Positions 1 through 64,000 of a stretch of 64,000 nt of DNA are shown here, one piece after another (the stretch's first letter is position 1; each line of letters begins with the position of its first letter). The notes under the pieces were generated by a model, which was not told the origin of the DNA, made no database searches, and saw only the letters and a program-made list of their open reading frames with translations. The stretch is from Nitrosopumilaceae archaeon (lineage in GTDB: Archaea > Thermoproteota > Nitrososphaeria > Nitrososphaerales > Nitrosopumilaceae), in assembly GCA_965209085.1 (NCBI GenBank), contig OZ242376.1, positions 1,184,001-1,248,000 on the forward strand, in the 5' to 3' direction. The position numbers were made by a program, and so were the translations under genes.

Positions 1-1198
1 CAAAGATGTGCTACTTGATTTGAGGGCAAACTTTTTCCAACGGTTCGATATACTTGCGATCCTTTAACATGATGTGCAGATTGGTCAGTCCTGTAACCAC
101 TTGGATTTCTGTATAAAACGCATCCATTGTGTCATCATATATGGCACTCATTCTGCGGAACCATTTGAGCCGGTTTATGGCATGCTCTACTTTTATGCGC
201 TTACGACTGATCCTCTTGCTATATTCGCGTTCTGTCTCTGTCAATCCCCTACCCTTTGGTTTTTTGTATGGCTGCTTTGAGATAATGCCCCGATAGTCTT
301 TTTCCACGGACAGATATCCCTTGTCAGTATATAGCATAATTTGGCGCTCTTTTTTTGTATCAGAGTTTTTCATGCCATCGGTCCATTTGCCAAAATTTGG
401 CGGATTACGCCGCAGTACCTCCATGTCATGTACTGAGCCATCTTCAGGTCCGCCAATGTCAAGTACCAACCCGTCTTTGTTTGAGGTTATCTGTACGTTG
501 TAGACGTGCCTCTTGCGCTTTCCAGAGTATACTACCTCTTGGTTTTCCTGCGGTCTTTGAACCTGTACAAACGTGGCATCAAGATACAGCTCGCCGCCGC
601 CTCTGCCGGGTACGAATTTTTTAAACAACTCGCTTGTACGTATTGTCCGTATTGCAGCACCAATATTCTTAGCCGTTGGAAGAATATTCATCAACAATTC
701 ATCAGAAAAGGTCAGATATCTGCTGATGGTGCTCTGATCAACGCCTGCAATGGCCGCAAGCAATTCCTGTTTAGGATTGTTGCGTTTGCGGCACAGTGTG
801 ACAAACAAAATTTGAGATGCAGTGAGAATACAGGTGTTTCCAGGATCGTCGACATAATCTGAAAAGCGGGGGACCTTGGGCGAATATTCGATAACTTTTT
901 CAAACCGTTCCTGAATCCATTCAAACTCTTCACGGTTCATTCCAGTCGTCCCGTACAAATAATTGTCATCATCAATTATGTGGTTCAAATATTCGTAGGC
1001 AGATTGTTGCTTTTCGACCTCATTATCATGTATCGTTTTTTTGTAGTGTTGAATTTCTGCTTCAAGCTTGGAGATCATCTCTGTTTGCTGGGCGATTATA
1101 CGCTTGTCTGGGGCACACATGCTGTACGAATGTGATACTAGATCATAGATCTTTCGATTTGTCAAAATTGATTTTTTGGTTAATTATGCATAAGGTCT
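1..1198 (-). mobile_element. IS5-superfamily (ISL2/Harbinger-like DDE) insertion sequence, copy 1; transposase 11..1165; right end outside window
   Basis: 384-aa ORF with LDATFVQVQRP, YSGKRKRH, HDM, YTDKGY and RIKVEHAINRLKWF motifs. Terminal IR ends at 1198 (ATTATGCATAAGGTCT). C-terminal two-thirds nearly identical to 49055..50251. Confidence 0.9.
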
Positions 1199-1337
1199 AT
1201 TGTTTGTAGGTGGGATGTTTTCATGCTCTATAAAGGTAAACAGATTCATCGTCGCATCCTCCAACCGTTTGATCAAACTCTGCATTTCGGACATTTCTGT
1301 ACTGCGGTATTTATCTAACATGACATCAAGTGTGTAT
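1199..1337 (-). pseudogene. IS66-like transposase fragment
   Basis: LFTFIEHENIPPTNN matches the IS66 TnpC PxTNNxAER region. It is cut there by the IS5-type element and bounded on the other side by IS3. Confidence 0.55.
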
Positions 1338-2580
1338 TGAAGTGGATCCCATAAAATGAGAACACCCAAAATGAAACAAATTTTACCCAGTCATGAATGT
1401 ATCCATCAATGAAAAGACCACATCATGCTCCAGACGAAAAGGTGCGTATCGTCATGGAGTCAATAAACACACACATCACTCCTGCAGACTGTGCCGCAAA
1501 CATAACATAAATCCGGCATCCTTTACCCAGTGGAGTGACATATTCTTTGAATGTGGCAAGGCAGGCATAAAAAAACCGTATAATCGTAATGAGAGTAAAA
1601 AGCACGATCACGAGATGGACAAGTTGAAGAGAATCATTGGAGATCTAACCATAGCCAATGATGCTTTAAAAAAAACGTTAGAGTAGAGCACAAAATGAAA
1701 GCATTGACTCTCATGCAAAAACAAGGTTTTAATGTCCGCAAATCCATACGTTATACCAGAATATCCAACAATATGCTGTACGCTCCGAAAAAATCACGCA
1801 TTATTCAAATCAACAAGGAAATCTCAAAGATGGTGCAACAGGTTGGTCAGAGCAGACCAACATATGGAACACGAAGAATGGCTACCACCATGTCTCGTAT
1901 TACAGTCAAACCCGTAAACCGCAAAAAGATTAAGAAAATATACCATTATCTAGGCTAGAGTGTGCCTGCAAAACCCAAAAAAGAGATCATTCGCTCAAGG
2001 AAGCGCCCAAAACCTGCAGGACCTGATCAGCTCTGGCAAGCTGACATGACGTACATTTGGTGCGGTCAGGACAGATGGTGTTACCTATTCAACGTCCTTG
2101 ATGCATTTACCCGTGAATGGGTCGGATATGCGTTTGAGTCAAGAGCTATTACCGACGGTGCAATTGCAGCATTAACTGAAGCTTTAGCCTCAAAGAACCA
2201 GGACTGCTCAAACCTTGTTTTAAGAACTGACAACGGCTCCCAGTATATTTTAGCGCAATTTGACAAAGCTGTAAAAGCATACGGTGTGAAGCAGGAATTC
2301 ATCCACCATCACACGCTAGAGCAAAATGCTCATGTGGAATCCTATCCTAAGAGCCTCAAGAAAGAATATCTCTGGCCGCGCGACTTTGAGACGTTCCAGG
2401 ACGCTAAGGCTGCAATATCATACGCCTTTGAGGATTACAATCAGAACCGAGTACACTTTGCAATAGGATGTGCGACACCATCAGAATTTGGCACCGCATG
2501 GAGGGCAATGATAAAATGAGTCCTCTGATCCTATCATTTTTAATGCAAAAATCGTTCTCATTGTACAGGGGTCCGCACCA
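1338..2580 (+). mobile_element. IS3-family element, degenerate (orfA ~1393..1686; orfB split 1695..1958 and 1962..2519)
   Basis: rve core (WQADMTYI, LRTDNGSQY, NAHVES). TG...CA imperfect IRs. A8 tract at the end of orfA. In-frame TAG at 1956 where the copy at ~20982 has TGG. Confidence 0.88.
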
Positions 2581-2610
2581 ATGATCGTATGTTATTGACT
2601 AATTTGTTAG

Positions 2611-2874
2611 TCATGAGCTGACCTCATACTTTGGATTTGTTTTGTCATTTATTACTGCAGATGTGGTATTATGAATTTCAATTTTATTCACTCTACCGAC
2701 TTTACCATCTGTCAATTCTACTTTTATTCCATACGGATGATCGTGTGACTTTGTCAATATTTTTTTAATAATACCTTTTGTGGTTTTACCACTTTTTTGA
2801 TCATTTTTGCAAATTATATGTACTGATGAGCCTATGTTTATGTCATCTCTAGTTGGAATATCCGCCATGATCAT
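2611..2874 (-). CDS. YwbE/DUF2196-like small protein (short paralog of 36356..37162)
   Basis: KNDQKSGKTTKGIIKKILTKSHDHPYGIKVELTDGKVGRV motif. DNA is an inverted near-duplicate of 36282..36600. Confidence 0.75.
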   Translation of the reverse strand: MIMADIPTRDDINIGSSVHIICKNDQKSGKTTKGIIKKILTKSHDHPYGIKVELTDGKVGRVNKIEIHNTTSAVINDKTNPKYEVSS

Positions 2875-2954
2875 ATCAAAACATGGGTCATAATAAAATG
2901 TTGAATGTTAAATTCTGCAGATCATGTCTAATCGTCAGGCATTCTATGGAGATA

Positions 2955-2981
2955 AGCGGACCCGAGGGGGTCGGAACCCCC
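2955..2981 (-). repeat. att direct repeat: duplicated 3' end of tRNA-Arg(CCG)
   Basis: AGCGGACCCGAGGGG (15 bp) is identical to 54868..54882; 24/27 match over 54868..54894; same orientation. Confidence 0.85.
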
Positions 2982-3457
2982 CGGGGCTTGGAACCTTGGG
3001 TGTTTAGGCGTGGTTCAAAAGTGATCGCAGTACGTTCAACTGTATAAGGCCTATTGGGGAGCCTACTAATCCCCTACATCCATTTTTTTTATTTATATAA
3101 AATATATACATTATGTGTAATTTATTCATGATTTTTGCTTTATTATCACATATATTTTAGATAAAATGTTCAATACTCTTAAATAATTTGTAGTGTATTA
3201 TACAATCATGGAGGTTTTGAAAATAACTAATCAAGATGATTTAGACAATCATTCAGATCAATGCAATGAAAACAATGATGAATACGAGCACAGCAGAGAA
3301 GATTAACTAATCTCTGCCATCATATTGTTAGACGGCGATTCGTCGTTAATACAAAAAGAATAGTTTTTAAATTCATGGCTAGACCGGTTAGTCGGTCTAG
3401 ACCATTATTAATAAAATAAATCCAATTATACATCGGATCATATCTAGCAGTCATATC

Positions 3458-3509
3458 ATTACAACCTATACACGTTAAATTTATATTAGATTACAACCTA
3501 TACATTATA
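3458..3509 (+). promoter_or_regulatory. Repeated operator-like motif ATTACAACCTATACA (3458, 3490) flanking a TATA-like box
   Basis: Two exact 15-bp copies 32 bp apart. 3490..3509 matches the reverse complement of 53428..53447 at 19/20. Confidence 0.6.
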
Positions 3510-4309
3510 TGAATAAAGACGCGATCAATTCAAAAGAGGTAAAAAAATCCCAGGATTGCAAGTGGTTTTCATACAATCCTAGGCACATTGATTCAGAAAT
3601 CATCGGGATCAGTAGTAATTACAGATGCTTTGAATACAAGGGCGTAAAACTATGGGTCGGCACTGCTTCTGCTACTAATACAACTGATAGCATACCCAAA
3701 TGGCACAGTGAATGCGGTCAAAATCGGCATGAGGTAAATACTGTGTTATTATGGACCATAACCAAAGAAGCAGAACTGTGCAAGGAAATGTCTTCAAAAT
3801 CAGATTTTGTGCTAATAGATGGATCCATTCATTCTAGATTAGCTGAGCTAGGCAGGATAAATAAACGAAATATTCGTTCAAAAAATGATTATGATTTATT
3901 AAAATTTCTATATGGTTCAAAAAATGTTATTTTTGTCTCAACTATACCTAATTCAAAAACAACTTTTGGATACACTGATTTTGACATTGCAACACGTTAT
4001 GCTAGTTGTAGAAATACGGGATTTAGTATGATGTGCAAAGATGACAGATATGGCAGTGATTCAGTTGTTACCACCATGTATGCCCATTTGGAAGATTGGT
4101 CACCATTGTTAAGGATGGAAATGTTTGGTGATGATTATGATGAATCTAGAACAAAAGGAATCATAGATTGTCTGACCACCACGGATTTAACCGGCTATCC
4201 CCATGCATTATGGTTAGCACAAAGCATGTGCAAGATAGACAAATCAGACATCATGCGTCTAACTCGATCACAAAGTAAAGAGATCAGAACAAAACAGGTG
4301 CTTGCATAA
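3509..4309 (+). CDS. NurA-family nuclease paralog, probably catalytically degenerate
   Basis: DFVLIDGS, VIFVS and GYPHALWLAQSMCKI match the NurA layout. The N-terminal GIDxS motif reads GISSN and the C-terminal His is Gln. Confidence 0.7.
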   Translation: MNKDAINSKEVKKSQDCKWFSYNPRHIDSEIIGISSNYRCFEYKGVKLWVGTASATNTTDSIPKWHSECGQNRHEVNTVLLWTITKEAELCKEMSSKSDFVLIDGSIHSRLAELGRINKRNIRSKNDYDLLKFLYGSKNVIFVSTIPNSKTTFGYTDFDIATRYASCRNTGFSMMCKDDRYGSDSVVTTMYAHLEDWSPLLRMEMFGDDYDESRTKGIIDCLTTTDLTGYPHALWLAQSMCKIDKSDIMRLTRSQSKEIRTKQVLA

Positions 4310-4618
4310 ATGGATATGATACCAGAGATTGTTTTGGCAGCATATTTGATAACACGCGCTCTGGCAAATATTTTCCCTGGGAAATGGAATTTTAGACGTT
4401 TGTATTGTTCCTGGAGGCATTATCCAAAGCTACTCAAAAATCAAAATATCATAACTTTGGAAATTCTGGCGTTGTTCAATCAGATTTAATGTAGCATAAT
4501 CACGCCATTAGACTTTTTATACATAATGGGCAAAATTCACAATTTTTACGAGTAAAAATGACAGATTTGAACGATTATGCATAAAGTCTAATAAATAATA
4601 TATCCCACATATAACAAT

Positions 4619-7192
4619 ATGAGAAATCTATACTTTGAAAATTCAAATGACAATAATGCTTCACACCGTGAAGATGATATAAATTTTGGGGCCAGACCGT
4701 TTTACAAATATTTATCAAGTTTAAGATATCTATTAAAAAAAGAAAAGAAAACAATTGGGTTCGATCTCGTATCAAAAAAATATAAACAAAAAATGAAAAT
4801 GAAAAAAAATGGCATTTTTATTCGTTTAAAAAATTTAAATCAATCAAAATCATATATGAATGACTTTTTAGATGGAGAATTGAGCGAAATTACAGAAAAT
4901 ATTTCAAATGATGATGACAGAAATAATTTAACTGTAATATCAATATTAGATCGAGATTTTGATAAAAAAATACTAGTACTTGATCGACAGCCTAGAACTA
5001 AAGAAATATCAATACAGCCTAATACATATGCCATAAAAAAACAAGTGGAAGCTATTAAAACAATAATGATCAACCCATTAAAATCCCACGAACCAATTTT
5101 AAAATTGTTTTATTCATATATAAATACAGACTGGCCAAATATTCGTGAAGAATATATCGATAAATGGTTTATACTCAAAGATGATAAAAGAAAAGGAATA
5201 GATGAACAACGTAAATTTGTAAAAATTGCGTTAAACACAGAAGATTTTGCATTTTTGGAAGGACCTCCAGGCTCTGGCAAAACAACTGTTTTGTGTGAAT
5301 TGATAGCACAATTGATTTCTAAAAAAAAGAAAATACTGTTGTGTGCATCAACACATGTAGCCATAGATAACGTGTTAGAAAAAATCTCAAACGAGAAAGA
5401 AGAAATGCGGATGGAAGAAGTAATGCCAATACGATTTGGAAATAAAGAATCCATATCAGACCGAATAAAACACTGGCAATATGAACAGCTGTATGAAACT
5501 AAAAGACAAGAGTTTATAGATCATTTATCAAAATCAAAATCTGATAAAAAATCTCACAAGATTTTTTCTACAGTCTTAAATCAGAATGATGATGGTTTTA
5601 AACGAATTATAATTGATTCTGCAAATCTCATATGTGGCACACCTATTGGAATAATTAAGCATTTAGAAGACAATCAACAATTTGATGTGTTGATAGTGGA
5701 TGAGGCTTCAAAGACACTTTTTACCGAATTTTTGGTTCCAGCATTGCATGCAAAACGCTGGATAATAGTTGGAGATATACGACAACTGCCACCGTATATA
5801 GATGACGAAGAAAGTGTGGCAAAAATCATTGAGGATAAAATGAAAGAATACATTTGTTATAAAAATGCGTGTATCGATGTTTTTTGTGCAATTAAATACA
5901 AAGAGAAATCTATCGTATGTATAGATGAAAATTATAATGAAAGTATTGAAATTTATGAAAAACAATGTAAAATGCACAATATAAAAATTATTAATATCGA
6001 TAATATCAATAATCATTCAATACAGATTTTAGAAAAACATGACATTATAATTGGCTCAATAAAATCCATACAGAAATTGGGAAAAATTCCACAGAATGTT
6101 TCAATGATCAGATGTGAAAAAAATAATTTAGGAAAATTAAAAATGCAAATTTCCAATAAAATAGCTAAAAAAAGAAGTGATCGCACATGGGGTAATGAAA
6201 TCTCATGGAGAATAAAACGATATCATGAAATGAATCTTGTTAAAAATACAGAATATGCAGGAAATTCCGATAAAATTATGGAAGAAATAGAATCGCTTTT
6301 ACCATATGATGACGAAATACGAGACAGATTACAAAAACATATTCATGATGTGGAATTAGCAGCATTACCATCATTTTTAGAATTTATTCAACACGGTTTT
6401 AAAAGTAATAAAAAAGATTATTATCAAACGGTCATTACAAACGGAATGCTGGATGAAGATTTTTCCAAGAGACATATAAAACTTCAATGGCAGCATAGAA
6501 TGCATAAAGAAATAGCTGATTTTTCACACAAACATATCTATAATAGCGAATCATTATTTACTCCAGAATCCATATCCAAAGAACGTAATTGGAATTATTC
6601 AAAATATAAATTTAGAATGATTTGGCTGGATGTTGCATACAAACATGAAGATCCTGAAATATTTAAAAAAAGAAATATCCATAATAAAAATATCTCATTA
6701 AACAAACTTGATGAAATAAATATGAATGAAGCTAAAGCAATAATAAACGAATTAAAGGAATTTGTTACAAAAATAACTACAAGATCCGATCATAAACCAT
6801 GGGAAATAGCAATATTGACATTTTATAGAGGTCAAGAAGCCATAATACGTGAATTATTACGTGAATATACAAAAAATACTGAGGCGACCAGGTATTTCAA
6901 TATTAAATTAAAAAATATTAAAATTGAATTATGTACGGTGGATAGATTTCAAGGTCATGAAGCAGATTTAGTATTTTTAAGTATGGTGAAAAAACATCCA
7001 ACCGGATTTGTTAAGATTGTAAACCGTCTAAATGTGGCATTGACTAGAGCACGCTATCAATGTGTTATAGTTGGAAATAATAAAGGATATGTTAAAGATG
7101 ATGAAAAGTACAAATCAATAACTAGTATATTAGCGAAAGAAATCAGTACAAATAAAAAAATGTGGGGTGATGTAATTGATTCAGGTTTGTGA
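4619..7192 (+). CDS. SF1 helicase (Upf1/DNA2/NAM7-like, AAA_11/AAA_12)
   Basis: GPPGSGKT, ASTHVAIDN, DEAS, GDIRQLPP, QHRMH, TVDRFQG and RLNVALTRAR motifs; long insert between motifs III and IV. Confidence 0.92.
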   Translation: MRNLYFENSNDNNASHREDDINFGARPFYKYLSSLRYLLKKEKKTIGFDLVSKKYKQKMKMKKNGIFIRLKNLNQSKSYMNDFLDGELSEITENISNDDDRNNLTVISILDRDFDKKILVLDRQPRTKEISIQPNTYAIKKQVEAIKTIMINPLKSHEPILKLFYSYINTDWPNIREEYIDKWFILKDDKRKGIDEQRKFVKIALNTEDFAFLEGPPGSGKTTVLCELIAQLISKKKKILLCASTHVAIDNVLEKISNEKEEMRMEEVMPIRFGNKESISDRIKHWQYEQLYETKRQEFIDHLSKSKSDKKSHKIFSTVLNQNDDGFKRIIIDSANLICGTPIGIIKHLEDNQQFDVLIVDEASKTLFTEFLVPALHAKRWIIVGDIRQLPPYIDDEESVAKIIEDKMKEYICYKNACIDVFCAIKYKEKSIVCIDENYNESIEIYEKQCKMHNIKIINIDNINNHSIQILEKHDIIIGSIKSIQKLGKIPQNVSMIRCEKNNLGKLKMQISNKIAKKRSDRTWGNEISWRIKRYHEMNLVKNTEYAGNSDKIMEEIESLLPYDDEIRDRLQKHIHDVELAALPSFLEFIQHGFKSNKKDYYQTVITNGMLDEDFSKRHIKLQWQHRMHKEIADFSHKHIYNSESLFTPESISKERNWNYSKYKFRMIWLDVAYKHEDPEIFKKRNIHNKNISLNKLDEINMNEAKAIINELKEFVTKITTRSDHKPWEIAILTFYRGQEAIIRELLREYTKNTEATRYFNIKLKNIKIELCTVDRFQGHEADLVFLSMVKKHPTGFVKIVNRLNVALTRARYQCVIVGNNKGYVKDDEKYKSITSILAKEISTNKKMWGDVIDSGL

Positions 7193-8303
7193 GTTATTCA
7201 ACATAATATTGAAAAAGAAAATTCAAATAAAATCTTGGAATATACGGGCAATGATTGCATTTCCGGAAAAAATTGATTATATTTTAGCAATTCTTTATCA
7301 TGTTATGGAAATGAAATCGCAAGCAAGTGCAAAATCATTATCTAATGAATTGTTGGGATCCTGGAACGTATCAATTGCAAAGGCATTATTAACAAAATGT
7401 ACTGATTTGGGATTAATCAATGAAAAAAATGGATTATATTCTATCACATATAATGGGAAGGATTCTATAAAACAAGAATTAATTTTTATGCCGATAGAGG
7501 GCACATGGAATATTAAATATGTAGAAGATACGATCATGTTCGAAAAACCAAAAATATTGGAATTAAATTTAACATATTCAGAATTCACTAGAGATGCAGA
7601 TGACAGAGTTGTTGAATTTAAATCAAGAAAGGATCGTGCGTCAGTAAATAATGTATCCAATGTTCCAGCATTCATTGACAATTTGTCAGGCACACATGTA
7701 AAACCTATAGAAGGTAAAGATTTTCGTATTGAAAATTATGAAGATATGGCAGAAGAATTACCACATAATGCAGAATATTTGTCGTGGAATATACAAAAGA
7801 ATCATTTAGAGATTTCAGTATCTAAAAGATTTAAAAAAATTAAAAGAGCATTGCATCCTCCAAACGCATCATTTGAAAGTATTTGGGAAGCAATGTTAAA
7901 ATTCAAAAATATTTCTAAAGAGTGGGATCGTGATAAAAGAAAACTTTTAGTTCAATTTGATAATGATGACATTACAGATCGAATTAACATGCAACATGTT
8001 TTGGAATTTATCAATCCAGTAATTTTAGATTACGGAACGTTTGAAAATGTAAGTGTATTAGTAGATGTTTATCCTAAAACAAAAAATGACGCACAAAAAT
8101 GGGCAGAGTTTTTATTTTTAAGTAACATAACAGAATATATGACAAAAGAAAGATATAATAAATTAAGAAATAAAATCCTAGATAAATTTTCAGAATATGA
8201 TATTCATATTGAAGAACGAACAATGTTATGTAATGGTGAAAAAATTTCAAAGCATACTTCACAATACTGGTATCTAAAATCAATGGAAGATTGGGATTTA
8301 TGA
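7176..8303 (+). CDS. Hypothetical protein with probable N-terminal winged helix
   Basis: 375-aa ORF overlapping both neighbours; wHTH-like ALLTKCTDLGLI..NGLYSITYNG segment. Confidence 0.7.
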   Translation: MIQVCELFNIILKKKIQIKSWNIRAMIAFPEKIDYILAILYHVMEMKSQASAKSLSNELLGSWNVSIAKALLTKCTDLGLINEKNGLYSITYNGKDSIKQELIFMPIEGTWNIKYVEDTIMFEKPKILELNLTYSEFTRDADDRVVEFKSRKDRASVNNVSNVPAFIDNLSGTHVKPIEGKDFRIENYEDMAEELPHNAEYLSWNIQKNHLEISVSKRFKKIKRALHPPNASFESIWEAMLKFKNISKEWDRDKRKLLVQFDNDDITDRINMQHVLEFINPVILDYGTFENVSVLVDVYPKTKNDAQKWAEFLFLSNITEYMTKERYNKLRNKILDKFSEYDIHIEERTMLCNGEKISKHTSQYWYLKSMEDWDL

Positions 8304-9379
8304 AAAATAAACAATTTAAACATAAAAATCGAACCAAACAGAAAAAAACAAAAAAAATACAAAATCAATTATCAAATTGGAAATATAATGAAAAATACAT
8401 ATCAAATAGGACTTCAATTATGATTGAGGATGTGATAAAATTGATAAATGGTGCAAAATCATTTATTGTGATATCCAGTTTCTTTTTAGCGCATACTAGC
8501 GTTGAAAATGCACTGTCTGAAGCTAGTAAACGTAATGTGAGATGTTATCTTATGTTTGCATCAAATATACGACTTCAACAAGAGCAATCTGATGATGAAT
8601 TTGATAAAAAAACATATAATCGCCATATTGAAACACTCAAGAAACTTTCAGGAAAAACGTTAATTCATTCATCAATTAATTTTCATGCAAAAATAATACT
8701 TTGCGATCCCAATACAAATTCCAAAGGTATGCTACTAACAGCAAATTTTACAGAAGAGGCTCTTGGGCATAATCAAGAACTAGCAGTTAATCTTACAAAA
8801 GAAGAAATTGAAGAGAGTATGAAAATTATCAAATGGGCATTTTGGGAATATGCAGATAATGAAATTGTGGATAATAAAGGCAATTTTCTAGCATACAAGC
8901 CCATAAAAAAAATTAGTGAGTATAAAGGTGTAAAAAATATACTGCAGACCACACCCACTCATAAAACAATAAAAAATGAGTTAATGGATGCCATAAACGA
9001 CAATTCAAGATCGATGATCATATCAAGCTATGGTTGGGAAGATAATTTTATAGTAGACAAGCTTTGCGATATGTCAAAACATGGCACAGTCATAACAGTT
9101 TTAGCTAGACCAAGACCTCAATATATTGCACTTTTTACAAAAATGAAAAAATCTGGCATTCGTATTTTAGGATACAAATGGTTACATGCCAAAGCAATTG
9201 TTACAGATAAACATGTGATTGTCATGTCGTCAAATATTGAAAAATTTGGCCTGGACAGGGGTTTTGAAATGGGGATAAAGATTGATGGGGAAAGAGCAGA
9301 TACCATAAGAAATATTTTAGAACAGTGGTGTACAGGATTTCAGTACGAATTTTTAATATCTAATAATAAAAATGGTTAA
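8291..9379 (+). CDS. Phospholipase D-family (HKD) nuclease-like protein with two HKD motifs
   Basis: HAKIILCD...TANFT and HAKAIVTD...SSNI. Confidence 0.88.
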   Translation: MGFMKNKQFKHKNRTKQKKTKKIQNQLSNWKYNEKYISNRTSIMIEDVIKLINGAKSFIVISSFFLAHTSVENALSEASKRNVRCYLMFASNIRLQQEQSDDEFDKKTYNRHIETLKKLSGKTLIHSSINFHAKIILCDPNTNSKGMLLTANFTEEALGHNQELAVNLTKEEIEESMKIIKWAFWEYADNEIVDNKGNFLAYKPIKKISEYKGVKNILQTTPTHKTIKNELMDAINDNSRSMIISSYGWEDNFIVDKLCDMSKHGTVITVLARPRPQYIALFTKMKKSGIRILGYKWLHAKAIVTDKHVIVMSSNIEKFGLDRGFEMGIKIDGERADTIRNILEQWCTGFQYEFLISNNKNG

Positions 9380-9449
9380 ACGTCAGTATTTCTAGCATAT
9401 GTTTTAGCATATATCGATTATGTTCATACCATCTTGCAAACACCACCAC

Positions 9450-9685
9450 ATATCTCGGTCCATGAATAAAATCAAAAACATACCATAAAGCTTTTAGATC
9501 ATGAACGTAAACAACCGAAAAAGCTTTGGATCAGTAGATCAGAGCCAATTTAATGAAATCAACAAAGCACAAACGACGAGGAAATCTTGCCAGATCACAC
9601 CAAATGTTAACCTCGATTATAATGAAAGCAAAAAATCAAGGGGTAAATCCATGGAAACCAAGTCCGTTAGGACAAACCGGCTTTG
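9450..9685 (+). pseudogene. IS66-like C-terminal remnant
   Basis: MLTSIIMKAKNQGVNPW resembles the IS66 TnpC C-terminal SLIxTAKxNGxNP motif. Confidence 0.35.
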
Positions 9686-9689
9686 ACCT

Positions 9690-10538
9690 CCTGGGAATGA
9701 CTGTGTGTATTGCCCTAAAAACAATGCAACAACTGTCATACGATGAACTCGTAGATTATCTTGAAGATTCACCACGTTTACTATCAATACCGGATTTGAA
9801 AAGAGTCCCGTCAAGGTCAGCGTTGCAGGTAGCATCTACTAGAATTGATGTACATTTCATCACATGGATGATAAATTCTGCAGGCAGACCTGGAATGAAA
9901 GGTACATTGTATGGAGATTCTACAGGAATTGCAATAAACGGGCATAACCCATGGCTTGATGCAAAAAATGGATCAAGGTTCAGACGGGATTATCGCAAAT
10001 TGTATATTGTAACTGCTGAAAACGGCATAATCCTATCATATCATATCATATTACACATGCATGATGCCATGATGCACCAATATTTGAGCAAATATGTGAC
10101 ACACTGCCGCACGGTTCCGGTCATGTGATGCTTGATGCAGCATACATTTCACGTAACATATGCACGCTCATAGAAAAGACCGGACAAATTCCTGTAATAA
10201 TGCCAAGAAAAGGTGTTCGCGTACGTGGATTTGACGCAATGGGAAAAGATGCTTCGATGGCATTGTGATAATCCTGATGAATTTCTATCCACATACCACA
10301 AACGCAGCAACATAGAGGCCACGTTTTCATCCATGAAGAGAAGGTTTTCATCCACTCTGAGTGCCCGCAAATTTGCAACACAGAAAATTGAATTGGGCTT
10401 CTTTGTCGTGCCATAATATTCACATTCTAGATGCTGCAGTCTAGATTCTGACACTTTGTATCAGATACGATCCTAGCGTATGCTATACTCTAAAACCCAA
10501 TATTTGCAATACTGGCAAGATGAGCAGGGCTTGATGAT
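9690..10538 (+). mobile_element. IS5/IS4-like DDE transposase pseudogene, copy A
   Basis: GDSTG, LDAAY and YHKRSNIEATFSSMKRRF spread over frameshifted ORFs; inverted near-duplicate at 43919..44754. Confidence 0.8.
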
Positions 10539-10574
10539 ATTGATGTGGTTTTACTACTAGATGATGTGTTATCT

Positions 10575-13500
10575 TTAACCCCTTTTTAAGACGTTCAGGC
10601 TTGTTCCTCTTTCTGCGATATTGCCAGAAAAGTCCTGTATGTTTGAGTGGGGGGTGATCTGAACTATTGCAGTAGTGAACGGGCTTACAGATATTAACAC
10701 AGTATTTGAGCCGATCTTTGTAACGTCCAGGATATATGCTCCTGATATTGCATAGTTTATCGCATTACCAGATTGCTCAGTTATCGGTTCGCTAAACGTG
10801 AGGATTATTTCAGTTGTGGTTGTTGAAACGGCAGATACTAGTACAGGAGGTGCCAAATCCTGCGTACTAGTGCGAGCTAGATTTACACTATATCCATTAA
10901 CGTTAAGAATATCGCCGGATTGTTCTATAAATAGGGTTGCGCCGGTTCCAAATGGAGCTGTCATTGTGAGTGTAACTGTAGTGTCGCCATTTGAGAGTGC
11001 AATCGAATCGATGGTTGCATCCACGATCAAACCATATGATACTGTATAATCAGAAATGTCCAATGTTGCAGGATTTATGGTCATATTATACTGTATGACT
11101 ATTGTCCTATCGGTGGAAATGTACGGACCCATAGAGTGAGTATTGTTTGTCAAAATAGAGCTAGCTGTAAAGCTGTTTCCGCTTGTATCTTCGATATTGG
11201 GGCTAGTTCCTATAAAACTAATGTTCAATACTGCATCAGGAAACGACGTTAGGAATGAGGATATGCTCAGGGTGTTTCCAGAGATGCTACTAGAGATGAG
11301 GTTTGTAGATCCGTCGATATCAAGTAATTGGAGAGGTGCTGTTCCGGGTATAAATTGAACATTCTCGTCAAAATATACCTCTATTAGATTAGAGGATACT
11401 ACAGTGGCGCTTTTCATCGACGGTTTTATTCCATCAGATGCGGTAATGGTTGTAAATGATAGACTGTTTCCTGCAAGATCTGTAAGCTCGCCAAAGTTTG
11501 AAGAGATGTCAAATTGGATCTCTGGCTGAGAATTTGATTCAAACGGGGTTGAAGGAGCAATTGTAATTTCAAGTATACTCTTTGGTATTGCAGACCCGTC
11601 TTTTACGTTAAATGATGTCAGGGAATATCCCGTAATTTCCAGAGCCGTGTCTATATTCGCAGTAATTGCAATGGATTCATCAAATGCGACAGAAACCAGA
11701 TACGGGGTGAGGGTTGTAGACGAGATTATGGTAGGCGGTGCCGTATCTATAAGAATATTATTCTGCAGATCGTTTTCGGTTGCAATCATGCTAGATCCCT
11801 GATCTTGTATCAGGATGGTAAAGGTGGCGTTGCCGTTATCGCCTGCGTTTACTCGTTGAGTTACATACAGGGTTTGATTATACACTGTAATGTTGGCCTG
11901 CCTGCCAAGTACGGTTGCAGATATGGATGCGTTTGTAATGCTCATATTTGATTCCAGACTGATTACAAGCGTATCACCGGTCTTTGCATATGCTGGATTT
12001 GGATTTGTGGTGTTTATTGCAACATTGTAAATTTCAAGCGGCAGGGATACGATTACAGTTCTTGTGGCGTTTTCTGCCTTGTTACCTGCCGGATCCGGTG
12101 GTGCTGAATATACGACTGTATATGTCCCCTCAGATGTGCCAACCTGTGTGACATTTGATGTGATAGAGCCGGAATATTTTGGATCGTTGTCCTGAACAGT
12201 TACGTTTGTATCAGTGTATGAGTTTCCCGGATGCACTAGTATGATATCTGAGCCGTCCAGGTCTATTACAGGCGGCGTATTGTCTATGAATATGTTTGAT
12301 GAATTCAGATTGGATTCAGTTACAGCCAATGCATTCATCAGCGAATCATACGCGGTTATGGCAAATGTGGCATTATCTGAATCATCATACTCCACGGTAA
12401 TGTTTGCGTATATGGTGTTGTTTTGTATCCAATATGTGGCATTTCTGCCAAGAATGTAAACTGTTGCATCAGATATTGGTTCATCTGTTTGAAGGGTAAT
12501 GTTTAGCACATCGCCTGCCTTTGCTCTTGATGCATCAGAATTATTACTTTGTATTGCAAGGTTTGATTTTACAGGCATTGCAGTGTCAACTAGGACGTTC
12601 AAAGAGTCCAGCATTGTCTCATTAGAGGTGAAACTGTTGTTAAAATTATCATATGCTGTGATGGAAAATGTGACGTTACCGTTTGCATCACCTTGCGTGA
12701 TTATAGTGTATGCGTATATTGTGTCATTTTGTATGTCAGTTTCTGCCACTCTTCCCATAATGACAGCTGTAACATTAGATATTGATTTGGTTGCAGTTAG
12801 GGTAATGTTCAAGGTATCGCCGGCTCTGCCATACATTGGATTAGCATTGCTGCTCTTTATGCTTGCAGATATCTGAGATGGAATAGTATACAATACTGTT
12901 ACGGTGCGTGTTATTGTAGGACCTGGATTTCCTGCCGGATCATCTGGCGCCTTGTATGTTAATATGTAGATTCCAGTAGCCATATCCACAGTTTCAGGCG
13001 AGTGCACTGTAAGATTTCCTCCGTATGATGCATCCGTTGCCACAGCTCCTGGATCCTCATATGTCTGGCCCAGCTCCAATATGGTATTGTTTTCACCTAA
13101 AAGTGATATTATGGGGTTTATCGTATCTACGATTAGATTGCTGCTTGTGATATTTTCCTGCGTCACTCGTACCTTGTTACCGCTGGAATTTGTCACGGTA
13201 ATCTCAAATGTGACATTGCCGTTTGTATCGTTTGTTTGGATTGTTTTTTCTAAAAGTGCCATTAAGGAGATTCTTTGGAATGTATAGTTACTGCTACCTA
13301 GTACGTGCCCTGTTGCATTTGCCGGAGCACTGTCCGTAGAAATTATAACCCTCAAGGTTTCTCCTGCACGGATATGACCGTTATTGCTGCCTGATATGGT
13401 CAAATTAGTCACTGTAAGTGGGGGTGGATCTTGTACTGTAACAGTCCGAGTCGTACTGTATCCTGTATTTCCTGCCGCATCAGCATGTGCTGTATATGTA

Positions 13501-16500
13501 TACAAAACAACAGAGCTGACAATACTAGTATCCAGTGTTGCGTTTGTAGTTATATTGTAATTGTTGGCAGCGTATCCTGGGCTGCCATCGCTTGCAATAG
13601 CTTCTGGAATGAACGGGTTTGTGCTGTTTGTTCGTACAGTATAGTTTGCAAGTCCTGATAGGGATATTGTCGGGGGTATGGTATCTATGAATATGTTGCC
13701 GTTTTGTATCAGATCGTTTTGCGTGATCGTCTGTGAGACATTATTGGTGTTTATGGCGGTGATTGTAAATTCCGCATATTGTTCAATCAGATCGTCAGGT
13801 ATTATGATTGCAGAAACTAGTATGGTATCGTTTACAATGTTTGAGGTAATGTTTCCAGTTGAATTTAGAATCTGAACATTATATGAATTGATAACATATG
13901 TCACCTCCAACGTTGCCGTAATCTTATCCCCTGCCTTTGCGTGTGATGCGTTGTTTGTGTTGCTGCTTGCAAGGGATATGCCTAACAATGTTTCCTGTAT
14001 GGTCACCATTCTGGTCGCGTTTTCAGGTATGTTACCTGCAGCATCGTTTGTCGCCTGGTAGGATATGGTGTACGTTCCGAGAATACTGGTGTCAAGATTT
14101 GTGGCATTTGATGAGATTGTACCATTGTATGCTGGATCGTTGTCTGTAACGTTTGCACCCAAATCCGTGTACAATGTACCCAGATCTATAGTGACGCTGG
14201 CGTTTCCAAGTAATCTCAGACTTGGAGCTATGTTATCAACTAGGACGTTTGTAGAGTCTAGATCAGATTCGGTCACTGTAAGATTATTGCCCGAAGGATC
14301 TGATACAGTTAGTGAGAATGTGACATTGCCGGTATCGTCGTTTTGAATCTGTATTGTTGCAAAAGTTGTGGCGCCGGATGTATTGATGGTTGCATTTTTG
14401 CCCAATATTACAGCATGTGCGTCCGGAGTGTCCATGTTTGCTGTGAGTGTTACAGTTATTGTATCTCCGGTTCTTGCACGATCAGAATTGGTGTTGGTGC
14501 TCGATATTGCCAGGTTTAGTTTTGATGGTGCGATGGTGTCAATGACCGTTACGGTACGTGTAATGTTTGCAGGTATGTTTCCTGCCCCGTCAGCTGGCGC
14601 AGAATATACTATTAGGTATGAGCCGATCGTATTTGTATCCACGCTGCTTGCATTGGATGATACGATACCGTTGTATGACGGATCATTGTCGGATAATAAT
14701 GCTCCTGGGTCTACATATTCTTGTCCTATCTCCATATGAACAATTGGCATGCCAATTAGGGTCAGATTGGGCGCGATTGTATCAACGTAGACGTTTGTAT
14801 CTGTCAGATCGTGTTCTGATATTTTGAGTCTAGAGAGTATGTCTATTAGTGAAATCGCAAATGTGAGATTACCGTTTGTATGATTTTCATGTATGGTAAA
14901 AGTTGCAGTCAATGTGTTGTTGTTTATGATCGGCAGGATGGTTTTATTCAAAACGGTCATTTCTGCACCGTGTATGAGTCTGTTTGTTTGCAGTTCAAGT
15001 GTAACGTCATCTCCAGTTTTGGCATATGAGTGATTTTGCCCGTTGGATGTGGCACTAAACAAAGTTATCGCATACGGGACTGGATCAAATACTGTTACGG
15101 TTCGTGTTTTATTTTCAGGTATATTTCCTGCCTGATCTGCATCAGCTGAACATTGTATGGTTTGATTTCCCAGTTTGGAGGTATCAATCAGTGTGTGATT
15201 TGAGGTTACATTACGGGCATAGGATGGATTGTTTGCATCAGATACTGAACATCCCAGATCAAAGTAAAAGCTGTTATGCGCTTGAGTTACGGGGTTGTCT
15301 CCCATTATGTCGATGATTGGTTTTACCGTGTCCACTATGATATTGGCGGATGTTAAGTTGTCATGAGTTGCAAGCAATATTTTATTTCCTGGTACATTTG
15401 CCATGATTGTAAATGATACAGGACCGTTTGTATCCTCAGCCATTACAGTCTGTACTGCACTTATTGAATCATTTTGTATTAGAATTATGGCGTTGCGATC
15501 CAACATTATAGCCGTAACGTTTGATATTGATTCTGTAATGTTCAAAGTTACGGTAATGATGTCACCTGCTTTTGCATAAAGATTGTTAGTATTGGAGCTT
15601 GATATGTATGGGATTGGTGGCACGTACGATGTTTTTATATCCCCATAGATGCGTATGTCGTTTAGATATACGTATTTGGCAGGATGGTTGTTTATTACCG
15701 TAAAACGCATTTTAAAATTTTCATCAGAGGTGTAATTGTCCAGATTAAAGGTTGTGGTGTCCCACAATACGCTTTGAGACAAGTGCTCTTTAGAATAAAA
15801 TGCCAGTTGATTCCAAGTACCATTATCACCAATAGCCTCTATTTTGAGACCTTCATTTAAGCCAATTCCAGTAAATCTATATGAAAATGTGACATTTACC
15901 CTCTCATAAGGAGTCATGTTTAGTCCATTCTTTAGCGTAATCACACATTCCGTTACGGATAAAACATGACAATTGTTTGCACCAAAAACGTCTTGGCTGA
16001 AAAAATCAGCATCAAAGGTGTTGACCACATTCCAAGGCGTTTTGGTAAGATTCCAATTATCAAATGTACTTGCATCATCACTGAAAATCGTCAAATTTGT
16101 GGTTTTTGAAATTCCCATTATATTTGCATCATTTATACGGATAATTTCATTGGATTTACTACTAATGGCAGTCATGCGGACATTAAAGTTATCGCTATCA
16201 GTATAACTGTCCAAATTTATGTTCATCTCGTGCCATGTATTCGATGGTGTTTGCTGATCATCCAAAAATGCAACAGTTGACCAAGAATTTGGCACATTTG
16301 ATACATCTACTCGGAGACCTTCGTTTTGATACGCATCTATATCATCGGATATGTAATACCAAAAATTCAGGCTAGCGTTATCATACATTGTCAAATCTAT
16401 ATTCTGCATGGTAACTAGGTCGCATTCATCATCACAATCACTTGCCTGCAATACCTGTTCTGATACGCCATATTGGTTTATGGCTTGCGTTTGTACCCAA

Positions 16501-19172
16501 AGTGAATTAAGATAATCCCAAAACAGCTCTAAAATACTACCATCATTATTATCATCATTACCACTATTACCACTATTACCACTATTACCACTATTACCAC
16601 TATTACCACTATTACCACCATCATCATGATACAAATAGATTAAATCTTGGGCTCTATTCCCTTGTGCATCTTCTGCTATTACAGTGACCGTATTGCTAGA
16701 ACGTGGTAATGATATTGTGGTAGACCAGATGTGCAAATTATTTGTCAGATTGGAATTGAGCACATCATTAACAAAAATCGTTATAGAAGTGACATTAATA
16801 TTATCCGATGATATTCCATTAATGTCAATGTTTCTACTTTGGAATGTAGATCTATTTGAAGGATAGGTGATTTCAATTTGGGGATTGGTTTTGTCCACAT
16901 AATATCGGATGTTATTATGATGAAAGTTTAATCCTAGTGAGGGATATCCCAAATCGTTCCAATTTTTTTCAAAGTCAAAGATTGTTGTTGAATTATCATG
17001 ATTAAATGCGCGCCATAACTGGGATTCAGTAGAAAGAGTGTCGTTGATTTCATTGACATCATCATATATGTCCCATAAAGAGGCTGCCACCCATGATTCA
17101 TATTTGCTGCCATTAGTGTTAAATCGATCAGAAAAAGGATATTCTGCAGTAGTACTAGTATTGAAAGTTGCATGTTCAAAATCAACTGGATCAACGCCCA
17201 AATCAGTATTCAATATTGGATTATCTCTCATCCATATTGCAAAAAACCAAGCCCAACCTTCAAGCCATGCACATTCAGAATGTGAACTTCTAATAATATT
17301 ATGACCTGATCCATGACATGATGGTATTTCTGAATTTAAATTTATATAAACTTGATCTTGAATATGATGGCCGTATTCATGTGGGAGTACAGAAGTAATG
17401 GAAAAATTCAGCACATATGGAATATAGATTGCATCATTTACATAGTACGGACCCTCCGTTGGATCTAATATTATGTTAACGATAGGTGCATCATACGACA
17501 CCTTTGAGTATAATAAATCATGCATGGATGTCACATCAGCATACATTTGATGTGTAATTGGATAATTTATCGGATATTGGTTTACGATACCTACATTAAT
17601 TATTCTATCTTGTATGTCATAACGTATATTTGCAACTGATTCATAAAATTTTATAGATTCGTTATCGTGCGTAATTTCAACTGCATCATTTACTAATAAT
17701 GCGCCAATTAGTAAATCCATGTATCCTCCACTAGGATTTGGATCCTCATTTGTTCCTATTAATCTAAAGTAGCCATCAGAATTTGATCGAGTACAAACAT
17801 CACTGTAGCCACTTTTTAATATAGTTTTATCAGCATTATTGTGTATATTAACATCGAATGCACATATGAGATAATCATCTGCTGGAACATGATTTAGATC
17901 CTCATTTATGGTATTATAATACCCATGTACAAAAAATTGAAGCGGAGCAGCTGCTGTCACCTTGGGTAAAAAAAAATCATTAAATATTATATTTTGTGTT
18001 GAAAATTCCGGATATGCGTTAAAAAAATCATCTACAAAATCTTCTGAAAGATTTTCATCCATCAGCCAATTTTTAGTAATTTGAATACCTTCATTTTTTT
18101 CCACTGATCTTAGAAATTCGGCAAGGCCTTCCCAACCTGGTTGAGGCACATATCCGGGTTCTTTAACTACATTTGGCGGCGGAGTAAATTGTTGGACAGG
18201 TTGAGGTTTTGGTATGTAATCAGGCAGACCACTTGGCAATGTTTCAAATTCCCGATCGCCACTAAACCATTTTTGTGTTGTATGATTAAAGGACAATCCG
18301 AAATATTGTGTGGAATCGTGATAACCAGATCTGGTAAATCCCGGGTCTGAACGTGATATAGCATTTACTCCATGTTCAGTAGGGGTCAGTTGTAAATTCA
18401 ATCCAGTATTATGCACCCATACATTAAAACCACTATCTGTATGCACTAGTGGTCTTGTTAATTGAAACTTTATGGAACCGTGGACAGTCTCATTAGTAAA
18501 AAATATGGGCTCCCCATGATAAACTACTTTCAGATATTTTATACGAGGACTTGCGTCGATTGCTTTAGGTTTGAATGAATCAGTAAGCATGATAAATTCA
18601 GAGTGTAATATAATCTTAGGAACAACCATCACATCGTTTCCATGTATATCGAGATATCGAATATCTCCATTTTCATCAATACGATGAGGTCTACCATCAG
18701 GTACAAGATATCGAGGAGTGCCATCCTCACTAAGCCAATCCACGGTATAATTTATTATAGATGTTTCATTAATTTTGATATCTCGTGAAACTTCTAATGA
18801 AACAATTGGACTCACAAGAGTTACATAAGATTGATGTGATCCGCTAGTGATGGTAATTTTTCCATCATTGGCATTTGTTTCTCTAGTTGTATTTACGGCA
18901 GGATATTTTATCTCAGTATGTTGCGTATTGGTTAATACTGACCATCCGAGTTTTTGAGCGGTTTTTTCTGATACGCATGCAATTTTATCCATTCCTCGAT
19001 CAACGAGTAAAAGATCGTCTCTGCATACTATATTATGCAGCATCGTTCCACTATCAAGCTGTTTTTTTGGACTTTGAACATAATCTGAGGGTTGCGCGTA
19101 TGTGGTAGAGATTGTGACAGTTGATGATATTATAATTAATGTGAAAATGAATAAAATTTGATGGTTTGACAT
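10575..19172 (-). CDS. Giant secreted/surface protein: zinc-metalloprotease (HEYGH) domain plus alternating Ig-like/DUF5011-like repeats
   Basis: Signal peptide; thaumarchaeal SPKKQ..G...C domain; LPHEYGH...WLEGWA; repeated AKxGDxITVTL and DTxxPxIxLxG...D.AGN...RTVTV units. Confidence 0.85.
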   Translation of the reverse strand: MSNHQILFIFTLIIISSTVTISTTYAQPSDYVQSPKKQLDSGTMLHNIVCRDDLLLVDRGMDKIACVSEKTAQKLGWSVLTNTQHTEIKYPAVNTTRETNANDGKITITSGSHQSYVTLVSPIVSLEVSRDIKINETSIINYTVDWLSEDGTPRYLVPDGRPHRIDENGDIRYLDIHGNDVMVVPKIILHSEFIMLTDSFKPKAIDASPRIKYLKVVYHGEPIFFTNETVHGSIKFQLTRPLVHTDSGFNVWVHNTGLNLQLTPTEHGVNAISRSDPGFTRSGYHDSTQYFGLSFNHTTQKWFSGDREFETLPSGLPDYIPKPQPVQQFTPPPNVVKEPGYVPQPGWEGLAEFLRSVEKNEGIQITKNWLMDENLSEDFVDDFFNAYPEFSTQNIIFNDFFLPKVTAAAPLQFFVHGYYNTINEDLNHVPADDYLICAFDVNIHNNADKTILKSGYSDVCTRSNSDGYFRLIGTNEDPNPSGGYMDLLIGALLVNDAVEITHDNESIKFYESVANIRYDIQDRIINVGIVNQYPINYPITHQMYADVTSMHDLLYSKVSYDAPIVNIILDPTEGPYYVNDAIYIPYVLNFSITSVLPHEYGHHIQDQVYINLNSEIPSCHGSGHNIIRSSHSECAWLEGWAWFFAIWMRDNPILNTDLGVDPVDFEHATFNTSTTAEYPFSDRFNTNGSKYESWVAASLWDIYDDVNEINDTLSTESQLWRAFNHDNSTTIFDFEKNWNDLGYPSLGLNFHHNNIRYYVDKTNPQIEITYPSNRSTFQSRNIDINGISSDNINVTSITIFVNDVLNSNLTNNLHIWSTTISLPRSSNTVTVIAEDAQGNRAQDLIYLYHDDGGNSGNSGNSGNSGNSGNSGNDDNNDGSILELFWDYLNSLWVQTQAINQYGVSEQVLQASDCDDECDLVTMQNIDLTMYDNASLNFWYYISDDIDAYQNEGLRVDVSNVPNSWSTVAFLDDQQTPSNTWHEMNINLDSYTDSDNFNVRMTAISSKSNEIIRINDANIMGISKTTNLTIFSDDASTFDNWNLTKTPWNVVNTFDADFFSQDVFGANNCHVLSVTECVITLKNGLNMTPYERVNVTFSYRFTGIGLNEGLKIEAIGDNGTWNQLAFYSKEHLSQSVLWDTTTFNLDNYTSDENFKMRFTVINNHPAKYVYLNDIRIYGDIKTSYVPPIPYISSSNTNNLYAKAGDIITVTLNITESISNVTAIMLDRNAIILIQNDSISAVQTVMAEDTNGPVSFTIMANVPGNKILLATHDNLTSANIIVDTVKPIIDIMGDNPVTQAHNSFYFDLGCSVSDANNPSYARNVTSNHTLIDTSKLGNQTIQCSADADQAGNIPENKTRTVTVFDPVPYAITLFSATSNGQNHSYAKTGDDVTLELQTNRLIHGAEMTVLNKTILPIINNNTLTATFTIHENHTNGNLTFAISLIDILSRLKISEHDLTDTNVYVDTIAPNLTLIGMPIVHMEIGQEYVDPGALLSDNDPSYNGIVSSNASSVDTNTIGSYLIVYSAPADGAGNIPANITRTVTVIDTIAPSKLNLAISSTNTNSDRARTGDTITVTLTANMDTPDAHAVILGKNATINTSGATTFATIQIQNDDTGNVTFSLTVSDPSGNNLTVTESDLDSTNVLVDNIAPSLRLLGNASVTIDLGTLYTDLGANVTDNDPAYNGTISSNATNLDTSILGTYTISYQATNDAAGNIPENATRMVTIQETLLGISLASSNTNNASHAKAGDKITATLEVTYVINSYNVQILNSTGNITSNIVNDTILVSAIIIPDDLIEQYAEFTITAINTNNVSQTITQNDLIQNGNIFIDTIPPTISLSGLANYTVRTNSTNPFIPEAIASDGSPGYAANNYNITTNATLDTSIVSSVVLYTYTAHADAAGNTGYSTTRTVTVQDPPPLTVTNLTISGSNNGHIRAGETLRVIISTDSAPANATGHVLGSSNYTFQRISLMALLEKTIQTNDTNGNVTFEITVTNSSGNKVRVTQENITSSNLIVDTINPIISLLGENNTILELGQTYEDPGAVATDASYGGNLTVHSPETVDMATGIYILTYKAPDDPAGNPGPTITRTVTVLYTIPSQISASIKSSNANPMYGRAGDTLNITLTATKSISNVTAVIMGRVAETDIQNDTIYAYTIITQGDANGNVTFSITAYDNFNNSFTSNETMLDSLNVLVDTAMPVKSNLAIQSNNSDASRAKAGDVLNITLQTDEPISDATVYILGRNATYWIQNNTIYANITVEYDDSDNATFAITAYDSLMNALAVTESNLNSSNIFIDNTPPVIDLDGSDIILVHPGNSYTDTNVTVQDNDPKYSGSITSNVTQVGTSEGTYTVVYSAPPDPAGNKAENATRTVIVSLPLEIYNVAINTTNPNPAYAKTGDTLVISLESNMSITNASISATVLGRQANITVYNQTLYVTQRVNAGDNGNATFTILIQDQGSSMIATENDLQNNILIDTAPPTIISSTTLTPYLVSVAFDESIAITANIDTALEITGYSLTSFNVKDGSAIPKSILEITIAPSTPFESNSQPEIQFDISSNFGELTDLAGNSLSFTTITASDGIKPSMKSATVVSSNLIEVYFDENVQFIPGTAPLQLLDIDGSTNLISSSISGNTLSISSFLTSFPDAVLNISFIGTSPNIEDTSGNSFTASSILTNNTHSMGPYISTDRTIVIQYNMTINPATLDISDYTVSYGLIVDATIDSIALSNGDTTVTLTMTAPFGTGATLFIEQSGDILNVNGYSVNLARTSTQDLAPPVLVSAVSTTTTEIILTFSEPITEQSGNAINYAISGAYILDVTKIGSNTVLISVSPFTTAIVQITPHSNIQDFSGNIAERGTSLNVLKRG
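16557..16617. repeat. 9-bp tandem repeat (ATTACCACT x6) encoding a (GNS)n linker
   Basis: Perfect in-frame repeats inside the giant gene. Confidence 0.95.
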
Positions 19173-19215
19173 AATTCTATATATGTTTCATAGTATTAAT
19201 ATGTATCAGTTGTTT

Positions 19216-20652
19216 TAGGTCATGTCACAACTATTGAAAATTCTATTGGAAATTCCATCAAAAATGACAGTAAATCTTCCAAAAACACACACCTGTCATC
19301 GATATCCGGACCCATTTGTTATCAAACCGTAATTTTACACAAAAATCTTCCAAAATTCACACATCTGCATACAGCGTCCGCTAGGCTTATTGCAGTTTGT
19401 GTCAGTGTACGGCACATATTAACAAATTGTACACTAGGATTTTCATGCCAATTTCTTGCTTTATGTTTTTCATGTCTTGATCGTACATGTTCTCCAAACC
19501 TTTCTTTGAATATTGCAAAAACAATTTCAGAGTGCCATCTTTTTCCATACTCTATATCTTTTTTCCATTTTTTCAGATTTTCCTTTCGTTTTTGTATTGA
19601 AACATCATTCATTGTACGCTTGCTTGCATCTCCTCCAAGCTGATCTTGCACCGCCGTATTGCGTTCATGACTGCCGCCTGACAGTGCTGAATTGATACGC
19701 ACCTTTAACAGACCAGACATGCAAAGTTTGTCACACACGTTGTAATTTTCTTTTGTACCGTATGCCCCATCGCCAAGAATTTTCATCATTGTGTTTTTGT
19801 ATTTGGCAGTCTCTTCAGTTGAATCCATCTCAGATATCATGTGCGCGAGCTGCCATCTGATCTTTTTGCGTGCCTTTCTTATCATCTGTGGAAACTGTGA
19901 TGCATCACTCTTGTTGCTTTTTGTTATCTTAAAATCGAGTATTTCAAGCGTTTCTACGTTTATGACAAGATGCAGTTTTAGAAACGGACTTGATATGCCC
20001 CATTTTTCTTTTATCCATGATCCAAGTTTTGATAGTTTCAGTCCGCTTGAATCAATAGAGATGAGCATCGTAGGCTGTCCGTTCATGCGCCTTGTCGGAT
20101 CAAGTGTTTTTAAAGACAGACCACACATGCGGGCCATCTTTTCCAATCCGTTATCAGAAATGTCCAATCTCTGTATGCGTTTGTATATCGTACTGCTAGA
20201 TGGAGATGCATCATCCATTACTTTTCTAACCATCCCTTCAATAGTGCAGCTTGAGTAACTTGTGCACGCTTGGATTACCGATAATACCCAAAAAAGCTTG
20301 TCCGGATACATGTAACGTCTGCCGTTCTTACATTTGTTCATGCATTTGAGTTCTTTTTTGTATTCTTTTGGGACTGCAAACTGGCTCAGATGGCCAAACA
20401 GCATGGATGCAGCACGGCTTTTCAGGTTTTTCTCGGCAATTCTTTTTTTATCCGCCTCTTTGGTTTCTGCATTCGATATTTTTATTACACAGTGCTTTCT
20501 ACTCATAGTGGATCATCTCCGTGGGTGTTTCTCATAATTCGTCCACTTTGTGGGATGATCTAAATCTATGGAATCAAAATTGTCGCCAACTTGGATATTT
20601 TAATATCGTTTTAGTCAAAATGTCAGAATTAGGCAGGTTGTGATATGACCTA
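19216..20652 (-). mobile_element. IS5-family (IS903-like) element; transposase 19322..20506
   Basis: IDSSGLK, FLKLHL, GDGAY and YGKRWHSEIVF motifs. IRs TAGGTCATGTCACAAC / GTTGTGATATGACCTA. 8-bp TSD AGTTGTTT. Confidence 0.9.
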
Positions 20653-20659
20653 AGTTGTT

Positions 20660-20868
20660 TACTCGGGTAATTTTTAGATCTTTTTGCTGGGTTCGAATCT
20701 GCTGTTAAATTAGGTATTTTTTCTGTCAAGTATGGCAGGTACAAAAAACTGATATTTTACGCCCGTATGACGACTGAATATAATATTCTCCACATTCATA
20801 ATTAAACAAAAACATCCCTAAATTAACAACAAGTAAATCACAAAAAAGACCTAAGAATTACCAGAGTA
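20660..20868. mobile_element. MITE-like non-coding element (~210 bp)
   Basis: 26-bp terminal IRs, 23/26 match (TACTCGGGTAATTTTTAGATCTTTTT / AAAAAGACCTAAGAATTACCAGAGTA); no ORF in the track. Confidence 0.65.
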
Positions 20869-20875
20869 GATTGCT

Positions 20876-21605
20876 CAGAGCAGACCCACGTATGGAACAC
20901 GAAGAATGAGCCACCATGTCCCGTATTACGGGCAAGCCTGTAAACTGCAAAAAAGTGAAGAAAATATACCATTATCTGGGCTGGAACGTGCCTGCAAAAC
21001 CCAAAAAAGAGATCATTCGCTCAAGAAAGCGCCCAAAACCTGCAGGACCGGATCAGCTCTGGCAAGCTGACATGACGTACATTTGGTGCGGTCAGGACAG
21101 ATGGTGTTATCTGTTTAACGTCCTTGATGCATTCACACGCGAATGGGTCAGATATGCGTTTGAGTCAAGAGCTATTACCGATGGTGCAATTGCAGCATTA
21201 ACTGAAGCTTTGGCATCCAAGAAACCGGATTGCTCAAAGCTTGTTTTAAGAACCGACAACGGCTCCCAGTATATTTTAGCGCAATTTGGCAAGGCTGTAA
21301 AAGCATACGGTGTGAGGCAGGAATTCATCCACTACCATACGCCAGAGCAAAATGCTCATGTGGAATCCTTCCACAAGAGTCTCAAGAAAGAGTATATCTG
21401 GCCGCGCGACTTTGAGACATTCCAGGATGCAGAGGCTACAATATCATACGCCTTTGAGGATTACAATCAGAACTGGGTACACTACAATATGATGTGTGAT
21501 GCCATTAGAATTTGGCACCGCACGGAGGGCAATGATAAAAATGAGCCATCTAATCCTATCATTTTTAATGCAAAAATCGTTCTCATTGTACAGGGGTCCG
21601 CACCA
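20876..21605 (+). mobile_element. IS3-family 5'-truncated copy (orfB 20916..21620)
   Basis: Near-identical to 1850..2580, with the same right end TTGTACAGGGGTCCGCACCA. Confidence 0.88.
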
Positions 21606-22559
21606 ATAGCATGTGCATAATGCAAATACGCGATTGCGGCATACAAGAAACTACAGATCTCGTATTTCGAACATACCAGTTTGTGCATAAATGGCACGAT
21701 CGATACGAAAAATACGGACTCAAGGGCCTGGAGGAAGTATCCAGATGCGGACAACCGCCAAAAATTCCGCCAGATGCCATGATGCAAATAGAAGAAAAAG
21801 TTTACAAAAATCAAAACTACTACGCTTCCAAAACAGGTCCGCGATTACATTAAAACTGTAACAGGAATCGTATATCACATTACGCACGTATGCAGGCTGA
21901 TGCGTGAATGGAAGCTAAAATCAAGTGCCGCAAAAAATGCACACCAACGCCGCATCATATGATGAATGTCATGCATGGTATAGGCGCATAATGTGCATTA
22001 TTACGCACGAAATGGCACGTGGGACAAAGATCTTTGTCCATGATGAGACCATAGTGAGCAGTGATTGTAAACTGACCAAAAAATACTGGTGTAATGGAGA
22101 TGAGCGCCCCATCTACATGGAAAGGAGATCACAGAAAATTCATAGCATACAGAATGGTTTCAGTTTCAGGAGAGCGGTTCTTTAGATCGTATGACAAGCT
22201 TGATGGTCTGACGTTTTTAAGATACATCAAAGATGTAATAGCAAAATACGATAGAATACTGATAATCGCAGGCAGAGCCGCCAGCATAGAACGATAAAGC
22301 TTGAAGAATACATCAAAGAGAACAGAAATAAGATCAGAATAGAATATCTCCCAAAAGCGTCGCCTCAACACAACATCATGGAGACGATCTGACTTGTCGC
22401 CAAGCATAATGTAGATCATTCAGAATATTATCCTCAACCTGAGGGGAAGAGAATTGGATTTATGGAATATCTGCGGACAAAAAAACTGTCAAATAATGTC
22501 GTTGATTATTTTAAACTAAAGATAGTGAATTTTTAAACGAATTTATGATCTCGGATATA
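21606..22559 (+). pseudogene. IS630-family transposase pseudogene, 5'-truncated
   Basis: Frameshifted paralog of 24068..25075; right IR TTTTAAACGAATTTATGATCTCGGATATA. Confidence 0.85.
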
Positions 22560-22582
22560 GAAGTTAATCTGGAGATGAATGA

Positions 22583-22747
22583 GTGTTAGGAACATTAATT
22601 GTGATTATTATATTTTATATTCCATTAATGGTAGTTGTTATTGCATTTATTTTTAGTTGGATAATTGGATTAGTTTTATTGATTCTATGGATTGTAGTAA
22701 TGATGGCGTTAGGTGGCATAATATGGGCAATACAAGAAAGTAAATAA
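22583..22747 (+). CDS. Small two-TM membrane protein (54 aa, below the ORF-track cutoff)
   Basis: Read manually from a GTG start: LGTLIVIIIFYIPLMVVVIAFIFSWIIGLVLLILWIVVMMALGGIIWAIQESK. Confidence 0.45.
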   Translation: MLGTLIVIIIFYIPLMVVVIAFIFSWIIGLVLLILWIVVMMALGGIIWAIQESK

Positions 22748-22995
22748 TATTCTGATCGATATTCGCGAATAGATCCCCCCCAAACTGTTACAGGTGGGAT
22801 GAATGAAAAATGCAAAAAACAAGATTAAGTCAGAGCTAGCAAAACGATGGCTTGGCATAAAGGCACTGCAATCAACAGTCTCCGATATTGGTTCTAGTGT
22901 ATATACGGGAGTTTTTTGAAATCGTGTTATATGTCGCATGTCGGGTTAATAATAAGTTTAAATACTTAGCTATGTAATTTGTACATAGTATTGTC

Positions 22996-23247
22996 ATGAC
23001 TGAAGAAACTAACATGATAGAAGGTTTAGCAAATGGAGCTTATACAGTGGCAATATATTTTGGTAGTGTTAATCTGAATCAAAAATGTGAAATGTTTTCA
23101 AAGATATTTGATAAAAATATAGAAATGTCGAATACATTCTTTAAAGATCATGATGAAATACTGTTTTCAAAAGATAATGTTCAAGAGATAAAATCGAAAT
23201 ATATAAAAATGATCGATGATTATAAACCAAATTCCGCCAATCAATAA
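22996..23247 (+). CDS. Hypothetical protein
   Basis: 83-aa ATG ORF with an upstream TTTAAATA box. Confidence 0.5.
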   Translation: MTEETNMIEGLANGAYTVAIYFGSVNLNQKCEMFSKIFDKNIEMSNTFFKDHDEILFSKDNVQEIKSKYIKMIDDYKPNSANQ

Positions 23248-23259
23248 TACATTAGTTAA

Positions 23260-23920
23260 TCACATGCGCGATTTTTCAAGCAGATAATCCACCAAAATAT
23301 TGAATCTGTTCTTGTTCCTGTTGTTATATCATCATTCCATTTCTTTGATGTATAGTGGAAACTTGTCAGATTTCATTCCATGATGTTTTGCCAAATTTTG
23401 TTTTGCATAGCTCCAAAAACTTTCCAAACCGTTTATGTGGACTCTTCCCTGGGCAAAGATTTTACTGTGATCGACAGTCAGATGTGTATATCCAGAGAAC
23501 ATCAGCGCATCATATCCTTTCCACTTGTCAGTATACCTGATGCTTCCTCGTTTCACTTTTTTCAGAGTGTTTTTTAGCAACGTTTTGGCCTTGACATTTT
23601 TTACAATTTTAACTCGGACCGTTCTTTTTCTTTCAAGTATGCCAAAAACTATGGTCTTGTTTTTTGCTACACGACCGTGATTTCCCTTACGTTTTCAACC
23701 AAAATATGCCTCATCCAGCTCAAACTTGCCCTTGATGGTTTTCTCCGTTTTCATAGTTGTGCAGTATTGCATAGCACATGCAATCAAATGTGGCCAATGC
23801 GGTTGGATAACTAATCCCAATTTCGATTGAAGCCCGTCTAGCACTTGTTCCGATCTCAAAAGTTTTATCATAGCAATCCACTTTGCCACATCTATTCGTA
23901 TTTCATAAATCCTTGGACCA
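23260..23920 (-). pseudogene. IS1595-family (ISXO2-like) transposase pseudogene
   Basis: ELDEAYFG, YTDKWKGY and HINGLESFWS...YIKEME motifs in broken frames. Confidence 0.85.
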
Positions 23921-25163
23921 TATACCGCAGATCATTAATTCGTTTAAATTCTGAATGACGTTCATAAATGATTCATGTTTTTACATATACCCGCAAGCAT
24001 AAATTCGTTTAAAAATCCACCATTACACAGTAGCAACGTTTTTTGATCACGACATCGGAACCAATTCATGCAAGTTAGCAATGAGGATCTCCTCCAGGCT
24101 TATAATGACTGCAAAGATTCTCGCGTAGAAACAAGACTGCATGCGATGTGTCTGGTGCAAATACGCGGCTACGACATACAAGAAACCGCGGATCTCGTAT
24201 TCCGAACGTACCAGTTTGTACACAAATGGCACGTTCGATACGAAAAATACGGACTCATAGGCCTGGAGGAAGGGTCCTGATGCGGACGACCGCCAAAGAT
24301 TTCACCAAACATCATGATGCAGATAGAAAAAAAGTTTACAAAAATCGGAACCATTACGCTTCCAAAGCAGGTCCGTGATTACATTAAAAATATGACAGGA
24401 ATAACATATCATATTACGCACATATGCAGACTGATGCGGGAATGGAAACTAAAATCAAAGGTACCGCAAAAAGTACACGCTAATGCTGCATCATACGATG
24501 AGTGTTATGCATGGTATAGGCGTATAATGTGCATTATTGCCCACGAAATGGCAAGAGGGACAAAGATCTTTGTCCAGGATGAGACCATAGTGAGCAGTGA
24601 TGGTAAACTGACTAAAAAATACTGGTGCAATGAGAATGAACGCCCCATCTATACATGGAAGGGGGATCGCAGAAAATTCATAACATACGGAATGATTTCA
24701 GTTTCAGGGGAGAAATTTTTTAGATCATACGACAAGTTTGATGGTCTGACGTTTTTAAGATACATAAAAGATGCAGCAGCAAAATACGGCAGAATACTGG
24801 TAATCGTAGACAGAGCCCGGCAACATAAAACGATAAAGCTTGAAGAATACATCAAAGAGAACAAGGATAAGATTCGGATAGAATACCTCCCAAGAGCATC
24901 ACCACAACACAACATCATGGAGACGATCTGGCTTGTCGCCAAGCAGGATATGGATCATTCAGAATATTATCCCCAACTTGAAGAGAAGAGGGTTAGGTTT
25001 ATGGAATATCTGCGTACGAGAAAACTGCCGGGTAATGTCATGGATTATTTTAAACCAGAGTTGGTGAATTTTTAAACGAATTTATGATCTGGGGTATAGA
25101 TAACTTTGTCATATTATGATAATAATGATGGTTTTTTTAAACGAATTAATGCTTTGGGGTATA
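23921..25163. mobile_element. Outer IS630-type IR pair (MITE-like, ~130 bp) surrounding the IS630
   Basis: IRs at 23921..23948 and 25136..25163 (25/28 match), each offset 65 bp from the inner ends. Confidence 0.6.
23986..25098 (+). mobile_element. IS630-family element, disrupted (24068..24280 + 24314..25075)
   Basis: VQDET, VIVDRARQH and YLPRASPQHNIMETIW motifs; TA-ended IRs TATACCCGCAAGCATAAATTCGTTTAAAAA / TTTTTAAACGAATTTATGATCTGGGGTATA. Confidence 0.9.
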
Positions 25164-25409
25164 CATTGGAATTTTCTTTTTGCAGTAAATGAATAGTTTA
25201 TAGATATTAATCACAACACATGCTTATAAATTTTAGTTCATATGATTTTTAATTATATAATTAGAGATCATGGCATGCAAAATTAATTTTACATAATCAA
25301 AAATTCTATGATATATGCAACACATATGTTACGGTATTTTCAGTGTTAGTCAATACCACATGTAATAATTATCAAAAGCTATATTTTGTGTCGAATGATC
25401 TAATTTAAT

Positions 25410-26393
25410 ATGCCAATAAATAATGAAAAAGAGCAAATAAAAAAGCCTCATGTTGTTATATTAGGTGCAGGGGCTAGTAAAGCAGCTTGTGAATTTGGAG
25501 ATATTAACAATAAAAAATTACCGTTAATGAACGATTTAATTGTCACTATTGGTCTTGATTCTGATTTTAAAAAATGGAAAATTGATCCAAATCAAAATTT
25601 TGAATTGATTTATGGTCAACTATATAAAAAAAGAGATTATGAAAAAATCGAAAAAATTGAAAGTAAAATTTATGAATATTTTTCAAATTTAAAACTGCCA
25701 GATAAACCTACAATTTATGACCACTTAGTATTATCATTAACCGATGCAGATATTATTGCAACATTCAATTGGGATCCATTATTAACTCAAGCATATATAA
25801 GAAATAGTAACACAGGCTTAAAATTACCTCAAATTTATTCCTTACATGGAAATGTTTGTTTAGGTTATTGTGAAGATCATATAAGAAAAGGACCTCCTGA
25901 AGATTATTGTCCAGAATGTAGAAAAAAATTTAAACCAACTCCAATACTTTTTCCAATAAAAGAAAAAAATTATTCGGAAAATTCCTTAATACGTAATGAA
26001 TGGACAGGAATAAAACATGGATTAAAACATGGATTCATGATAACAATTTTTGGGTATAGTGCACCAATAAATGATAAAAACGCAATATCAATCATGAAAG
26101 ATGCGTGGGGGAAAACTTCTGATCGAATTATGGAACAAACAGAATTTATTACAATAGAAAGTTCAGATCATGTGTATAACCACTGGGGAAAATTCATACA
26201 TGGTTCACATTTTGAAGTACATGATAATTTTTATGAATCAATTATAGCAAAACACCCACGTCGTACCGGTGAAGCATACCATGAGAGATTTTTAATGGCG
26301 AATTTTTTAGAACCTAATCCAATTCCTAAGGATTATGATTTTGATAAACTTTGGGAGTGGCTAAAATATTCCAACGATGTAAAAATGTACTAA
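25410..26393 (+). CDS. SIR2-like (SIR2_2) domain protein
   Basis: VVILGAGAS, ATFNWD, LHGN, Cys/His zinc knuckle and IFGYS. Confidence 0.8.
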   Translation: MPINNEKEQIKKPHVVILGAGASKAACEFGDINNKKLPLMNDLIVTIGLDSDFKKWKIDPNQNFELIYGQLYKKRDYEKIEKIESKIYEYFSNLKLPDKPTIYDHLVLSLTDADIIATFNWDPLLTQAYIRNSNTGLKLPQIYSLHGNVCLGYCEDHIRKGPPEDYCPECRKKFKPTPILFPIKEKNYSENSLIRNEWTGIKHGLKHGFMITIFGYSAPINDKNAISIMKDAWGKTSDRIMEQTEFITIESSDHVYNHWGKFIHGSHFEVHDNFYESIIAKHPRRTGEAYHERFLMANFLEPNPIPKDYDFDKLWEWLKYSNDVKMY

Positions 26394-26496
26394 ATATTAT
26401 AAAAATTCATGTTTAATATAAACATGTTATTTTTTAAATATAAAATTGAGTTATAGATATGTAAACACAAATAATATACCACGATTAAATTAACGT

Positions 26497-28221
26497 ATGG
26501 AAAATGAAATATTTGAATCATTATGGTCTAAATATGATACAGATCGGCATGAGGATTTTATCAATATAGACTCCATGGCGTTGTTAAAAAAACTTGAGAA
26601 ATACGCCAAAACTGATGAACAGAAAAAAAATATTATGTTAGAACAACAAATAGTATCAATTATGCAGGATGTTTATATGATGTATATAAGATTAGAACTT
26701 AATAAAAGCGAGGATGGAATTATTGGGCAAAAAATAAGTAAATTTGTTAAAGAGTGTAAGTCATCATCACATTACTTTGAGCATCGTAAAAAATCAACAA
26801 CAAATTTTTGGCTACAATGTACATATCATATTGGATGTTATTTAATATCTCATTCGCATGAGAATATAATCCACATAATGAAAGTAATGTTTATAGAATG
26901 TGAAAAATTCATATCAAATGGAAATTATAATCAATGTCAACATATGTTAATTTTTTTGTATAACATTAATAAAAAATATAATTTAGATCAAACTAAAAAA
27001 ATTATTTCTAGTATAATTTCTTTTGCACATATTGGCTGTGAACGTATTGTATTTTTATTAAATTTATGCAAGTTAGCATCAAAAATTAAAGAGATTAATT
27101 ATGAAGAATTGTTACAAGTGATAAAATTACTTATTAAACAATCAGATAATGAAAAAGATCCTTATACGTATAAAGATGTAGTTTATACTGTAATATCAAT
27201 ATTAAAACCAAATACGCGAAATGAATCATTCATACAATCATTAAAAGAAAAATTTGCTAAACGCCTAGAAAGATTTGCAGACATTATTCCAGAACCTATG
27301 TTAGCAATAGAATTTTTAAGTCATGCAAATGAAATATACAATCAAATAAGATCTGGATCAAATAAAAATCATGTTGAAAATAGGATTTCAAATATCAATA
27401 TTAAAATATCTGAAAAAAACAAAAAATTACAGTTTAAAAAAATTGAACATAGATACAGCGTTAAAAAATTAGACATTCCTGGAGATACAGGTTTAGAACG
27501 TATAGAATCAATCATCATGTTTTTTAATGAAATAGTTCCTTCGACAAATAAAATTTATGAAATGACTGATAAAAATGCCAGAGCTTTTCCACTGCAAGCA
27601 ATGTTTCAAACTATACGTATGGGCGAAGATTACCCAATTTCTATTTCAACTACAGATGAAGGTATACGTGAATCAAAATTTATCGATAATTATTTGTCTC
27701 ATGTTCGACACTATGAAAATATATTATCAATTTCAATAAGAGAATTAGAAAAATCATGTTTGATCACGCCAAAAAATTATTATGATTATGTAGAAATATC
27801 TGCAATTTACGATCAAGCCAATAACCAAGATAATACGACATTAAAAATTATGCAAGCAGGGTTTAATCATCATTGTAACGGTAAATATATGGAATCAATG
27901 CATTTGTTAATGCCACAAATTGAAGATATCCTTAGAAGATTATTAATAAAATATGGAATGCCATCCACACGTATAGATAACAAATCCTATACATTGAATC
28001 ACACCCTGGGTAATTTAATTTCAAATTCTACATCAATATTCAGAAATGACATAATAAAATATATGTATATGAAATTATTAAAAGAGGGTATGAATCAAAG
28101 AAACAAATTGTGTCACGGCATGTCCACACCAGATTTATTCACGCATAGTACATCATTATCAATAATTTGTATAATATTATTTTTAGTGCATTCATATAAT
28201 TATACTCAAAATCATAAATAA
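26497..28221 (+). CDS. DUF4209-like protein with C-terminal HEPN motif
   Basis: MHLLMPQIEDILR...TLGNL...GMNQRNKLCHG (RxxxxH). Confidence 0.75.
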   Translation: MENEIFESLWSKYDTDRHEDFINIDSMALLKKLEKYAKTDEQKKNIMLEQQIVSIMQDVYMMYIRLELNKSEDGIIGQKISKFVKECKSSSHYFEHRKKSTTNFWLQCTYHIGCYLISHSHENIIHIMKVMFIECEKFISNGNYNQCQHMLIFLYNINKKYNLDQTKKIISSIISFAHIGCERIVFLLNLCKLASKIKEINYEELLQVIKLLIKQSDNEKDPYTYKDVVYTVISILKPNTRNESFIQSLKEKFAKRLERFADIIPEPMLAIEFLSHANEIYNQIRSGSNKNHVENRISNINIKISEKNKKLQFKKIEHRYSVKKLDIPGDTGLERIESIIMFFNEIVPSTNKIYEMTDKNARAFPLQAMFQTIRMGEDYPISISTTDEGIRESKFIDNYLSHVRHYENILSISIRELEKSCLITPKNYYDYVEISAIYDQANNQDNTTLKIMQAGFNHHCNGKYMESMHLLMPQIEDILRRLLIKYGMPSTRIDNKSYTLNHTLGNLISNSTSIFRNDIIKYMYMKLLKEGMNQRNKLCHGMSTPDLFTHSTSLSIICIILFLVHSYNYTQNHK

Positions 28222-28354
28222 ATATTATTAAACGAATTATATTAAAAAAAATACATTTAATTTATTAAATAATTCGTCAAAAATCCAATATGATAAATTT
28301 GTATCATATGTGATCCTCATATAGGTTTAAAAATCCCATAATCAATTTCACCGT

Positions 28355-28531
28355 ATGAAAGATAAAATTGGCGAAAGACCTGTCGAAATAACAGAATTAG
28401 GAGGAAACCTTGTTTTAAAGTTCTACCCGATGACGAAAAACGCAAAAAACCCAAACAAGGTACTATTCTGCCTCACCATGGATTCTGAAGCCCGCAACAA
28501 ATTGGAAAAAATCTGCAAAGGTAAAAAATAA
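28355..28531 (+). CDS. Small hypothetical protein (58 aa)
   Basis: Read manually: MKDKIGERPVEITELGGNLVLKFYPMTKNAKNPNKVLFCLTMDSEARNKLEKICKGKK, with an upstream TTTAAAAA box. Confidence 0.6.
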   Translation: MKDKIGERPVEITELGGNLVLKFYPMTKNAKNPNKVLFCLTMDSEARNKLEKICKGKK

Positions 28532-28544
28532 TCAAATCATACAT

Positions 28545-29543
28545 TTATTTTTTTACTTTGCGGATTCGTTCCGAGTGCCTGCCCGGTATCTCTACGACGT
28601 ACAGACCATCGCCTAGGTCCACAAACCAGTTTAACAACACATCAACATTCTCGGTCAGCTCACGCCTAGTTGGTACAGGCACATCCACACAATTATCTTG
28701 TATCCATGCCTTTATGGCTCCAAAATGCTCGCCATTTTCAATAAACCCATCAATTTCAACTATAAACGGATGTGCAAAAAATGCACCCTGTAATTTTTTC
28801 CTAAATTCTTCATCAGACATACCTTTTTTTAACGAGTAGTTTGCAATATCATGAAACGCACAATTTCGTTTTTCAGTATTATCAATTACCACGTTATTTT
28901 CCATATCATGATAACACTGCAGCAAGTTACCGACTGAACTGCTCATGGGAAGTGCGGATATAAGAAACGCCTGTTTCTTGTACAGATAGTCTGTAATCTC
29001 ATTTTCTTCTGCAAGCGGTGGCATTTTTTGCTGTTTATTTTTCCAAATTTTTGCCCAAGCGTATACGTCATCATCCACTAGTATTGAATTTTTTTGAATT
29101 GATGCAAGATACAATCTATCATTATCCGTCAGATCATATATCAGCGTAGCGCATTCTATGCTAGGCTTGTCCGTATCAACGCCAAGACCGCGACCGGAAA
29201 CATTGGCAGTAGAAAGTATGACATCATCAAAATCCACAGAGTATACCTTGAGATGTATGCTGTTATTCACGTACAATCGTGCATCAAGTTTTTCACATAT
29301 GCGATATGATTCAATATCCGAGGCGCCAGATGCAATATCCCTAGGCTTCCAGGATGTAATCACTACGATTTCAGCATCAATGCCATCCAAAAGCCGCTCA
29401 AGTACTGTAGATTGGATATACGGTGCGATCACGTATACTATCCCATACGTTCCAGACGCACTCATCAGATACTCCCGAATTTGTCCAAAAAGCGGGTTTT
29501 GTAAAAGACGGTTTTTAGACTGATCGGGCATATTATTAGCCAT
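28545..29543 (-). CDS. PLD/HKD nuclease-like protein with C-terminal domain
   Basis: IAPYI, HLKVYSVD and STANVSGRGL; divergent from the desulfurase operon. Confidence 0.82.
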   Translation of the reverse strand: MANNMPDQSKNRLLQNPLFGQIREYLMSASGTYGIVYVIAPYIQSTVLERLLDGIDAEIVVITSWKPRDIASGASDIESYRICEKLDARLYVNNSIHLKVYSVDFDDVILSTANVSGRGLGVDTDKPSIECATLIYDLTDNDRLYLASIQKNSILVDDDVYAWAKIWKNKQQKMPPLAEENEITDYLYKKQAFLISALPMSSSVGNLLQCYHDMENNVVIDNTEKRNCAFHDIANYSLKKGMSDEEFRKKLQGAFFAHPFIVEIDGFIENGEHFGAIKAWIQDNCVDVPVPTRRELTENVDVLLNWFVDLGDGLYVVEIPGRHSERIRKVKK

Positions 29544-29610
29544 GTGTGTCTATACTATATCTTACGTGTATAGCTGATCTATGGTTGATCGCTATGCTAT
29601 CTGAATATTT

Positions 29611-30861
29611 ATGAAAGGCATAAAAATGCTAAAAATGAGAAATATGGAAAAACCCATCTATTTGGATTACAACTCGACCTCTCCGGTGGACGATCGTATT
29701 CTAAAGAAAATGCTCCCCATATTCACAGAAACGTATGGAAATCCATCAAACCAAAACCATGCCCACGGAGAGCAGGCGCGCACCATAATATCGGGAGCTA
29801 GAGAGCAGGTGGCCAAACTCGTAAACATGTCTCCATCAGATGTCATATTCACATCTGGGGCAACTGAGGCGAATAATCTTGCCTTGCAGGGTATGGCATC
29901 TCCGTCAGATGTTCCGTTAATTCTAGTGGGTGCAACAGAGCACAAATCCATCTTAGAGGTGGCAGACGTATTGCATAATAACAAAACTGCCGTCGTGAAG
30001 AAAATCCCAGTTACTTCAGATGGGACAATAGATCCTCCCATATTGCATGAAATGTTAAAGGATGTAAAATGTAAGATCCTAGTATCCGTCATGGCTGTAA
30101 ACAGCGAGACAGGGGTTTTGCATCCCATAGGCGAGATTGCAGATATTGTACATAGTTATGGAGGATTGGTTCACTGTGATGCAACACAGATAGTATGCCA
30201 TATGAAATTTGACAGTGAATATTATGGATTGGATATGATATCGCTGAGCAGTCATAAAATATACGGACCAAAAGGTGCAGGAGCCCTAGTGGCAACAAGA
30301 GAGGCACGAAAGATGCTGCATCCGATATTGTATGGCGGAGGGCAAGAGGATAATCTTAGAAGTGGAACGTTAAACGTTCCAAGTATTGCAGGATTTGGCA
30401 TGGCATGTGAAATGGTATCCAATGAAATAGATTCAAGTGGCATATTAGAGGATGGTGTATTGGATCAGATAAAACTTCGAGACTATTTGGAAAAAAAATT
30501 GCTCTCACTATTACCGGATACGCGCGTAAATGGATCCACCTCTAGGCGTATTCCAAATACTACCAATATTCATTTTGCCGGCGCTGATGCAGATGCAGTA
30601 ATGTCAAATATGCCGAATCTTTCCGTATCATCTGGCAGTGCTTGTGCATCATCCACTATTGAACCATCCCACGTATTGACCGCCATGGGAATGACTTTTG
30701 AGGAAGCAAATCAGTCCATACGGTTTTCGCTGGGATGGGCAACTACAAAAGAAGAGATAGACCGGGCAATAGACATGATAGTATATGCGGTGGAATTTGT
30801 TCGAGATATGGAAGGATACATAGAGAAAGCAGAGATTGGAGGGATAAAACATGCGAATTGA
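29611..30861 (+). CDS. Cysteine desulfurase (DndA/SspA-like by context; start may be 29644)
   Basis: YLDYNSTSP, FTSGATE, HCDATQ, SSHKIYGPKG and catalytic GSAC; overlaps the DUF4007 gene. Confidence 0.93.
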   Translation: MKGIKMLKMRNMEKPIYLDYNSTSPVDDRILKKMLPIFTETYGNPSNQNHAHGEQARTIISGAREQVAKLVNMSPSDVIFTSGATEANNLALQGMASPSDVPLILVGATEHKSILEVADVLHNNKTAVVKKIPVTSDGTIDPPILHEMLKDVKCKILVSVMAVNSETGVLHPIGEIADIVHSYGGLVHCDATQIVCHMKFDSEYYGLDMISLSSHKIYGPKGAGALVATREARKMLHPILYGGGQEDNLRSGTLNVPSIAGFGMACEMVSNEIDSSGILEDGVLDQIKLRDYLEKKLLSLLPDTRVNGSTSRRIPNTTNIHFAGADADAVMSNMPNLSVSSGSACASSTIEPSHVLTAMGMTFEEANQSIRFSLGWATTKEEIDRAIDMIVYAVEFVRDMEGYIEKAEIGGIKHAN

Positions 30862-31804
30862 GGATGCAGTAACAAAGCCCGGATTTGCCCGCCATGAGAC
30901 ATTTCACTTACGGTATGGCTGGCTCAAGAAATGCTATAATTTTGTAAAGGAGAGAAACTCCTTTCAAGATGAGAGTGCACCAGTCAAGATGGGAGTTGGT
31001 AAAAACATGGCAAAATCAATCAGATTTTGGGGATTGGCAACTAAGATCATAGAGTATGATACGGATGGGAAGAGAAAATCAGAATCCCTCACTCCTACAG
31101 AATTTGGAGATTTCATATTTGATGAAAATGGATGCGATCCATATTTGGAAAAATCAGATACGGCTTGGCTATTACATTGGAATTTGTTTGCCCCACCCAC
31201 AATGCTGCCAGTATGGTGGATTTTAATGAATGAATTTGACGTGGTTCGCAGTACACCTGAGGACATGCTTAAATTTGCACATGATAAAATATCTCAAATT
31301 GCAGACTGGAAACAACCCAACATAAACTCGATAAAAAAAGATGTAGATGTATTCATACACACATACACGACAGGTCGCAACAAAAAAACCACAATGGAGG
31401 ATTATTTGGATTCGCCATTTCGTAGCATGAATATAATAAAACGTAGTAGTGTTGATTCCTCATTACATTTCACCTTGGGTAAAAAACTTGGCATGTCTGC
31501 AAATACTGCTGCATACATTTGCTTTGATTTTCTTAGCAAACGTGGAACTGGGTCTAAAACAATTGCGATAACCACACTTGCTACAGAACCTGGAGGACCT
31601 GGAAACGCATTAAAATTGGATGAGGGAAACCTTTTATCATTGTTGCATGAATCTGCAACCGAGCATTCTAATCTGTTTCACATACAAGAGGTAAATGGCA
31701 TGGCACATCTTTCATTTGAAAAATCTACCCAAATGTGCAAAGAAAAACTACAAAAAAGCATCTATGATGTAAACCCAATTTTGGAGGCTCGAGTTAAGGC
31801 ATGA
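30851..31804 (+). CDS. DUF4007 family protein (SspB-like)
   Basis: FARHETFHLRYGWLKK, GVGKNMAKSIRFW and DPYLE...WLLHW. Confidence 0.9.
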   Translation: MRIEDAVTKPGFARHETFHLRYGWLKKCYNFVKERNSFQDESAPVKMGVGKNMAKSIRFWGLATKIIEYDTDGKRKSESLTPTEFGDFIFDENGCDPYLEKSDTAWLLHWNLFAPPTMLPVWWILMNEFDVVRSTPEDMLKFAHDKISQIADWKQPNINSIKKDVDVFIHTYTTGRNKKTTMEDYLDSPFRSMNIIKRSSVDSSLHFTLGKKLGMSANTAAYICFDFLSKRGTGSKTIAITTLATEPGGPGNALKLDEGNLLSLLHESATEHSNLFHIQEVNGMAHLSFEKSTQMCKEKLQKSIYDVNPILEARVKA

Positions 31805-34800
31805 AAATCAAATCTACTAAAACACACAAGGCCACCCCTCTAACTAGCATAGTTCAGCCAAAATCAGAATATGTCCGATCCGCCAATGTGGAACGTGATA
31901 CGTTTACATTAGATGCGTTTGCTCATTATGTTTCCGATTCTACAATAGTGGATGTAATTAGACGTGTGGTCGTATCCATGAACAAAAGTAAATCTGGTCG
32001 GGCATTCTCCATAACAGGTCCATACGGTTCTGGCAAATCTACTTTGGCAGTATTTTTGGAAGGGTTGTTATCTGCAAAAAAAGATCCTGCATACGAACAA
32101 TCCAAGAAATTTCTAGACAGCATATCCTCAGAAGTGTCAGAAATATTGGAAGATGGTCGCCATATACTCACTGCACAAAGGAATGGATTCATACGATGTA
32201 CGATAACCTCACAGTCTGAACCAGTCTCAATATCTGTAATACGAGCGCTAGATCGTGGTGCAAGAAAATATTTTGGGAATAAATATAGTAACAAGCATTT
32301 TGCTACCGCCTCTGCACTTCATAATGCCATAAACGTGGTCGAAAATGCGACCATTAAAGGCAATATTGCAGAAATTCCAGATGCGCGATCTATTCGCTAT
32401 ATTGTAGCAGGCATGTGTGAAAAAGCGCCAGTACTTTTGTTACTAGATGAATTTGGCAAAAACATGGAATATTTTGCAAAAAACGACAGTGTAGCAGACA
32501 TGTACCTGTTGCAAATGTTAGCCGAATACGGCAGTGGTAAAAAAGCACTCCCGTTGTTCCTCATCACCTTGCAACACATGGCATTTGAAGAATATTCAGA
32601 GGGCATATCTGCACCAAATCGACGTGAATGGTCAAAAGTGCAAGGTCGTTTTGATGACATCCCATTTTCAAATTCACCACAACAAACATGGGAATTAATA
32701 TCAAATTCCATTGATATTAGCCCGTTTCCTCTAAGCCTAAAAACATGGTCAAAAAATCAACATAAAAAATTACTAAAAATTACAAACAAATCAATACCTA
32801 GCACATTACAAATTGGTAATTGTTACCCATTACATCCCCTATCTCTAGTAACTCTCCCAGAATTGTGTACTAGATACGGTCAACATGAAAGAACTCTACT
32901 CTCGTTTATGGTTGGAAGTGGTAAAAACACTGTGCATGATTTTTTGGATAATAATAATTGGGATCCACAAAACCCGTCTACAGTTGGTCTAGATGTATTG
33001 TATGATTATTTCATATCTGGACACAGATCGGTTCACAACCATACATCAGCCAATATTACTCTCCTAATGGAGATTCATCTAGTAATACGGGATTCTCACG
33101 GCCTCTCAAATCTAGCATCAAAGGTATTGAAGACAATCGGACTGCTAAACCTGTTGAGCATATCTGGACCTCTTAGGGCATCATCTAGCATGCTAGAATA
33201 TGCAATAGGCAAAGATTATCAATCAGCAATCCAGGAATTGCGACAGCGTTCCATAATTACATACAGGGAATATGCTGATGAATTTCGGGTCTGGAGGGGA
33301 ACTGATGTTGATCTCCAGTCATCAATAGACATTATACGCCACAGATATACCAAAACTCCCCTCCACGAGATCTTGGAAAAAGTTCAAAATCTTGATTCAA
33401 TGGTTGCAGCAAGACATGGTATCCGTAAAGGTACAATGCGTACCTTTGAGAGAGGGTTTTTGGACAATAAAGGGAACAGAATTTATGAACCTGAAAATGA
33501 CGACGGATTGGTTCTGTACTCTAGCGGGGATATGGTACAATCTACAAAGAAAATCGCAAAACCTGTAATCATAGTAGAATCTAGAGATGATCTTTTACCC
33601 CTGAGGCATTCTGCAATAGATGCACTATCCATAAAGGAAATTTTGGATACAGATCCCAACGTATCAAAAGATTGGGTTGCACGCAAGGAATTATGGGAAC
33701 GTATGGAATGGGCTACAAGCTCAGTAGAAGAGGAATTTCGTAGAGCATACGATCAGAATGCAACTTGGTGGTATATCAATCCACCAAATGGTAAAAAGAT
33801 CAAACTATCTGGAACAGGCGGCATGGCCATATCCCAAGCATCTGATTTAGCGTATGATATGATGCCACGCATACTCAACGAAATGATAAACAGAAATCAC
33901 CTATCAGCACAATCATCACGTGCACGTGCATTATTGGTTAATTCTATGATAAATCATGAACACGACATTCGTTTTAACATCAAAGGCTGGGGACCGGAGA
34001 GAGCAATGTATGAAGCTATTTTTGCAAATACAAAACTACACATTAAATCCAGTAAAAATTGGAATCTTGTAGAATCAGGAGGGAAATTCAAAAATGTATG
34101 GATACATGTAATGAAATATCTCGGATCAAACAAGGAGAGACGAATAAATTTGAATGAGATCTATATGGAGCTCCAAAAACCACCATTTGGGATAAAACTT
34201 GGTCTGATCCCGATAATAATAATATCAATGTTTGTGGCTAGTCACAATAAGATTGCCTTGTATGAGCATGGAACATACTGTCCGGAACTAGAACCTCAGA
34301 TACTAGAACGAATGTACAAAAACCCCAAATATTTTGAATTCAAATATTTTGGAGACAAGATGAATTTGCGACGCAGTATAATAACCGCAGTTGCAAAAGA
34401 GATGGAAATTACTTCAAAATCCAACAATGTTGAAATTTTAGACATTGTTGGAAAATTGGTAAAAACCATTGTAAAACTTCAAAAATATACCAAACATACA
34501 AAATCGTTCAAAGATAAACATACGCTAAAAGTACGCGATGCAATAATCAATGCAACAGAGCCTGATACATTGTTGTTTGATCTTCTTCCACAGGCTCTAA
34601 ACATTGATTTATTTGGAAAACATGCAAATGTTAGGACAATAAACAAATTTGCAAAAAATCTTGCTCGCTCACTGCATTTGTTAGAAAATACGTACGATGG
34701 TATGATTAATGATCTAGTCATCGAATTGTTAGATGTTTCTGGAATTGGGAAAAAAGAAGATCTAGTATCAGTTGCGGCCAATTTAAAAAATCAAATTAAA

Positions 34801-35238
34801 ATGGATCCAAAAATGCTCGGCATATTAAATGCCATATCTGTGGGAGATCTTGATGATTCTGATTGGATAACATACATTGCAATGGTTTTAACCGATGTGC
34901 CTCCAACCGATTGGACGGATCAGGATAAACTACAATTCAGTACAAACCTTGCAGAATTTGCAGCCAAATTCAAACGTATATTGGCAATACATGTTGATAA
35001 AATTAAAAAATCTGGCAGCGTACTACATCGTATTACCATTACAGAAAATACCGGACAAGAGTATATGAGCATGATACAATTAGATGATAAATATGGAACT
35101 AAATTCAAAACGGACGTACATAAATTAATCTCAAAAATAAAAAATGATAAAAATATTAAAACAGAAGAAAATGCCATTAACACAATTTTAGCTATACTTG
35201 GAAAAAAACTAGGTGTAAAAATTGCCAATACCGAATAA
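31801..35238 (+). CDS. Large P-loop ATPase (SspC/BrxC-like)
   Basis: GPYGSGKS, LLLDEFGK, EWSKVQGRF, YPLHP, GQHERTL and PPFGIK; ATGA overlap with the upstream gene. Confidence 0.85.
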   Translation: MKIKSTKTHKATPLTSIVQPKSEYVRSANVERDTFTLDAFAHYVSDSTIVDVIRRVVVSMNKSKSGRAFSITGPYGSGKSTLAVFLEGLLSAKKDPAYEQSKKFLDSISSEVSEILEDGRHILTAQRNGFIRCTITSQSEPVSISVIRALDRGARKYFGNKYSNKHFATASALHNAINVVENATIKGNIAEIPDARSIRYIVAGMCEKAPVLLLLDEFGKNMEYFAKNDSVADMYLLQMLAEYGSGKKALPLFLITLQHMAFEEYSEGISAPNRREWSKVQGRFDDIPFSNSPQQTWELISNSIDISPFPLSLKTWSKNQHKKLLKITNKSIPSTLQIGNCYPLHPLSLVTLPELCTRYGQHERTLLSFMVGSGKNTVHDFLDNNNWDPQNPSTVGLDVLYDYFISGHRSVHNHTSANITLLMEIHLVIRDSHGLSNLASKVLKTIGLLNLLSISGPLRASSSMLEYAIGKDYQSAIQELRQRSIITYREYADEFRVWRGTDVDLQSSIDIIRHRYTKTPLHEILEKVQNLDSMVAARHGIRKGTMRTFERGFLDNKGNRIYEPENDDGLVLYSSGDMVQSTKKIAKPVIIVESRDDLLPLRHSAIDALSIKEILDTDPNVSKDWVARKELWERMEWATSSVEEEFRRAYDQNATWWYINPPNGKKIKLSGTGGMAISQASDLAYDMMPRILNEMINRNHLSAQSSRARALLVNSMINHEHDIRFNIKGWGPERAMYEAIFANTKLHIKSSKNWNLVESGGKFKNVWIHVMKYLGSNKERRINLNEIYMELQKPPFGIKLGLIPIIIISMFVASHNKIALYEHGTYCPELEPQILERMYKNPKYFEFKYFGDKMNLRRSIITAVAKEMEITSKSNNVEILDIVGKLVKTIVKLQKYTKHTKSFKDKHTLKVRDAIINATEPDTLLFDLLPQALNIDLFGKHANVRTINKFAKNLARSLHLLENTYDGMINDLVIELLDVSGIGKKEDLVSVAANLKNQIKMDPKMLGILNAISVGDLDDSDWITYIAMVLTDVPPTDWTDQDKLQFSTNLAEFAAKFKRILAIHVDKIKKSGSVLHRITITENTGQEYMSMIQLDDKYGTKFKTDVHKLISKIKNDKNIKTEENAINTILAILGKKLGVKIANTE

Positions 35239-36286
35239 TCTACCCCCCAATATTATGAAATTAAATATGACAAAATATGTTATAATATCATCGATTGTGC
35301 TTTTACTAGTTATCTCTAATGTAGGTATCGCACACATGCAAAATTCCAATACCATCCCTTCATGGATAAAAAATAATGCAAAATGGTGGAGTGATGGCGC
35401 AATTACAGATAATGAGTATATATCATCTTTAGAATATCTCATCGAACATAAAATAATAAAAATTGAAAATGATTTACAACAAAGTACAGAAATAATCGAT
35501 AATGGTGAATTTTACATAACTTATGATCCAAATCTAAACACCGCATATGAAGGGATAGATATAGCTCTCAGATATTTACAAGAGTATGAAATTTTAGAAA
35601 ATGAAGTTGAATTTCTTAATGAACATTTACGTTTACCCTATGATGTTGAAATTTTAGCTACAGAATGTGGAGAAATAAATACATTATATTATCCTGATGA
35701 AAAACAAATTGTAATATGTTATGAATTTGTAGATTATGTTTTTGAGCTATATCATTATTATAATGAATATGATGAAAATGATGATTATGTAAGTAATTAT
35801 GCATATTCAGTAATTATTGGAGCATTTTATCACGAATTAGGCCATGCATTAATTGACATATATCAATTACCAATTTCGGGTTTGGAAGAAAATGTTGTTG
35901 ATCAATTTTCTGTATATATGATGGATTTTTTTGTTGGTGATGATTATAACTGGTCAGGAGCTGATATGATACTTGCTAACGGATATAGTTATGATTTAGA
36001 AAATGCCTGGCTGAATGAATTTGAAGATGCCTATGAAGAACGCATATATCATGATACTCATGGATTAGATGCTCAAAGAAAATATAATCTGTATTGTTGG
36101 GGATATGGATCAAATATCATAGAATATGAATTCATGATAACGGAGGGACATTTGCCAGAAGAGCGTGCATATAATTGTGAATTAGAATATAGTCAAATAG
36201 TTGATGCATGGCAATATTTCTTAGATGATTATGATTACGGATTTTTTGAGTTAAATTCTGAACTAGAATGGAATTCTTCATCATAG
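35222..36286 (+). CDS. Secreted DUF4344-like metallopeptidase with thaumarchaeal IPxWIKNNAxWW domain (start probably ~35254-35267)
   Basis: Signal helix, IPSWIKNNAKWWSDG, ECGEINxxY, HELGH, EENVVD and HGLDAQR..NLYC. Confidence 0.82.
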   Translation: MPIPNNLPPNIMKLNMTKYVIISSIVLLLVISNVGIAHMQNSNTIPSWIKNNAKWWSDGAITDNEYISSLEYLIEHKIIKIENDLQQSTEIIDNGEFYITYDPNLNTAYEGIDIALRYLQEYEILENEVEFLNEHLRLPYDVEILATECGEINTLYYPDEKQIVICYEFVDYVFELYHYYNEYDENDDYVSNYAYSVIIGAFYHELGHALIDIYQLPISGLEENVVDQFSVYMMDFFVGDDYNWSGADMILANGYSYDLENAWLNEFEDAYEERIYHDTHGLDAQRKYNLYCWGYGSNIIEYEFMITEGHLPEERAYNCELEYSQIVDAWQYFLDDYDYGFFELNSELEWNSSS

Positions 36287-36355
36287 AATGCCTGATGATT
36301 AGATATGATCAACAGAATTTAACATTCAACATTTTATTATGACCCATGTTATGAT

Positions 36356-37162
36356 ATGATCATGGGAGATATTCCAACTAGAGATGACATAAGCATAGGC
36401 TCATCAGTACATGTAATCTGCAAAAATGATCAAAAAAGTGGTAAAATCACAAAAGGTATCGTTAAAAAAATATTAACAAAGTCACACGATCATCCATATG
36501 GAATAAAAGTAGAACTTGAAGACGGTAAAATCGGCAGAGTAAATAAAATTGAAACTCGTAACATCACATCTGCAGTAATAAATAACAAAACAAATCCAAA
36601 TGAATCCATTTTTGAATTACTTGATGAAAAAATTATACCGAATACAGAAGATACACAAAATGAATTCAAAGAATTTTATCAATACGATGAAGATATGGCA
36701 AAAATACCATTAAATATGTCGAATAGAAATTCAATAATAAACACAAAAGCTAAAGTTGTTCAAAAAAGATTTGTTATTGCAGTTTGTGCATTTGGCAATA
36801 GCCAAATAGGTGGTTTTGTTTACATCGGAATCGATGCTAAAGGGAAAATTATGGGGTTAGATAGAGATATGAAATTTGGAAAATTTTCAAATTATACTGA
36901 TGAATTTGCAAATCATGTAAGGGATACACTTGGCCATTATTTGCAAAATAGATCTTTTGTTGTCAGTAAATTAAAATTTGAATTTACAAAAAGAAATGAT
37001 AAAACCATATGCATAATACAAGTATCTCCATCAGATGATGCATTATTTTTTACTGATGGTAAATTATCCGAATTTTATGTACGTGGACCAGCGCCAAGAG
37101 CTGAACATCTTACTGGTAAAGATATGGCCACATATATTATGGGCAGATTTCAAAATAATTGA
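36356..37162 (+). CDS. YwbE domain fused to AlbA_2/Schlafen-like domain
   Basis: N-terminal YwbE motif, then EDTQNEFKE, AVCAFGN..GGFVYIGID and FYVRG. Confidence 0.8.
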   Translation: MIMGDIPTRDDISIGSSVHVICKNDQKSGKITKGIVKKILTKSHDHPYGIKVELEDGKIGRVNKIETRNITSAVINNKTNPNESIFELLDEKIIPNTEDTQNEFKEFYQYDEDMAKIPLNMSNRNSIINTKAKVVQKRFVIAVCAFGNSQIGGFVYIGIDAKGKIMGLDRDMKFGKFSNYTDEFANHVRDTLGHYLQNRSFVVSKLKFEFTKRNDKTICIIQVSPSDDALFFTDGKLSEFYVRGPAPRAEHLTGKDMATYIMGRFQNN

Positions 37163-37353
37163 TTATTAGTATAACCTAAAACAAATAGATGATATATGAT
37201 ATTTTAACACAATAAAAAGATTATATCGGATACATAATTGATCAAGTTCATAATTTTATGAGCAAAAATGACGTATTTGAACGATTATGTATACGGTCGA
37301 ATGGTTTAGAATGCCAATTATGAAATTAATCATATACATAATACTATTAAGTA

Positions 37354-39111
37354 GTGTGGCGTCTAAAATTATCTGTGGGAACTGCAAAATTAGTAGAACT
37401 AAGTGAAAAACAAATACGAGACATATTTGGACATGAACATCATTATCAAGTTCCAAAATATCAAAGAGAATATTCATGGTCAGATGAACAAATTAGTGAA
37501 TTTATGTCTGATTTGTTTGAACATGTGGATAACGAATTAGAAAATTATTATTATTTTGGAACAATTTATCTTATTGGTATTAATGATAAAAATGAGGAAT
37601 GGATGGTTGTCGATGGTCAACAACGCATAACTACATCACTCATTTTTCTTACTGTTGTTCGTGACATAATTAGAGAATTTGATAAAAATGACTATGCAAA
37701 TGAAATTGATCGATATATAAAATATCAACACGAATCAGAATATAAAATACGTTTAGAATTAAATACTAGAAATAATGATTTTTTTAAAAATAATATGATG
37801 ACAGATAGGACAACTGATCAAAAATTTTTATCGTTCAAATCTGCTGAAAGTCAAAATAAAAATCTTGTTGATGCATATACAAATATTTATGAACATATAC
37901 AGAATAAAATTAATAAATTAACAAAACAAGATATAAAATTAGAATATTTGAAAAATACTGTAGAATATTTTCTGAAATATTTTATTGTGACTCAAAATAT
38001 TGTTGAATCACATGAAGTCGTTCAAGAAATTTTCGATACAGTAAATCATAGAGGAATACAATTATCGGAAATGGATTTTGTTAAAAATGAAATACTAGAA
38101 CTAATTGAACAAGATAAAGATGAAAATGAAGATGTTGGAGAATGGAATCAACAGTGGATAGAAATTTTAAATATTCTAAATATGATCAAAGTAAAAGAAA
38201 CTCAATTTCTTCGACATTATTTATTAGCATATCATAAAAAAACTGCAATGAAAAATGTTGCCAATACAATTATTTCTATTGTTGAAGATGGAATACCACC
38301 GACAGAATTTATTAAAGAATTACGCTCTACAGTAACAAACTATGCTATACTAAAGAATCCACCATCATTCCGTGAAAACAGGAAATTACATAATAGTTTG
38401 AATGCAGTAATATCATTAGAATCACAGACATTATATCCTGCATTGTTAGTTGGATATGAAAAATTAGGAGATAGTGAACTATTTATCAAATTGACAGATA
38501 TGTTAGTAAAATATTTTTTTAGAGCTAGAACGATATATCATAAAGAATCCCACAATATTGAAAACGCCATAGTGAAAATCTGTGTTATGCTAAGAACAAT
38601 CCCAGATACTCCATCACAAGATGTCTTGGAAGGTATCAAAAACTATCTTCATTCCCCAAAAATAAATCCGTCTGATGATGATTTTGTGTCTGCTTTTAAA
38701 ATATGCACAATAAAAAATGAAAGTACCGCAATCTATATTCTAAGTAAACTAAATGAAGCAATGTCTGGTCATGATCAAATTGACAATCCATTTTTAGAGT
38801 ACATAATGCCAAAAATGATTACAGATACTAAATGGGATGAATATTTAAGGGGTAAATTAAGAATAAGTGATATCAATGATCGTAAAATTTATCATTTAAA
38901 TAATTTATATAAAATTGGAAATATGACTTTACTTAATACACAACATGTGCCCAGTTCAGATTATATCGATATAAAAATAAGTACAATATATAATGATGAA
39001 AAAATACTAATGACAAACTCTTTGAAAAAATTTATCAAGTGGGATGAAGAAGATATTAAAGAACGTCAAGAAATGTTTTCAAAGTTAGCTAGAAAAATTT
39101 GGCAATTATAG
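37354..39111 (+). CDS. DUF262-DUF1524 (GmrSD/SspE-like) protein with degenerate HNH
   Basis: VPKYQREYSW, VDGQQR and FDTVNHRG; the C-terminus has LEYIMP (normally EHIxP) and IGNMTLL. Confidence 0.85.
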   Translation: MWRLKLSVGTAKLVELSEKQIRDIFGHEHHYQVPKYQREYSWSDEQISEFMSDLFEHVDNELENYYYFGTIYLIGINDKNEEWMVVDGQQRITTSLIFLTVVRDIIREFDKNDYANEIDRYIKYQHESEYKIRLELNTRNNDFFKNNMMTDRTTDQKFLSFKSAESQNKNLVDAYTNIYEHIQNKINKLTKQDIKLEYLKNTVEYFLKYFIVTQNIVESHEVVQEIFDTVNHRGIQLSEMDFVKNEILELIEQDKDENEDVGEWNQQWIEILNILNMIKVKETQFLRHYLLAYHKKTAMKNVANTIISIVEDGIPPTEFIKELRSTVTNYAILKNPPSFRENRKLHNSLNAVISLESQTLYPALLVGYEKLGDSELFIKLTDMLVKYFFRARTIYHKESHNIENAIVKICVMLRTIPDTPSQDVLEGIKNYLHSPKINPSDDDFVSAFKICTIKNESTAIYILSKLNEAMSGHDQIDNPFLEYIMPKMITDTKWDEYLRGKLRISDINDRKIYHLNNLYKIGNMTLLNTQHVPSSDYIDIKISTIYNDEKILMTNSLKKFIKWDEEDIKERQEMFSKLARKIWQL

Positions 39112-39283
39112 TAATAGATGATTATCAATTTAAAGATTCCAGCATACAAACGCATGACCGTTGATCATAATAAAATATTTGCTAGATGAAGAATGCATAT
39201 AGTATAAGAATTTATAATTTACATTTTATCATAAACACAACGAATACAATCTCCAAAGTAACAATTACCCCACATTATTGTTT

Positions 39284-40322
39284 CTAAAAAATTAGATAAT
39301 CGTGCAGTTTGACAAGTTTCATCTGTTTGGACAGTATGACCTTGTCAATTTTCTTTTTCAGGTGTCTGATCGATTCAAAATGCCCATTTGATATGCATTT
39401 TCGTAAAACACGCCACTGGATTTCTATAGGATTCAGCTCTGACGTATACGGTGGAAGATAAATTAACCTGATTCGTCCTTTTCTAGATTTGACGTATTCG
39501 AATACGTCACAGTGGCGATGATAAGAGGCATTATCGTACACTATTGTCACATGATCAAACTCTTTTTCCAGGATTTTTATAAAATCCAAATGGCTGTCTT
39601 TGTTTGCTTTATCGTAAAACTCGAATATGAAAGAATCCTTGTTCAAGCTCCAAACATGGTTATTCTGTGTCTAGTCGGATCCAATGGAACTTGGGGTTTG
39701 CTGCCTATGAGGTACCATGTGTCACGGATATTGGTTGTTGGATGCAGATGAATCTCATCCATAGCCACGGTTACTGCTCAGTGTGCCTCTCTGCCAATGT
39801 GCCTAGCTTTTTTCTAAAGTGCTCCTGTTCACTCTTTGATGCATCTTTGGGATGGTACTGACGGGGTTTTTGAATTGTAAATCCAAGACGTTTGAGTAGA
39901 TTTTGTACAAAACGAGGGACATATTTTACTTTGAATTTTTTTCAGATGTGATCCGTTACCATTACAGTAGACCATGCGGACTGACCATATCTGTATTTTT
40001 CAGGTACGGCAATCAGATCCTTTGTTAGTTTTTCAAGCTGTTTTTCTAAAAAATAGCATCCCCTGCCAAGATGTTTTATGTTGTATCTGAAGGTTAGTCA
40101 TCCTCCATTACCCGTATGAGCCATTTGCATATTGTTGTCTTTTTTACGCCAAGTTCCTCGCCAATTTCCTCTCATTGTTTTACCCTATTTTCTTTTAATC
40201 CATGAGAGAAGACGCTGTTTTGCAACTGGAATCTTTTCTTTTGCATGACAATTTCTAAGATATGCGATGCTCATGTTTGGCATGAACTTGATGCCTGCCG
40301 GAATTCTGTTCTGTCGTGTCAT
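39284..40322 (-). pseudogene. IS630-family transposase pseudogene (second subtype)
   Basis: DEIH, YDNASYH and YLPPYTSELNPIEIQW; multiple frameshifts upstream. Confidence 0.85.
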
Positions 40323-40413
40323 ATTTGCTCTGAAACCTGATGCGATCTAAACGTAGCGGTCAAATTTTTGTTAGAGTGGTTGAATGTAATTGACAACTTC
40401 TTATGCTATATCA

Positions 40414-42162
40414 CTAGTTTTCTAACGTTTTCATTAATTCAGCAAGACGCCTACTCCAATCAAATCTGACATTTCTTAAATTTCTCAGTTCATCATCCGA
40501 TAGACTATGATTTTCATAATATGCCCAGGATACAAACATCAAATTTATAGCTACACGTAACTTATTCATGATATTTTTGATATCCTTCATATCAATATCT
40601 TCTGGAATTTTTTCAATGGCTCCAACTATGTGCTTATAGGCTGGATGAAGTTCATTTAATGTTATTATAGTAAGTCCACTTTGAAAATCAACATCAAAGA
40701 AATAATTGTTAGCTAATTGTGCAGTTATAAGTTGAGTTTTCACTTTGTTCGTTAACATTAGTTTAGCTTCTACAGATGCTTTTTCAGGATCAAATATTTT
40801 GGAAAGTGCTTCAGTTAAAACTTTTTCTTTCTCATCATTTGACATGTTTTCTTGTTCTTCAGTCCTAGTTGGACTTGTGTCTGTATCAGGATAAAGATTG
40901 GAATCACGGTCAGAATTTTTTTTAGGACCCGCATTTGTACGCTTAATTCTAGTTCTCATGGCACGAATTCTAGCGTTTATGTGTATCACTAATTTTCGTA
41001 AATCGTCTAAGTCATCATCATCATCATCATAATCTTGTTGTTCTTCATTACGAGATATTGCACCAATTTCCTGAGTCATAGCAGAAAAATTATTGGCATC
41101 CTGTTTAGTATTGGATACACCAAACACATCATCTAATGCAGTAGGAAATTCTAGTTCAACACCCCACCATCGTTCTAACGGATCATATGTTTGGCACAAG
41201 TTGGTATCGACGTATAACTCTCGATTTGCACGTATTAATGAGACTCCTAGGTTAGAATTAGCATGTTTACCATGAGTGAGACTTCCTGCTAATTGACCGT
41301 TTATCGGTGTTCTTGCTTCTTTGGTTGCAAACGTACAGCGGATTATTACATCATGACCATCCACAGATACAACATCCTCTAATTTATCACCATCAATCTG
41401 AAACATGGGGGTTTTGTCCCACGGGGTCGGTAGCCTTGTCGGAACCATTTGATAAAGTGGATCATTTGGGTGTATGTTATGAGTTTCAGCCATTTCATTA
41501 GTGTCAAGATCAAAAGTTACAACACTGATTTTAAGATTATTATTATGGATAAATTTTCGATATATTCTACCAACAAGTTTTTCTAAATTTTTTACCAATG
41601 TTTTTGATTTTTTAGATCGAATTTTATCTATATCTTCCCAAATAACCATAGTTCCTGATTTTGAATTTTTAAGATATTTGGATTTATTTTTCCAAAGTTT
41701 TGGCAATTCCGTTTTTTGTGGTTCCGTGGATCCTAAACCATCGGTAATACTATCAATAATGTTTATTTCTGAAAATAATACTTCATTAGGATTTAACCAT
41801 GAATATACAGTAACATGTTTACATTGGGACATAGATGATTGTGGGAGTCCTAATCCAAATTTACCAATTCCTTTTGTTTCACGATGTGTACCAGCACCAG
41901 CTGTAAGAGAATCCCACAATTCATTTTTATTCATTCCAACGCCATCATCGATTATTGCAATTTTTTCTAAACGTTTTGTAATCCTCTGGGATGAATAATT
42001 TTGTTTTTCTGCACATAAGATCTCAATATGTTTGGATTCGGCCTCTACTGAATTATCTATTATTTCGGCAAGTGCATATATTGTATTTCTATATGAAACA
42101 CTACGCATCGATGTAGCAAGTTGCTGGCCAGTATAAACGGGACGAATGTTAGTCATTACCAA
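40414..42162 (-). CDS. GHKL/MORC-like ATPase (HATPase_c_3)
   Basis: ALAEIIDNS, DDGVGM, GKFGLGL and SGTMVIW; C-terminal LNELHPAY. Confidence 0.88.
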   Translation of the reverse strand: MVMTNIRPVYTGQQLATSMRSVSYRNTIYALAEIIDNSVEAESKHIEILCAEKQNYSSQRITKRLEKIAIIDDGVGMNKNELWDSLTAGAGTHRETKGIGKFGLGLPQSSMSQCKHVTVYSWLNPNEVLFSEINIIDSITDGLGSTEPQKTELPKLWKNKSKYLKNSKSGTMVIWEDIDKIRSKKSKTLVKNLEKLVGRIYRKFIHNNNLKISVVTFDLDTNEMAETHNIHPNDPLYQMVPTRLPTPWDKTPMFQIDGDKLEDVVSVDGHDVIIRCTFATKEARTPINGQLAGSLTHGKHANSNLGVSLIRANRELYVDTNLCQTYDPLERWWGVELEFPTALDDVFGVSNTKQDANNFSAMTQEIGAISRNEEQQDYDDDDDDLDDLRKLVIHINARIRAMRTRIKRTNAGPKKNSDRDSNLYPDTDTSPTRTEEQENMSNDEKEKVLTEALSKIFDPEKASVEAKLMLTNKVKTQLITAQLANNYFFDVDFQSGLTIITLNELHPAYKHIVGAIEKIPEDIDMKDIKNIMNKLRVAINLMFVSWAYYENHSLSDDELRNLRNVRFDWSRRLAELMKTLEN

Positions 42163-43790
42163 ACATCATCCCATTTAAAAAAAGCGTCTACAGGATCAGT
42201 GAATTGTGATAACGCATTATCTTTAATTACACGTATGTCACATTCTTTATTTCCGCCAACATTAATTCCACGCATAGCTCTGCCCACCATTTGACTGTAC
42301 AAAACAAGCGATTTTGTCGGTCTTGCAATTACAACTGCAGATGTTTTTGGGGCATCGAATCCAGTAGTAAATACTCCAACATTACACATGATTATTACAT
42401 CATCTGTTTCGGATTTATATTCGTTGATTAGTTGACTTTTAGTAATTGGATCAGTATCTGCATCAATATGGAATGATTTATGTTTAAGATACGTTAGAAT
42501 TATAGATATATCTCTAGAATTTTTAACACTAGCACCAAATACAATTATTCTTTTATGTTTTTCTGAGTTTATTAGATCTTTGATCTGACCGATAACCCGA
42601 ATGGTGCGACTAATATCCTTACCAATCTTATCAAGTATTGTATCCGGAATATCCGTGGGGGAATTAAAAATTTTTATTAAATCATCATCAGTTAGTTTTA
42701 TGTCGGATCGTATAGGTGTAATTTTTGGTTTAGACAAATATCCTTTTTTTATAAGATATTTTATTGGATTTTTATATCCAGATATTGTCAAGCTTACCTT
42801 ATTACAATTAAAAAATGATGACAATTCATCACTTTTTGATATCGAGGTTCTTCCAGGAGTCGCACTTAACCCCAATAACGGTATTTTATTAAAACGTTTT
42901 TCTGTTAATTGTTCTAAAATTTCCAAATATGTTGGCGCTATTGCTTGATGGGCTTCATCCATTATCACTAAATCTACACGATCAGCTAACTTACTAAGAA
43001 ATAATTCATCCCGTTTACTTTTTTGAAAAATTTTTCCTAAACTAGCTACAATTAAACCATCTTTATCAACATCAGTATATTTTATTAAATTAGTAGAATG
43101 ATTTCGAAAAAAACGAAATATGCGTATATTTCTATCTCCTGCATTGATCCACGTTTGTTTAAATTCATCAATTGCTTGCTCGCAAAGTTCTTCACTATAT
43201 GCCAACCAAATTATTAATACAGGTTTAGTTCTTGAAAAAAATGTCGATATTACTCGCATTGCAGTAATTGTTTTACCAGAACCAGTGGGCATATGTAAAA
43301 TACAACGCCGTCCATCATCATTATCTAAATAATTTACAATTTCCTCATATGCTTTTCTTTGATAATCAAATAATGATCTTTTTGGCATCACATTTTCTAT
43401 ATCACTTAATGTGGGAGGTTCATCTAATTCTATAGGAATTTTTTCCCCAAAAAATTCAAATAAAATTTTTTCAGATGTACTGTTTTTATTAAATGGGATA
43501 TTATGCATTTCTCTGTATACGTTATCCTCATTTAACTGAACATTTGTTATTTTTTGTAATAATTTTATTAATTCTGACGGACGCATACTATTTAATAATA
43601 ATTCTCTGATTTTTTTAGTTCGTAACATCTCTAGATGTGTATAATGTGAGGAAATGCATTGGCGTAATTTATGTGGATGTTGTAATTGCTCATCACTCAT
43701 CAATTGTATTATTTTAATTGCTTCTTTACTTATGAAATGATCTTGAATGGCAAGTTCACCCAATCGGTTAAAAATATCATCTAATTTCAA
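42156..43790 (-). CDS. SF2 DEAH helicase (ResIII/Helicase_C)
   Basis: LFDYQ, MPTGSGKT, DEAH, LSATP, TGFDAP and QMVGRAMRG; overlaps the GHKL gene. Confidence 0.92.
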   Translation of the reverse strand: MKLDDIFNRLGELAIQDHFISKEAIKIIQLMSDEQLQHPHKLRQCISSHYTHLEMLRTKKIRELLLNSMRPSELIKLLQKITNVQLNEDNVYREMHNIPFNKNSTSEKILFEFFGEKIPIELDEPPTLSDIENVMPKRSLFDYQRKAYEEIVNYLDNDDGRRCILHMPTGSGKTITAMRVISTFFSRTKPVLIIWLAYSEELCEQAIDEFKQTWINAGDRNIRIFRFFRNHSTNLIKYTDVDKDGLIVASLGKIFQKSKRDELFLSKLADRVDLVIMDEAHQAIAPTYLEILEQLTEKRFNKIPLLGLSATPGRTSISKSDELSSFFNCNKVSLTISGYKNPIKYLIKKGYLSKPKITPIRSDIKLTDDDLIKIFNSPTDIPDTILDKIGKDISRTIRVIGQIKDLINSEKHKRIIVFGASVKNSRDISIILTYLKHKSFHIDADTDPITKSQLINEYKSETDDVIIMCNVGVFTTGFDAPKTSAVVIARPTKSLVLYSQMVGRAMRGINVGGNKECDIRVIKDNALSQFTDPVDAFFKWDDVW

Positions 43791-43918
43791 ATCATTATTT
43801 GATCAATTATATAGTATAAAATGTTACCGTGAATACAGCTCTGTTCATGAATGAGTATTTTTTATAAAAATCCGATCAAATTCATTCAAAATCATGCAAC
43901 ATGTACACCAATTCATCA

Positions 43919-44754
43919 TCATCAAGCCCTGCTCATCTTGCCAGTATTGCAAATATTGTGTTTTAGAGTATAGCATACGCTAGGATAGCATCCAACACAA
44001 AGTGTCAGAATCTAGACTGCGGCAGCTAAAATGGGAATATTATGGCACAAGACAAAAAAGCCCAATTCAATTTTCTGTGTTGCAAATTTGCTGGCACTTA
44101 GAATAGAAGAAACCTTCTCTTCATGGATGAAAACATGGCCTCTACATTGCTGCGTTTGTAGTATATGGATAGAAATTCATCAGGATTATCAAGATGCCAT
44201 CGTATCCATTGCGTCAAATCCACGTACACGAACACCTTTTCTTGGCATTATTACAGGAATTTGTCCGGTCTTTTCTATTAGCGTGCATATGTTGCGTGAA
44301 AGGTATGCTGCATCAAGCATCACGTGACCGGAACCGTGCGGCAGTGTGCCACATATTTGCTCAAATATTGGTACATCATGGCATCGTGTATGGGTAATAT
44401 CATATGATATGATGATTATGCTGTTTTCAGCAGTTACAATATACAATTTGCGATAATCCCATCTGAACCTTGATCCATTTTTTGCATAAAGCCACGTGTT
44501 ATGCCCGTTTATTGCAATTCCTGTAGAAACCCAGTACAGTGTACCTTTCATTCCAGGTCTACCTGCAGAATTTATCATCCATGTGATGAAATGCTCATCA
44601 ATTCTAGTAAATGTTACCTGCAACACCGACCTTGACGGCACTCTTTTCAAGCCCAGTATTGATAGTAAACGTGGTGAATCTTCAAGATAATCTACGAGTT
44701 CATCATATAACAATTGTTGCATTGTCTTTAGGGCAATATACGTAGTCATTCCCA
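43919..44754 (-). mobile_element. IS5/IS4-like transposase pseudogene, copy B
   Basis: Inverted near-duplicate of 9690..10538. Confidence 0.8.
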
Positions 44755-44862
44755 GGGGCTGTTTCTAGCGGCGATCTGTATTGGTTTTTGACTCAAATCC
44801 ATTGCGGTGTACATTGTCTTTTTCGTGGTTTGAGGGATTTTTGATTTTTTTGTACATACCAC

Positions 44863-44886
44863 CTCATTGTACAGGGGTCCGCACCA
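44863..44886 (+). repeat. Solo IS3-type right end
   Basis: CTCATTGTACAGGGGTCCGCACCA is identical to the ends at 2580 and 21605. Confidence 0.75.
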
Positions 44887-44959
44887 TTATGCATACGGTT
44901 TACTGCACAAGATGTTTGACCTTGCCAAAAAGATTATTTATTGGATACCAAGGTGTAAT

Positions 44960-46006
44960 ATGATGCAAATTAAGGATATTTTTGGAATGTTACAATATAA
45001 TAAATCGTCTAAAAATAATAATTGTAGATTCAATACCAATATTGATCTTATAAAATTTATCCAACAACGCTCTACAATAATTCATAAATCACGTCATCAA
45101 GAAATTAATAAAATATTAAAAATTGCTAATTTTATAAATAATACATTATATAATATTCCTACTTGTTATACATCTAGATGTGGTCATCAAATTGTACATG
45201 ATCCTGATCAACAATATTCTGAACATGATACATCTAGACAAATTAGTTCTCTATTAATTCGTGAATTTGATGAGTTATTAGTAAACCTATATTCTGGTTC
45301 AAATATGTCAGCACTTAGAATAGCACGTTCTATGATGGAGTGTTTATTACTTGTTGTTGCTGCAATTTCAGATCAATCAATATTTTACGAATCTTCTTCA
45401 AATAAAAATAAGCCGATGTGTTTTGCAGCTTTGCAGCAAACATTACGAGTACAAAAAATTGTTAAATCAGCTAAAAAAAATGGATTCCCAACAAAAAAAT
45501 TGCAAAATGATATGATGGGTATTGATAAATCGGTTCCAGCATTGGCATATTATTTCAATGCTAAAATCCCAGATGGAATAGGAAAAATCCCTAATGCATT
45601 AAATAAAAAAATAATAAATAATTTCGCAATAGTTGACTCTGATACTAAAATGAATGAATGTGGCAGTCAAGCTCTATACTCAATTTATAAATCATTATCA
45701 GAATATGTTCATATTGATCTAACTAAATTATATGATCAAAAATATGATAATTCAATACAATCTAACAATTTAGATGAATTTGATGAAATATTTCCAATAT
45801 TACTTACAGCCATAGATACAGTTATCTATTTTTATATAATTTTACTAGACATAAATAATTATAACGATGATGTTATTTTAAGAACATATATAACTAAACA
45901 TTTTCCAAAGATAAAATACAAAGATAACACATTGTATGCATGCTCAAAATTATTAAATAGTAAAAATTGGAAAAACAAAAATATGAAATTCACTGATCCA
46001 TATTAA
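44960..46006 (+). CDS. Hypothetical protein, HEPN-like (DUF5677-like pattern)
   Basis: ALRIARSMME ... YKSLSEYVH pattern. The track's start at 44867 lies within the IS end, so ATG ~44960 is preferred. Confidence 0.55.
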   Translation: MMQIKDIFGMLQYNKSSKNNNCRFNTNIDLIKFIQQRSTIIHKSRHQEINKILKIANFINNTLYNIPTCYTSRCGHQIVHDPDQQYSEHDTSRQISSLLIREFDELLVNLYSGSNMSALRIARSMMECLLLVVAAISDQSIFYESSSNKNKPMCFAALQQTLRVQKIVKSAKKNGFPTKKLQNDMMGIDKSVPALAYYFNAKIPDGIGKIPNALNKKIINNFAIVDSDTKMNECGSQALYSIYKSLSEYVHIDLTKLYDQKYDNSIQSNNLDEFDEIFPILLTAIDTVIYFYIILLDINNYNDDVILRTYITKHFPKIKYKDNTLYACSKLLNSKNWKNKNMKFTDPY

Positions 46007-46009
46007 ATT

Positions 46010-47379
46010 AGAGTTTATGCACAATCAATCCCATAGACATACGATTCTGACTGTGGCATTACCATGATCAAAACGCATAGTGAATAAAGTTCTCAAGCAG
46101 ACAACAAAATAAATCAAAATGTCATATATATGACAAAAAGCAAAATATTATGCGTGACCGTGTGCACAAAAATGTACTATTTGATTTGCGGGCAGACTCT
46201 CTCCAACGGTTCGATGTATTTACGATCCTTTAACATGTTATGCAGATTGGTCAGTCCTGTAACCACTTGGATTTCTGTATAAAACGCATCCATTGTATCA
46301 TCACATATGGCACTCATTCTACGGAACCATTTGAGCCGGTTTATGGCATGCTCTATTTTTATGCGCTTACGACTGATCCTCTTGCTGTATTCGCGTTCCG
46401 TCTCTGTCAGCCCCTTACCCTTTGGTTTTTTGTACGGCTACTTTAAGATAATTCCAGGATAGTCTTTTTCCACGGACAAGTATCCCTTGTCGGTGTAGAG
46501 TGTAATTTGGTACTCTTTTTTGGTATCAGAGTTTTTCATACCATCGGTCCATTTGCCAAAATTTGGCAGATTACGTCGCAGTACCTTCATGTCGTGTGCC
46601 GAGCCCTCTTCGGGTCTGCCAATGTCAAGTACCAGCCCATCCTTGTTGGATGTTATCTGTACGTTGTAGACGTACCTCTTACGCTTTCCAGAGTATACTA
46701 CCTCTTGGCTCTCCTGCGGTCTTTGAACCTGTACAGATGTGGCATCAAGATACAGATCTCCACCACCCCTGCCTGATGCGAATTTTTTAAACGACTCGAC
46801 GGTACGCTCTTCCCGTATTGCAGCACCAACATTCTCAGCCGTTGGAAGAATATTCATCAACAATTCATCAGAAAAGGTCAGATATCGGCTGATGGTACTC
46901 TGATCAACGCCGGCAATGACCGCAAGCATTTCCTGTTGGGGGTTATTGCGCTTGTGGCAGTGTGACAAACAAAATTTGTGGCGCAGTAAGGATACATGTA
47001 TTTCCCGGATCGTCGACATATTCTGAAAAGCGAGGGGTTTCTGGCGAGTCTACAGCGTTTATGAACCGTTCCTGAATCCATTCAAATTCTTCACGATCCA
47101 TTCCAGTCATCCCGTATAGATAATTATCATCATCAACCATATGGTTCAAGTATTAGTAAGCAGATTGTTTTTCGGTCTTATCCCCATCTATCATTTTTTT
47201 GTAGCGTTGATTTTCTGCTTCAAGATTGGAGATTCTTTTTTCCAACTTGGAGATTATTCTTTTTTCCAACTTGGAGATTATACGTTTGTCTGTGGCACAC
47301 ATGTTGTGTGGTTGTAATACTTGATCATAGATCTTTCGATTCATCAAAATTGCTTTTTTGGTTAATATGCACAAACTCT
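46010..47379 (-). mobile_element. IS5-superfamily (ISL2-like) element, copy 2, pseudogenised
   Basis: Frameshifted paralog of 11..1165; AGAGTTT.TGCA-type IRs; ATT target duplication. Confidence 0.9.
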
Positions 47380-47428
47380 ATTGAGTGTTCATGTATTATT
47401 AACAATATAATTTACACCACATATTTTA

Positions 47429-48256
47429 CTACAAATGACACATTGTACACGATTTTGCGTCATCTTCATCATCTAGCGCTTCAGATAAAACATCAACCAA
47501 TGGCAAGTTTTTTCGACTAGATTTTGCTTTTAAAAGTGCAAGTTTATGTTTTTCTTCAATTTCAGAACGCCTACCAATTAATTCTGGCAATGTTTCCCCC
47601 GGAGACCAAGAATACTGACGTTCTTTCATAGCATGATCTTCAAATGAGGATTTTCCATCATTCATTACTTTTTGTTCTATAGCTACGGCCTGTTTAAATA
47701 AATCAGGATGTTTATCAGCTAGTCCTACCCATTCGGATTTTCTCTGAAAAAAACAAAAATAACAACCAGAACGTGTGCGCCATTCATAATAATCAGGCAA
47801 ACCTATTCCAGATTCTTCCAGTATGCGTAATATGTCCACATGTTCCATATTGTCATCTATAAAAGGAAATTTAGTTGTAATGTTGGGTTTTGACGAAATA
47901 TGTCCTTTACGGTTTTTTTCATCTGCACGAATTGCCACATATGATACAGTTTCATCATCCCCAATCCATTCTTCTAGTGGTTTGATCTTTAATAATTTAG
48001 TACACCATCGCATTTGGGGGGATGGTAAAGTTCCACGAAATACCTCAAAATAATGATCAAATCCCCTCTTAGAATTAAGTCGGGCTATAGGTTTGCCAAG
48101 CACTGTTTCTAATTTTTTCAAATAAGTATAAGTCTCTGGAAGCTCAGCTCCGGTATCACAGAAAAAATACTCCATTTCTGGAACTTTTTCACGCATATAC
48201 ACTGCTAATGCACTAGAATCCTTCCCTCCAGATATACCACAAACATGTCTAACCAT
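47429..48256 (-). CDS. PAPS reductase-family protein (SspD/DndC-like)
   Basis: GISGGKDS PP-loop, DTGAELPET, RWCT, RSGCYFC and C-terminal CxxC. Confidence 0.9.
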   Translation of the reverse strand: MVRHVCGISGGKDSSALAVYMREKVPEMEYFFCDTGAELPETYTYLKKLETVLGKPIARLNSKRGFDHYFEVFRGTLPSPQMRWCTKLLKIKPLEEWIGDDETVSYVAIRADEKNRKGHISSKPNITTKFPFIDDNMEHVDILRILEESGIGLPDYYEWRTRSGCYFCFFQRKSEWVGLADKHPDLFKQAVAIEQKVMNDGKSSFEDHAMKERQYSWSPGETLPELIGRRSEIEEKHKLALLKAKSSRKNLPLVDVLSEALDDEDDAKSCTMCHL

Positions 48257-48329
48257 GCCTAATGTTATAGAGTCATGATTTTAAAACTTTTATTTGGAAA
48301 CTATCAATTTCATAACTAATGGATGAAAT

Positions 48330-50742
48330 AAGCCCATGGGGGTAATGCTAGAATATATAAAATATGGGGATCTGAAAAAATACCCGATATTAGATCTGGA
48401 AGTAGTTTTATTGTTATGGGATATGCAAAATATAATAGCATATTAAAGAAAAATAAATCATTTTCGTTAGAACCGGATCTAGTGGTTGTAGATGAAGCTC
48501 ACCAAATCATCGTCAAAAAATATGTAAAATTATTACATTTGCTCACACCATTTTTGAAAGGTACGAGAGTAATTGTATTATCTGCCACTCCAGGTAGAGG
48601 TACAAAAATAGAACAAAATTTGAAACTAGTAGAATAATTTAACGATAATATAGAAAGAATCAGCGTTCCTAATGAATCGACTGAAAAATTAGATGATCAT
48701 AATGTAATTGCACATTTAGAAGAGCAAGGAATTCTATCCAGGATTGATCCTGACCCATTGATGACAAATATTAGATTTGATCTTTCAGATAAGGTTTGAA
48801 AACGTTTTGTCAAAATGATTGGAGATAAATATACTGATTTTGAAGAAACTGATCTTGTAAATCTTACCAAAAATATTCATAGAAATGCATTGACAGCACA
48901 ACGAATAATAGAATTATTAAAAAAGAAAAAAAGAATTTTATATTTTTGAACCACAAGCGAACAAACGTTGTTAATGTATGCGGTGATTTTAAAATTAGGA
49001 TATAATGCAGGATATGTTAATAGACCTCATGCATAATTAACTAAAAAATCAATTTTGGCAAATCGAAAGATCTATGATCTAGTATCATGTGAGCATAGCA
49101 TGTGCAAATCAGACAAACGCATGATCTCTAAACTGGAAAAGACGATCTTAAAGATGGAAAAGACGATCCTAAAGATGGAAAAGAATAGCTCCAGGCAGGA
49201 ATCAGAAATTCAACACTACAAAAAGATGGCACAGAGTAGCAATGATGACAAAAGACAACATGTCGATAAATATTTGAACAAGGGAATTGGGAATGATGTT
49301 CATCTATATGAAATGACAGGAATGAACCGTGAAGAATTTGAATGGATTCTAGAACGGTTCAAAAAAACCGTAGAAAATTCATCAGAGATTCCCCGCTTTT
49401 CAGAATATGTGGACGATCCTGGAAACACCTGTATCCTTACCGTAAAGCAAGTTTTGTTTATCGTATTGTGCCGCAAACGCAATAATCTCAAACAGGGAGC
49501 ACTTGCGTTCATTGCAGACGTTGATCAGAGCACCATTAGCAGATATCTGACATTTTCTGATGAACTATTGATGGATATTCTTCCAACGGCTAAGAATATT
49601 GGTGCTGCAATACGGACAATACGTACAAGCGAGTTGTTTAAAAAATTCGTACCCGGCAGAGGCGGCGGCGAGCTATATCTTGATGCCACGTTTGTACAGG
49701 TTCAAAGACCGCAGGAGAATCAAGAGGCAGTATATTCTGGAAAGCGCAAAAGGCACGTCTACAGCATACAGATAACCTCCAACAAAGATGGAGTGGTAAA
49801 TGACATTGGCGGTCCAGAAGAGGGCTCAGTACATGACATGGAGGTACTGCGGCGTAATCCGCCAAATTTTGGCAAATGGACCGATGGCATGAAAAACTCT
49901 GATACAAAAAAAGAGCGCCAAATTACACTCTACACCGACAAGGGATACTTGTCCGTGGAAAAAGACTATCCTGGAATTATCTCAAAGCAGCCATACAAAA
50001 AACCAAAGGGTAGGGGATTGACAGAGACAGAACGCGAATATAGCAAGAGGATCAGTCGTAAGCGCATAAAAGTAGAGCATGCCATAAACCGGCTCAAATG
50101 GTTTCGCAGAATGAGTGCCGTATATGATGACACAATGGATGCATTTTATACAGAAATCCAAGTGGTTACAGGACTGACCAATCTGCACATCATGTTAAAG
50201 GATCGCAAGTATATCGAACCGTTGGAAAAAATTTGCCCTCAAATCAAGTAGCACATCTTTGTGCATACAGTCACGCATAATATCCTGCTTTTTGTCATGC
50301 ATATGATATTTGGATTTATTTTGTTGTCTGCTTGAAGGTTTTAGGCCATATGTACTTTGATCATGACAGTGTCATAGTAGGAACCGTATGTCTTTGCAGT
50401 TGATTATGCATGAACTCTAATGCAAAAACAGATAAAGAATTTAGAAAACAATTCATCATCAATAATTTTAGGGGTGGTGAAATTGACATTATTTTCAATC
50501 ATTCTGTATTTATCACATGATTTGATGCACCAGAAACTGACGTAATTTTTATTGCACGACCAATCTGCTCTCCAATATTAATATCTCAAATGGTTAGCAT
50601 AGGATTAAGAGGGTCCAATGTTGGAGGGACCAAATCATGTACGTTAGTACAAGTTGTAGATGAACTCAACAATCCATCTGAATTTGATCCGTATGCCAGC
50701 TATAGAATATTTCATCCGTATTGGCAAATTGATTCAGAATAA
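48330..50742 (+). pseudogene. Second SF2 helicase, disrupted by stops and an IS insertion
   Basis: VVDEAHQ and LSATPGR before the IS; T*FDAPETDVIFIARP..SQMV..GLRG..VGG after it. Removing the IS restores GYVNAKTD. Confidence 0.82.
49022..50418 (+). mobile_element. IS5-superfamily (ISL2-like) element, copy 3; intact transposase 49055..50251
   Basis: IRs AGACCTCATGCATAAT / ATTATGCATGAACTCT; AAT target duplication. Confidence 0.92.
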
Positions 50743-50766
50743 TTTTTTCAACAGTACAAAATTTAT

Positions 50767-51858
50767 TTACATACGTCTTTCCATAAACCCATATTCTTTA
50801 CAATTGTTATAATGTCTCTTTATTTCAGGTTCCCAGCCACGGCCCAAATCTAGCGTAGCAAGTGATTTTTTTAATACAGGTATTTGATGTTCATATTTAA
50901 TATTACGCTCTATCAGATAATTTAAAAACTTGAATTGGGCTAGAGAATTACTTTTTTTACAATTGCATTCCTGACATGCCAGTACAAGATTCCATGCACT
51001 GTCTTCAAATATGTAAGACCAAGGTATGAAATGATCCACATGTGTTGAAGGCATTTCATTCAATGTGCCATTACAGTAAAAACAATGTTTGACATCCTTG
51101 TATGTATTTAGATAATGGGTTAACGAACGTCTTCGTGCTTCTTCGGTTTCTATTTTTGCAATAAGTCTAGGAAATGTGTTGATTTTTTCAAGAAATTTAG
51201 ACCATTCCAATATCACTGTTTTAAACAAAACGGCATAATTTTGATTTAAAAAAACTGCAGCTTGTGGGAACAAAGTTATGTATTGTTTATCATCATCAAA
51301 ATCATAAAATATATTTTTCTGCATTACTTTGGCACCGATTCTCACATTTTGAAATCGCGGGACAACTAGAGATGTTTTTATGCGGGCATGTCCAAATACT
51401 TTTTTTAATATCTTTTTCCTTGCAGTTTTTACCAAATTATTTTCATTTTGTGCATATTTAGAAAACCCTTCTGGAATATACTGATCACCGAACGTACTGC
51501 GTAATATTTTAATGACTGATGGGGGCCTTTCATTGTAAAAATTTTGTTTTATCCTGTATCTGAATTCTTGATGCCAATAATATCTCAAAAATGCGTCTGC
51601 TAGCTCTTCATAACGTATGATGATTGTTTCATTAGTTTCCACCATCTTTGATAATCTGCTTGCAGGTAGAGCATTGCAATAATCCAAAAGAAATCTTGCT
51701 AACGCAAATTTGTAGGTATTATTTTTGTAACCGTGCGTCATAATGTGTATGAAAGTTTTTCTCAACTCGTCGGATTGATTCATCATGCATGCATGGTAGA
51801 CATACAGAGATTTAAGATCTCGTCTTATTTTTTGACAGATCTGCCACAAACACCTCAT
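50767..51858 (-). CDS. HNH endonuclease with N-terminal YKFAL domain (true start probably ~51786)
   Basis: CFYC...HVDHFIPWS...WNLVLACQECNCKKSN. Confidence 0.88.
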   Translation of the reverse strand: MRCLWQICQKIRRDLKSLYVYHACMMNQSDELRKTFIHIMTHGYKNNTYKFALARFLLDYCNALPASRLSKMVETNETIIIRYEELADAFLRYYWHQEFRYRIKQNFYNERPPSVIKILRSTFGDQYIPEGFSKYAQNENNLVKTARKKILKKVFGHARIKTSLVVPRFQNVRIGAKVMQKNIFYDFDDDKQYITLFPQAAVFLNQNYAVLFKTVILEWSKFLEKINTFPRLIAKIETEEARRRSLTHYLNTYKDVKHCFYCNGTLNEMPSTHVDHFIPWSYIFEDSAWNLVLACQECNCKKSNSLAQFKFLNYLIERNIKYEHQIPVLKKSLATLDLGRGWEPEIKRHYNNCKEYGFMERRM

Positions 51859-51984
51859 TGATCATGGTAGACGTTCATTGAAAACTTTAACGAATTAGGT
51901 AAAAATTACAATATTTAAGGCAATCTGTTTTCATAAAGTCCATTTCAATAACAATATAACGAACATCCAATAGTAACATAATTC

Positions 51985-53019
51985 ATGGCAATGATGATTT
52001 TCTTTAAAGTTGCCAGTATGTATTTACATCATTATTTGATTATTCTATTTTTTATCATAATTGCATTTTCAATTACGCCCTATGTGTATCCAGAATTAGA
52101 TTGTATGGATTACGGCCAAAAGCATGATGGTATTGGGCATGAAATTATAAAAAAAATTAATACATCCGACACCCATTTTTTTCTATCATTATGTTAGATC
52201 GTTGATAATGAAATATACGTTGGTGAGTCAATAACGATATATGCCAAAATTTATGGTCCACATTATGAAAATAATATAAATTATGATTACATAACCATTA
52301 CATTTCTTGATACATATCTAAATTATTGGAATGAATATTCCGATGATGTAATGAACAATTACATACAGGGTCCCCGTTATGAGAACATAACAAAAATTTA
52401 TGAGGTGGATTACATAGATAACAATGATGTTGATAGATTAAAATATAATTATACAAATAAAATAATTGCATATCCGAATTTTAATCATACGTTATTCAAA
52501 TCCGAACCAATAAATTTAAAATTTATTGTACCTGAGATAATAGATGTGACGTATTGCGAGTATCCATTAATTAAAAAATGTGATGTCATACACAATATTA
52601 TCAAACCTGCCTCATATGATCTAGGTGAAAGACTTCGAACTAATAATATACTTAAAGATGATTCAAAAAGTCTTATTTTTTTAGTAGATCAGTCATCGAC
52701 GATTGCAGTTGTTGGAATTGCAATTTCCATGGGTTTATCAGTAATATCATTAATATATTTAATTTATCCTTATAACCGATCAAAGAATATTCTGAGTTCG
52801 TTTTTGAAACAATCAAGATATGAACTTAAAATTCCAATCAGTGGCGAAAATAAACTTCAAGATTCAACTGATATGTCATACTTATTCCCTAATCACAGAT
52901 CGAAAAAATATCGCATAATTATGATATGGATTTTTAGCGGATTAACAATAATTTTGTCTATCATTTTGGTCAATACGGTAAGTCGTATTCAGGAATTCTA
53001 TGAAAAAATACAACCATGA
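51985..53019 (+). pseudogene. Membrane protein gene with one in-frame TAG (52195)
   Basis: ORFs 51985..52197 and 52351..53019 share a frame and the gap is open; N-terminal and two C-terminal hydrophobic helices. Confidence 0.6.
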
Positions 53020-53074
53020 TATTAACAATATTTTATTTTATATGTATACGATTACCAATATAATAGTGCATACA

Positions 53075-53377
53075 TTATTTAATCTTCGATACATCCGCGC
53101 ACATCTTTGAGCGCCTTTTAGTAAGATGTGCAGATGCATCTTTTTTCCCCATATACTTTACGCACTCTAAAATGTTCTCGGCGTATTTTTTCATCTGCTT
53201 GTCTATGGTCTTGTTAAACTCGGCTGCAGCCTTTATCAGGCTCTCCTGGCTATAGTTTGCTGGATCGCCTTTTCTGCCTAGAAAGAACTGTTTTTTGCCG
53301 GCCAAAATGTAGACGTATTCCTCACCGCTCACTTCCCTAACAAATAACCCCATTACAATCTTTAAATTGTAATCCAT
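53075..53377 (-). CDS. Small basic protein divergent from the integrase (candidate regulator/excisionase)
   Basis: 100-aa ORF with FVREVSGEEYVY...FLG; shares a 68-bp intergenic region with int. Confidence 0.6.
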   Translation of the reverse strand: MDYNLKIVMGLFVREVSGEEYVYILAGKKQFFLGRKGDPANYSQESLIKAAAEFNKTIDKQMKKYAENILECVKYMGKKDASAHLTKRRSKMCADVSKIK

Positions 53378-53447
53378 TAAATAACTTATCTACAAGGTAT
53401 AGATTATAAACGCTTAAATATATCGCCTATAATGTATAGATTGTAAT
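53352..53447. promoter_or_regulatory. Divergent promoter region with ATTACAATCTATAC-type repeats
   Basis: Copies at 53352 (partial), 53397 and 53428..53447 around CTTAAATATA. Confidence 0.55.
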
Positions 53448-54732
53448 GACAACACAACCCGATCAGGATAAAGGTAAAATAACCGCTTATTGCCATAATA
53501 CAACTAATGAAGTCGCCGCAAGGTTGACCGATGTGGGAAAAAAAATGCAAGCGGTCAACACTACAATTAAAAATACAAAAAAAGCTAGAATGTTGAGCAA
53601 TCCAGACATAAAGCGATGGTTTGACAACAATGCTAGAGGCAGCAAACCAAGTGCAGAATCAAAGCTACGAAGATTGGGCATATTTTGTCAAAATCACCAA
53701 ATGACACCCATGCAAGTGGCAGAGTTGGGCATGAAGGACGTAAAGACCATAACGGATCTACTAGTGGATCACGTCACAATCATGGAAGAGAAAGGCTATG
53801 CACCAAGCTATATTCTGGCAATTCTCAAGGCTGTAAAATCATGGCTCAGGCACTTTGATGTATACGTACAGCGCAAAATCCAAGTCACAAACTCGCACAT
53901 GACGCCTACTTTAGAGAATGAACGGGTTCCAAATGCTGCAGAGATGACAGAAATATTCAACAGTGCATCCCAAAGAGATGCCATCATCATATCACTCATG
54001 GCAAAATCCGGACTCAGACCGGAAGTCATAGGCAATCATGATGGAACAGATGGACTCAAAATGAAAGATCTGCCAGATATTGCAATACAAGGTGGAGTGG
54101 CAATCTGTACTCAAAAACCAATGCGTATCATAGTCAGAGCAGAACTGTCAAAAACAAGACACCAGTACTTTACTTTGGCAACAACGACGGCCACCTGTAG
54201 AATACTCTCGTACATAAACGAGAGACTCTCAAGGGGCGAGGCGTTGCACGGAAATACACCATTAATAGCTCCTGAATCAGGCACAAACAACCGCAGAGGT
54301 TTAAACAGAGACAAACCATTTCTGCCGACCATGCACATCAGCCGCAGGGTACGCCAGGTATTCAGACCAAGATTTACCTGGAGGCCATACGTTCTGAGAG
54401 CATACTTTGACACACAGCTCTTAATTGCCGAATCCAAAGGATTGATTGCACACGACTTTCGCGTATTCTTTATGGGTCACGTTGGCAGCATAGAGGCAAC
54501 GTACACGACAAATAAGACAATGCTGCCAGAAGATCTTGTGGATGCAATGCGTGATTCATTCAAACGTGCAGAAAAATATCTGGACATTGAGACCATGCAG
54601 GAAGACAAAACAGCAGAGACAAAAGAAAAGGCACATACGCACATTCAAAACGCAAAACCGGACGAGCTTGAAGCTATACTAGAGGCACTTGAGAAACTCA
54701 AGGCCGGTAAAATGCTCCAAGTCAGCGCGTAG
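53446..54732 (+). CDS. int: Tyrosine recombinase/integrase (archaeal type)
   Basis: SGLRPE, LSK, PYVLRAYF, FFMGH and catalytic Y (EATY); adjacent to the tRNA. Confidence 0.92.
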   Translation: MTTQPDQDKGKITAYCHNTTNEVAARLTDVGKKMQAVNTTIKNTKKARMLSNPDIKRWFDNNARGSKPSAESKLRRLGIFCQNHQMTPMQVAELGMKDVKTITDLLVDHVTIMEEKGYAPSYILAILKAVKSWLRHFDVYVQRKIQVTNSHMTPTLENERVPNAAEMTEIFNSASQRDAIIISLMAKSGLRPEVIGNHDGTDGLKMKDLPDIAIQGGVAICTQKPMRIIVRAELSKTRHQYFTLATTTATCRILSYINERLSRGEALHGNTPLIAPESGTNNRRGLNRDKPFLPTMHISRRVRQVFRPRFTWRPYVLRAYFDTQLLIAESKGLIAHDFRVFFMGHVGSIEATYTTNKTMLPEDLVDAMRDSFKRAEKYLDIETMQEDKTAETKEKAHTHIQNAKPDELEAILEALEKLKAGKMLQVSA

Positions 54733-54869
54733 TCGATTCAGATACAGCCGAGAAACTAATCGAGAAAGGCTGGAAATTCACAGGTGTTTTGCCTAATGGT
54801 AGAGTCATTCTAGCAAAAGTATTGTGATCGCTGCGCATGAAATATCCGGGGTTACAGCCTTGGGGGGAG

Positions 54870-54944
54870 CGGACCCGAGGGGATTCGAACCCCCGACCTA
54901 GCACTTCGGAAGCGCTCGCACTATCCACGCTATGCAACGAGTCC
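54870..54944 (-). tRNA. tRNA-Arg(CCG)
   Basis: Cloverleaf: acceptor GGACTCG/CGGGTCC, anticodon arm AGCGC-TTCCGAA-GTGCT, T arm GGGGG-TTCGAAT-CCCCT; no encoded CCA. Confidence 0.95.
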
Positions 54945-54985
54945 AACATGTAGAAAAAATCTCCTCTTAATGTTAGTTTTTACAC

Positions 54986-55693
54986 CTAGGCAGAAGATTC
55001 GGATTTTACCACGTAAATGTAATTCATCATCACGCCGGCAATAATGCCGCCAACTATCGGAGCTGCCCAGTACATCCAGTGAAATTCCCAATATCCGGAC
55101 AACAGTGCGGGTCCAAACGTACGGGCGGGGTTTATTCCCGCATTTGTGAGCGGAATTCCAACCAAATGGGTTAAAAATACAGTACCGCCTATGGCAAGGG
55201 CTGCCATGCCAGAGGTTGCTTTTTTGTGCACAGCTGCCATAAATATGACCATAACCAAAAAGAATGTCAGCAATGCCTCTACAAGAAAACCGCTAGCTAC
55301 GCTGTTGTTTATGATATCCTGTGGACCCATATGTACACCAAAGTTTACTTTTTTACCAAGCTCTGGCAGAATTATTGCCAACGTGGTAGATGCCACAACA
55401 GCACCGGTCAATTGTGAGCCAATATATGCAATTCCATCTTTAACGCCTATTTTACGCGTTATAATCATGGGTATTGTAACTGCGGGGTTTATGTGAGCGC
55501 CAGATACGTGTCCAAATGCCAGTACCATCAGGGCAATTGTCGCCCCGTGCGTAAAAGATATGAACAAAACCGACATTGTGGTCAGACCTTCCTCAAAGTA
55601 TGCTAATGCCAGGATAATTGAGAGTGGTCCAAAGAATACTAGTGCAAACGTCGCAATAGCTTCAGCTAGCCATGCACGGGGATTTACACTCAT
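54986..55693 (-). CDS. Aquaporin (MIP family)
   Basis: SGAHINPAVT and INPART motifs; six TM helices. Confidence 0.95.
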   Translation of the reverse strand: MSVNPRAWLAEAIATFALVFFGPLSIILALAYFEEGLTTMSVLFISFTHGATIALMVLAFGHVSGAHINPAVTIPMIITRKIGVKDGIAYIGSQLTGAVVASTTLAIILPELGKKVNFGVHMGPQDIINNSVASGFLVEALLTFFLVMVIFMAAVHKKATSGMAALAIGGTVFLTHLVGIPLTNAGINPARTFGPALLSGYWEFHWMYWAAPIVGGIIAGVMMNYIYVVKSESSA

Positions 55694-55777
55694 AACGCAC
55701 GCGCATTTTTGTTGATATATAAAATGTCGTATTGATCAAAACCAAAGAAAAAAATACCCCATGATCAATTTAAAATC

Positions 55778-56239
55778 ATGCTTAAAGAGGGCGATAAGAT
55801 TCCAAGTTTTTCAATACCGGATGAGAACGGTAAGATTGTAAAATCATCAGAATTAAAAGGGAAAAATATTGTAATCTATTTTTATCCAAAAGATTTCACC
55901 CCAGGGTGCACCACCGAGGCTGATGAATTCTCCAGAGATCATGCAAAATTTACAAAGGCTAGCATACGTGTGATAGGGATTAGTCCAGACGATCCGGAAA
56001 AACACAAAAAGTTTTGCGACAAAATGGGAATAAAATATACGCTTTTAGCCGATACTGAGAAGAAAGTTTCAAAGATGTTTGGTGTGTGGGGCATGAAAAA
56101 ATTCATGGGCAAAGAATACATGGGGGTTGTAAGGAGCACATTTTTGGCCGATAAAAATGGCAAAATATTCAAAGTATTCTCAAAGGTAAAACCGGCGGGG
56201 CACTCTAAGGAAGTTTTAGAGTCCTTCAAGGACGTATAA
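55778..56239 (+). CDS. bcp: Peroxiredoxin Bcp/PrxQ
   Basis: YFYPKDFTPGCTTEA. Confidence 0.93.
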   Translation: MLKEGDKIPSFSIPDENGKIVKSSELKGKNIVIYFYPKDFTPGCTTEADEFSRDHAKFTKASIRVIGISPDDPEKHKKFCDKMGIKYTLLADTEKKVSKMFGVWGMKKFMGKEYMGVVRSTFLADKNGKIFKVFSKVKPAGHSKEVLESFKDV

Positions 56240-56428
56240 TCAGTCAGGCTCCCAAAACTGCATAATGTACATGCAATTGTTGCACCGCCATATGCGTACA
56301 TTTACCCCGTTTTCAAGGTCTGCTCTATAACCCTCATCTGACTCGTGCAAGCTTGGCACGTAATGAAGACCCGGACTTTGCATCCATTCTTTTTGTCCGC
56401 AGTTTGGACATGTGTTTTCAGGTGGCAT
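56240..56428 (-). CDS. Small zinc-ribbon protein
   Basis: CPNC...CNNC. Confidence 0.75.
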   Translation of the reverse strand: MPPENTCPNCGQKEWMQSPGLHYVPSLHESDEGYRADLENGVNVRIWRCNNCMYIMQFWEPD

Positions 56429-56508
56429 GTTTTATCATACATGATACTGTAAAAAATAGTTTGGGTATGTAATATTGCATACAGGATGTAAAAGGTAAAA
56501 ATTACGAA

Positions 56509-57462
56509 CTAAAAGCCTTTAGGAAGCGTACCCTTTGGTTTTGCAGTAGCTGCAGCTGGTGCAGGTTTGAAACCTTTGGGAAGTGAACCCTGGGTTTTTG
56601 CCTGTGCAGGTTTTGGCTCTGGAGGTTTTGATTCTACTTTTGGAGGAGGTGCTTTGAAATTTTTGGGAAGCGTGCCCTGGGTTTTTGCCTGTGCAGGTTT
56701 TGGCTCTGGAGGTTTTGATTCTACTTTTGGAGGAGGTGCTTTGAAATTTTTGGGAAGCGTGCCCTGGGTTTTTGCCTGTGCAGGTTTTGGCTCTGGAGGT
56801 TTTGATTCTACTTTTGGAGGAGGTGGTGGTGCTTGCTGTACTTGGGCAGAACTTACCGCTTTAATCCCATAACCGTTAAAAGTTTTCACAGCCGGATGGT
56901 ATGCAAGTCTTTGTTTTGTTGCAAAGTATTGATCAGACGGTGCCGTGTAACCTGTAATTGCTTTTTTCTGCAGATTCCAGTCTTTGGTTGCAGTTTTGCC
57001 AACAACGCCGTGTAGTCTTGCAAAATAACGGTTTGATGCAGGAGTATAACCTGGAGTCTTTGCCTTGTAGTCTGCCGTGCTTGTCATTGGCCAGTTTTGG
57101 TACGCGTTTTCAAGCACCTGGGCCATGTTTGCTGGAGCAGTTGTCTTTGCAGATTCAGGAGCCGGTTTTGGCGCATCGCTGGTACCTTTTGGTAAAGTGT
57201 CTTTGGGTTTTGTAGGCTCTGCGGGTTTTGGCGCATCGCCGACACCTTTTGGTAAAGTGTCTTTAGGTTTTGTAGGCTCTACGGGTTTTGGCGCATCGCC
57301 GGCACCTTTTGGTAAAGTGTCTTTAGGTTTTGGTGCATTACCTGCACCTTTGGGTTTTTGAGGCGCTGTTTGACTGGCTACGGATTCTGTAAGTTTTTGG
57401 AGTTTTTTCTCAAGAAGGGAAATCTTGGCCTCTAGATCTTTTTTGGTAGTTCTTGCTGCCAT
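56509..57462 (-). CDS. Pro/Lys-rich repeat protein with N-terminal coiled coil
   Basis: GTLPKG motifs, tandem 29-aa and 20-aa repeats, central GYTxxSxxYFA duplication. Confidence 0.85.
   Translation of the reverse strand: MAARTTKKDLEAKISLLEKKLQKLTESVASQTAPQKPKGAGNAPKPKDTLPKGAGDAPKPVEPTKPKDTLPKGVGDAPKPAEPTKPKDTLPKGTSDAPKPAPESAKTTAPANMAQVLENAYQNWPMTSTADYKAKTPGYTPASNRYFARLHGVVGKTATKDWNLQKKAITGYTAPSDQYFATKQRLAYHPAVKTFNGYGIKAVSSAQVQQAPPPPPKVESKPPEPKPAQAKTQGTLPKNFKAPPPKVESKPPEPKPAQAKTQGTLPKNFKAPPPKVESKPPEPKPAQAKTQGSLPKGFKPAPAAATAKPKGTLPKGF
56570..56825. repeat. 87-bp coding tandem repeat x3
   Basis: PPPKVESKPPEPKPAQAKTQGTLPKNFKA units. Confidence 0.9.
57164..57335. repeat. 60-bp coding tandem repeat x3
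   Basis: PKDTLPKGxxDAPKPxEPTK units. Confidence 0.88.
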
Positions 57463-57537
57463 GAACTGTATGTAAAAACGTAGGTTATATAGTTTAACGC
57501 AAGATGTGCAGATTACAGGGATTATCTTTATAAGATA

Positions 57538-57930
57538 ATGGGATCAATTACAAACATGGACGATTTTGAACGCGATTATCCCGGATTTGACTGGAAAAAT
57601 ATTCCAGCATACAAGCATCCGGGAGGCAAGGACTGTCCGTGCCCCAAACACGAGTATGTCCGCGAGCAGATAAAATTCACAAAACAGGTGCACGATTCTG
57701 GAGGAAAGTCAGCTGCAGTGACGCTAAAATTTTGTCCGGATCACCACAGAGTCTATTTGAACGAGGTGGTTCCATCCATGCCACTAAAATACCGCATTAT
57801 GACAAAAATTGCTCTAAAGATAGGGGCGATACGCATTGAACTTTTGGATCATATGAAATCGGATTTGTGTTTTTACTGCAAATACGGTTCTGGCGGATAC
57901 GGGAAAAAGAACGAGTTGCCTCCGATTTAA
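57538..57930 (+). CDS. Cys/His-rich hypothetical protein
   Basis: CPCPKH, CPDH and CFYC; core-region composition. Confidence 0.75.
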   Translation: MGSITNMDDFERDYPGFDWKNIPAYKHPGGKDCPCPKHEYVREQIKFTKQVHDSGGKSAAVTLKFCPDHHRVYLNEVVPSMPLKYRIMTKIALKIGAIRIELLDHMKSDLCFYCKYGSGGYGKKNELPPI

Positions 57931-58184
57931 ACGGGTCTGGCTACAATCTTTACCTTGTTTGGCGTATCATGATGGCATTTTTTACTGCATACGGGACACG
58001 TCTTTCGGTCCAATAAAATGCACTGGCACGTATGCGAAGCAAGAAAAGCTTCGGCAGCCTTTGTATGCTCGCCGGTACCGTTGCAAAACTGGCACGGGGT
58101 GTCAAGCAGTTCTATATGGCCAATACCTTTGCATACGGGACAATGTGACAATATAATGCAGACATTCTGCCGTGTAAAAAACAT
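57927..58184 (-). CDS. Small DnaJ-like zinc-finger protein (start likely downstream)
   Basis: CPVCKGIG, CQFCNGTG and CPVC. Confidence 0.7.
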   Translation of the reverse strand: MFFTRQNVCIILSHCPVCKGIGHIELLDTPCQFCNGTGEHTKAAEAFLASHTCQCILLDRKTCPVCSKKCHHDTPNKVKIVARPV

Positions 58185-58234
58185 TCAGGGGGGTTTTAGA
58201 TAGAATTATACGGAAAACTTGCGCAATACATTTC

Positions 58235-59668
58235 ATGCCCATAGAGGATGTCGACGAGCTAGTAGAGGCTTTGGAGAATGCCGGTAAGCTAAAACGCATA
58301 AAGGCACAGGTGGACACGGATTTGGAGATTGCGGAAATTTTACGCCGCATCATGTATGCAAAGGGACCGGCAGTATTGTTTGAAAATGTCAAAGGGTATG
58401 ATATGCCAGTTCTTGGTAATGCGTTTGGTTCTGAGAAAATGCTGCAAATCGGTCTTGGCATGGAGGATTTTACAGAAATTGGATCAAGAATAGTTGAGAT
58501 GACCCGGATGGAAATGCCATCAAGCACTCTTGGGAAAATTAGAAAACTGCCAGAGCTCTCAAAGATGGGCGGCGCATTTCCAAAGCTTGGAAAAAACGGT
58601 CCAGTCACTGCCGTTATAGAGAGTAATCCGTCATTTTCAAAAATACCCATACTGAAAAGCTGGCCAAATGATGCGGGTAAATTTATCACCCTAGGTCTTG
58701 TTGCAACAAAACATCCAGAGACAATGATTAGAAATTTGGGCGTATACCGCATACAGATACTAGATGGAACGCACGCCCTAATGCACTGGCAAAAACACAA
58801 ACGCGGAGCAGCGCATGCACAGATGAACAAAGGTAAGACAGAGGTTGCAATTATCATAGGTGCTGACCCAGCTACAGTCTTTTCTGCAATCGCGCCAGTA
58901 CCTGAGGGTCTTGACAAGTATTTGTTTGCAGGAATTACAAGAAAATCCGGGATAAAGACTGTAAAATGTAAAACCATTGATTTGGATGTTCCTGCAAATG
59001 CTGAAATTATTCTTGAAGGATATGTGGATTCAAAGGATACGCGCCCCGAAGGACCGTTTGGAGATCATACAGGATACTATACTCCAGTAGAGCCGTATCC
59101 TGTCTTTACCCTTACGGGTATGATGAGGAGGGAAAACCCGACATATCTTACAACAGTTGTAGGAAAACCAATACTAGAGGATGCATACATTGGTAAAGTA
59201 ATAGAGCGCTCATTTTTGCCCCTACTGCAGATGCTCCAGCCGGAAATTACTGACTTTGCAATGCCTCCTGCAGGATGGTTTCAGGGATTGGCAATAGTTG
59301 CAATCCGTAAAAAATATCCCGGGCAGGCCAAAAAGGTAATGATGGGAATGTGGGGAACAGGCCAGCTTGCTTTAACAAAGACTATCATCGTGGTTGATGA
59401 GGATATAGATGTTCATGACATGGATGATGTAATCTGGGCCATGAGTACAAGGGCAGATGCTGCAAGGGATACTGTAATTATAGATGGAACCCCAACTGAC
59501 ACGTTGGATCCGGCATCACCGAGGGTAAACCACGGCTCAAAGATGGGCATAGATGCAACGCAGAAAACCGCAGAAGAGGGGTATGAAAGAGAGGTGCAGG
59601 TTCTCGTAAGTGCAGATAAGGAGACTGTAAAACTTGTCAGCGGGCGCTGGTCTGAATACGGATTTTAG
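58235..59668 (+). CDS. ubiD: UbiD-family (menaquinone biosynthesis) decarboxylase
   Basis: RNLGVYR, EGPFGDHTGYY and LDPAS...KMGIDAT. Confidence 0.93.
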   Translation: MPIEDVDELVEALENAGKLKRIKAQVDTDLEIAEILRRIMYAKGPAVLFENVKGYDMPVLGNAFGSEKMLQIGLGMEDFTEIGSRIVEMTRMEMPSSTLGKIRKLPELSKMGGAFPKLGKNGPVTAVIESNPSFSKIPILKSWPNDAGKFITLGLVATKHPETMIRNLGVYRIQILDGTHALMHWQKHKRGAAHAQMNKGKTEVAIIIGADPATVFSAIAPVPEGLDKYLFAGITRKSGIKTVKCKTIDLDVPANAEIILEGYVDSKDTRPEGPFGDHTGYYTPVEPYPVFTLTGMMRRENPTYLTTVVGKPILEDAYIGKVIERSFLPLLQMLQPEITDFAMPPAGWFQGLAIVAIRKKYPGQAKKVMMGMWGTGQLALTKTIIVVDEDIDVHDMDDVIWAMSTRADAARDTVIIDGTPTDTLDPASPRVNHGSKMGIDATQKTAEEGYEREVQVLVSADKETVKLVSGRWSEYGF

Positions 59669-60831
59669 CGCGTACGTATTGTTTTGTAGAAATTATCGCG
59701 CTCTAAAACAGAATATCCCATTTTATGTATGGAATCAACTATGCGTTTGTCAGTTAGTTCAGTTGAGCGCGAGCCCGTGCACGATACCACCTCTTCGCCT
59801 ATGAGCGTGCCGCCAAAGTCATTTGCTCCATGCTGCAAGGCAATCTGCGCCATACCCACCCCGTTTGTAAGCCACGAGGATTGGATATGCGCTATCTGGC
59901 CGTAAAAATACAGCCGGGATATTGCAATCATGCGCAGCAGTTTTAATCCGCCAATCCCATAGTTTGCTCCGGGGTCATCTTGCATCTCTGTGTTGTTTGG
60001 CTCAAAGCTCCACGGGATAAACGCCATAAATCCGCCGGTTTTCTCCTGCAGTGATGATACTAGCTCAAAATGGGTTGCAATATCTGAATCAGATTCCACA
60101 TGTCCGTACATCATTGTAGCTGATGAGGGAAGTCCCACCTCGTGAGCTTCGCGCATTATTCGCAGCCAGTCAGCGCTTTTGATTTTTTTCGGGCTGATTA
60201 TATTTTTTACAGAATCCACCAATATCTCAGCGCCAGCTCCTGGTACAGACTGCAATCCGGCATCCTTTAATCGTGAGAGGACTTCTTTTGTCGAGGATTT
60301 TTCCACCTTTGATATAATGTCCAGCTCTGATGCTGAAAGTCCGTGTATTCCAATCAGCGGATATTTTGAGCGCATCATTTTGAATGCATCCTCGTAATAT
60401 TCTATCGGAAGATCCGCGTTGTGTCCCCCCTGTATGAGTACCTGCCGTATGCCAAACATGTCCCATGCCGTTTTAATCCGGGATTCTATCTGCTCTAGTG
60501 TCAGAGTGTACGCCTCATCGTGTCCCGGAGGCCGGTAAAACGCGCAAAATTTACAGTCAGTTATGCAGACGTTTGTGTAATTTAAAATAATATTATTTAC
60601 AAAAGAGACAGTTTTTCCGTAGAGTTTTTGCGTCAAGTGTCCGGCAACCATCCCCATCAGATGCACGTCAGGGGAGCGCAGCATTCGAATACAGTCGTCT
60701 TTTTCAAGCTTTGTTCCAGATAGGGATTTCTCCAAAATATCTCCAATATCACTTTCCGAGATGCTCTGTTGAACCTGGGCCAATACTTGCAAATTGTTTG
60801 TTTGGTTAATAACCTTTGAGTTTGAGTGCAT
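59665..60831 (-). CDS. mqnC: Radical SAM CofH/MqnC family (cyclic dehypoxanthine futalosine synthase)
   Basis: NYTNVCITDCKFC, QGG, PGAGAEIL and GANDFGGT; next to ubiD. Confidence 0.8.
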   Translation of the reverse strand: MHSNSKVINQTNNLQVLAQVQQSISESDIGDILEKSLSGTKLEKDDCIRMLRSPDVHLMGMVAGHLTQKLYGKTVSFVNNIILNYTNVCITDCKFCAFYRPPGHDEAYTLTLEQIESRIKTAWDMFGIRQVLIQGGHNADLPIEYYEDAFKMMRSKYPLIGIHGLSASELDIISKVEKSSTKEVLSRLKDAGLQSVPGAGAEILVDSVKNIISPKKIKSADWLRIMREAHEVGLPSSATMMYGHVESDSDIATHFELVSSLQEKTGGFMAFIPWSFEPNNTEMQDDPGANYGIGGLKLLRMIAISRLYFYGQIAHIQSSWLTNGVGMAQIALQHGANDFGGTLIGEEVVSCTGSRSTELTDKRIVDSIHKMGYSVLERDNFYKTIRTR

Positions 60832-61393
60832 TTTGGTGAGTTCAATCTCTAGTCGTTATACTGTTTTATTCATAATGAAATTTGATGTGGTGCTGTCAAG
60901 ACCCGGGTCTGGTTATGAAATATGGATCTTTATTTGATTCAATTCTCTAAAATTATTCAAGGCTATAGTAGTTTAATACACATTTGATATTATTGGCATA
61001 TGGATGGATCAACTGAAAAAATGGATTTAATGCGAAAAGCTGTAAGTTTACATCAGGATATAAAGAGTATTTTGAATGGCAATACATCATCTCATATAGA
61101 ATTGCCAAAAAAGAATGACGGTAAAGGAGCTATCGGATTTACACGCTATGCAAATTTGCATTTTGTATCAAAGTTTTCCATTTGTTTAGTTAAACAGCTT
61201 TAATTTTTGAGGATTCTGTGGATGTTTTTTCATCAAAACCTAGGTGTTCTGTTTCTGAATAGAATACGCATTGGGGCAATTTAGCGGGTGCAGGTGTGGA
61301 TGAATTTGATTTTATGCTCCTACAATCGCTTTTACGATATGGGGGATCAGTGTATTTACATACAAGACCACGATGAATGAAAAAATAATTTTT

Positions 61394-61780
61394 TTATTCA
61401 GAATTAAAAAACATGGGATGAAAATTGATATGTTTGAGTCTAATTTCTTTGAGTTTTTTACATCCAGCTTTACTCATATGTTCACAAGAAGTTTTTAAAT
61501 TTCCATTGGAATCCAACTCTTTGCTTCTATAACACCCTCTTTTCTCTTTCTGTGCATCATCACAGTTTACACATATTTTTTTTCGGTATTCTTCCCCATG
61601 TATTTCAAACAATCGAATTATGTTTTCTCCATTTTCATGCCAATCGATAAGTCTATTTTGATAAATTTCTTGTAATGGGTTATTTTTGACATCGATGAAA
61701 TTCAAAGATGCTTTTTCCATATTTTGTGCCAATTTAAATTTAGCTAAAAATGTTTCTATTGTATAAATTAGATACGGCAA
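61394..61780 (-). CDS. Hypothetical Cys-containing protein in an AT-rich islet
   Basis: 128-aa ORF with CVNC..C..CEH..C. Confidence 0.5.
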   Translation of the reverse strand: MPYLIYTIETFLAKFKLAQNMEKASLNFIDVKNNPLQEIYQNRLIDWHENGENIIRLFEIHGEEYRKKICVNCDDAQKEKRGCYRSKELDSNGNLKTSCEHMSKAGCKKLKEIRLKHINFHPMFFNSE

Positions 61781-61831
61781 TCAATTTTGGCGATTATAAA
61801 TTTAATTCTCCCAACCATTATTAATCAATAA

Positions 61832-62050
61832 TTGAAAAAAACGCTCAACATATTCAAATTTGCAGAAATCATTCAAAGCAAGTCAAATGCGCTACAGTTT
61901 CTGTATGACACATTTGGGAAAAAGAAAACAATCCTCTGCCTGCATTACCGCTGCAAGGATTACTATACAATGTCCATATGGTTGAGTTCATGTATAAAAT
62001 TCGTGGTGTGGGATCAAATGACAATTGTAAAAGTGTTGCAAAATCACTAA
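61832..62050 (+). pseudogene. IS1595-like N-terminal zinc-ribbon remnant
   Basis: ALQFL...ILCLHYRCKDYY resembles the IS1595 N-terminus; degenerate. Confidence 0.4.
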
Positions 62051-62307
62051 AAAATATTTTGGTCATACGTTAAAAAATGAACAGGGTAATTTTTATGAAT
62101 ACACAGATACTACGAATATATTTACACATTCTAATGCAAATAAACTTGCACATAAAATAGAAGAAGCGTATCCAGGCATGATCGAATCTAGCACATATAG
62201 TCCAACATTAACCAATTTGATTGTGCCCATAATGAGCAATGCAAAGATCATAATTTGTACAAATCTTATGCACACTATTATTAAGAGGGTTTAGGGTACT
62301 GATTTTC

Positions 62308-63090
62308 ATGGTAAGCGGTCTTGAAATACGCATGAATCGCATTATGAACCAGGGACGTATGCTGTGCATACCCATGGATCATGGAATATCAGACGGTCCA
62401 ATACCCGGTCTTGAGGATCCGCACGGGGCAATAGCAAAGTGTGCAAATCATGGACTAACCAGCGTCATAGTAAACAAGGGAATTTTAAAATCAATGCCAA
62501 AGCCTACAAGGATTGGAATTTTAGTGCATTTCTCATCTAGTACATCACTCTCATCGCAGCCAAACCGCAAGGTTTTGACCGGAACAGTTGAGGAGGCCCT
62601 AAGACTTGGAGCGGACGGCGTTTCACTTCACATCAATATAGGCGGCAGCGACGATGCTGAAATGTTATCACAGCTTGGAGAGATATCAGATGAATGCCAC
62701 ATGTGGAACATGCCACTTTTGGCAATGATGTACCCGCGCGGCGAGAATGTCAAAAATCCGCACGATCCGGAAATAGTAGCTCATGTGGCAAGAATTGGCG
62801 CAGAATGCGGGGCAGATATTGTAAAAACAGTATACACGGGGGATGTTGAATCATTTTCAAAGATTGTAAAGAGTACTCCGGCGCCCATTGTGGTTGCAGG
62901 CGGCCCAAAAACCAAAACCGACGAGGATCTCTTAAAGATGACACATGATGTAATGCAGGCAGGTGCCAAAGGCGTCACATATGGCAGAAATATTTTTGCA
63001 CACAAAAATCCCGCGGCAATATCCAGCGCCCTATCTGATATAATATTCAGAAACTGTACCGTAAATGATGCTAAAAAACGGCTGAAATAA
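62308..63090 (+). CDS. aroA': 2-amino-3,7-dideoxy-D-threo-hept-6-ulosonate synthase
   Basis: PMDHG, LAMMYPRG, GADIVKT, AGGPK and GRNIF; followed by DHQ synthase II. Confidence 0.92.
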   Translation: MVSGLEIRMNRIMNQGRMLCIPMDHGISDGPIPGLEDPHGAIAKCANHGLTSVIVNKGILKSMPKPTRIGILVHFSSSTSLSSQPNRKVLTGTVEEALRLGADGVSLHINIGGSDDAEMLSQLGEISDECHMWNMPLLAMMYPRGENVKNPHDPEIVAHVARIGAECGADIVKTVYTGDVESFSKIVKSTPAPIVVAGGPKTKTDEDLLKMTHDVMQAGAKGVTYGRNIFAHKNPAAISSALSDIIFRNCTVNDAKKRLK

Positions 63091-63091
63091 A

Positions 63092-64000
63092 ATGAAAGAG
63101 CTCATCGTGGCACCAAAGGTGGCAAAATCAAAAATAGACGCATTCCTAACCCGGATAAAACAAGAGGGAATAAAGACAGTGTATGCTGACCCCAAAGACA
63201 TTACAGGCTCGAAAATGGACGCACTGTGGACCTCAAAGCAGGCAAAATATGTAATCGCCAAAAAAGATGCGCCAAAATACAGGGGCAAAAAAACAGGCAG
63301 GCGTTTTCAGGTAAGAACAAATGAGGATATAGAGGATATTTTACTCCAGTCAAAAAAAGGACTTGATTTTGTCATTATAGAGGTAAAAGACTGGAAAATA
63401 ATACCCCTAGAGAACATTATTGCAAAACTCCACAGGCTGCATACTAGGATATTTGCCATTGCAAAAAATCCAGCAGAGGTGAGAAAAATGTTTTCAATAC
63501 TTGACGTGGGAGTTGACGGGGTCATATTTGCAGCATCCTCTGTATCGCAGGTGAGAGAAGCCTTGTTGTACATGGGGACTAGGAGCTTTGAGATGCAAAA
63601 GGCCACAATAACTGAGATAAAGGAAGTTGGGGATGGTGAGCGCGTCTGCGTTGATACTGCATCCATGCTGCACAGAGGAGAGGGAATGCTGATAGGAAGC
63701 AGATCAAATTTCATGTTTTTGGTTCATAATGAATCAGTTGGATCATCTTTTACATCCCCAAGGCCCTTTCGCGTAAACGCCGGTGCCGTGCACTGTTATA
63801 CGCTTGGAGTTGATGGTACGACAAAATATCTCTCCGAAGTTGAAACCGGTACAGAGGTGTTGGTGGTTGACTCAAAAGGTAAGGCAAGGCGTGCAACAGT
63901 TGGAAGATCAAAGATAGAGAGGCGCCCAATGCTCATGATAAAGGCAAAGGTGGGTTCAGAAATTGGCGGAATAATAGCACAGGATGCAGAGACGATACGC
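63092..64000 (+). CDS. aroB': 3-dehydroquinate synthase II, partial (runs off window)
   Basis: Read manually: DWKIIPLENIIA, GDGERVCVDT, RPFRVNAGAVH, KIERRPM and QDAETIR. Confidence 0.92.
   Translation, partial: MKELIVAPKVAKSKIDAFLTRIKQEGIKTVYADPKDITGSKMDALWTSKQAKYVIAKKDAPKYRGKKTGRRFQVRTNEDIEDILLQSKKGLDFVIIEVKDWKIIPLENIIAKLHRLHTRIFAIAKNPAEVRKMFSILDVGVDGVIFAASSVSQVREALLYMGTRSFEMQKATITEIKEVGDGERVCVDTASMLHRGEGMLIGSRSNFMFLVHNESVGSSFTSPRPFRVNAGAVHCYTLGVDGTTKYLSEVETGTEVLVVDSKGKARRATVGRSKIERRPMLMIKAKVGSEIGGIIAQDAETIR

Follow-up and report, generated by a model that had tools for sequence, protein, structure and literature searches.

The helicase-GHKL-PLD cassette that accompanies the phosphorothioate (PT) modification genes sspA, sspB, sspC and sspD in an archaeon of the ammonia-oxidiser type is most likely a new restriction partner for phosphorothioate marking, scattered by IS elements in the present genome. 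We put at roughly two in three the chance that the locus is a PT-based, restriction-modification-like defence in which the cassette, judged from its sequence, would be the effector that cuts DNA without the host PT pattern. The locus (28545..51858) lies in a 64,000-nt stretch of Nitrosopumilaceae archaeon contig OZ242376.1 (assembly GCA_965209085.1), called the window below. Its features are listed in Table 1.

Table 1. Genes, gene remnants and IS elements of the locus, in window coordinates
Feature	Position	Strand	Evidence
PLD/HKD-family nuclease, one HxK motif	28545..29543	-	Fold and motif; no Pfam match
SspA cysteine desulfurase	29611..30861	+	PADLOC SspA, E 3.9e-125; Pfam Aminotran_5
SspB (DUF4007)	30851..31804	+	Pfam DUF4007, E 1.4e-77, above cut-off; PADLOC SspB, E 2.3e-83
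SspC, large BrxC-like P-loop ATPase	31801..35238	+	PADLOC SspC, E 9.7e-284
DUF2196(YwbE)+Schlafen/AlbA_2 protein	36356..37162	+	Pfam DUF2196, 1.4e-24; SLFN_AlbA_2, 7.5e-10
GmrSD-family nuclease (DUF262+DUF1524)	37354..39111	+	Pfam GmrSD_N, 2e-33; GmrSD_C, 7.9e-8
IS630-family transposase fragment	39284..39646	-	Pfam DDE_3; NCBIfam IS630
GHKL (MORC-like) ATPase	40414..42162	-	Pfam HATPase_c_3, 6.8e-20; second domain S5/transducer-like
SF2 helicase (ResIII type)	42156..43790	-	Pfam ResIII, 6.6e-25; Helicase_C
IS5-family transposase fragment	44189..44749	-	
Decayed IS5-family copy, broken frame	46180..47347	-	tblastn, two frames, 85% and 57% identity to intact copy
SspD, PAPS-reductase-type PP-loop	47429..48256	-	PADLOC SspD, E 4.7e-108, profile 1-276 of 277
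Second cassette helicase remnant	48356..50733 (48356-49021 and 50365-50733)	+	tblastn
IS5-family element (1.4 kb)	49018..50421	+	Transposase 49055-50251, Pfam DDE_Tnp_4
HNH nuclease	50767..51858	-	Pfam HNH_4, 3.3e-11

The Ssp modification genes and their dispersal

The initial annotation had described a coupled cysteine desulfurase-DUF4007-ATPase operon and a separate PAPS reductase with recognisable motifs intact. Scanning 22 proteins of the 24.3-54.7 kb region with PADLOC (E<=0.001) established these genes as an SspABCD modification module, and the coordinates and families hold. SspC covers profile positions 2-1102 of 1104 and matches the BrxC profile more weakly (1.5e-91). All catalytic motifs were found in SspA (SSHK213 with the PLP lysine, SGSAC345 with the catalytic cysteine), SspC (Walker A GPYGSGKS73, Walker B LLLLDE212) and SspD (SGGKDS9). 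ORF coordinates show that sspA overlaps sspB by 11 nt and sspB overlaps sspC by 4 nt, forming one overlapping operon (29611-35238). The sspB gene is single-copy in the genome. In this genome 12.2 kb separate sspC from sspD, which is on the opposite strand, and sspBCD therefore do not form one operon. SspD is the best conserved member among related loci, with 70-77% identity, far above the rest.

In a sister species the gap between sspC and sspD is about 500 bp, again with the genes on opposite strands, and the two SspD proteins are 95% identical. Comparison with this species shows that 12.2 kb were inserted between sspC and sspD in the present genome and that a GHKL-helicase pair next to sspD was lost. 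The genome is rich in IS elements, with dozens of IS5 and IS630 copies. The IS5 element of the locus has five further genome copies with at least 99% DNA identity; the protein of the IS630 fragment has 92%-identical matches (91.7%, 120 aa) at four other genome places and shorter ones at two more. The second paralogous helicase noted earlier beside the PAPS reductase is correctly placed but is a pseudogene. It matches residues 242-460 and 440-565 of the sister species' helicase (tblastn, 37-40% identity), has lost about 240 N-terminal codons, contains three in-frame stops and is split by the IS5 element, and no GHKL partner is left beside it. Read from these sequences, the second, sspD-adjacent copy of the cassette is destroyed. 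The insertion, the IS5 and IS630 copies and the disrupted helicase bear out the earlier proposal of dispersal by IS insertions. IS elements have scattered the system into at least four transcription units, with every core gene intact.

The helicase-GHKL-PLD cassette and accessory genes

The helicase and GHKL genes, first described as a coupled SF2 helicase-GHKL/MORC pair, share a 7-nt overlap by ORF coordinates and keep their ATPase and helicase motifs. The helicase carries GSGKT170, DEAH278 and QMVGRAMR500 (pattern QxxGRxxR). It matches the PADLOC PbeA profile over the core only (1.3e-25, profile 245-438 of 672) and also matches TIGR04095. In the GHKL protein E33/N37 (ExxDN), D72xGxG76 and G100..G105 (GxxGxG) are invariant (18/18). 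Its predicted structure aligns with the ATPase modules of SMCHD1, MORC3, MORC2 and GyrB over 418-466 columns; Hsp90, GyrB, SMCHD1 and MORC score alike, and matches to MzaB are weak.

The nuclease, previously called a divergent HKD protein, has no Pfam match and only a weak DrmC match in PADLOC. An AF2 model (pLDDT 80.8) predicts a PLD domain at about residues 8-165 and a C-terminal multi-winged-helix DNA-binding tail at 191-332. The modelled PLD domain resembles Nuc (Z 14.8; rmsd 2.5 over 140 residues), SauUSI (Z 14.7) and BfiI (Z 14.2), and Foldseek gave SauUSI (PDB 7clg, E 1.7e-5) and Nuc as tied top matches. Together with this fold, an HxK...GxN motif (H97-x-K99...G-N114) supports the HKD assignment; H97, K99 and N114 are invariant in 14/14 relatives, and the G113 region likewise. 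The tail matches 3bhw (Z 7.8), N.BspD6I (7.5), BrxA (6.8), SspB (6.2) and FokI (6.0), a middling likeness to SspB, BrxA and FokI (Z 6-8) that a common arrangement could explain.

Two neighbouring genes were absent from the initial annotation. The GmrSD protein, encoded 2 kb downstream of sspC, carries the motif DGQQR87 and matches PADLOC HEC-06 (1.1e-80) and the PADLOC model 'Orf5' at full length. Against the SspE profiles (about 770 aa) it matches over N-terminal residues 24-135 only (E 1.3e-14). With homologues in 7/20 related loci, it is a variable accessory with the SspE domain set (DUF262+DUF1524). The DUF2196-Schlafen protein matches SLFN14/SLFN11 weakly (E 0.025-0.05). Its gene lies immediately upstream of the PLD gene in relatives, adjoining it in 10/20 related loci, whereas the two are apart in the archaeal window. 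The HNH nuclease had been counted in the effector set. The gene is there, but homologues occur in only 6/20 loci and it is a variable accessory; comparing its N-terminal 250 residues with PDB sequences gave nothing informative. The window forms a dense defence island, with PDC-S39, GmrSD and HNH genes also present. No DNA methylase family was found among the proteins scanned in it.

Linkage of the cassette to phosphorothioation genes

The cassette genes are dispersed in the window, so any co-regulation there is putative. Among 401 genomes sampled from the class, members of the GHKL family (E<1e-15) occupy 29 places in 27 genomes, and 27/29 places have a phosphorothioation gene in the stretch examined, mostly SspABCD and in four genomes DndBCDEA; the genomes are kin, so these and the following archaeal counts are not independent. 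SspB is encoded by 26/401 genomes, of which 22 have the GHKL family. In the remaining five GHKL genomes the gene adjoins DndBCDEA (G062, G111, G175 and G302; PADLOC E down to 1e-194) or SspC/SspD on a cut contig (G352). The PLD family occurs in 27 genomes, 22 of them also with SspB. Across 20 Ssp neighbourhoods, helicase and GHKL are present in 15/20 and PLD in 13/20 plus one truncated copy.

Gene order and strand differ among loci, yet cassette and PT genes remain together. Co-directional arrays include SspD-Heli-GHKL-SspA-B-C (G020), PLD-Heli-GHKL-SspA-B-C-D (G283) and DndB-C-D-E-A-GHKL-Heli (G175), and helicase and GHKL directly follow sspD in many loci (G185, G235, G202, G020, G357a, G214). 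The GHKL tree splits into two clades. Sequences linked to Dnd fall among those linked to Ssp, with starred support, which forces at least three Ssp/Dnd partner switches. Exceptions were also seen. A second place in G235 holds a GHKL-helicase pair that has neither PLD nor PT genes within 9 kb, and PLD paralogues in G235, G291 and G344 (32-33% identity) stand alone. The cassette is missing from 4/26 SspB genomes, two of which have PbeA/PbeC-like genes instead.

Bacterial plasmids gave 13 full-length GHKL matches, and eight were inspected. Helicase, GHKL and PLD are annotated in 7/8 loci, ssp genes adjoin in 7/8, and 6/8 have both. These loci span Cyanobacteriota, Bacteroidota, Pseudomonadota and Spirochaetota. 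In an Agrobacterium locus helicase and GHKL are accompanied by FtsK-like genes, and no ssp gene appears in the stretch inspected. As a control, three of seven partial-length GHKL plasmid matches were inspected; helicase, PLD or ssp genes were found in 0/3. The initial annotation had proposed testing whether PLD, helicase and GHKL stay with the modification core in other genomes, and the result was positive both in the archaeal family and on bacterial plasmids. The cassette is not specific to archaea and pairs with DndBCDEA as well as Ssp.

Proposed function and comparison with known systems

Judged from homology to characterised Ssp systems, SspA would mobilise sulfur from cysteine and the PP-loop enzyme SspD would carry out the sulfur transfer. 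The multi-winged-helix DNA-binding protein SspB and the BrxC-like ATPase SspC may locate the sites and introduce PT into host DNA. The analysis establishes gene identities, motifs, folds and linkage; that the proteins make PT, form a complex and restrict unmarked DNA is inferred. The effector would join the SF2 helicase, the MORC-like ATPase and the single-HKD PLD nuclease with its FokI/BrxA/SspB-like tail, in archaea usually also with the DUF2196-Schlafen/AlbA_2 protein. ATPase and helicase may load onto DNA and scan or loop it, and the nuclease, presumably a dimer like Nuc or BfiI, would cut DNA lacking the host PT pattern. The set is probably an undescribed enzyme machine attacking unmarked foreign DNA.

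The three genes might instead work on their own, as an ATP-dependent restriction system like the MORC/paraMORC modules or SauUSI, and neighbour PT genes only through defence-island clustering. Methylase-using modules of MORC/paraMORC ATPase, SFII helicase and nuclease have been predicted (PMC2292703), the type IV enzyme SauUSI has PLD and helicase on a single chain, the PT-free G235 pair and the lone PLD paralogues fit such a system, and the window is a dense island. This reading is nevertheless quite unlikely: PT genes adjoin nearly all GHKL places, co-directional overlapping arrays mix cassette with ssp or dnd genes, the pairing recurs in four bacterial phyla, the window proteins scanned include no DNA methylase, and the partial-length plasmid matches inspected lie in other contexts. 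We also wondered whether the cassette does not restrict unmarked DNA at all and depends on host PT for its activity, as SspE does, or helps modification, for example by remodelling DNA for SspBCD with a non-destructive PLD. The position of helicase and GHKL after sspD and the strong conservation of SspD suit such a role, and both PbeABCD and SspE require PT to act (PMC6459918, PMC8092258). Dnd-linked cassettes, however, have no SspD beside them and the nuclease motif is invariant, so that we regard these modes, which sequence alone cannot separate from restriction, as improbable.

A different concern is that the present system is a decaying relic whose genes, uncoupled by IS activity, no longer work as one unit. 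The many IS copies, the insertion between sspC and sspD, the destroyed cassette copy and the parting of PLD from its Schlafen-like neighbour speak for decay, but none of the seven core genes is truncated and their motifs are intact, the overlaps within sspABC and between helicase and GHKL are kept, and functional systems frequently have an unlinked sspA (PMC12914056). We consider a relic rather doubtful.

The cassette accompanies SspABCD at some loci and DndBCDEA at others, so it probably senses whether DNA carries PT and does not dock on one modification enzyme. More tentatively, it could be a general PT reader built on a MORC-like ATPase machine, cutting PT-free DNA whichever writer is present (single-strand Ssp or double-strand Dnd), and a missing restriction partner for part of the many orphan sspBCD and dnd clusters of bacteria and archaea. 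In eukaryotes MORC-type ATPases are readers of epigenetic state; a PT-reading cassette, if real, would tie them to an epigenetic mark on the prokaryotic DNA backbone. For most ssp and many dnd modification clusters a restriction partner is not known. SspE or SspFGH was present in only about 15% of 2,678 sspBCD modules (PMC8092258). The conserved three-gene cassette, which accompanies both types of sulfur-marking genes and occurs in ammonia-oxidising archaea as well as four bacterial phyla, is a concrete candidate for such a partner. It is open to direct test, for example at the loci of Trichormus variabilis ATCC 29413 plasmid A and Roseobacter litoralis pROLI83.

The cassette is named by no PADLOC model and was not found in the literature searched. 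Identity with SspE, SspFGH, Pbe or BREX-4 was rejected, as defining proteins or full-length matches were not found. The label 'BREX-4-like' had to be dropped: searching the entire 1.69-Mb genome (98% complete) gave no PglZ (PF08665), a control search matched 2/14 genomes, and BrxL had no PADLOC match among the 22 locus proteins. The proposal of an Ssp-type module with a partner set other than SspE or SspFGH is upheld by the SspABCD matches, the absence of SspF/G/H matches among the scanned proteins and the conserved linkage. SspABCD-SspE, reportedly described by Xiong in 2020, shares with our locus all four modification proteins, matched here at full length, and a DUF262+DUF1524 protein near sspC. 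Here that protein is SspE-like over only about 110 N-terminal residues and occurs in 7/20 loci, the conserved partner is helicase-GHKL-PLD, and sspD is unlinked. SspABCD-SspE is a PT-sensing defence (Gao 2022, PMC9646914). SspFGH is likewise a multi-gene effector with ATPases beside Ssp modification genes, paired with sspBCD and predicted to damage non-PT DNA; as described in PMC8092258, one of its members is a Walker A protein and another is FtsK-like. The families here are SF2 helicase, GHKL and PLD, and SspF, SspG and SspH had no match in the PADLOC scan.

The archaeal PT system DndCDEA-PbeABCD resembles our locus in its helicase, as the core of the helicase here matches PbeA profiles, and genuine PbeA/PbeC flank Ssp in two relatives. 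According to PMC6459918 and the re-annotation in PMC10853773, PbeA combines an HKD nuclease and an SF2 helicase in one protein; here these are separate genes, and a GHKL ATPase takes the place of the Pbe CxC ABC ATPase with its DndE-like and small proteins. PbeC and PbeD had no PADLOC match in the window. SauUSI, an ATP-dependent type IV enzyme, likewise couples a PLD nuclease to an SF2 helicase, but it is a single polypeptide without GHKL partner and attacks modified (methylated) DNA. A further precedent in gene content is the set of predicted R-M modules of MORC/paraMORC ATPases, SFII helicases and nucleases, sometimes HKD (Iyer, Abhiman & Aravind 2008, PMC2292703). There too a GHKL+S5 ATPase lies beside an SFII helicase and a nuclease, as PLD adjoins in our relatives and plasmids, and DNA looping between recognition and cleavage sites is predicted. 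Their marking enzyme is a DNA methylase and the available part of that paper names no PT link, whereas the marking module here is PT, either Ssp or Dnd.

Ssp genes and their neighbours in the window

Genes were identified by ORF listing and by scans with Pfam, PADLOC and NCBIfam profiles. The sspABCD genes of the initial annotation were borne out in position and extent (Table). PADLOC E values for SspA-D ranged from 2.3e-83 to 9.7e-284, and the catalytic motifs of the set are intact. sspA and sspB overlap by 11 nt and sspB and sspC by 4 nt. Homology with the characterised system predicts SspABCD to be the marking module. Among related loci SspD is 70–77% identical, compared with 36–53% for SspA, SspB and SspC and 25–47% for the proteins of the helicase-GHKL-PLD cassette, a sign of an unexplained difference in constraint or else of recent exchange.

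Table. Features of the window, and an ORF of related loci (locus named before the coordinates)
Feature	Position	Remarks
DUF2196 fragment	2632-2874 (-)	81 codons
Helicase+PLD operon	4619-9379	SF1 helicase (AAA_11/AAA_12, 857 aa), 375-aa no-family protein, two-domain PLDc_2 protein (362 aa)
Giant ORF	10575-19172 (-)	2,865 aa; four bacterial-surface Ig-like domains
Candidate defence ORF	within 25410-28221	327 aa; sub-threshold iSTAND match
DUF4209 protein	within 25410-28221	PADLOC candidate PDC-S39, E 2.7e-14
PLD-sspABC stretch	28321-35220	colinear with sister species, 85% identity
PLD nuclease	28545-29543	divergent from sspA; no Pfam match, weak DrmC match
SspA	29611-30861	PADLOC profile, end to end
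SspB/DUF4007	30851-31804	PADLOC profile, end to end
SspC	31801-35238	PADLOC profile, end to end
DUF4344 protein	35222-36286	
DUF2196+Schlafen/AlbA_2 protein	36356-37162	
GmrSD-family protein	37354-39111	DUF262+DUF1524; HEC-06 full length, SspE profiles at N-terminus only
GHKL ATPase	40414-42162	7-nt overlap with helicase gene
SF2 helicase	42156-43790	7-nt overlap with GHKL gene
DUF5677 protein	44867-46006	
SspD	47429-48256	strand opposite sspABC; PADLOC profile, end to end
sspD stretch	47433-48256	colinear with sister species, 90% identity
Helicase remnant	48356-49021, 50365-50733	C-terminal ~325 residues
IS5-family element	49018-50421	1.4 kb
HNH nuclease	50767-51858	3' end lies in third stretch colinear with sister species
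Recombinase-like protein and tRNA	53446-54944	428 aa, weak XerA-type match; adjoins tRNA-Arg(CCG), 54869-54944
~190-aa ORF after sspC	L030:15659-16222, L033:3823-4413, L041:3821-4396, L048:15593-16171, L066:15581-16159, L068:15582-16154, L045:3925-4233	no Pfam family

The PLD nuclease shares an invariant H97-x-K99 ... G-N114 motif with 14 relatives. Since its profile matched nothing meaningful among PDB sequences, its fold was searched with an AlphaFold model (pLDDT 80.8). Residues 8-165 fold like single-HKD nucleases (Nuc, Z 14.8; SauUSI, 14.7; BfiI, 14.2; NucT, 14.2), and Foldseek also returned SauUSI (E 1.7e-5). Residues 191-332 resemble multi-winged-helix DNA-binding modules, namely 3bhw, an uncharacterised protein (Z 7.8), N.BspD6I (7.5), BrxA (6.8), SspB (6.2) and FokI (6.0). 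Because these Z values are middling, and such values can arise from a common arrangement, the modelled tail is termed a probable DNA-recognition module. The family is large: when 1.84 billion representatives were searched with its profile, 246 clusters matched at E<=1e-30, rising to 890 at E<=1e-10. Most members among the 150 matches listed are ~310-330 aa long and align over both domains; in the Atlas, its closest clusters come mainly from bacteria.

ATP motifs are invariant in 17 relatives of the helicase and 18 of the GHKL ATPase. The GHKL model (pLDDT 78.6) aligned over ~420-460 columns with the two-domain GHL ATPase modules of SMCHD1, MORC3, MORC2 and GyrB and with Hsp90. The protein is therefore, as modelled, a GHKL+transducer protein, with no assignment to a particular MORC/paraMORC family. 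Complex prediction for helicase and PLD scored 0.00, with the verdict "no answer".

The HNH nuclease is present and intact as annotated. Its N-terminal 250 residues gave no informative match among PDB sequences; a PT-binding (SBD) or SRA-type reader in this part is hypothetical. The "second paralogous helicase" beside sspD proved to be a remnant in two pieces, the first with three in-frame stops, parted by an IS5-family element that has five copies elsewhere in the genome at 99% or more identity. The GmrSD-family and DUF2196+Schlafen/AlbA_2 (Schlafen-like) genes had been overlooked. Two other neighbours were ruled out as parts of the system: DUF4344 gave just short repeat-region matches in 2/32 related loci and DUF5677 was unmatched in all 32.

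Linkage of the cassette to phosphorothioation genes

Conservation of these neighbours was examined in 401 genomes of the class, with SspB scored by DUF4007. DUF4007 occurs in 26 genomes, all within the window's family (25/223 other family members). When 40 kb around 20 DUF4007 loci were searched with the window's proteins, helicase plus GHKL was found in 15 loci, PLD in 13 (plus one truncated), the Schlafen-like gene in 11 (10 of these with PLD directly downstream of it), GmrSD-like in 7 and HNH in 6. The cassette has two variants, helicase>GHKL (34-47% identity) and GHKL>helicase (25-33%). Gene order and strand vary between genomes while the cassette genes remain together, often interleaved with ssp genes in a single co-directional overlapping array such as SspD-helicase-GHKL-SspA-B-C or PLD-helicase-GHKL-SspA-B-C-D.

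In whole-genome searches of the same sample, 27 genomes had the GHKL family (E<1e-15; 29 places in all) and 27 the PLD family; each is carried by 22/26 SspB genomes. A PT gene is present in the stretch examined at 27/29 GHKL places. One exception lies on an 11.8-kb contig that ends ahead of any PT gene, and the other is a second pair in one genome (G235), with PT genes and PLD absent within 9 kb. Linkage of PLD, helicase and GHKL with the core, for which a test had been proposed, is seen at archaeal loci, and it recurs on bacterial plasmids. Against the reading of the cassette as a partner of PT marking, three genomes have PLD paralogues (32-33% identity) on their own, and 4/26 SspB genomes lack the cassette; two of these four have true PbeA/PbeC next to ssp.

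In G152 (locus L051) and G291 (L059) the Ssp genes have true PbeA (E 3.2e-187), PbeC-like genes or both at their flanks, so that PT modules of the family are paired with no fewer than two different effector sets. An ORF of ~190 aa directly follows sspC in 7/20 related loci and is absent from the window. G148 (loci L034/L035 and L075) has sspA-sspB-sspD, with sspC undetected over 40 kb, and carries another sspD, accompanied by the cassette, at a distance of 30 kb. Two genomes, G291 and G344, have a split sspC whose C-terminal part is inverted.

Five genomes have the GHKL family and lack a DUF4007 match. In one the contig is cut, beginning with SspC followed by SspD-GHKL-helicase. The other four carry GHKL-helicase-PLD right next to canonical DndB-C-D-E-A (PADLOC E 1e-30 to 1e-194), in one of them all on one strand. 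A collection scan with the PLD alignment, made with two peptide patterns, added one more Dnd-linked cassette. A maximum-likelihood tree built from 18 GHKL proteins intermingles the Dnd-linked and Ssp-linked members with high support, forcing at least three changes of partner.

The scan found related loci in Nitrosopumilaceae genomes (Nitrosopumilus, Cenarchaeum); limited to two patterns, it cannot show absence in bacteria. Related sequences also occurred on two contigs labelled Poribacteria and Alphaproteobacteria (L100, L089), one a complete archaeal-type SspABCD-GHKL-helicase/PLD/Schlafen locus with SspD 71% identical to that of the window, the other a PLD fragment (83% identical). These labels probably reflect mis-binning in host-associated metagenomes, or else transfer.

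The window GHKL protein was compared by tblastn with 72,556 plasmids, giving 20 records, 13 of which covered >=80% of the query. Eight of the 13 were inspected, from Cyanobacteriota, Bacteroidota, Pseudomonadota and Spirochaetota. Seven of these loci have an annotated triad of DEAD/DEAH helicase, "ATP-binding protein" and phospholipase D family protein, and in seven there are adjacent ssp genes. DUF4007, large ATPase and PAPS reductase are all present in five, and the Geminocystis and Treponema loci have a partial ssp set. In the Agrobacterium locus, FtsK-like genes accompany helicase and GHKL, ssp genes being absent from the stretch viewed. Full-length identity to the window proteins is 30-42% for helicase (Agrobacterium 23%), 29-36% for GHKL and 23-31% for PLD. 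As a control, three of the seven partial-coverage records were inspected; all had unrelated contexts, with helicase, PLD or ssp in 0/3.

Probable genomic island and IS activity

The window comes from a single-contig, IS-rich archaeal genome of 1.69 Mb. G+C is 0.27-0.40 across 24-55 kb compared with 0.44 in the housekeeping flank past tRNA-Arg. The recombinase-like gene and tRNA, where G+C rises from ~0.33 to 0.44, probably form the right edge of an integrated island. The upstream helicase+PLD operon, which has no sequence relationship with the cassette, is a further defence candidate, and two more candidate defence genes lie upstream of the PLD gene. The giant ORF has a strongly skewed composition. 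The DUF2196 fragment shares 86% identity with the N-terminal DUF2196 part of the Schlafen-like gene; with IS copies alongside, it is a trace of earlier rearrangement.

Three stretches of the window are colinear with DNA of a sister species of the same genus. In that species, sspD follows sspC after ~500 bp and precedes an intact GHKL>helicase pair. In the window, sspC and sspD are separated by an additional 12.2 kb, which contains the DUF4344, Schlafen-like, GmrSD and DUF5677 genes, the intact helicase>GHKL pair and IS debris (one IS630 fragment and two IS5 remnants), and the sspD-adjacent pair is lost. Of four DNA sequencing runs assembled, X1 and X2 gave contigs that equal the window's unique segments without differences and break at IS copies. 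A low-depth joint 48344>50476 in one run (depth 47 vs ~2,800, side 30) does not suffice to call an IS-free variant. The window is an example of IS activity dismantling such a PT/cassette locus.

Function and relation to known systems

The helicase-GHKL-PLD cassette, in archaea usually with the Schlafen-like gene, is most likely the effector of SspABCD. That it occurs with Ssp as well as with Dnd is an argument for a response to the PT state of DNA rather than to a single modification enzyme. It may cut unmarked DNA, as do SspFGH and DndFGH, or need PT for activation, as do SspE and Pbe.

Known systems were weighed in turn. SspE was ruled out since the GmrSD protein, which has the SspE domain set, matched at its N-terminus only; SspFGH had no PADLOC matches among 22 proteins scanned, and PbeC and PbeD of PbeABCD were not found in the window. 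The locus had been called BREX-4-like, a label that fell because PglZ was not found in the whole genome. PADLOC 2.0 contains no model for the cassette. Among the papers listed by full-text searches, none connects PT systems to a GHKL/MORC partner, although supplementary tables and subscription papers may list such neighbours. Of the three comparative papers of most relevance, the main text of PMC10853773 has no mention of GHKL, MORC, HATPase, MutL or Schlafen, that of PMC12839542 none of MORC, and that of PMC12914056 none of helicase or PLD. In the parts seen, work on ammonia-oxidising archaea only notes "dnd" genes (PMC6790972).

The cassette is made up of components typical of ATP-dependent restriction enzymes. 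In PbeA and SauUSI, HKD and SF2 helicase are fused in one protein. Predicted R-M operons have MORC/paraMORC ATPases alongside SFII helicases and nucleases (PMC2292703); those operons have a methylase, whereas the cassette of the window has a PT-writing module in its place. What the window adds is the archaeal family of the cassette and its pairing with Dnd.
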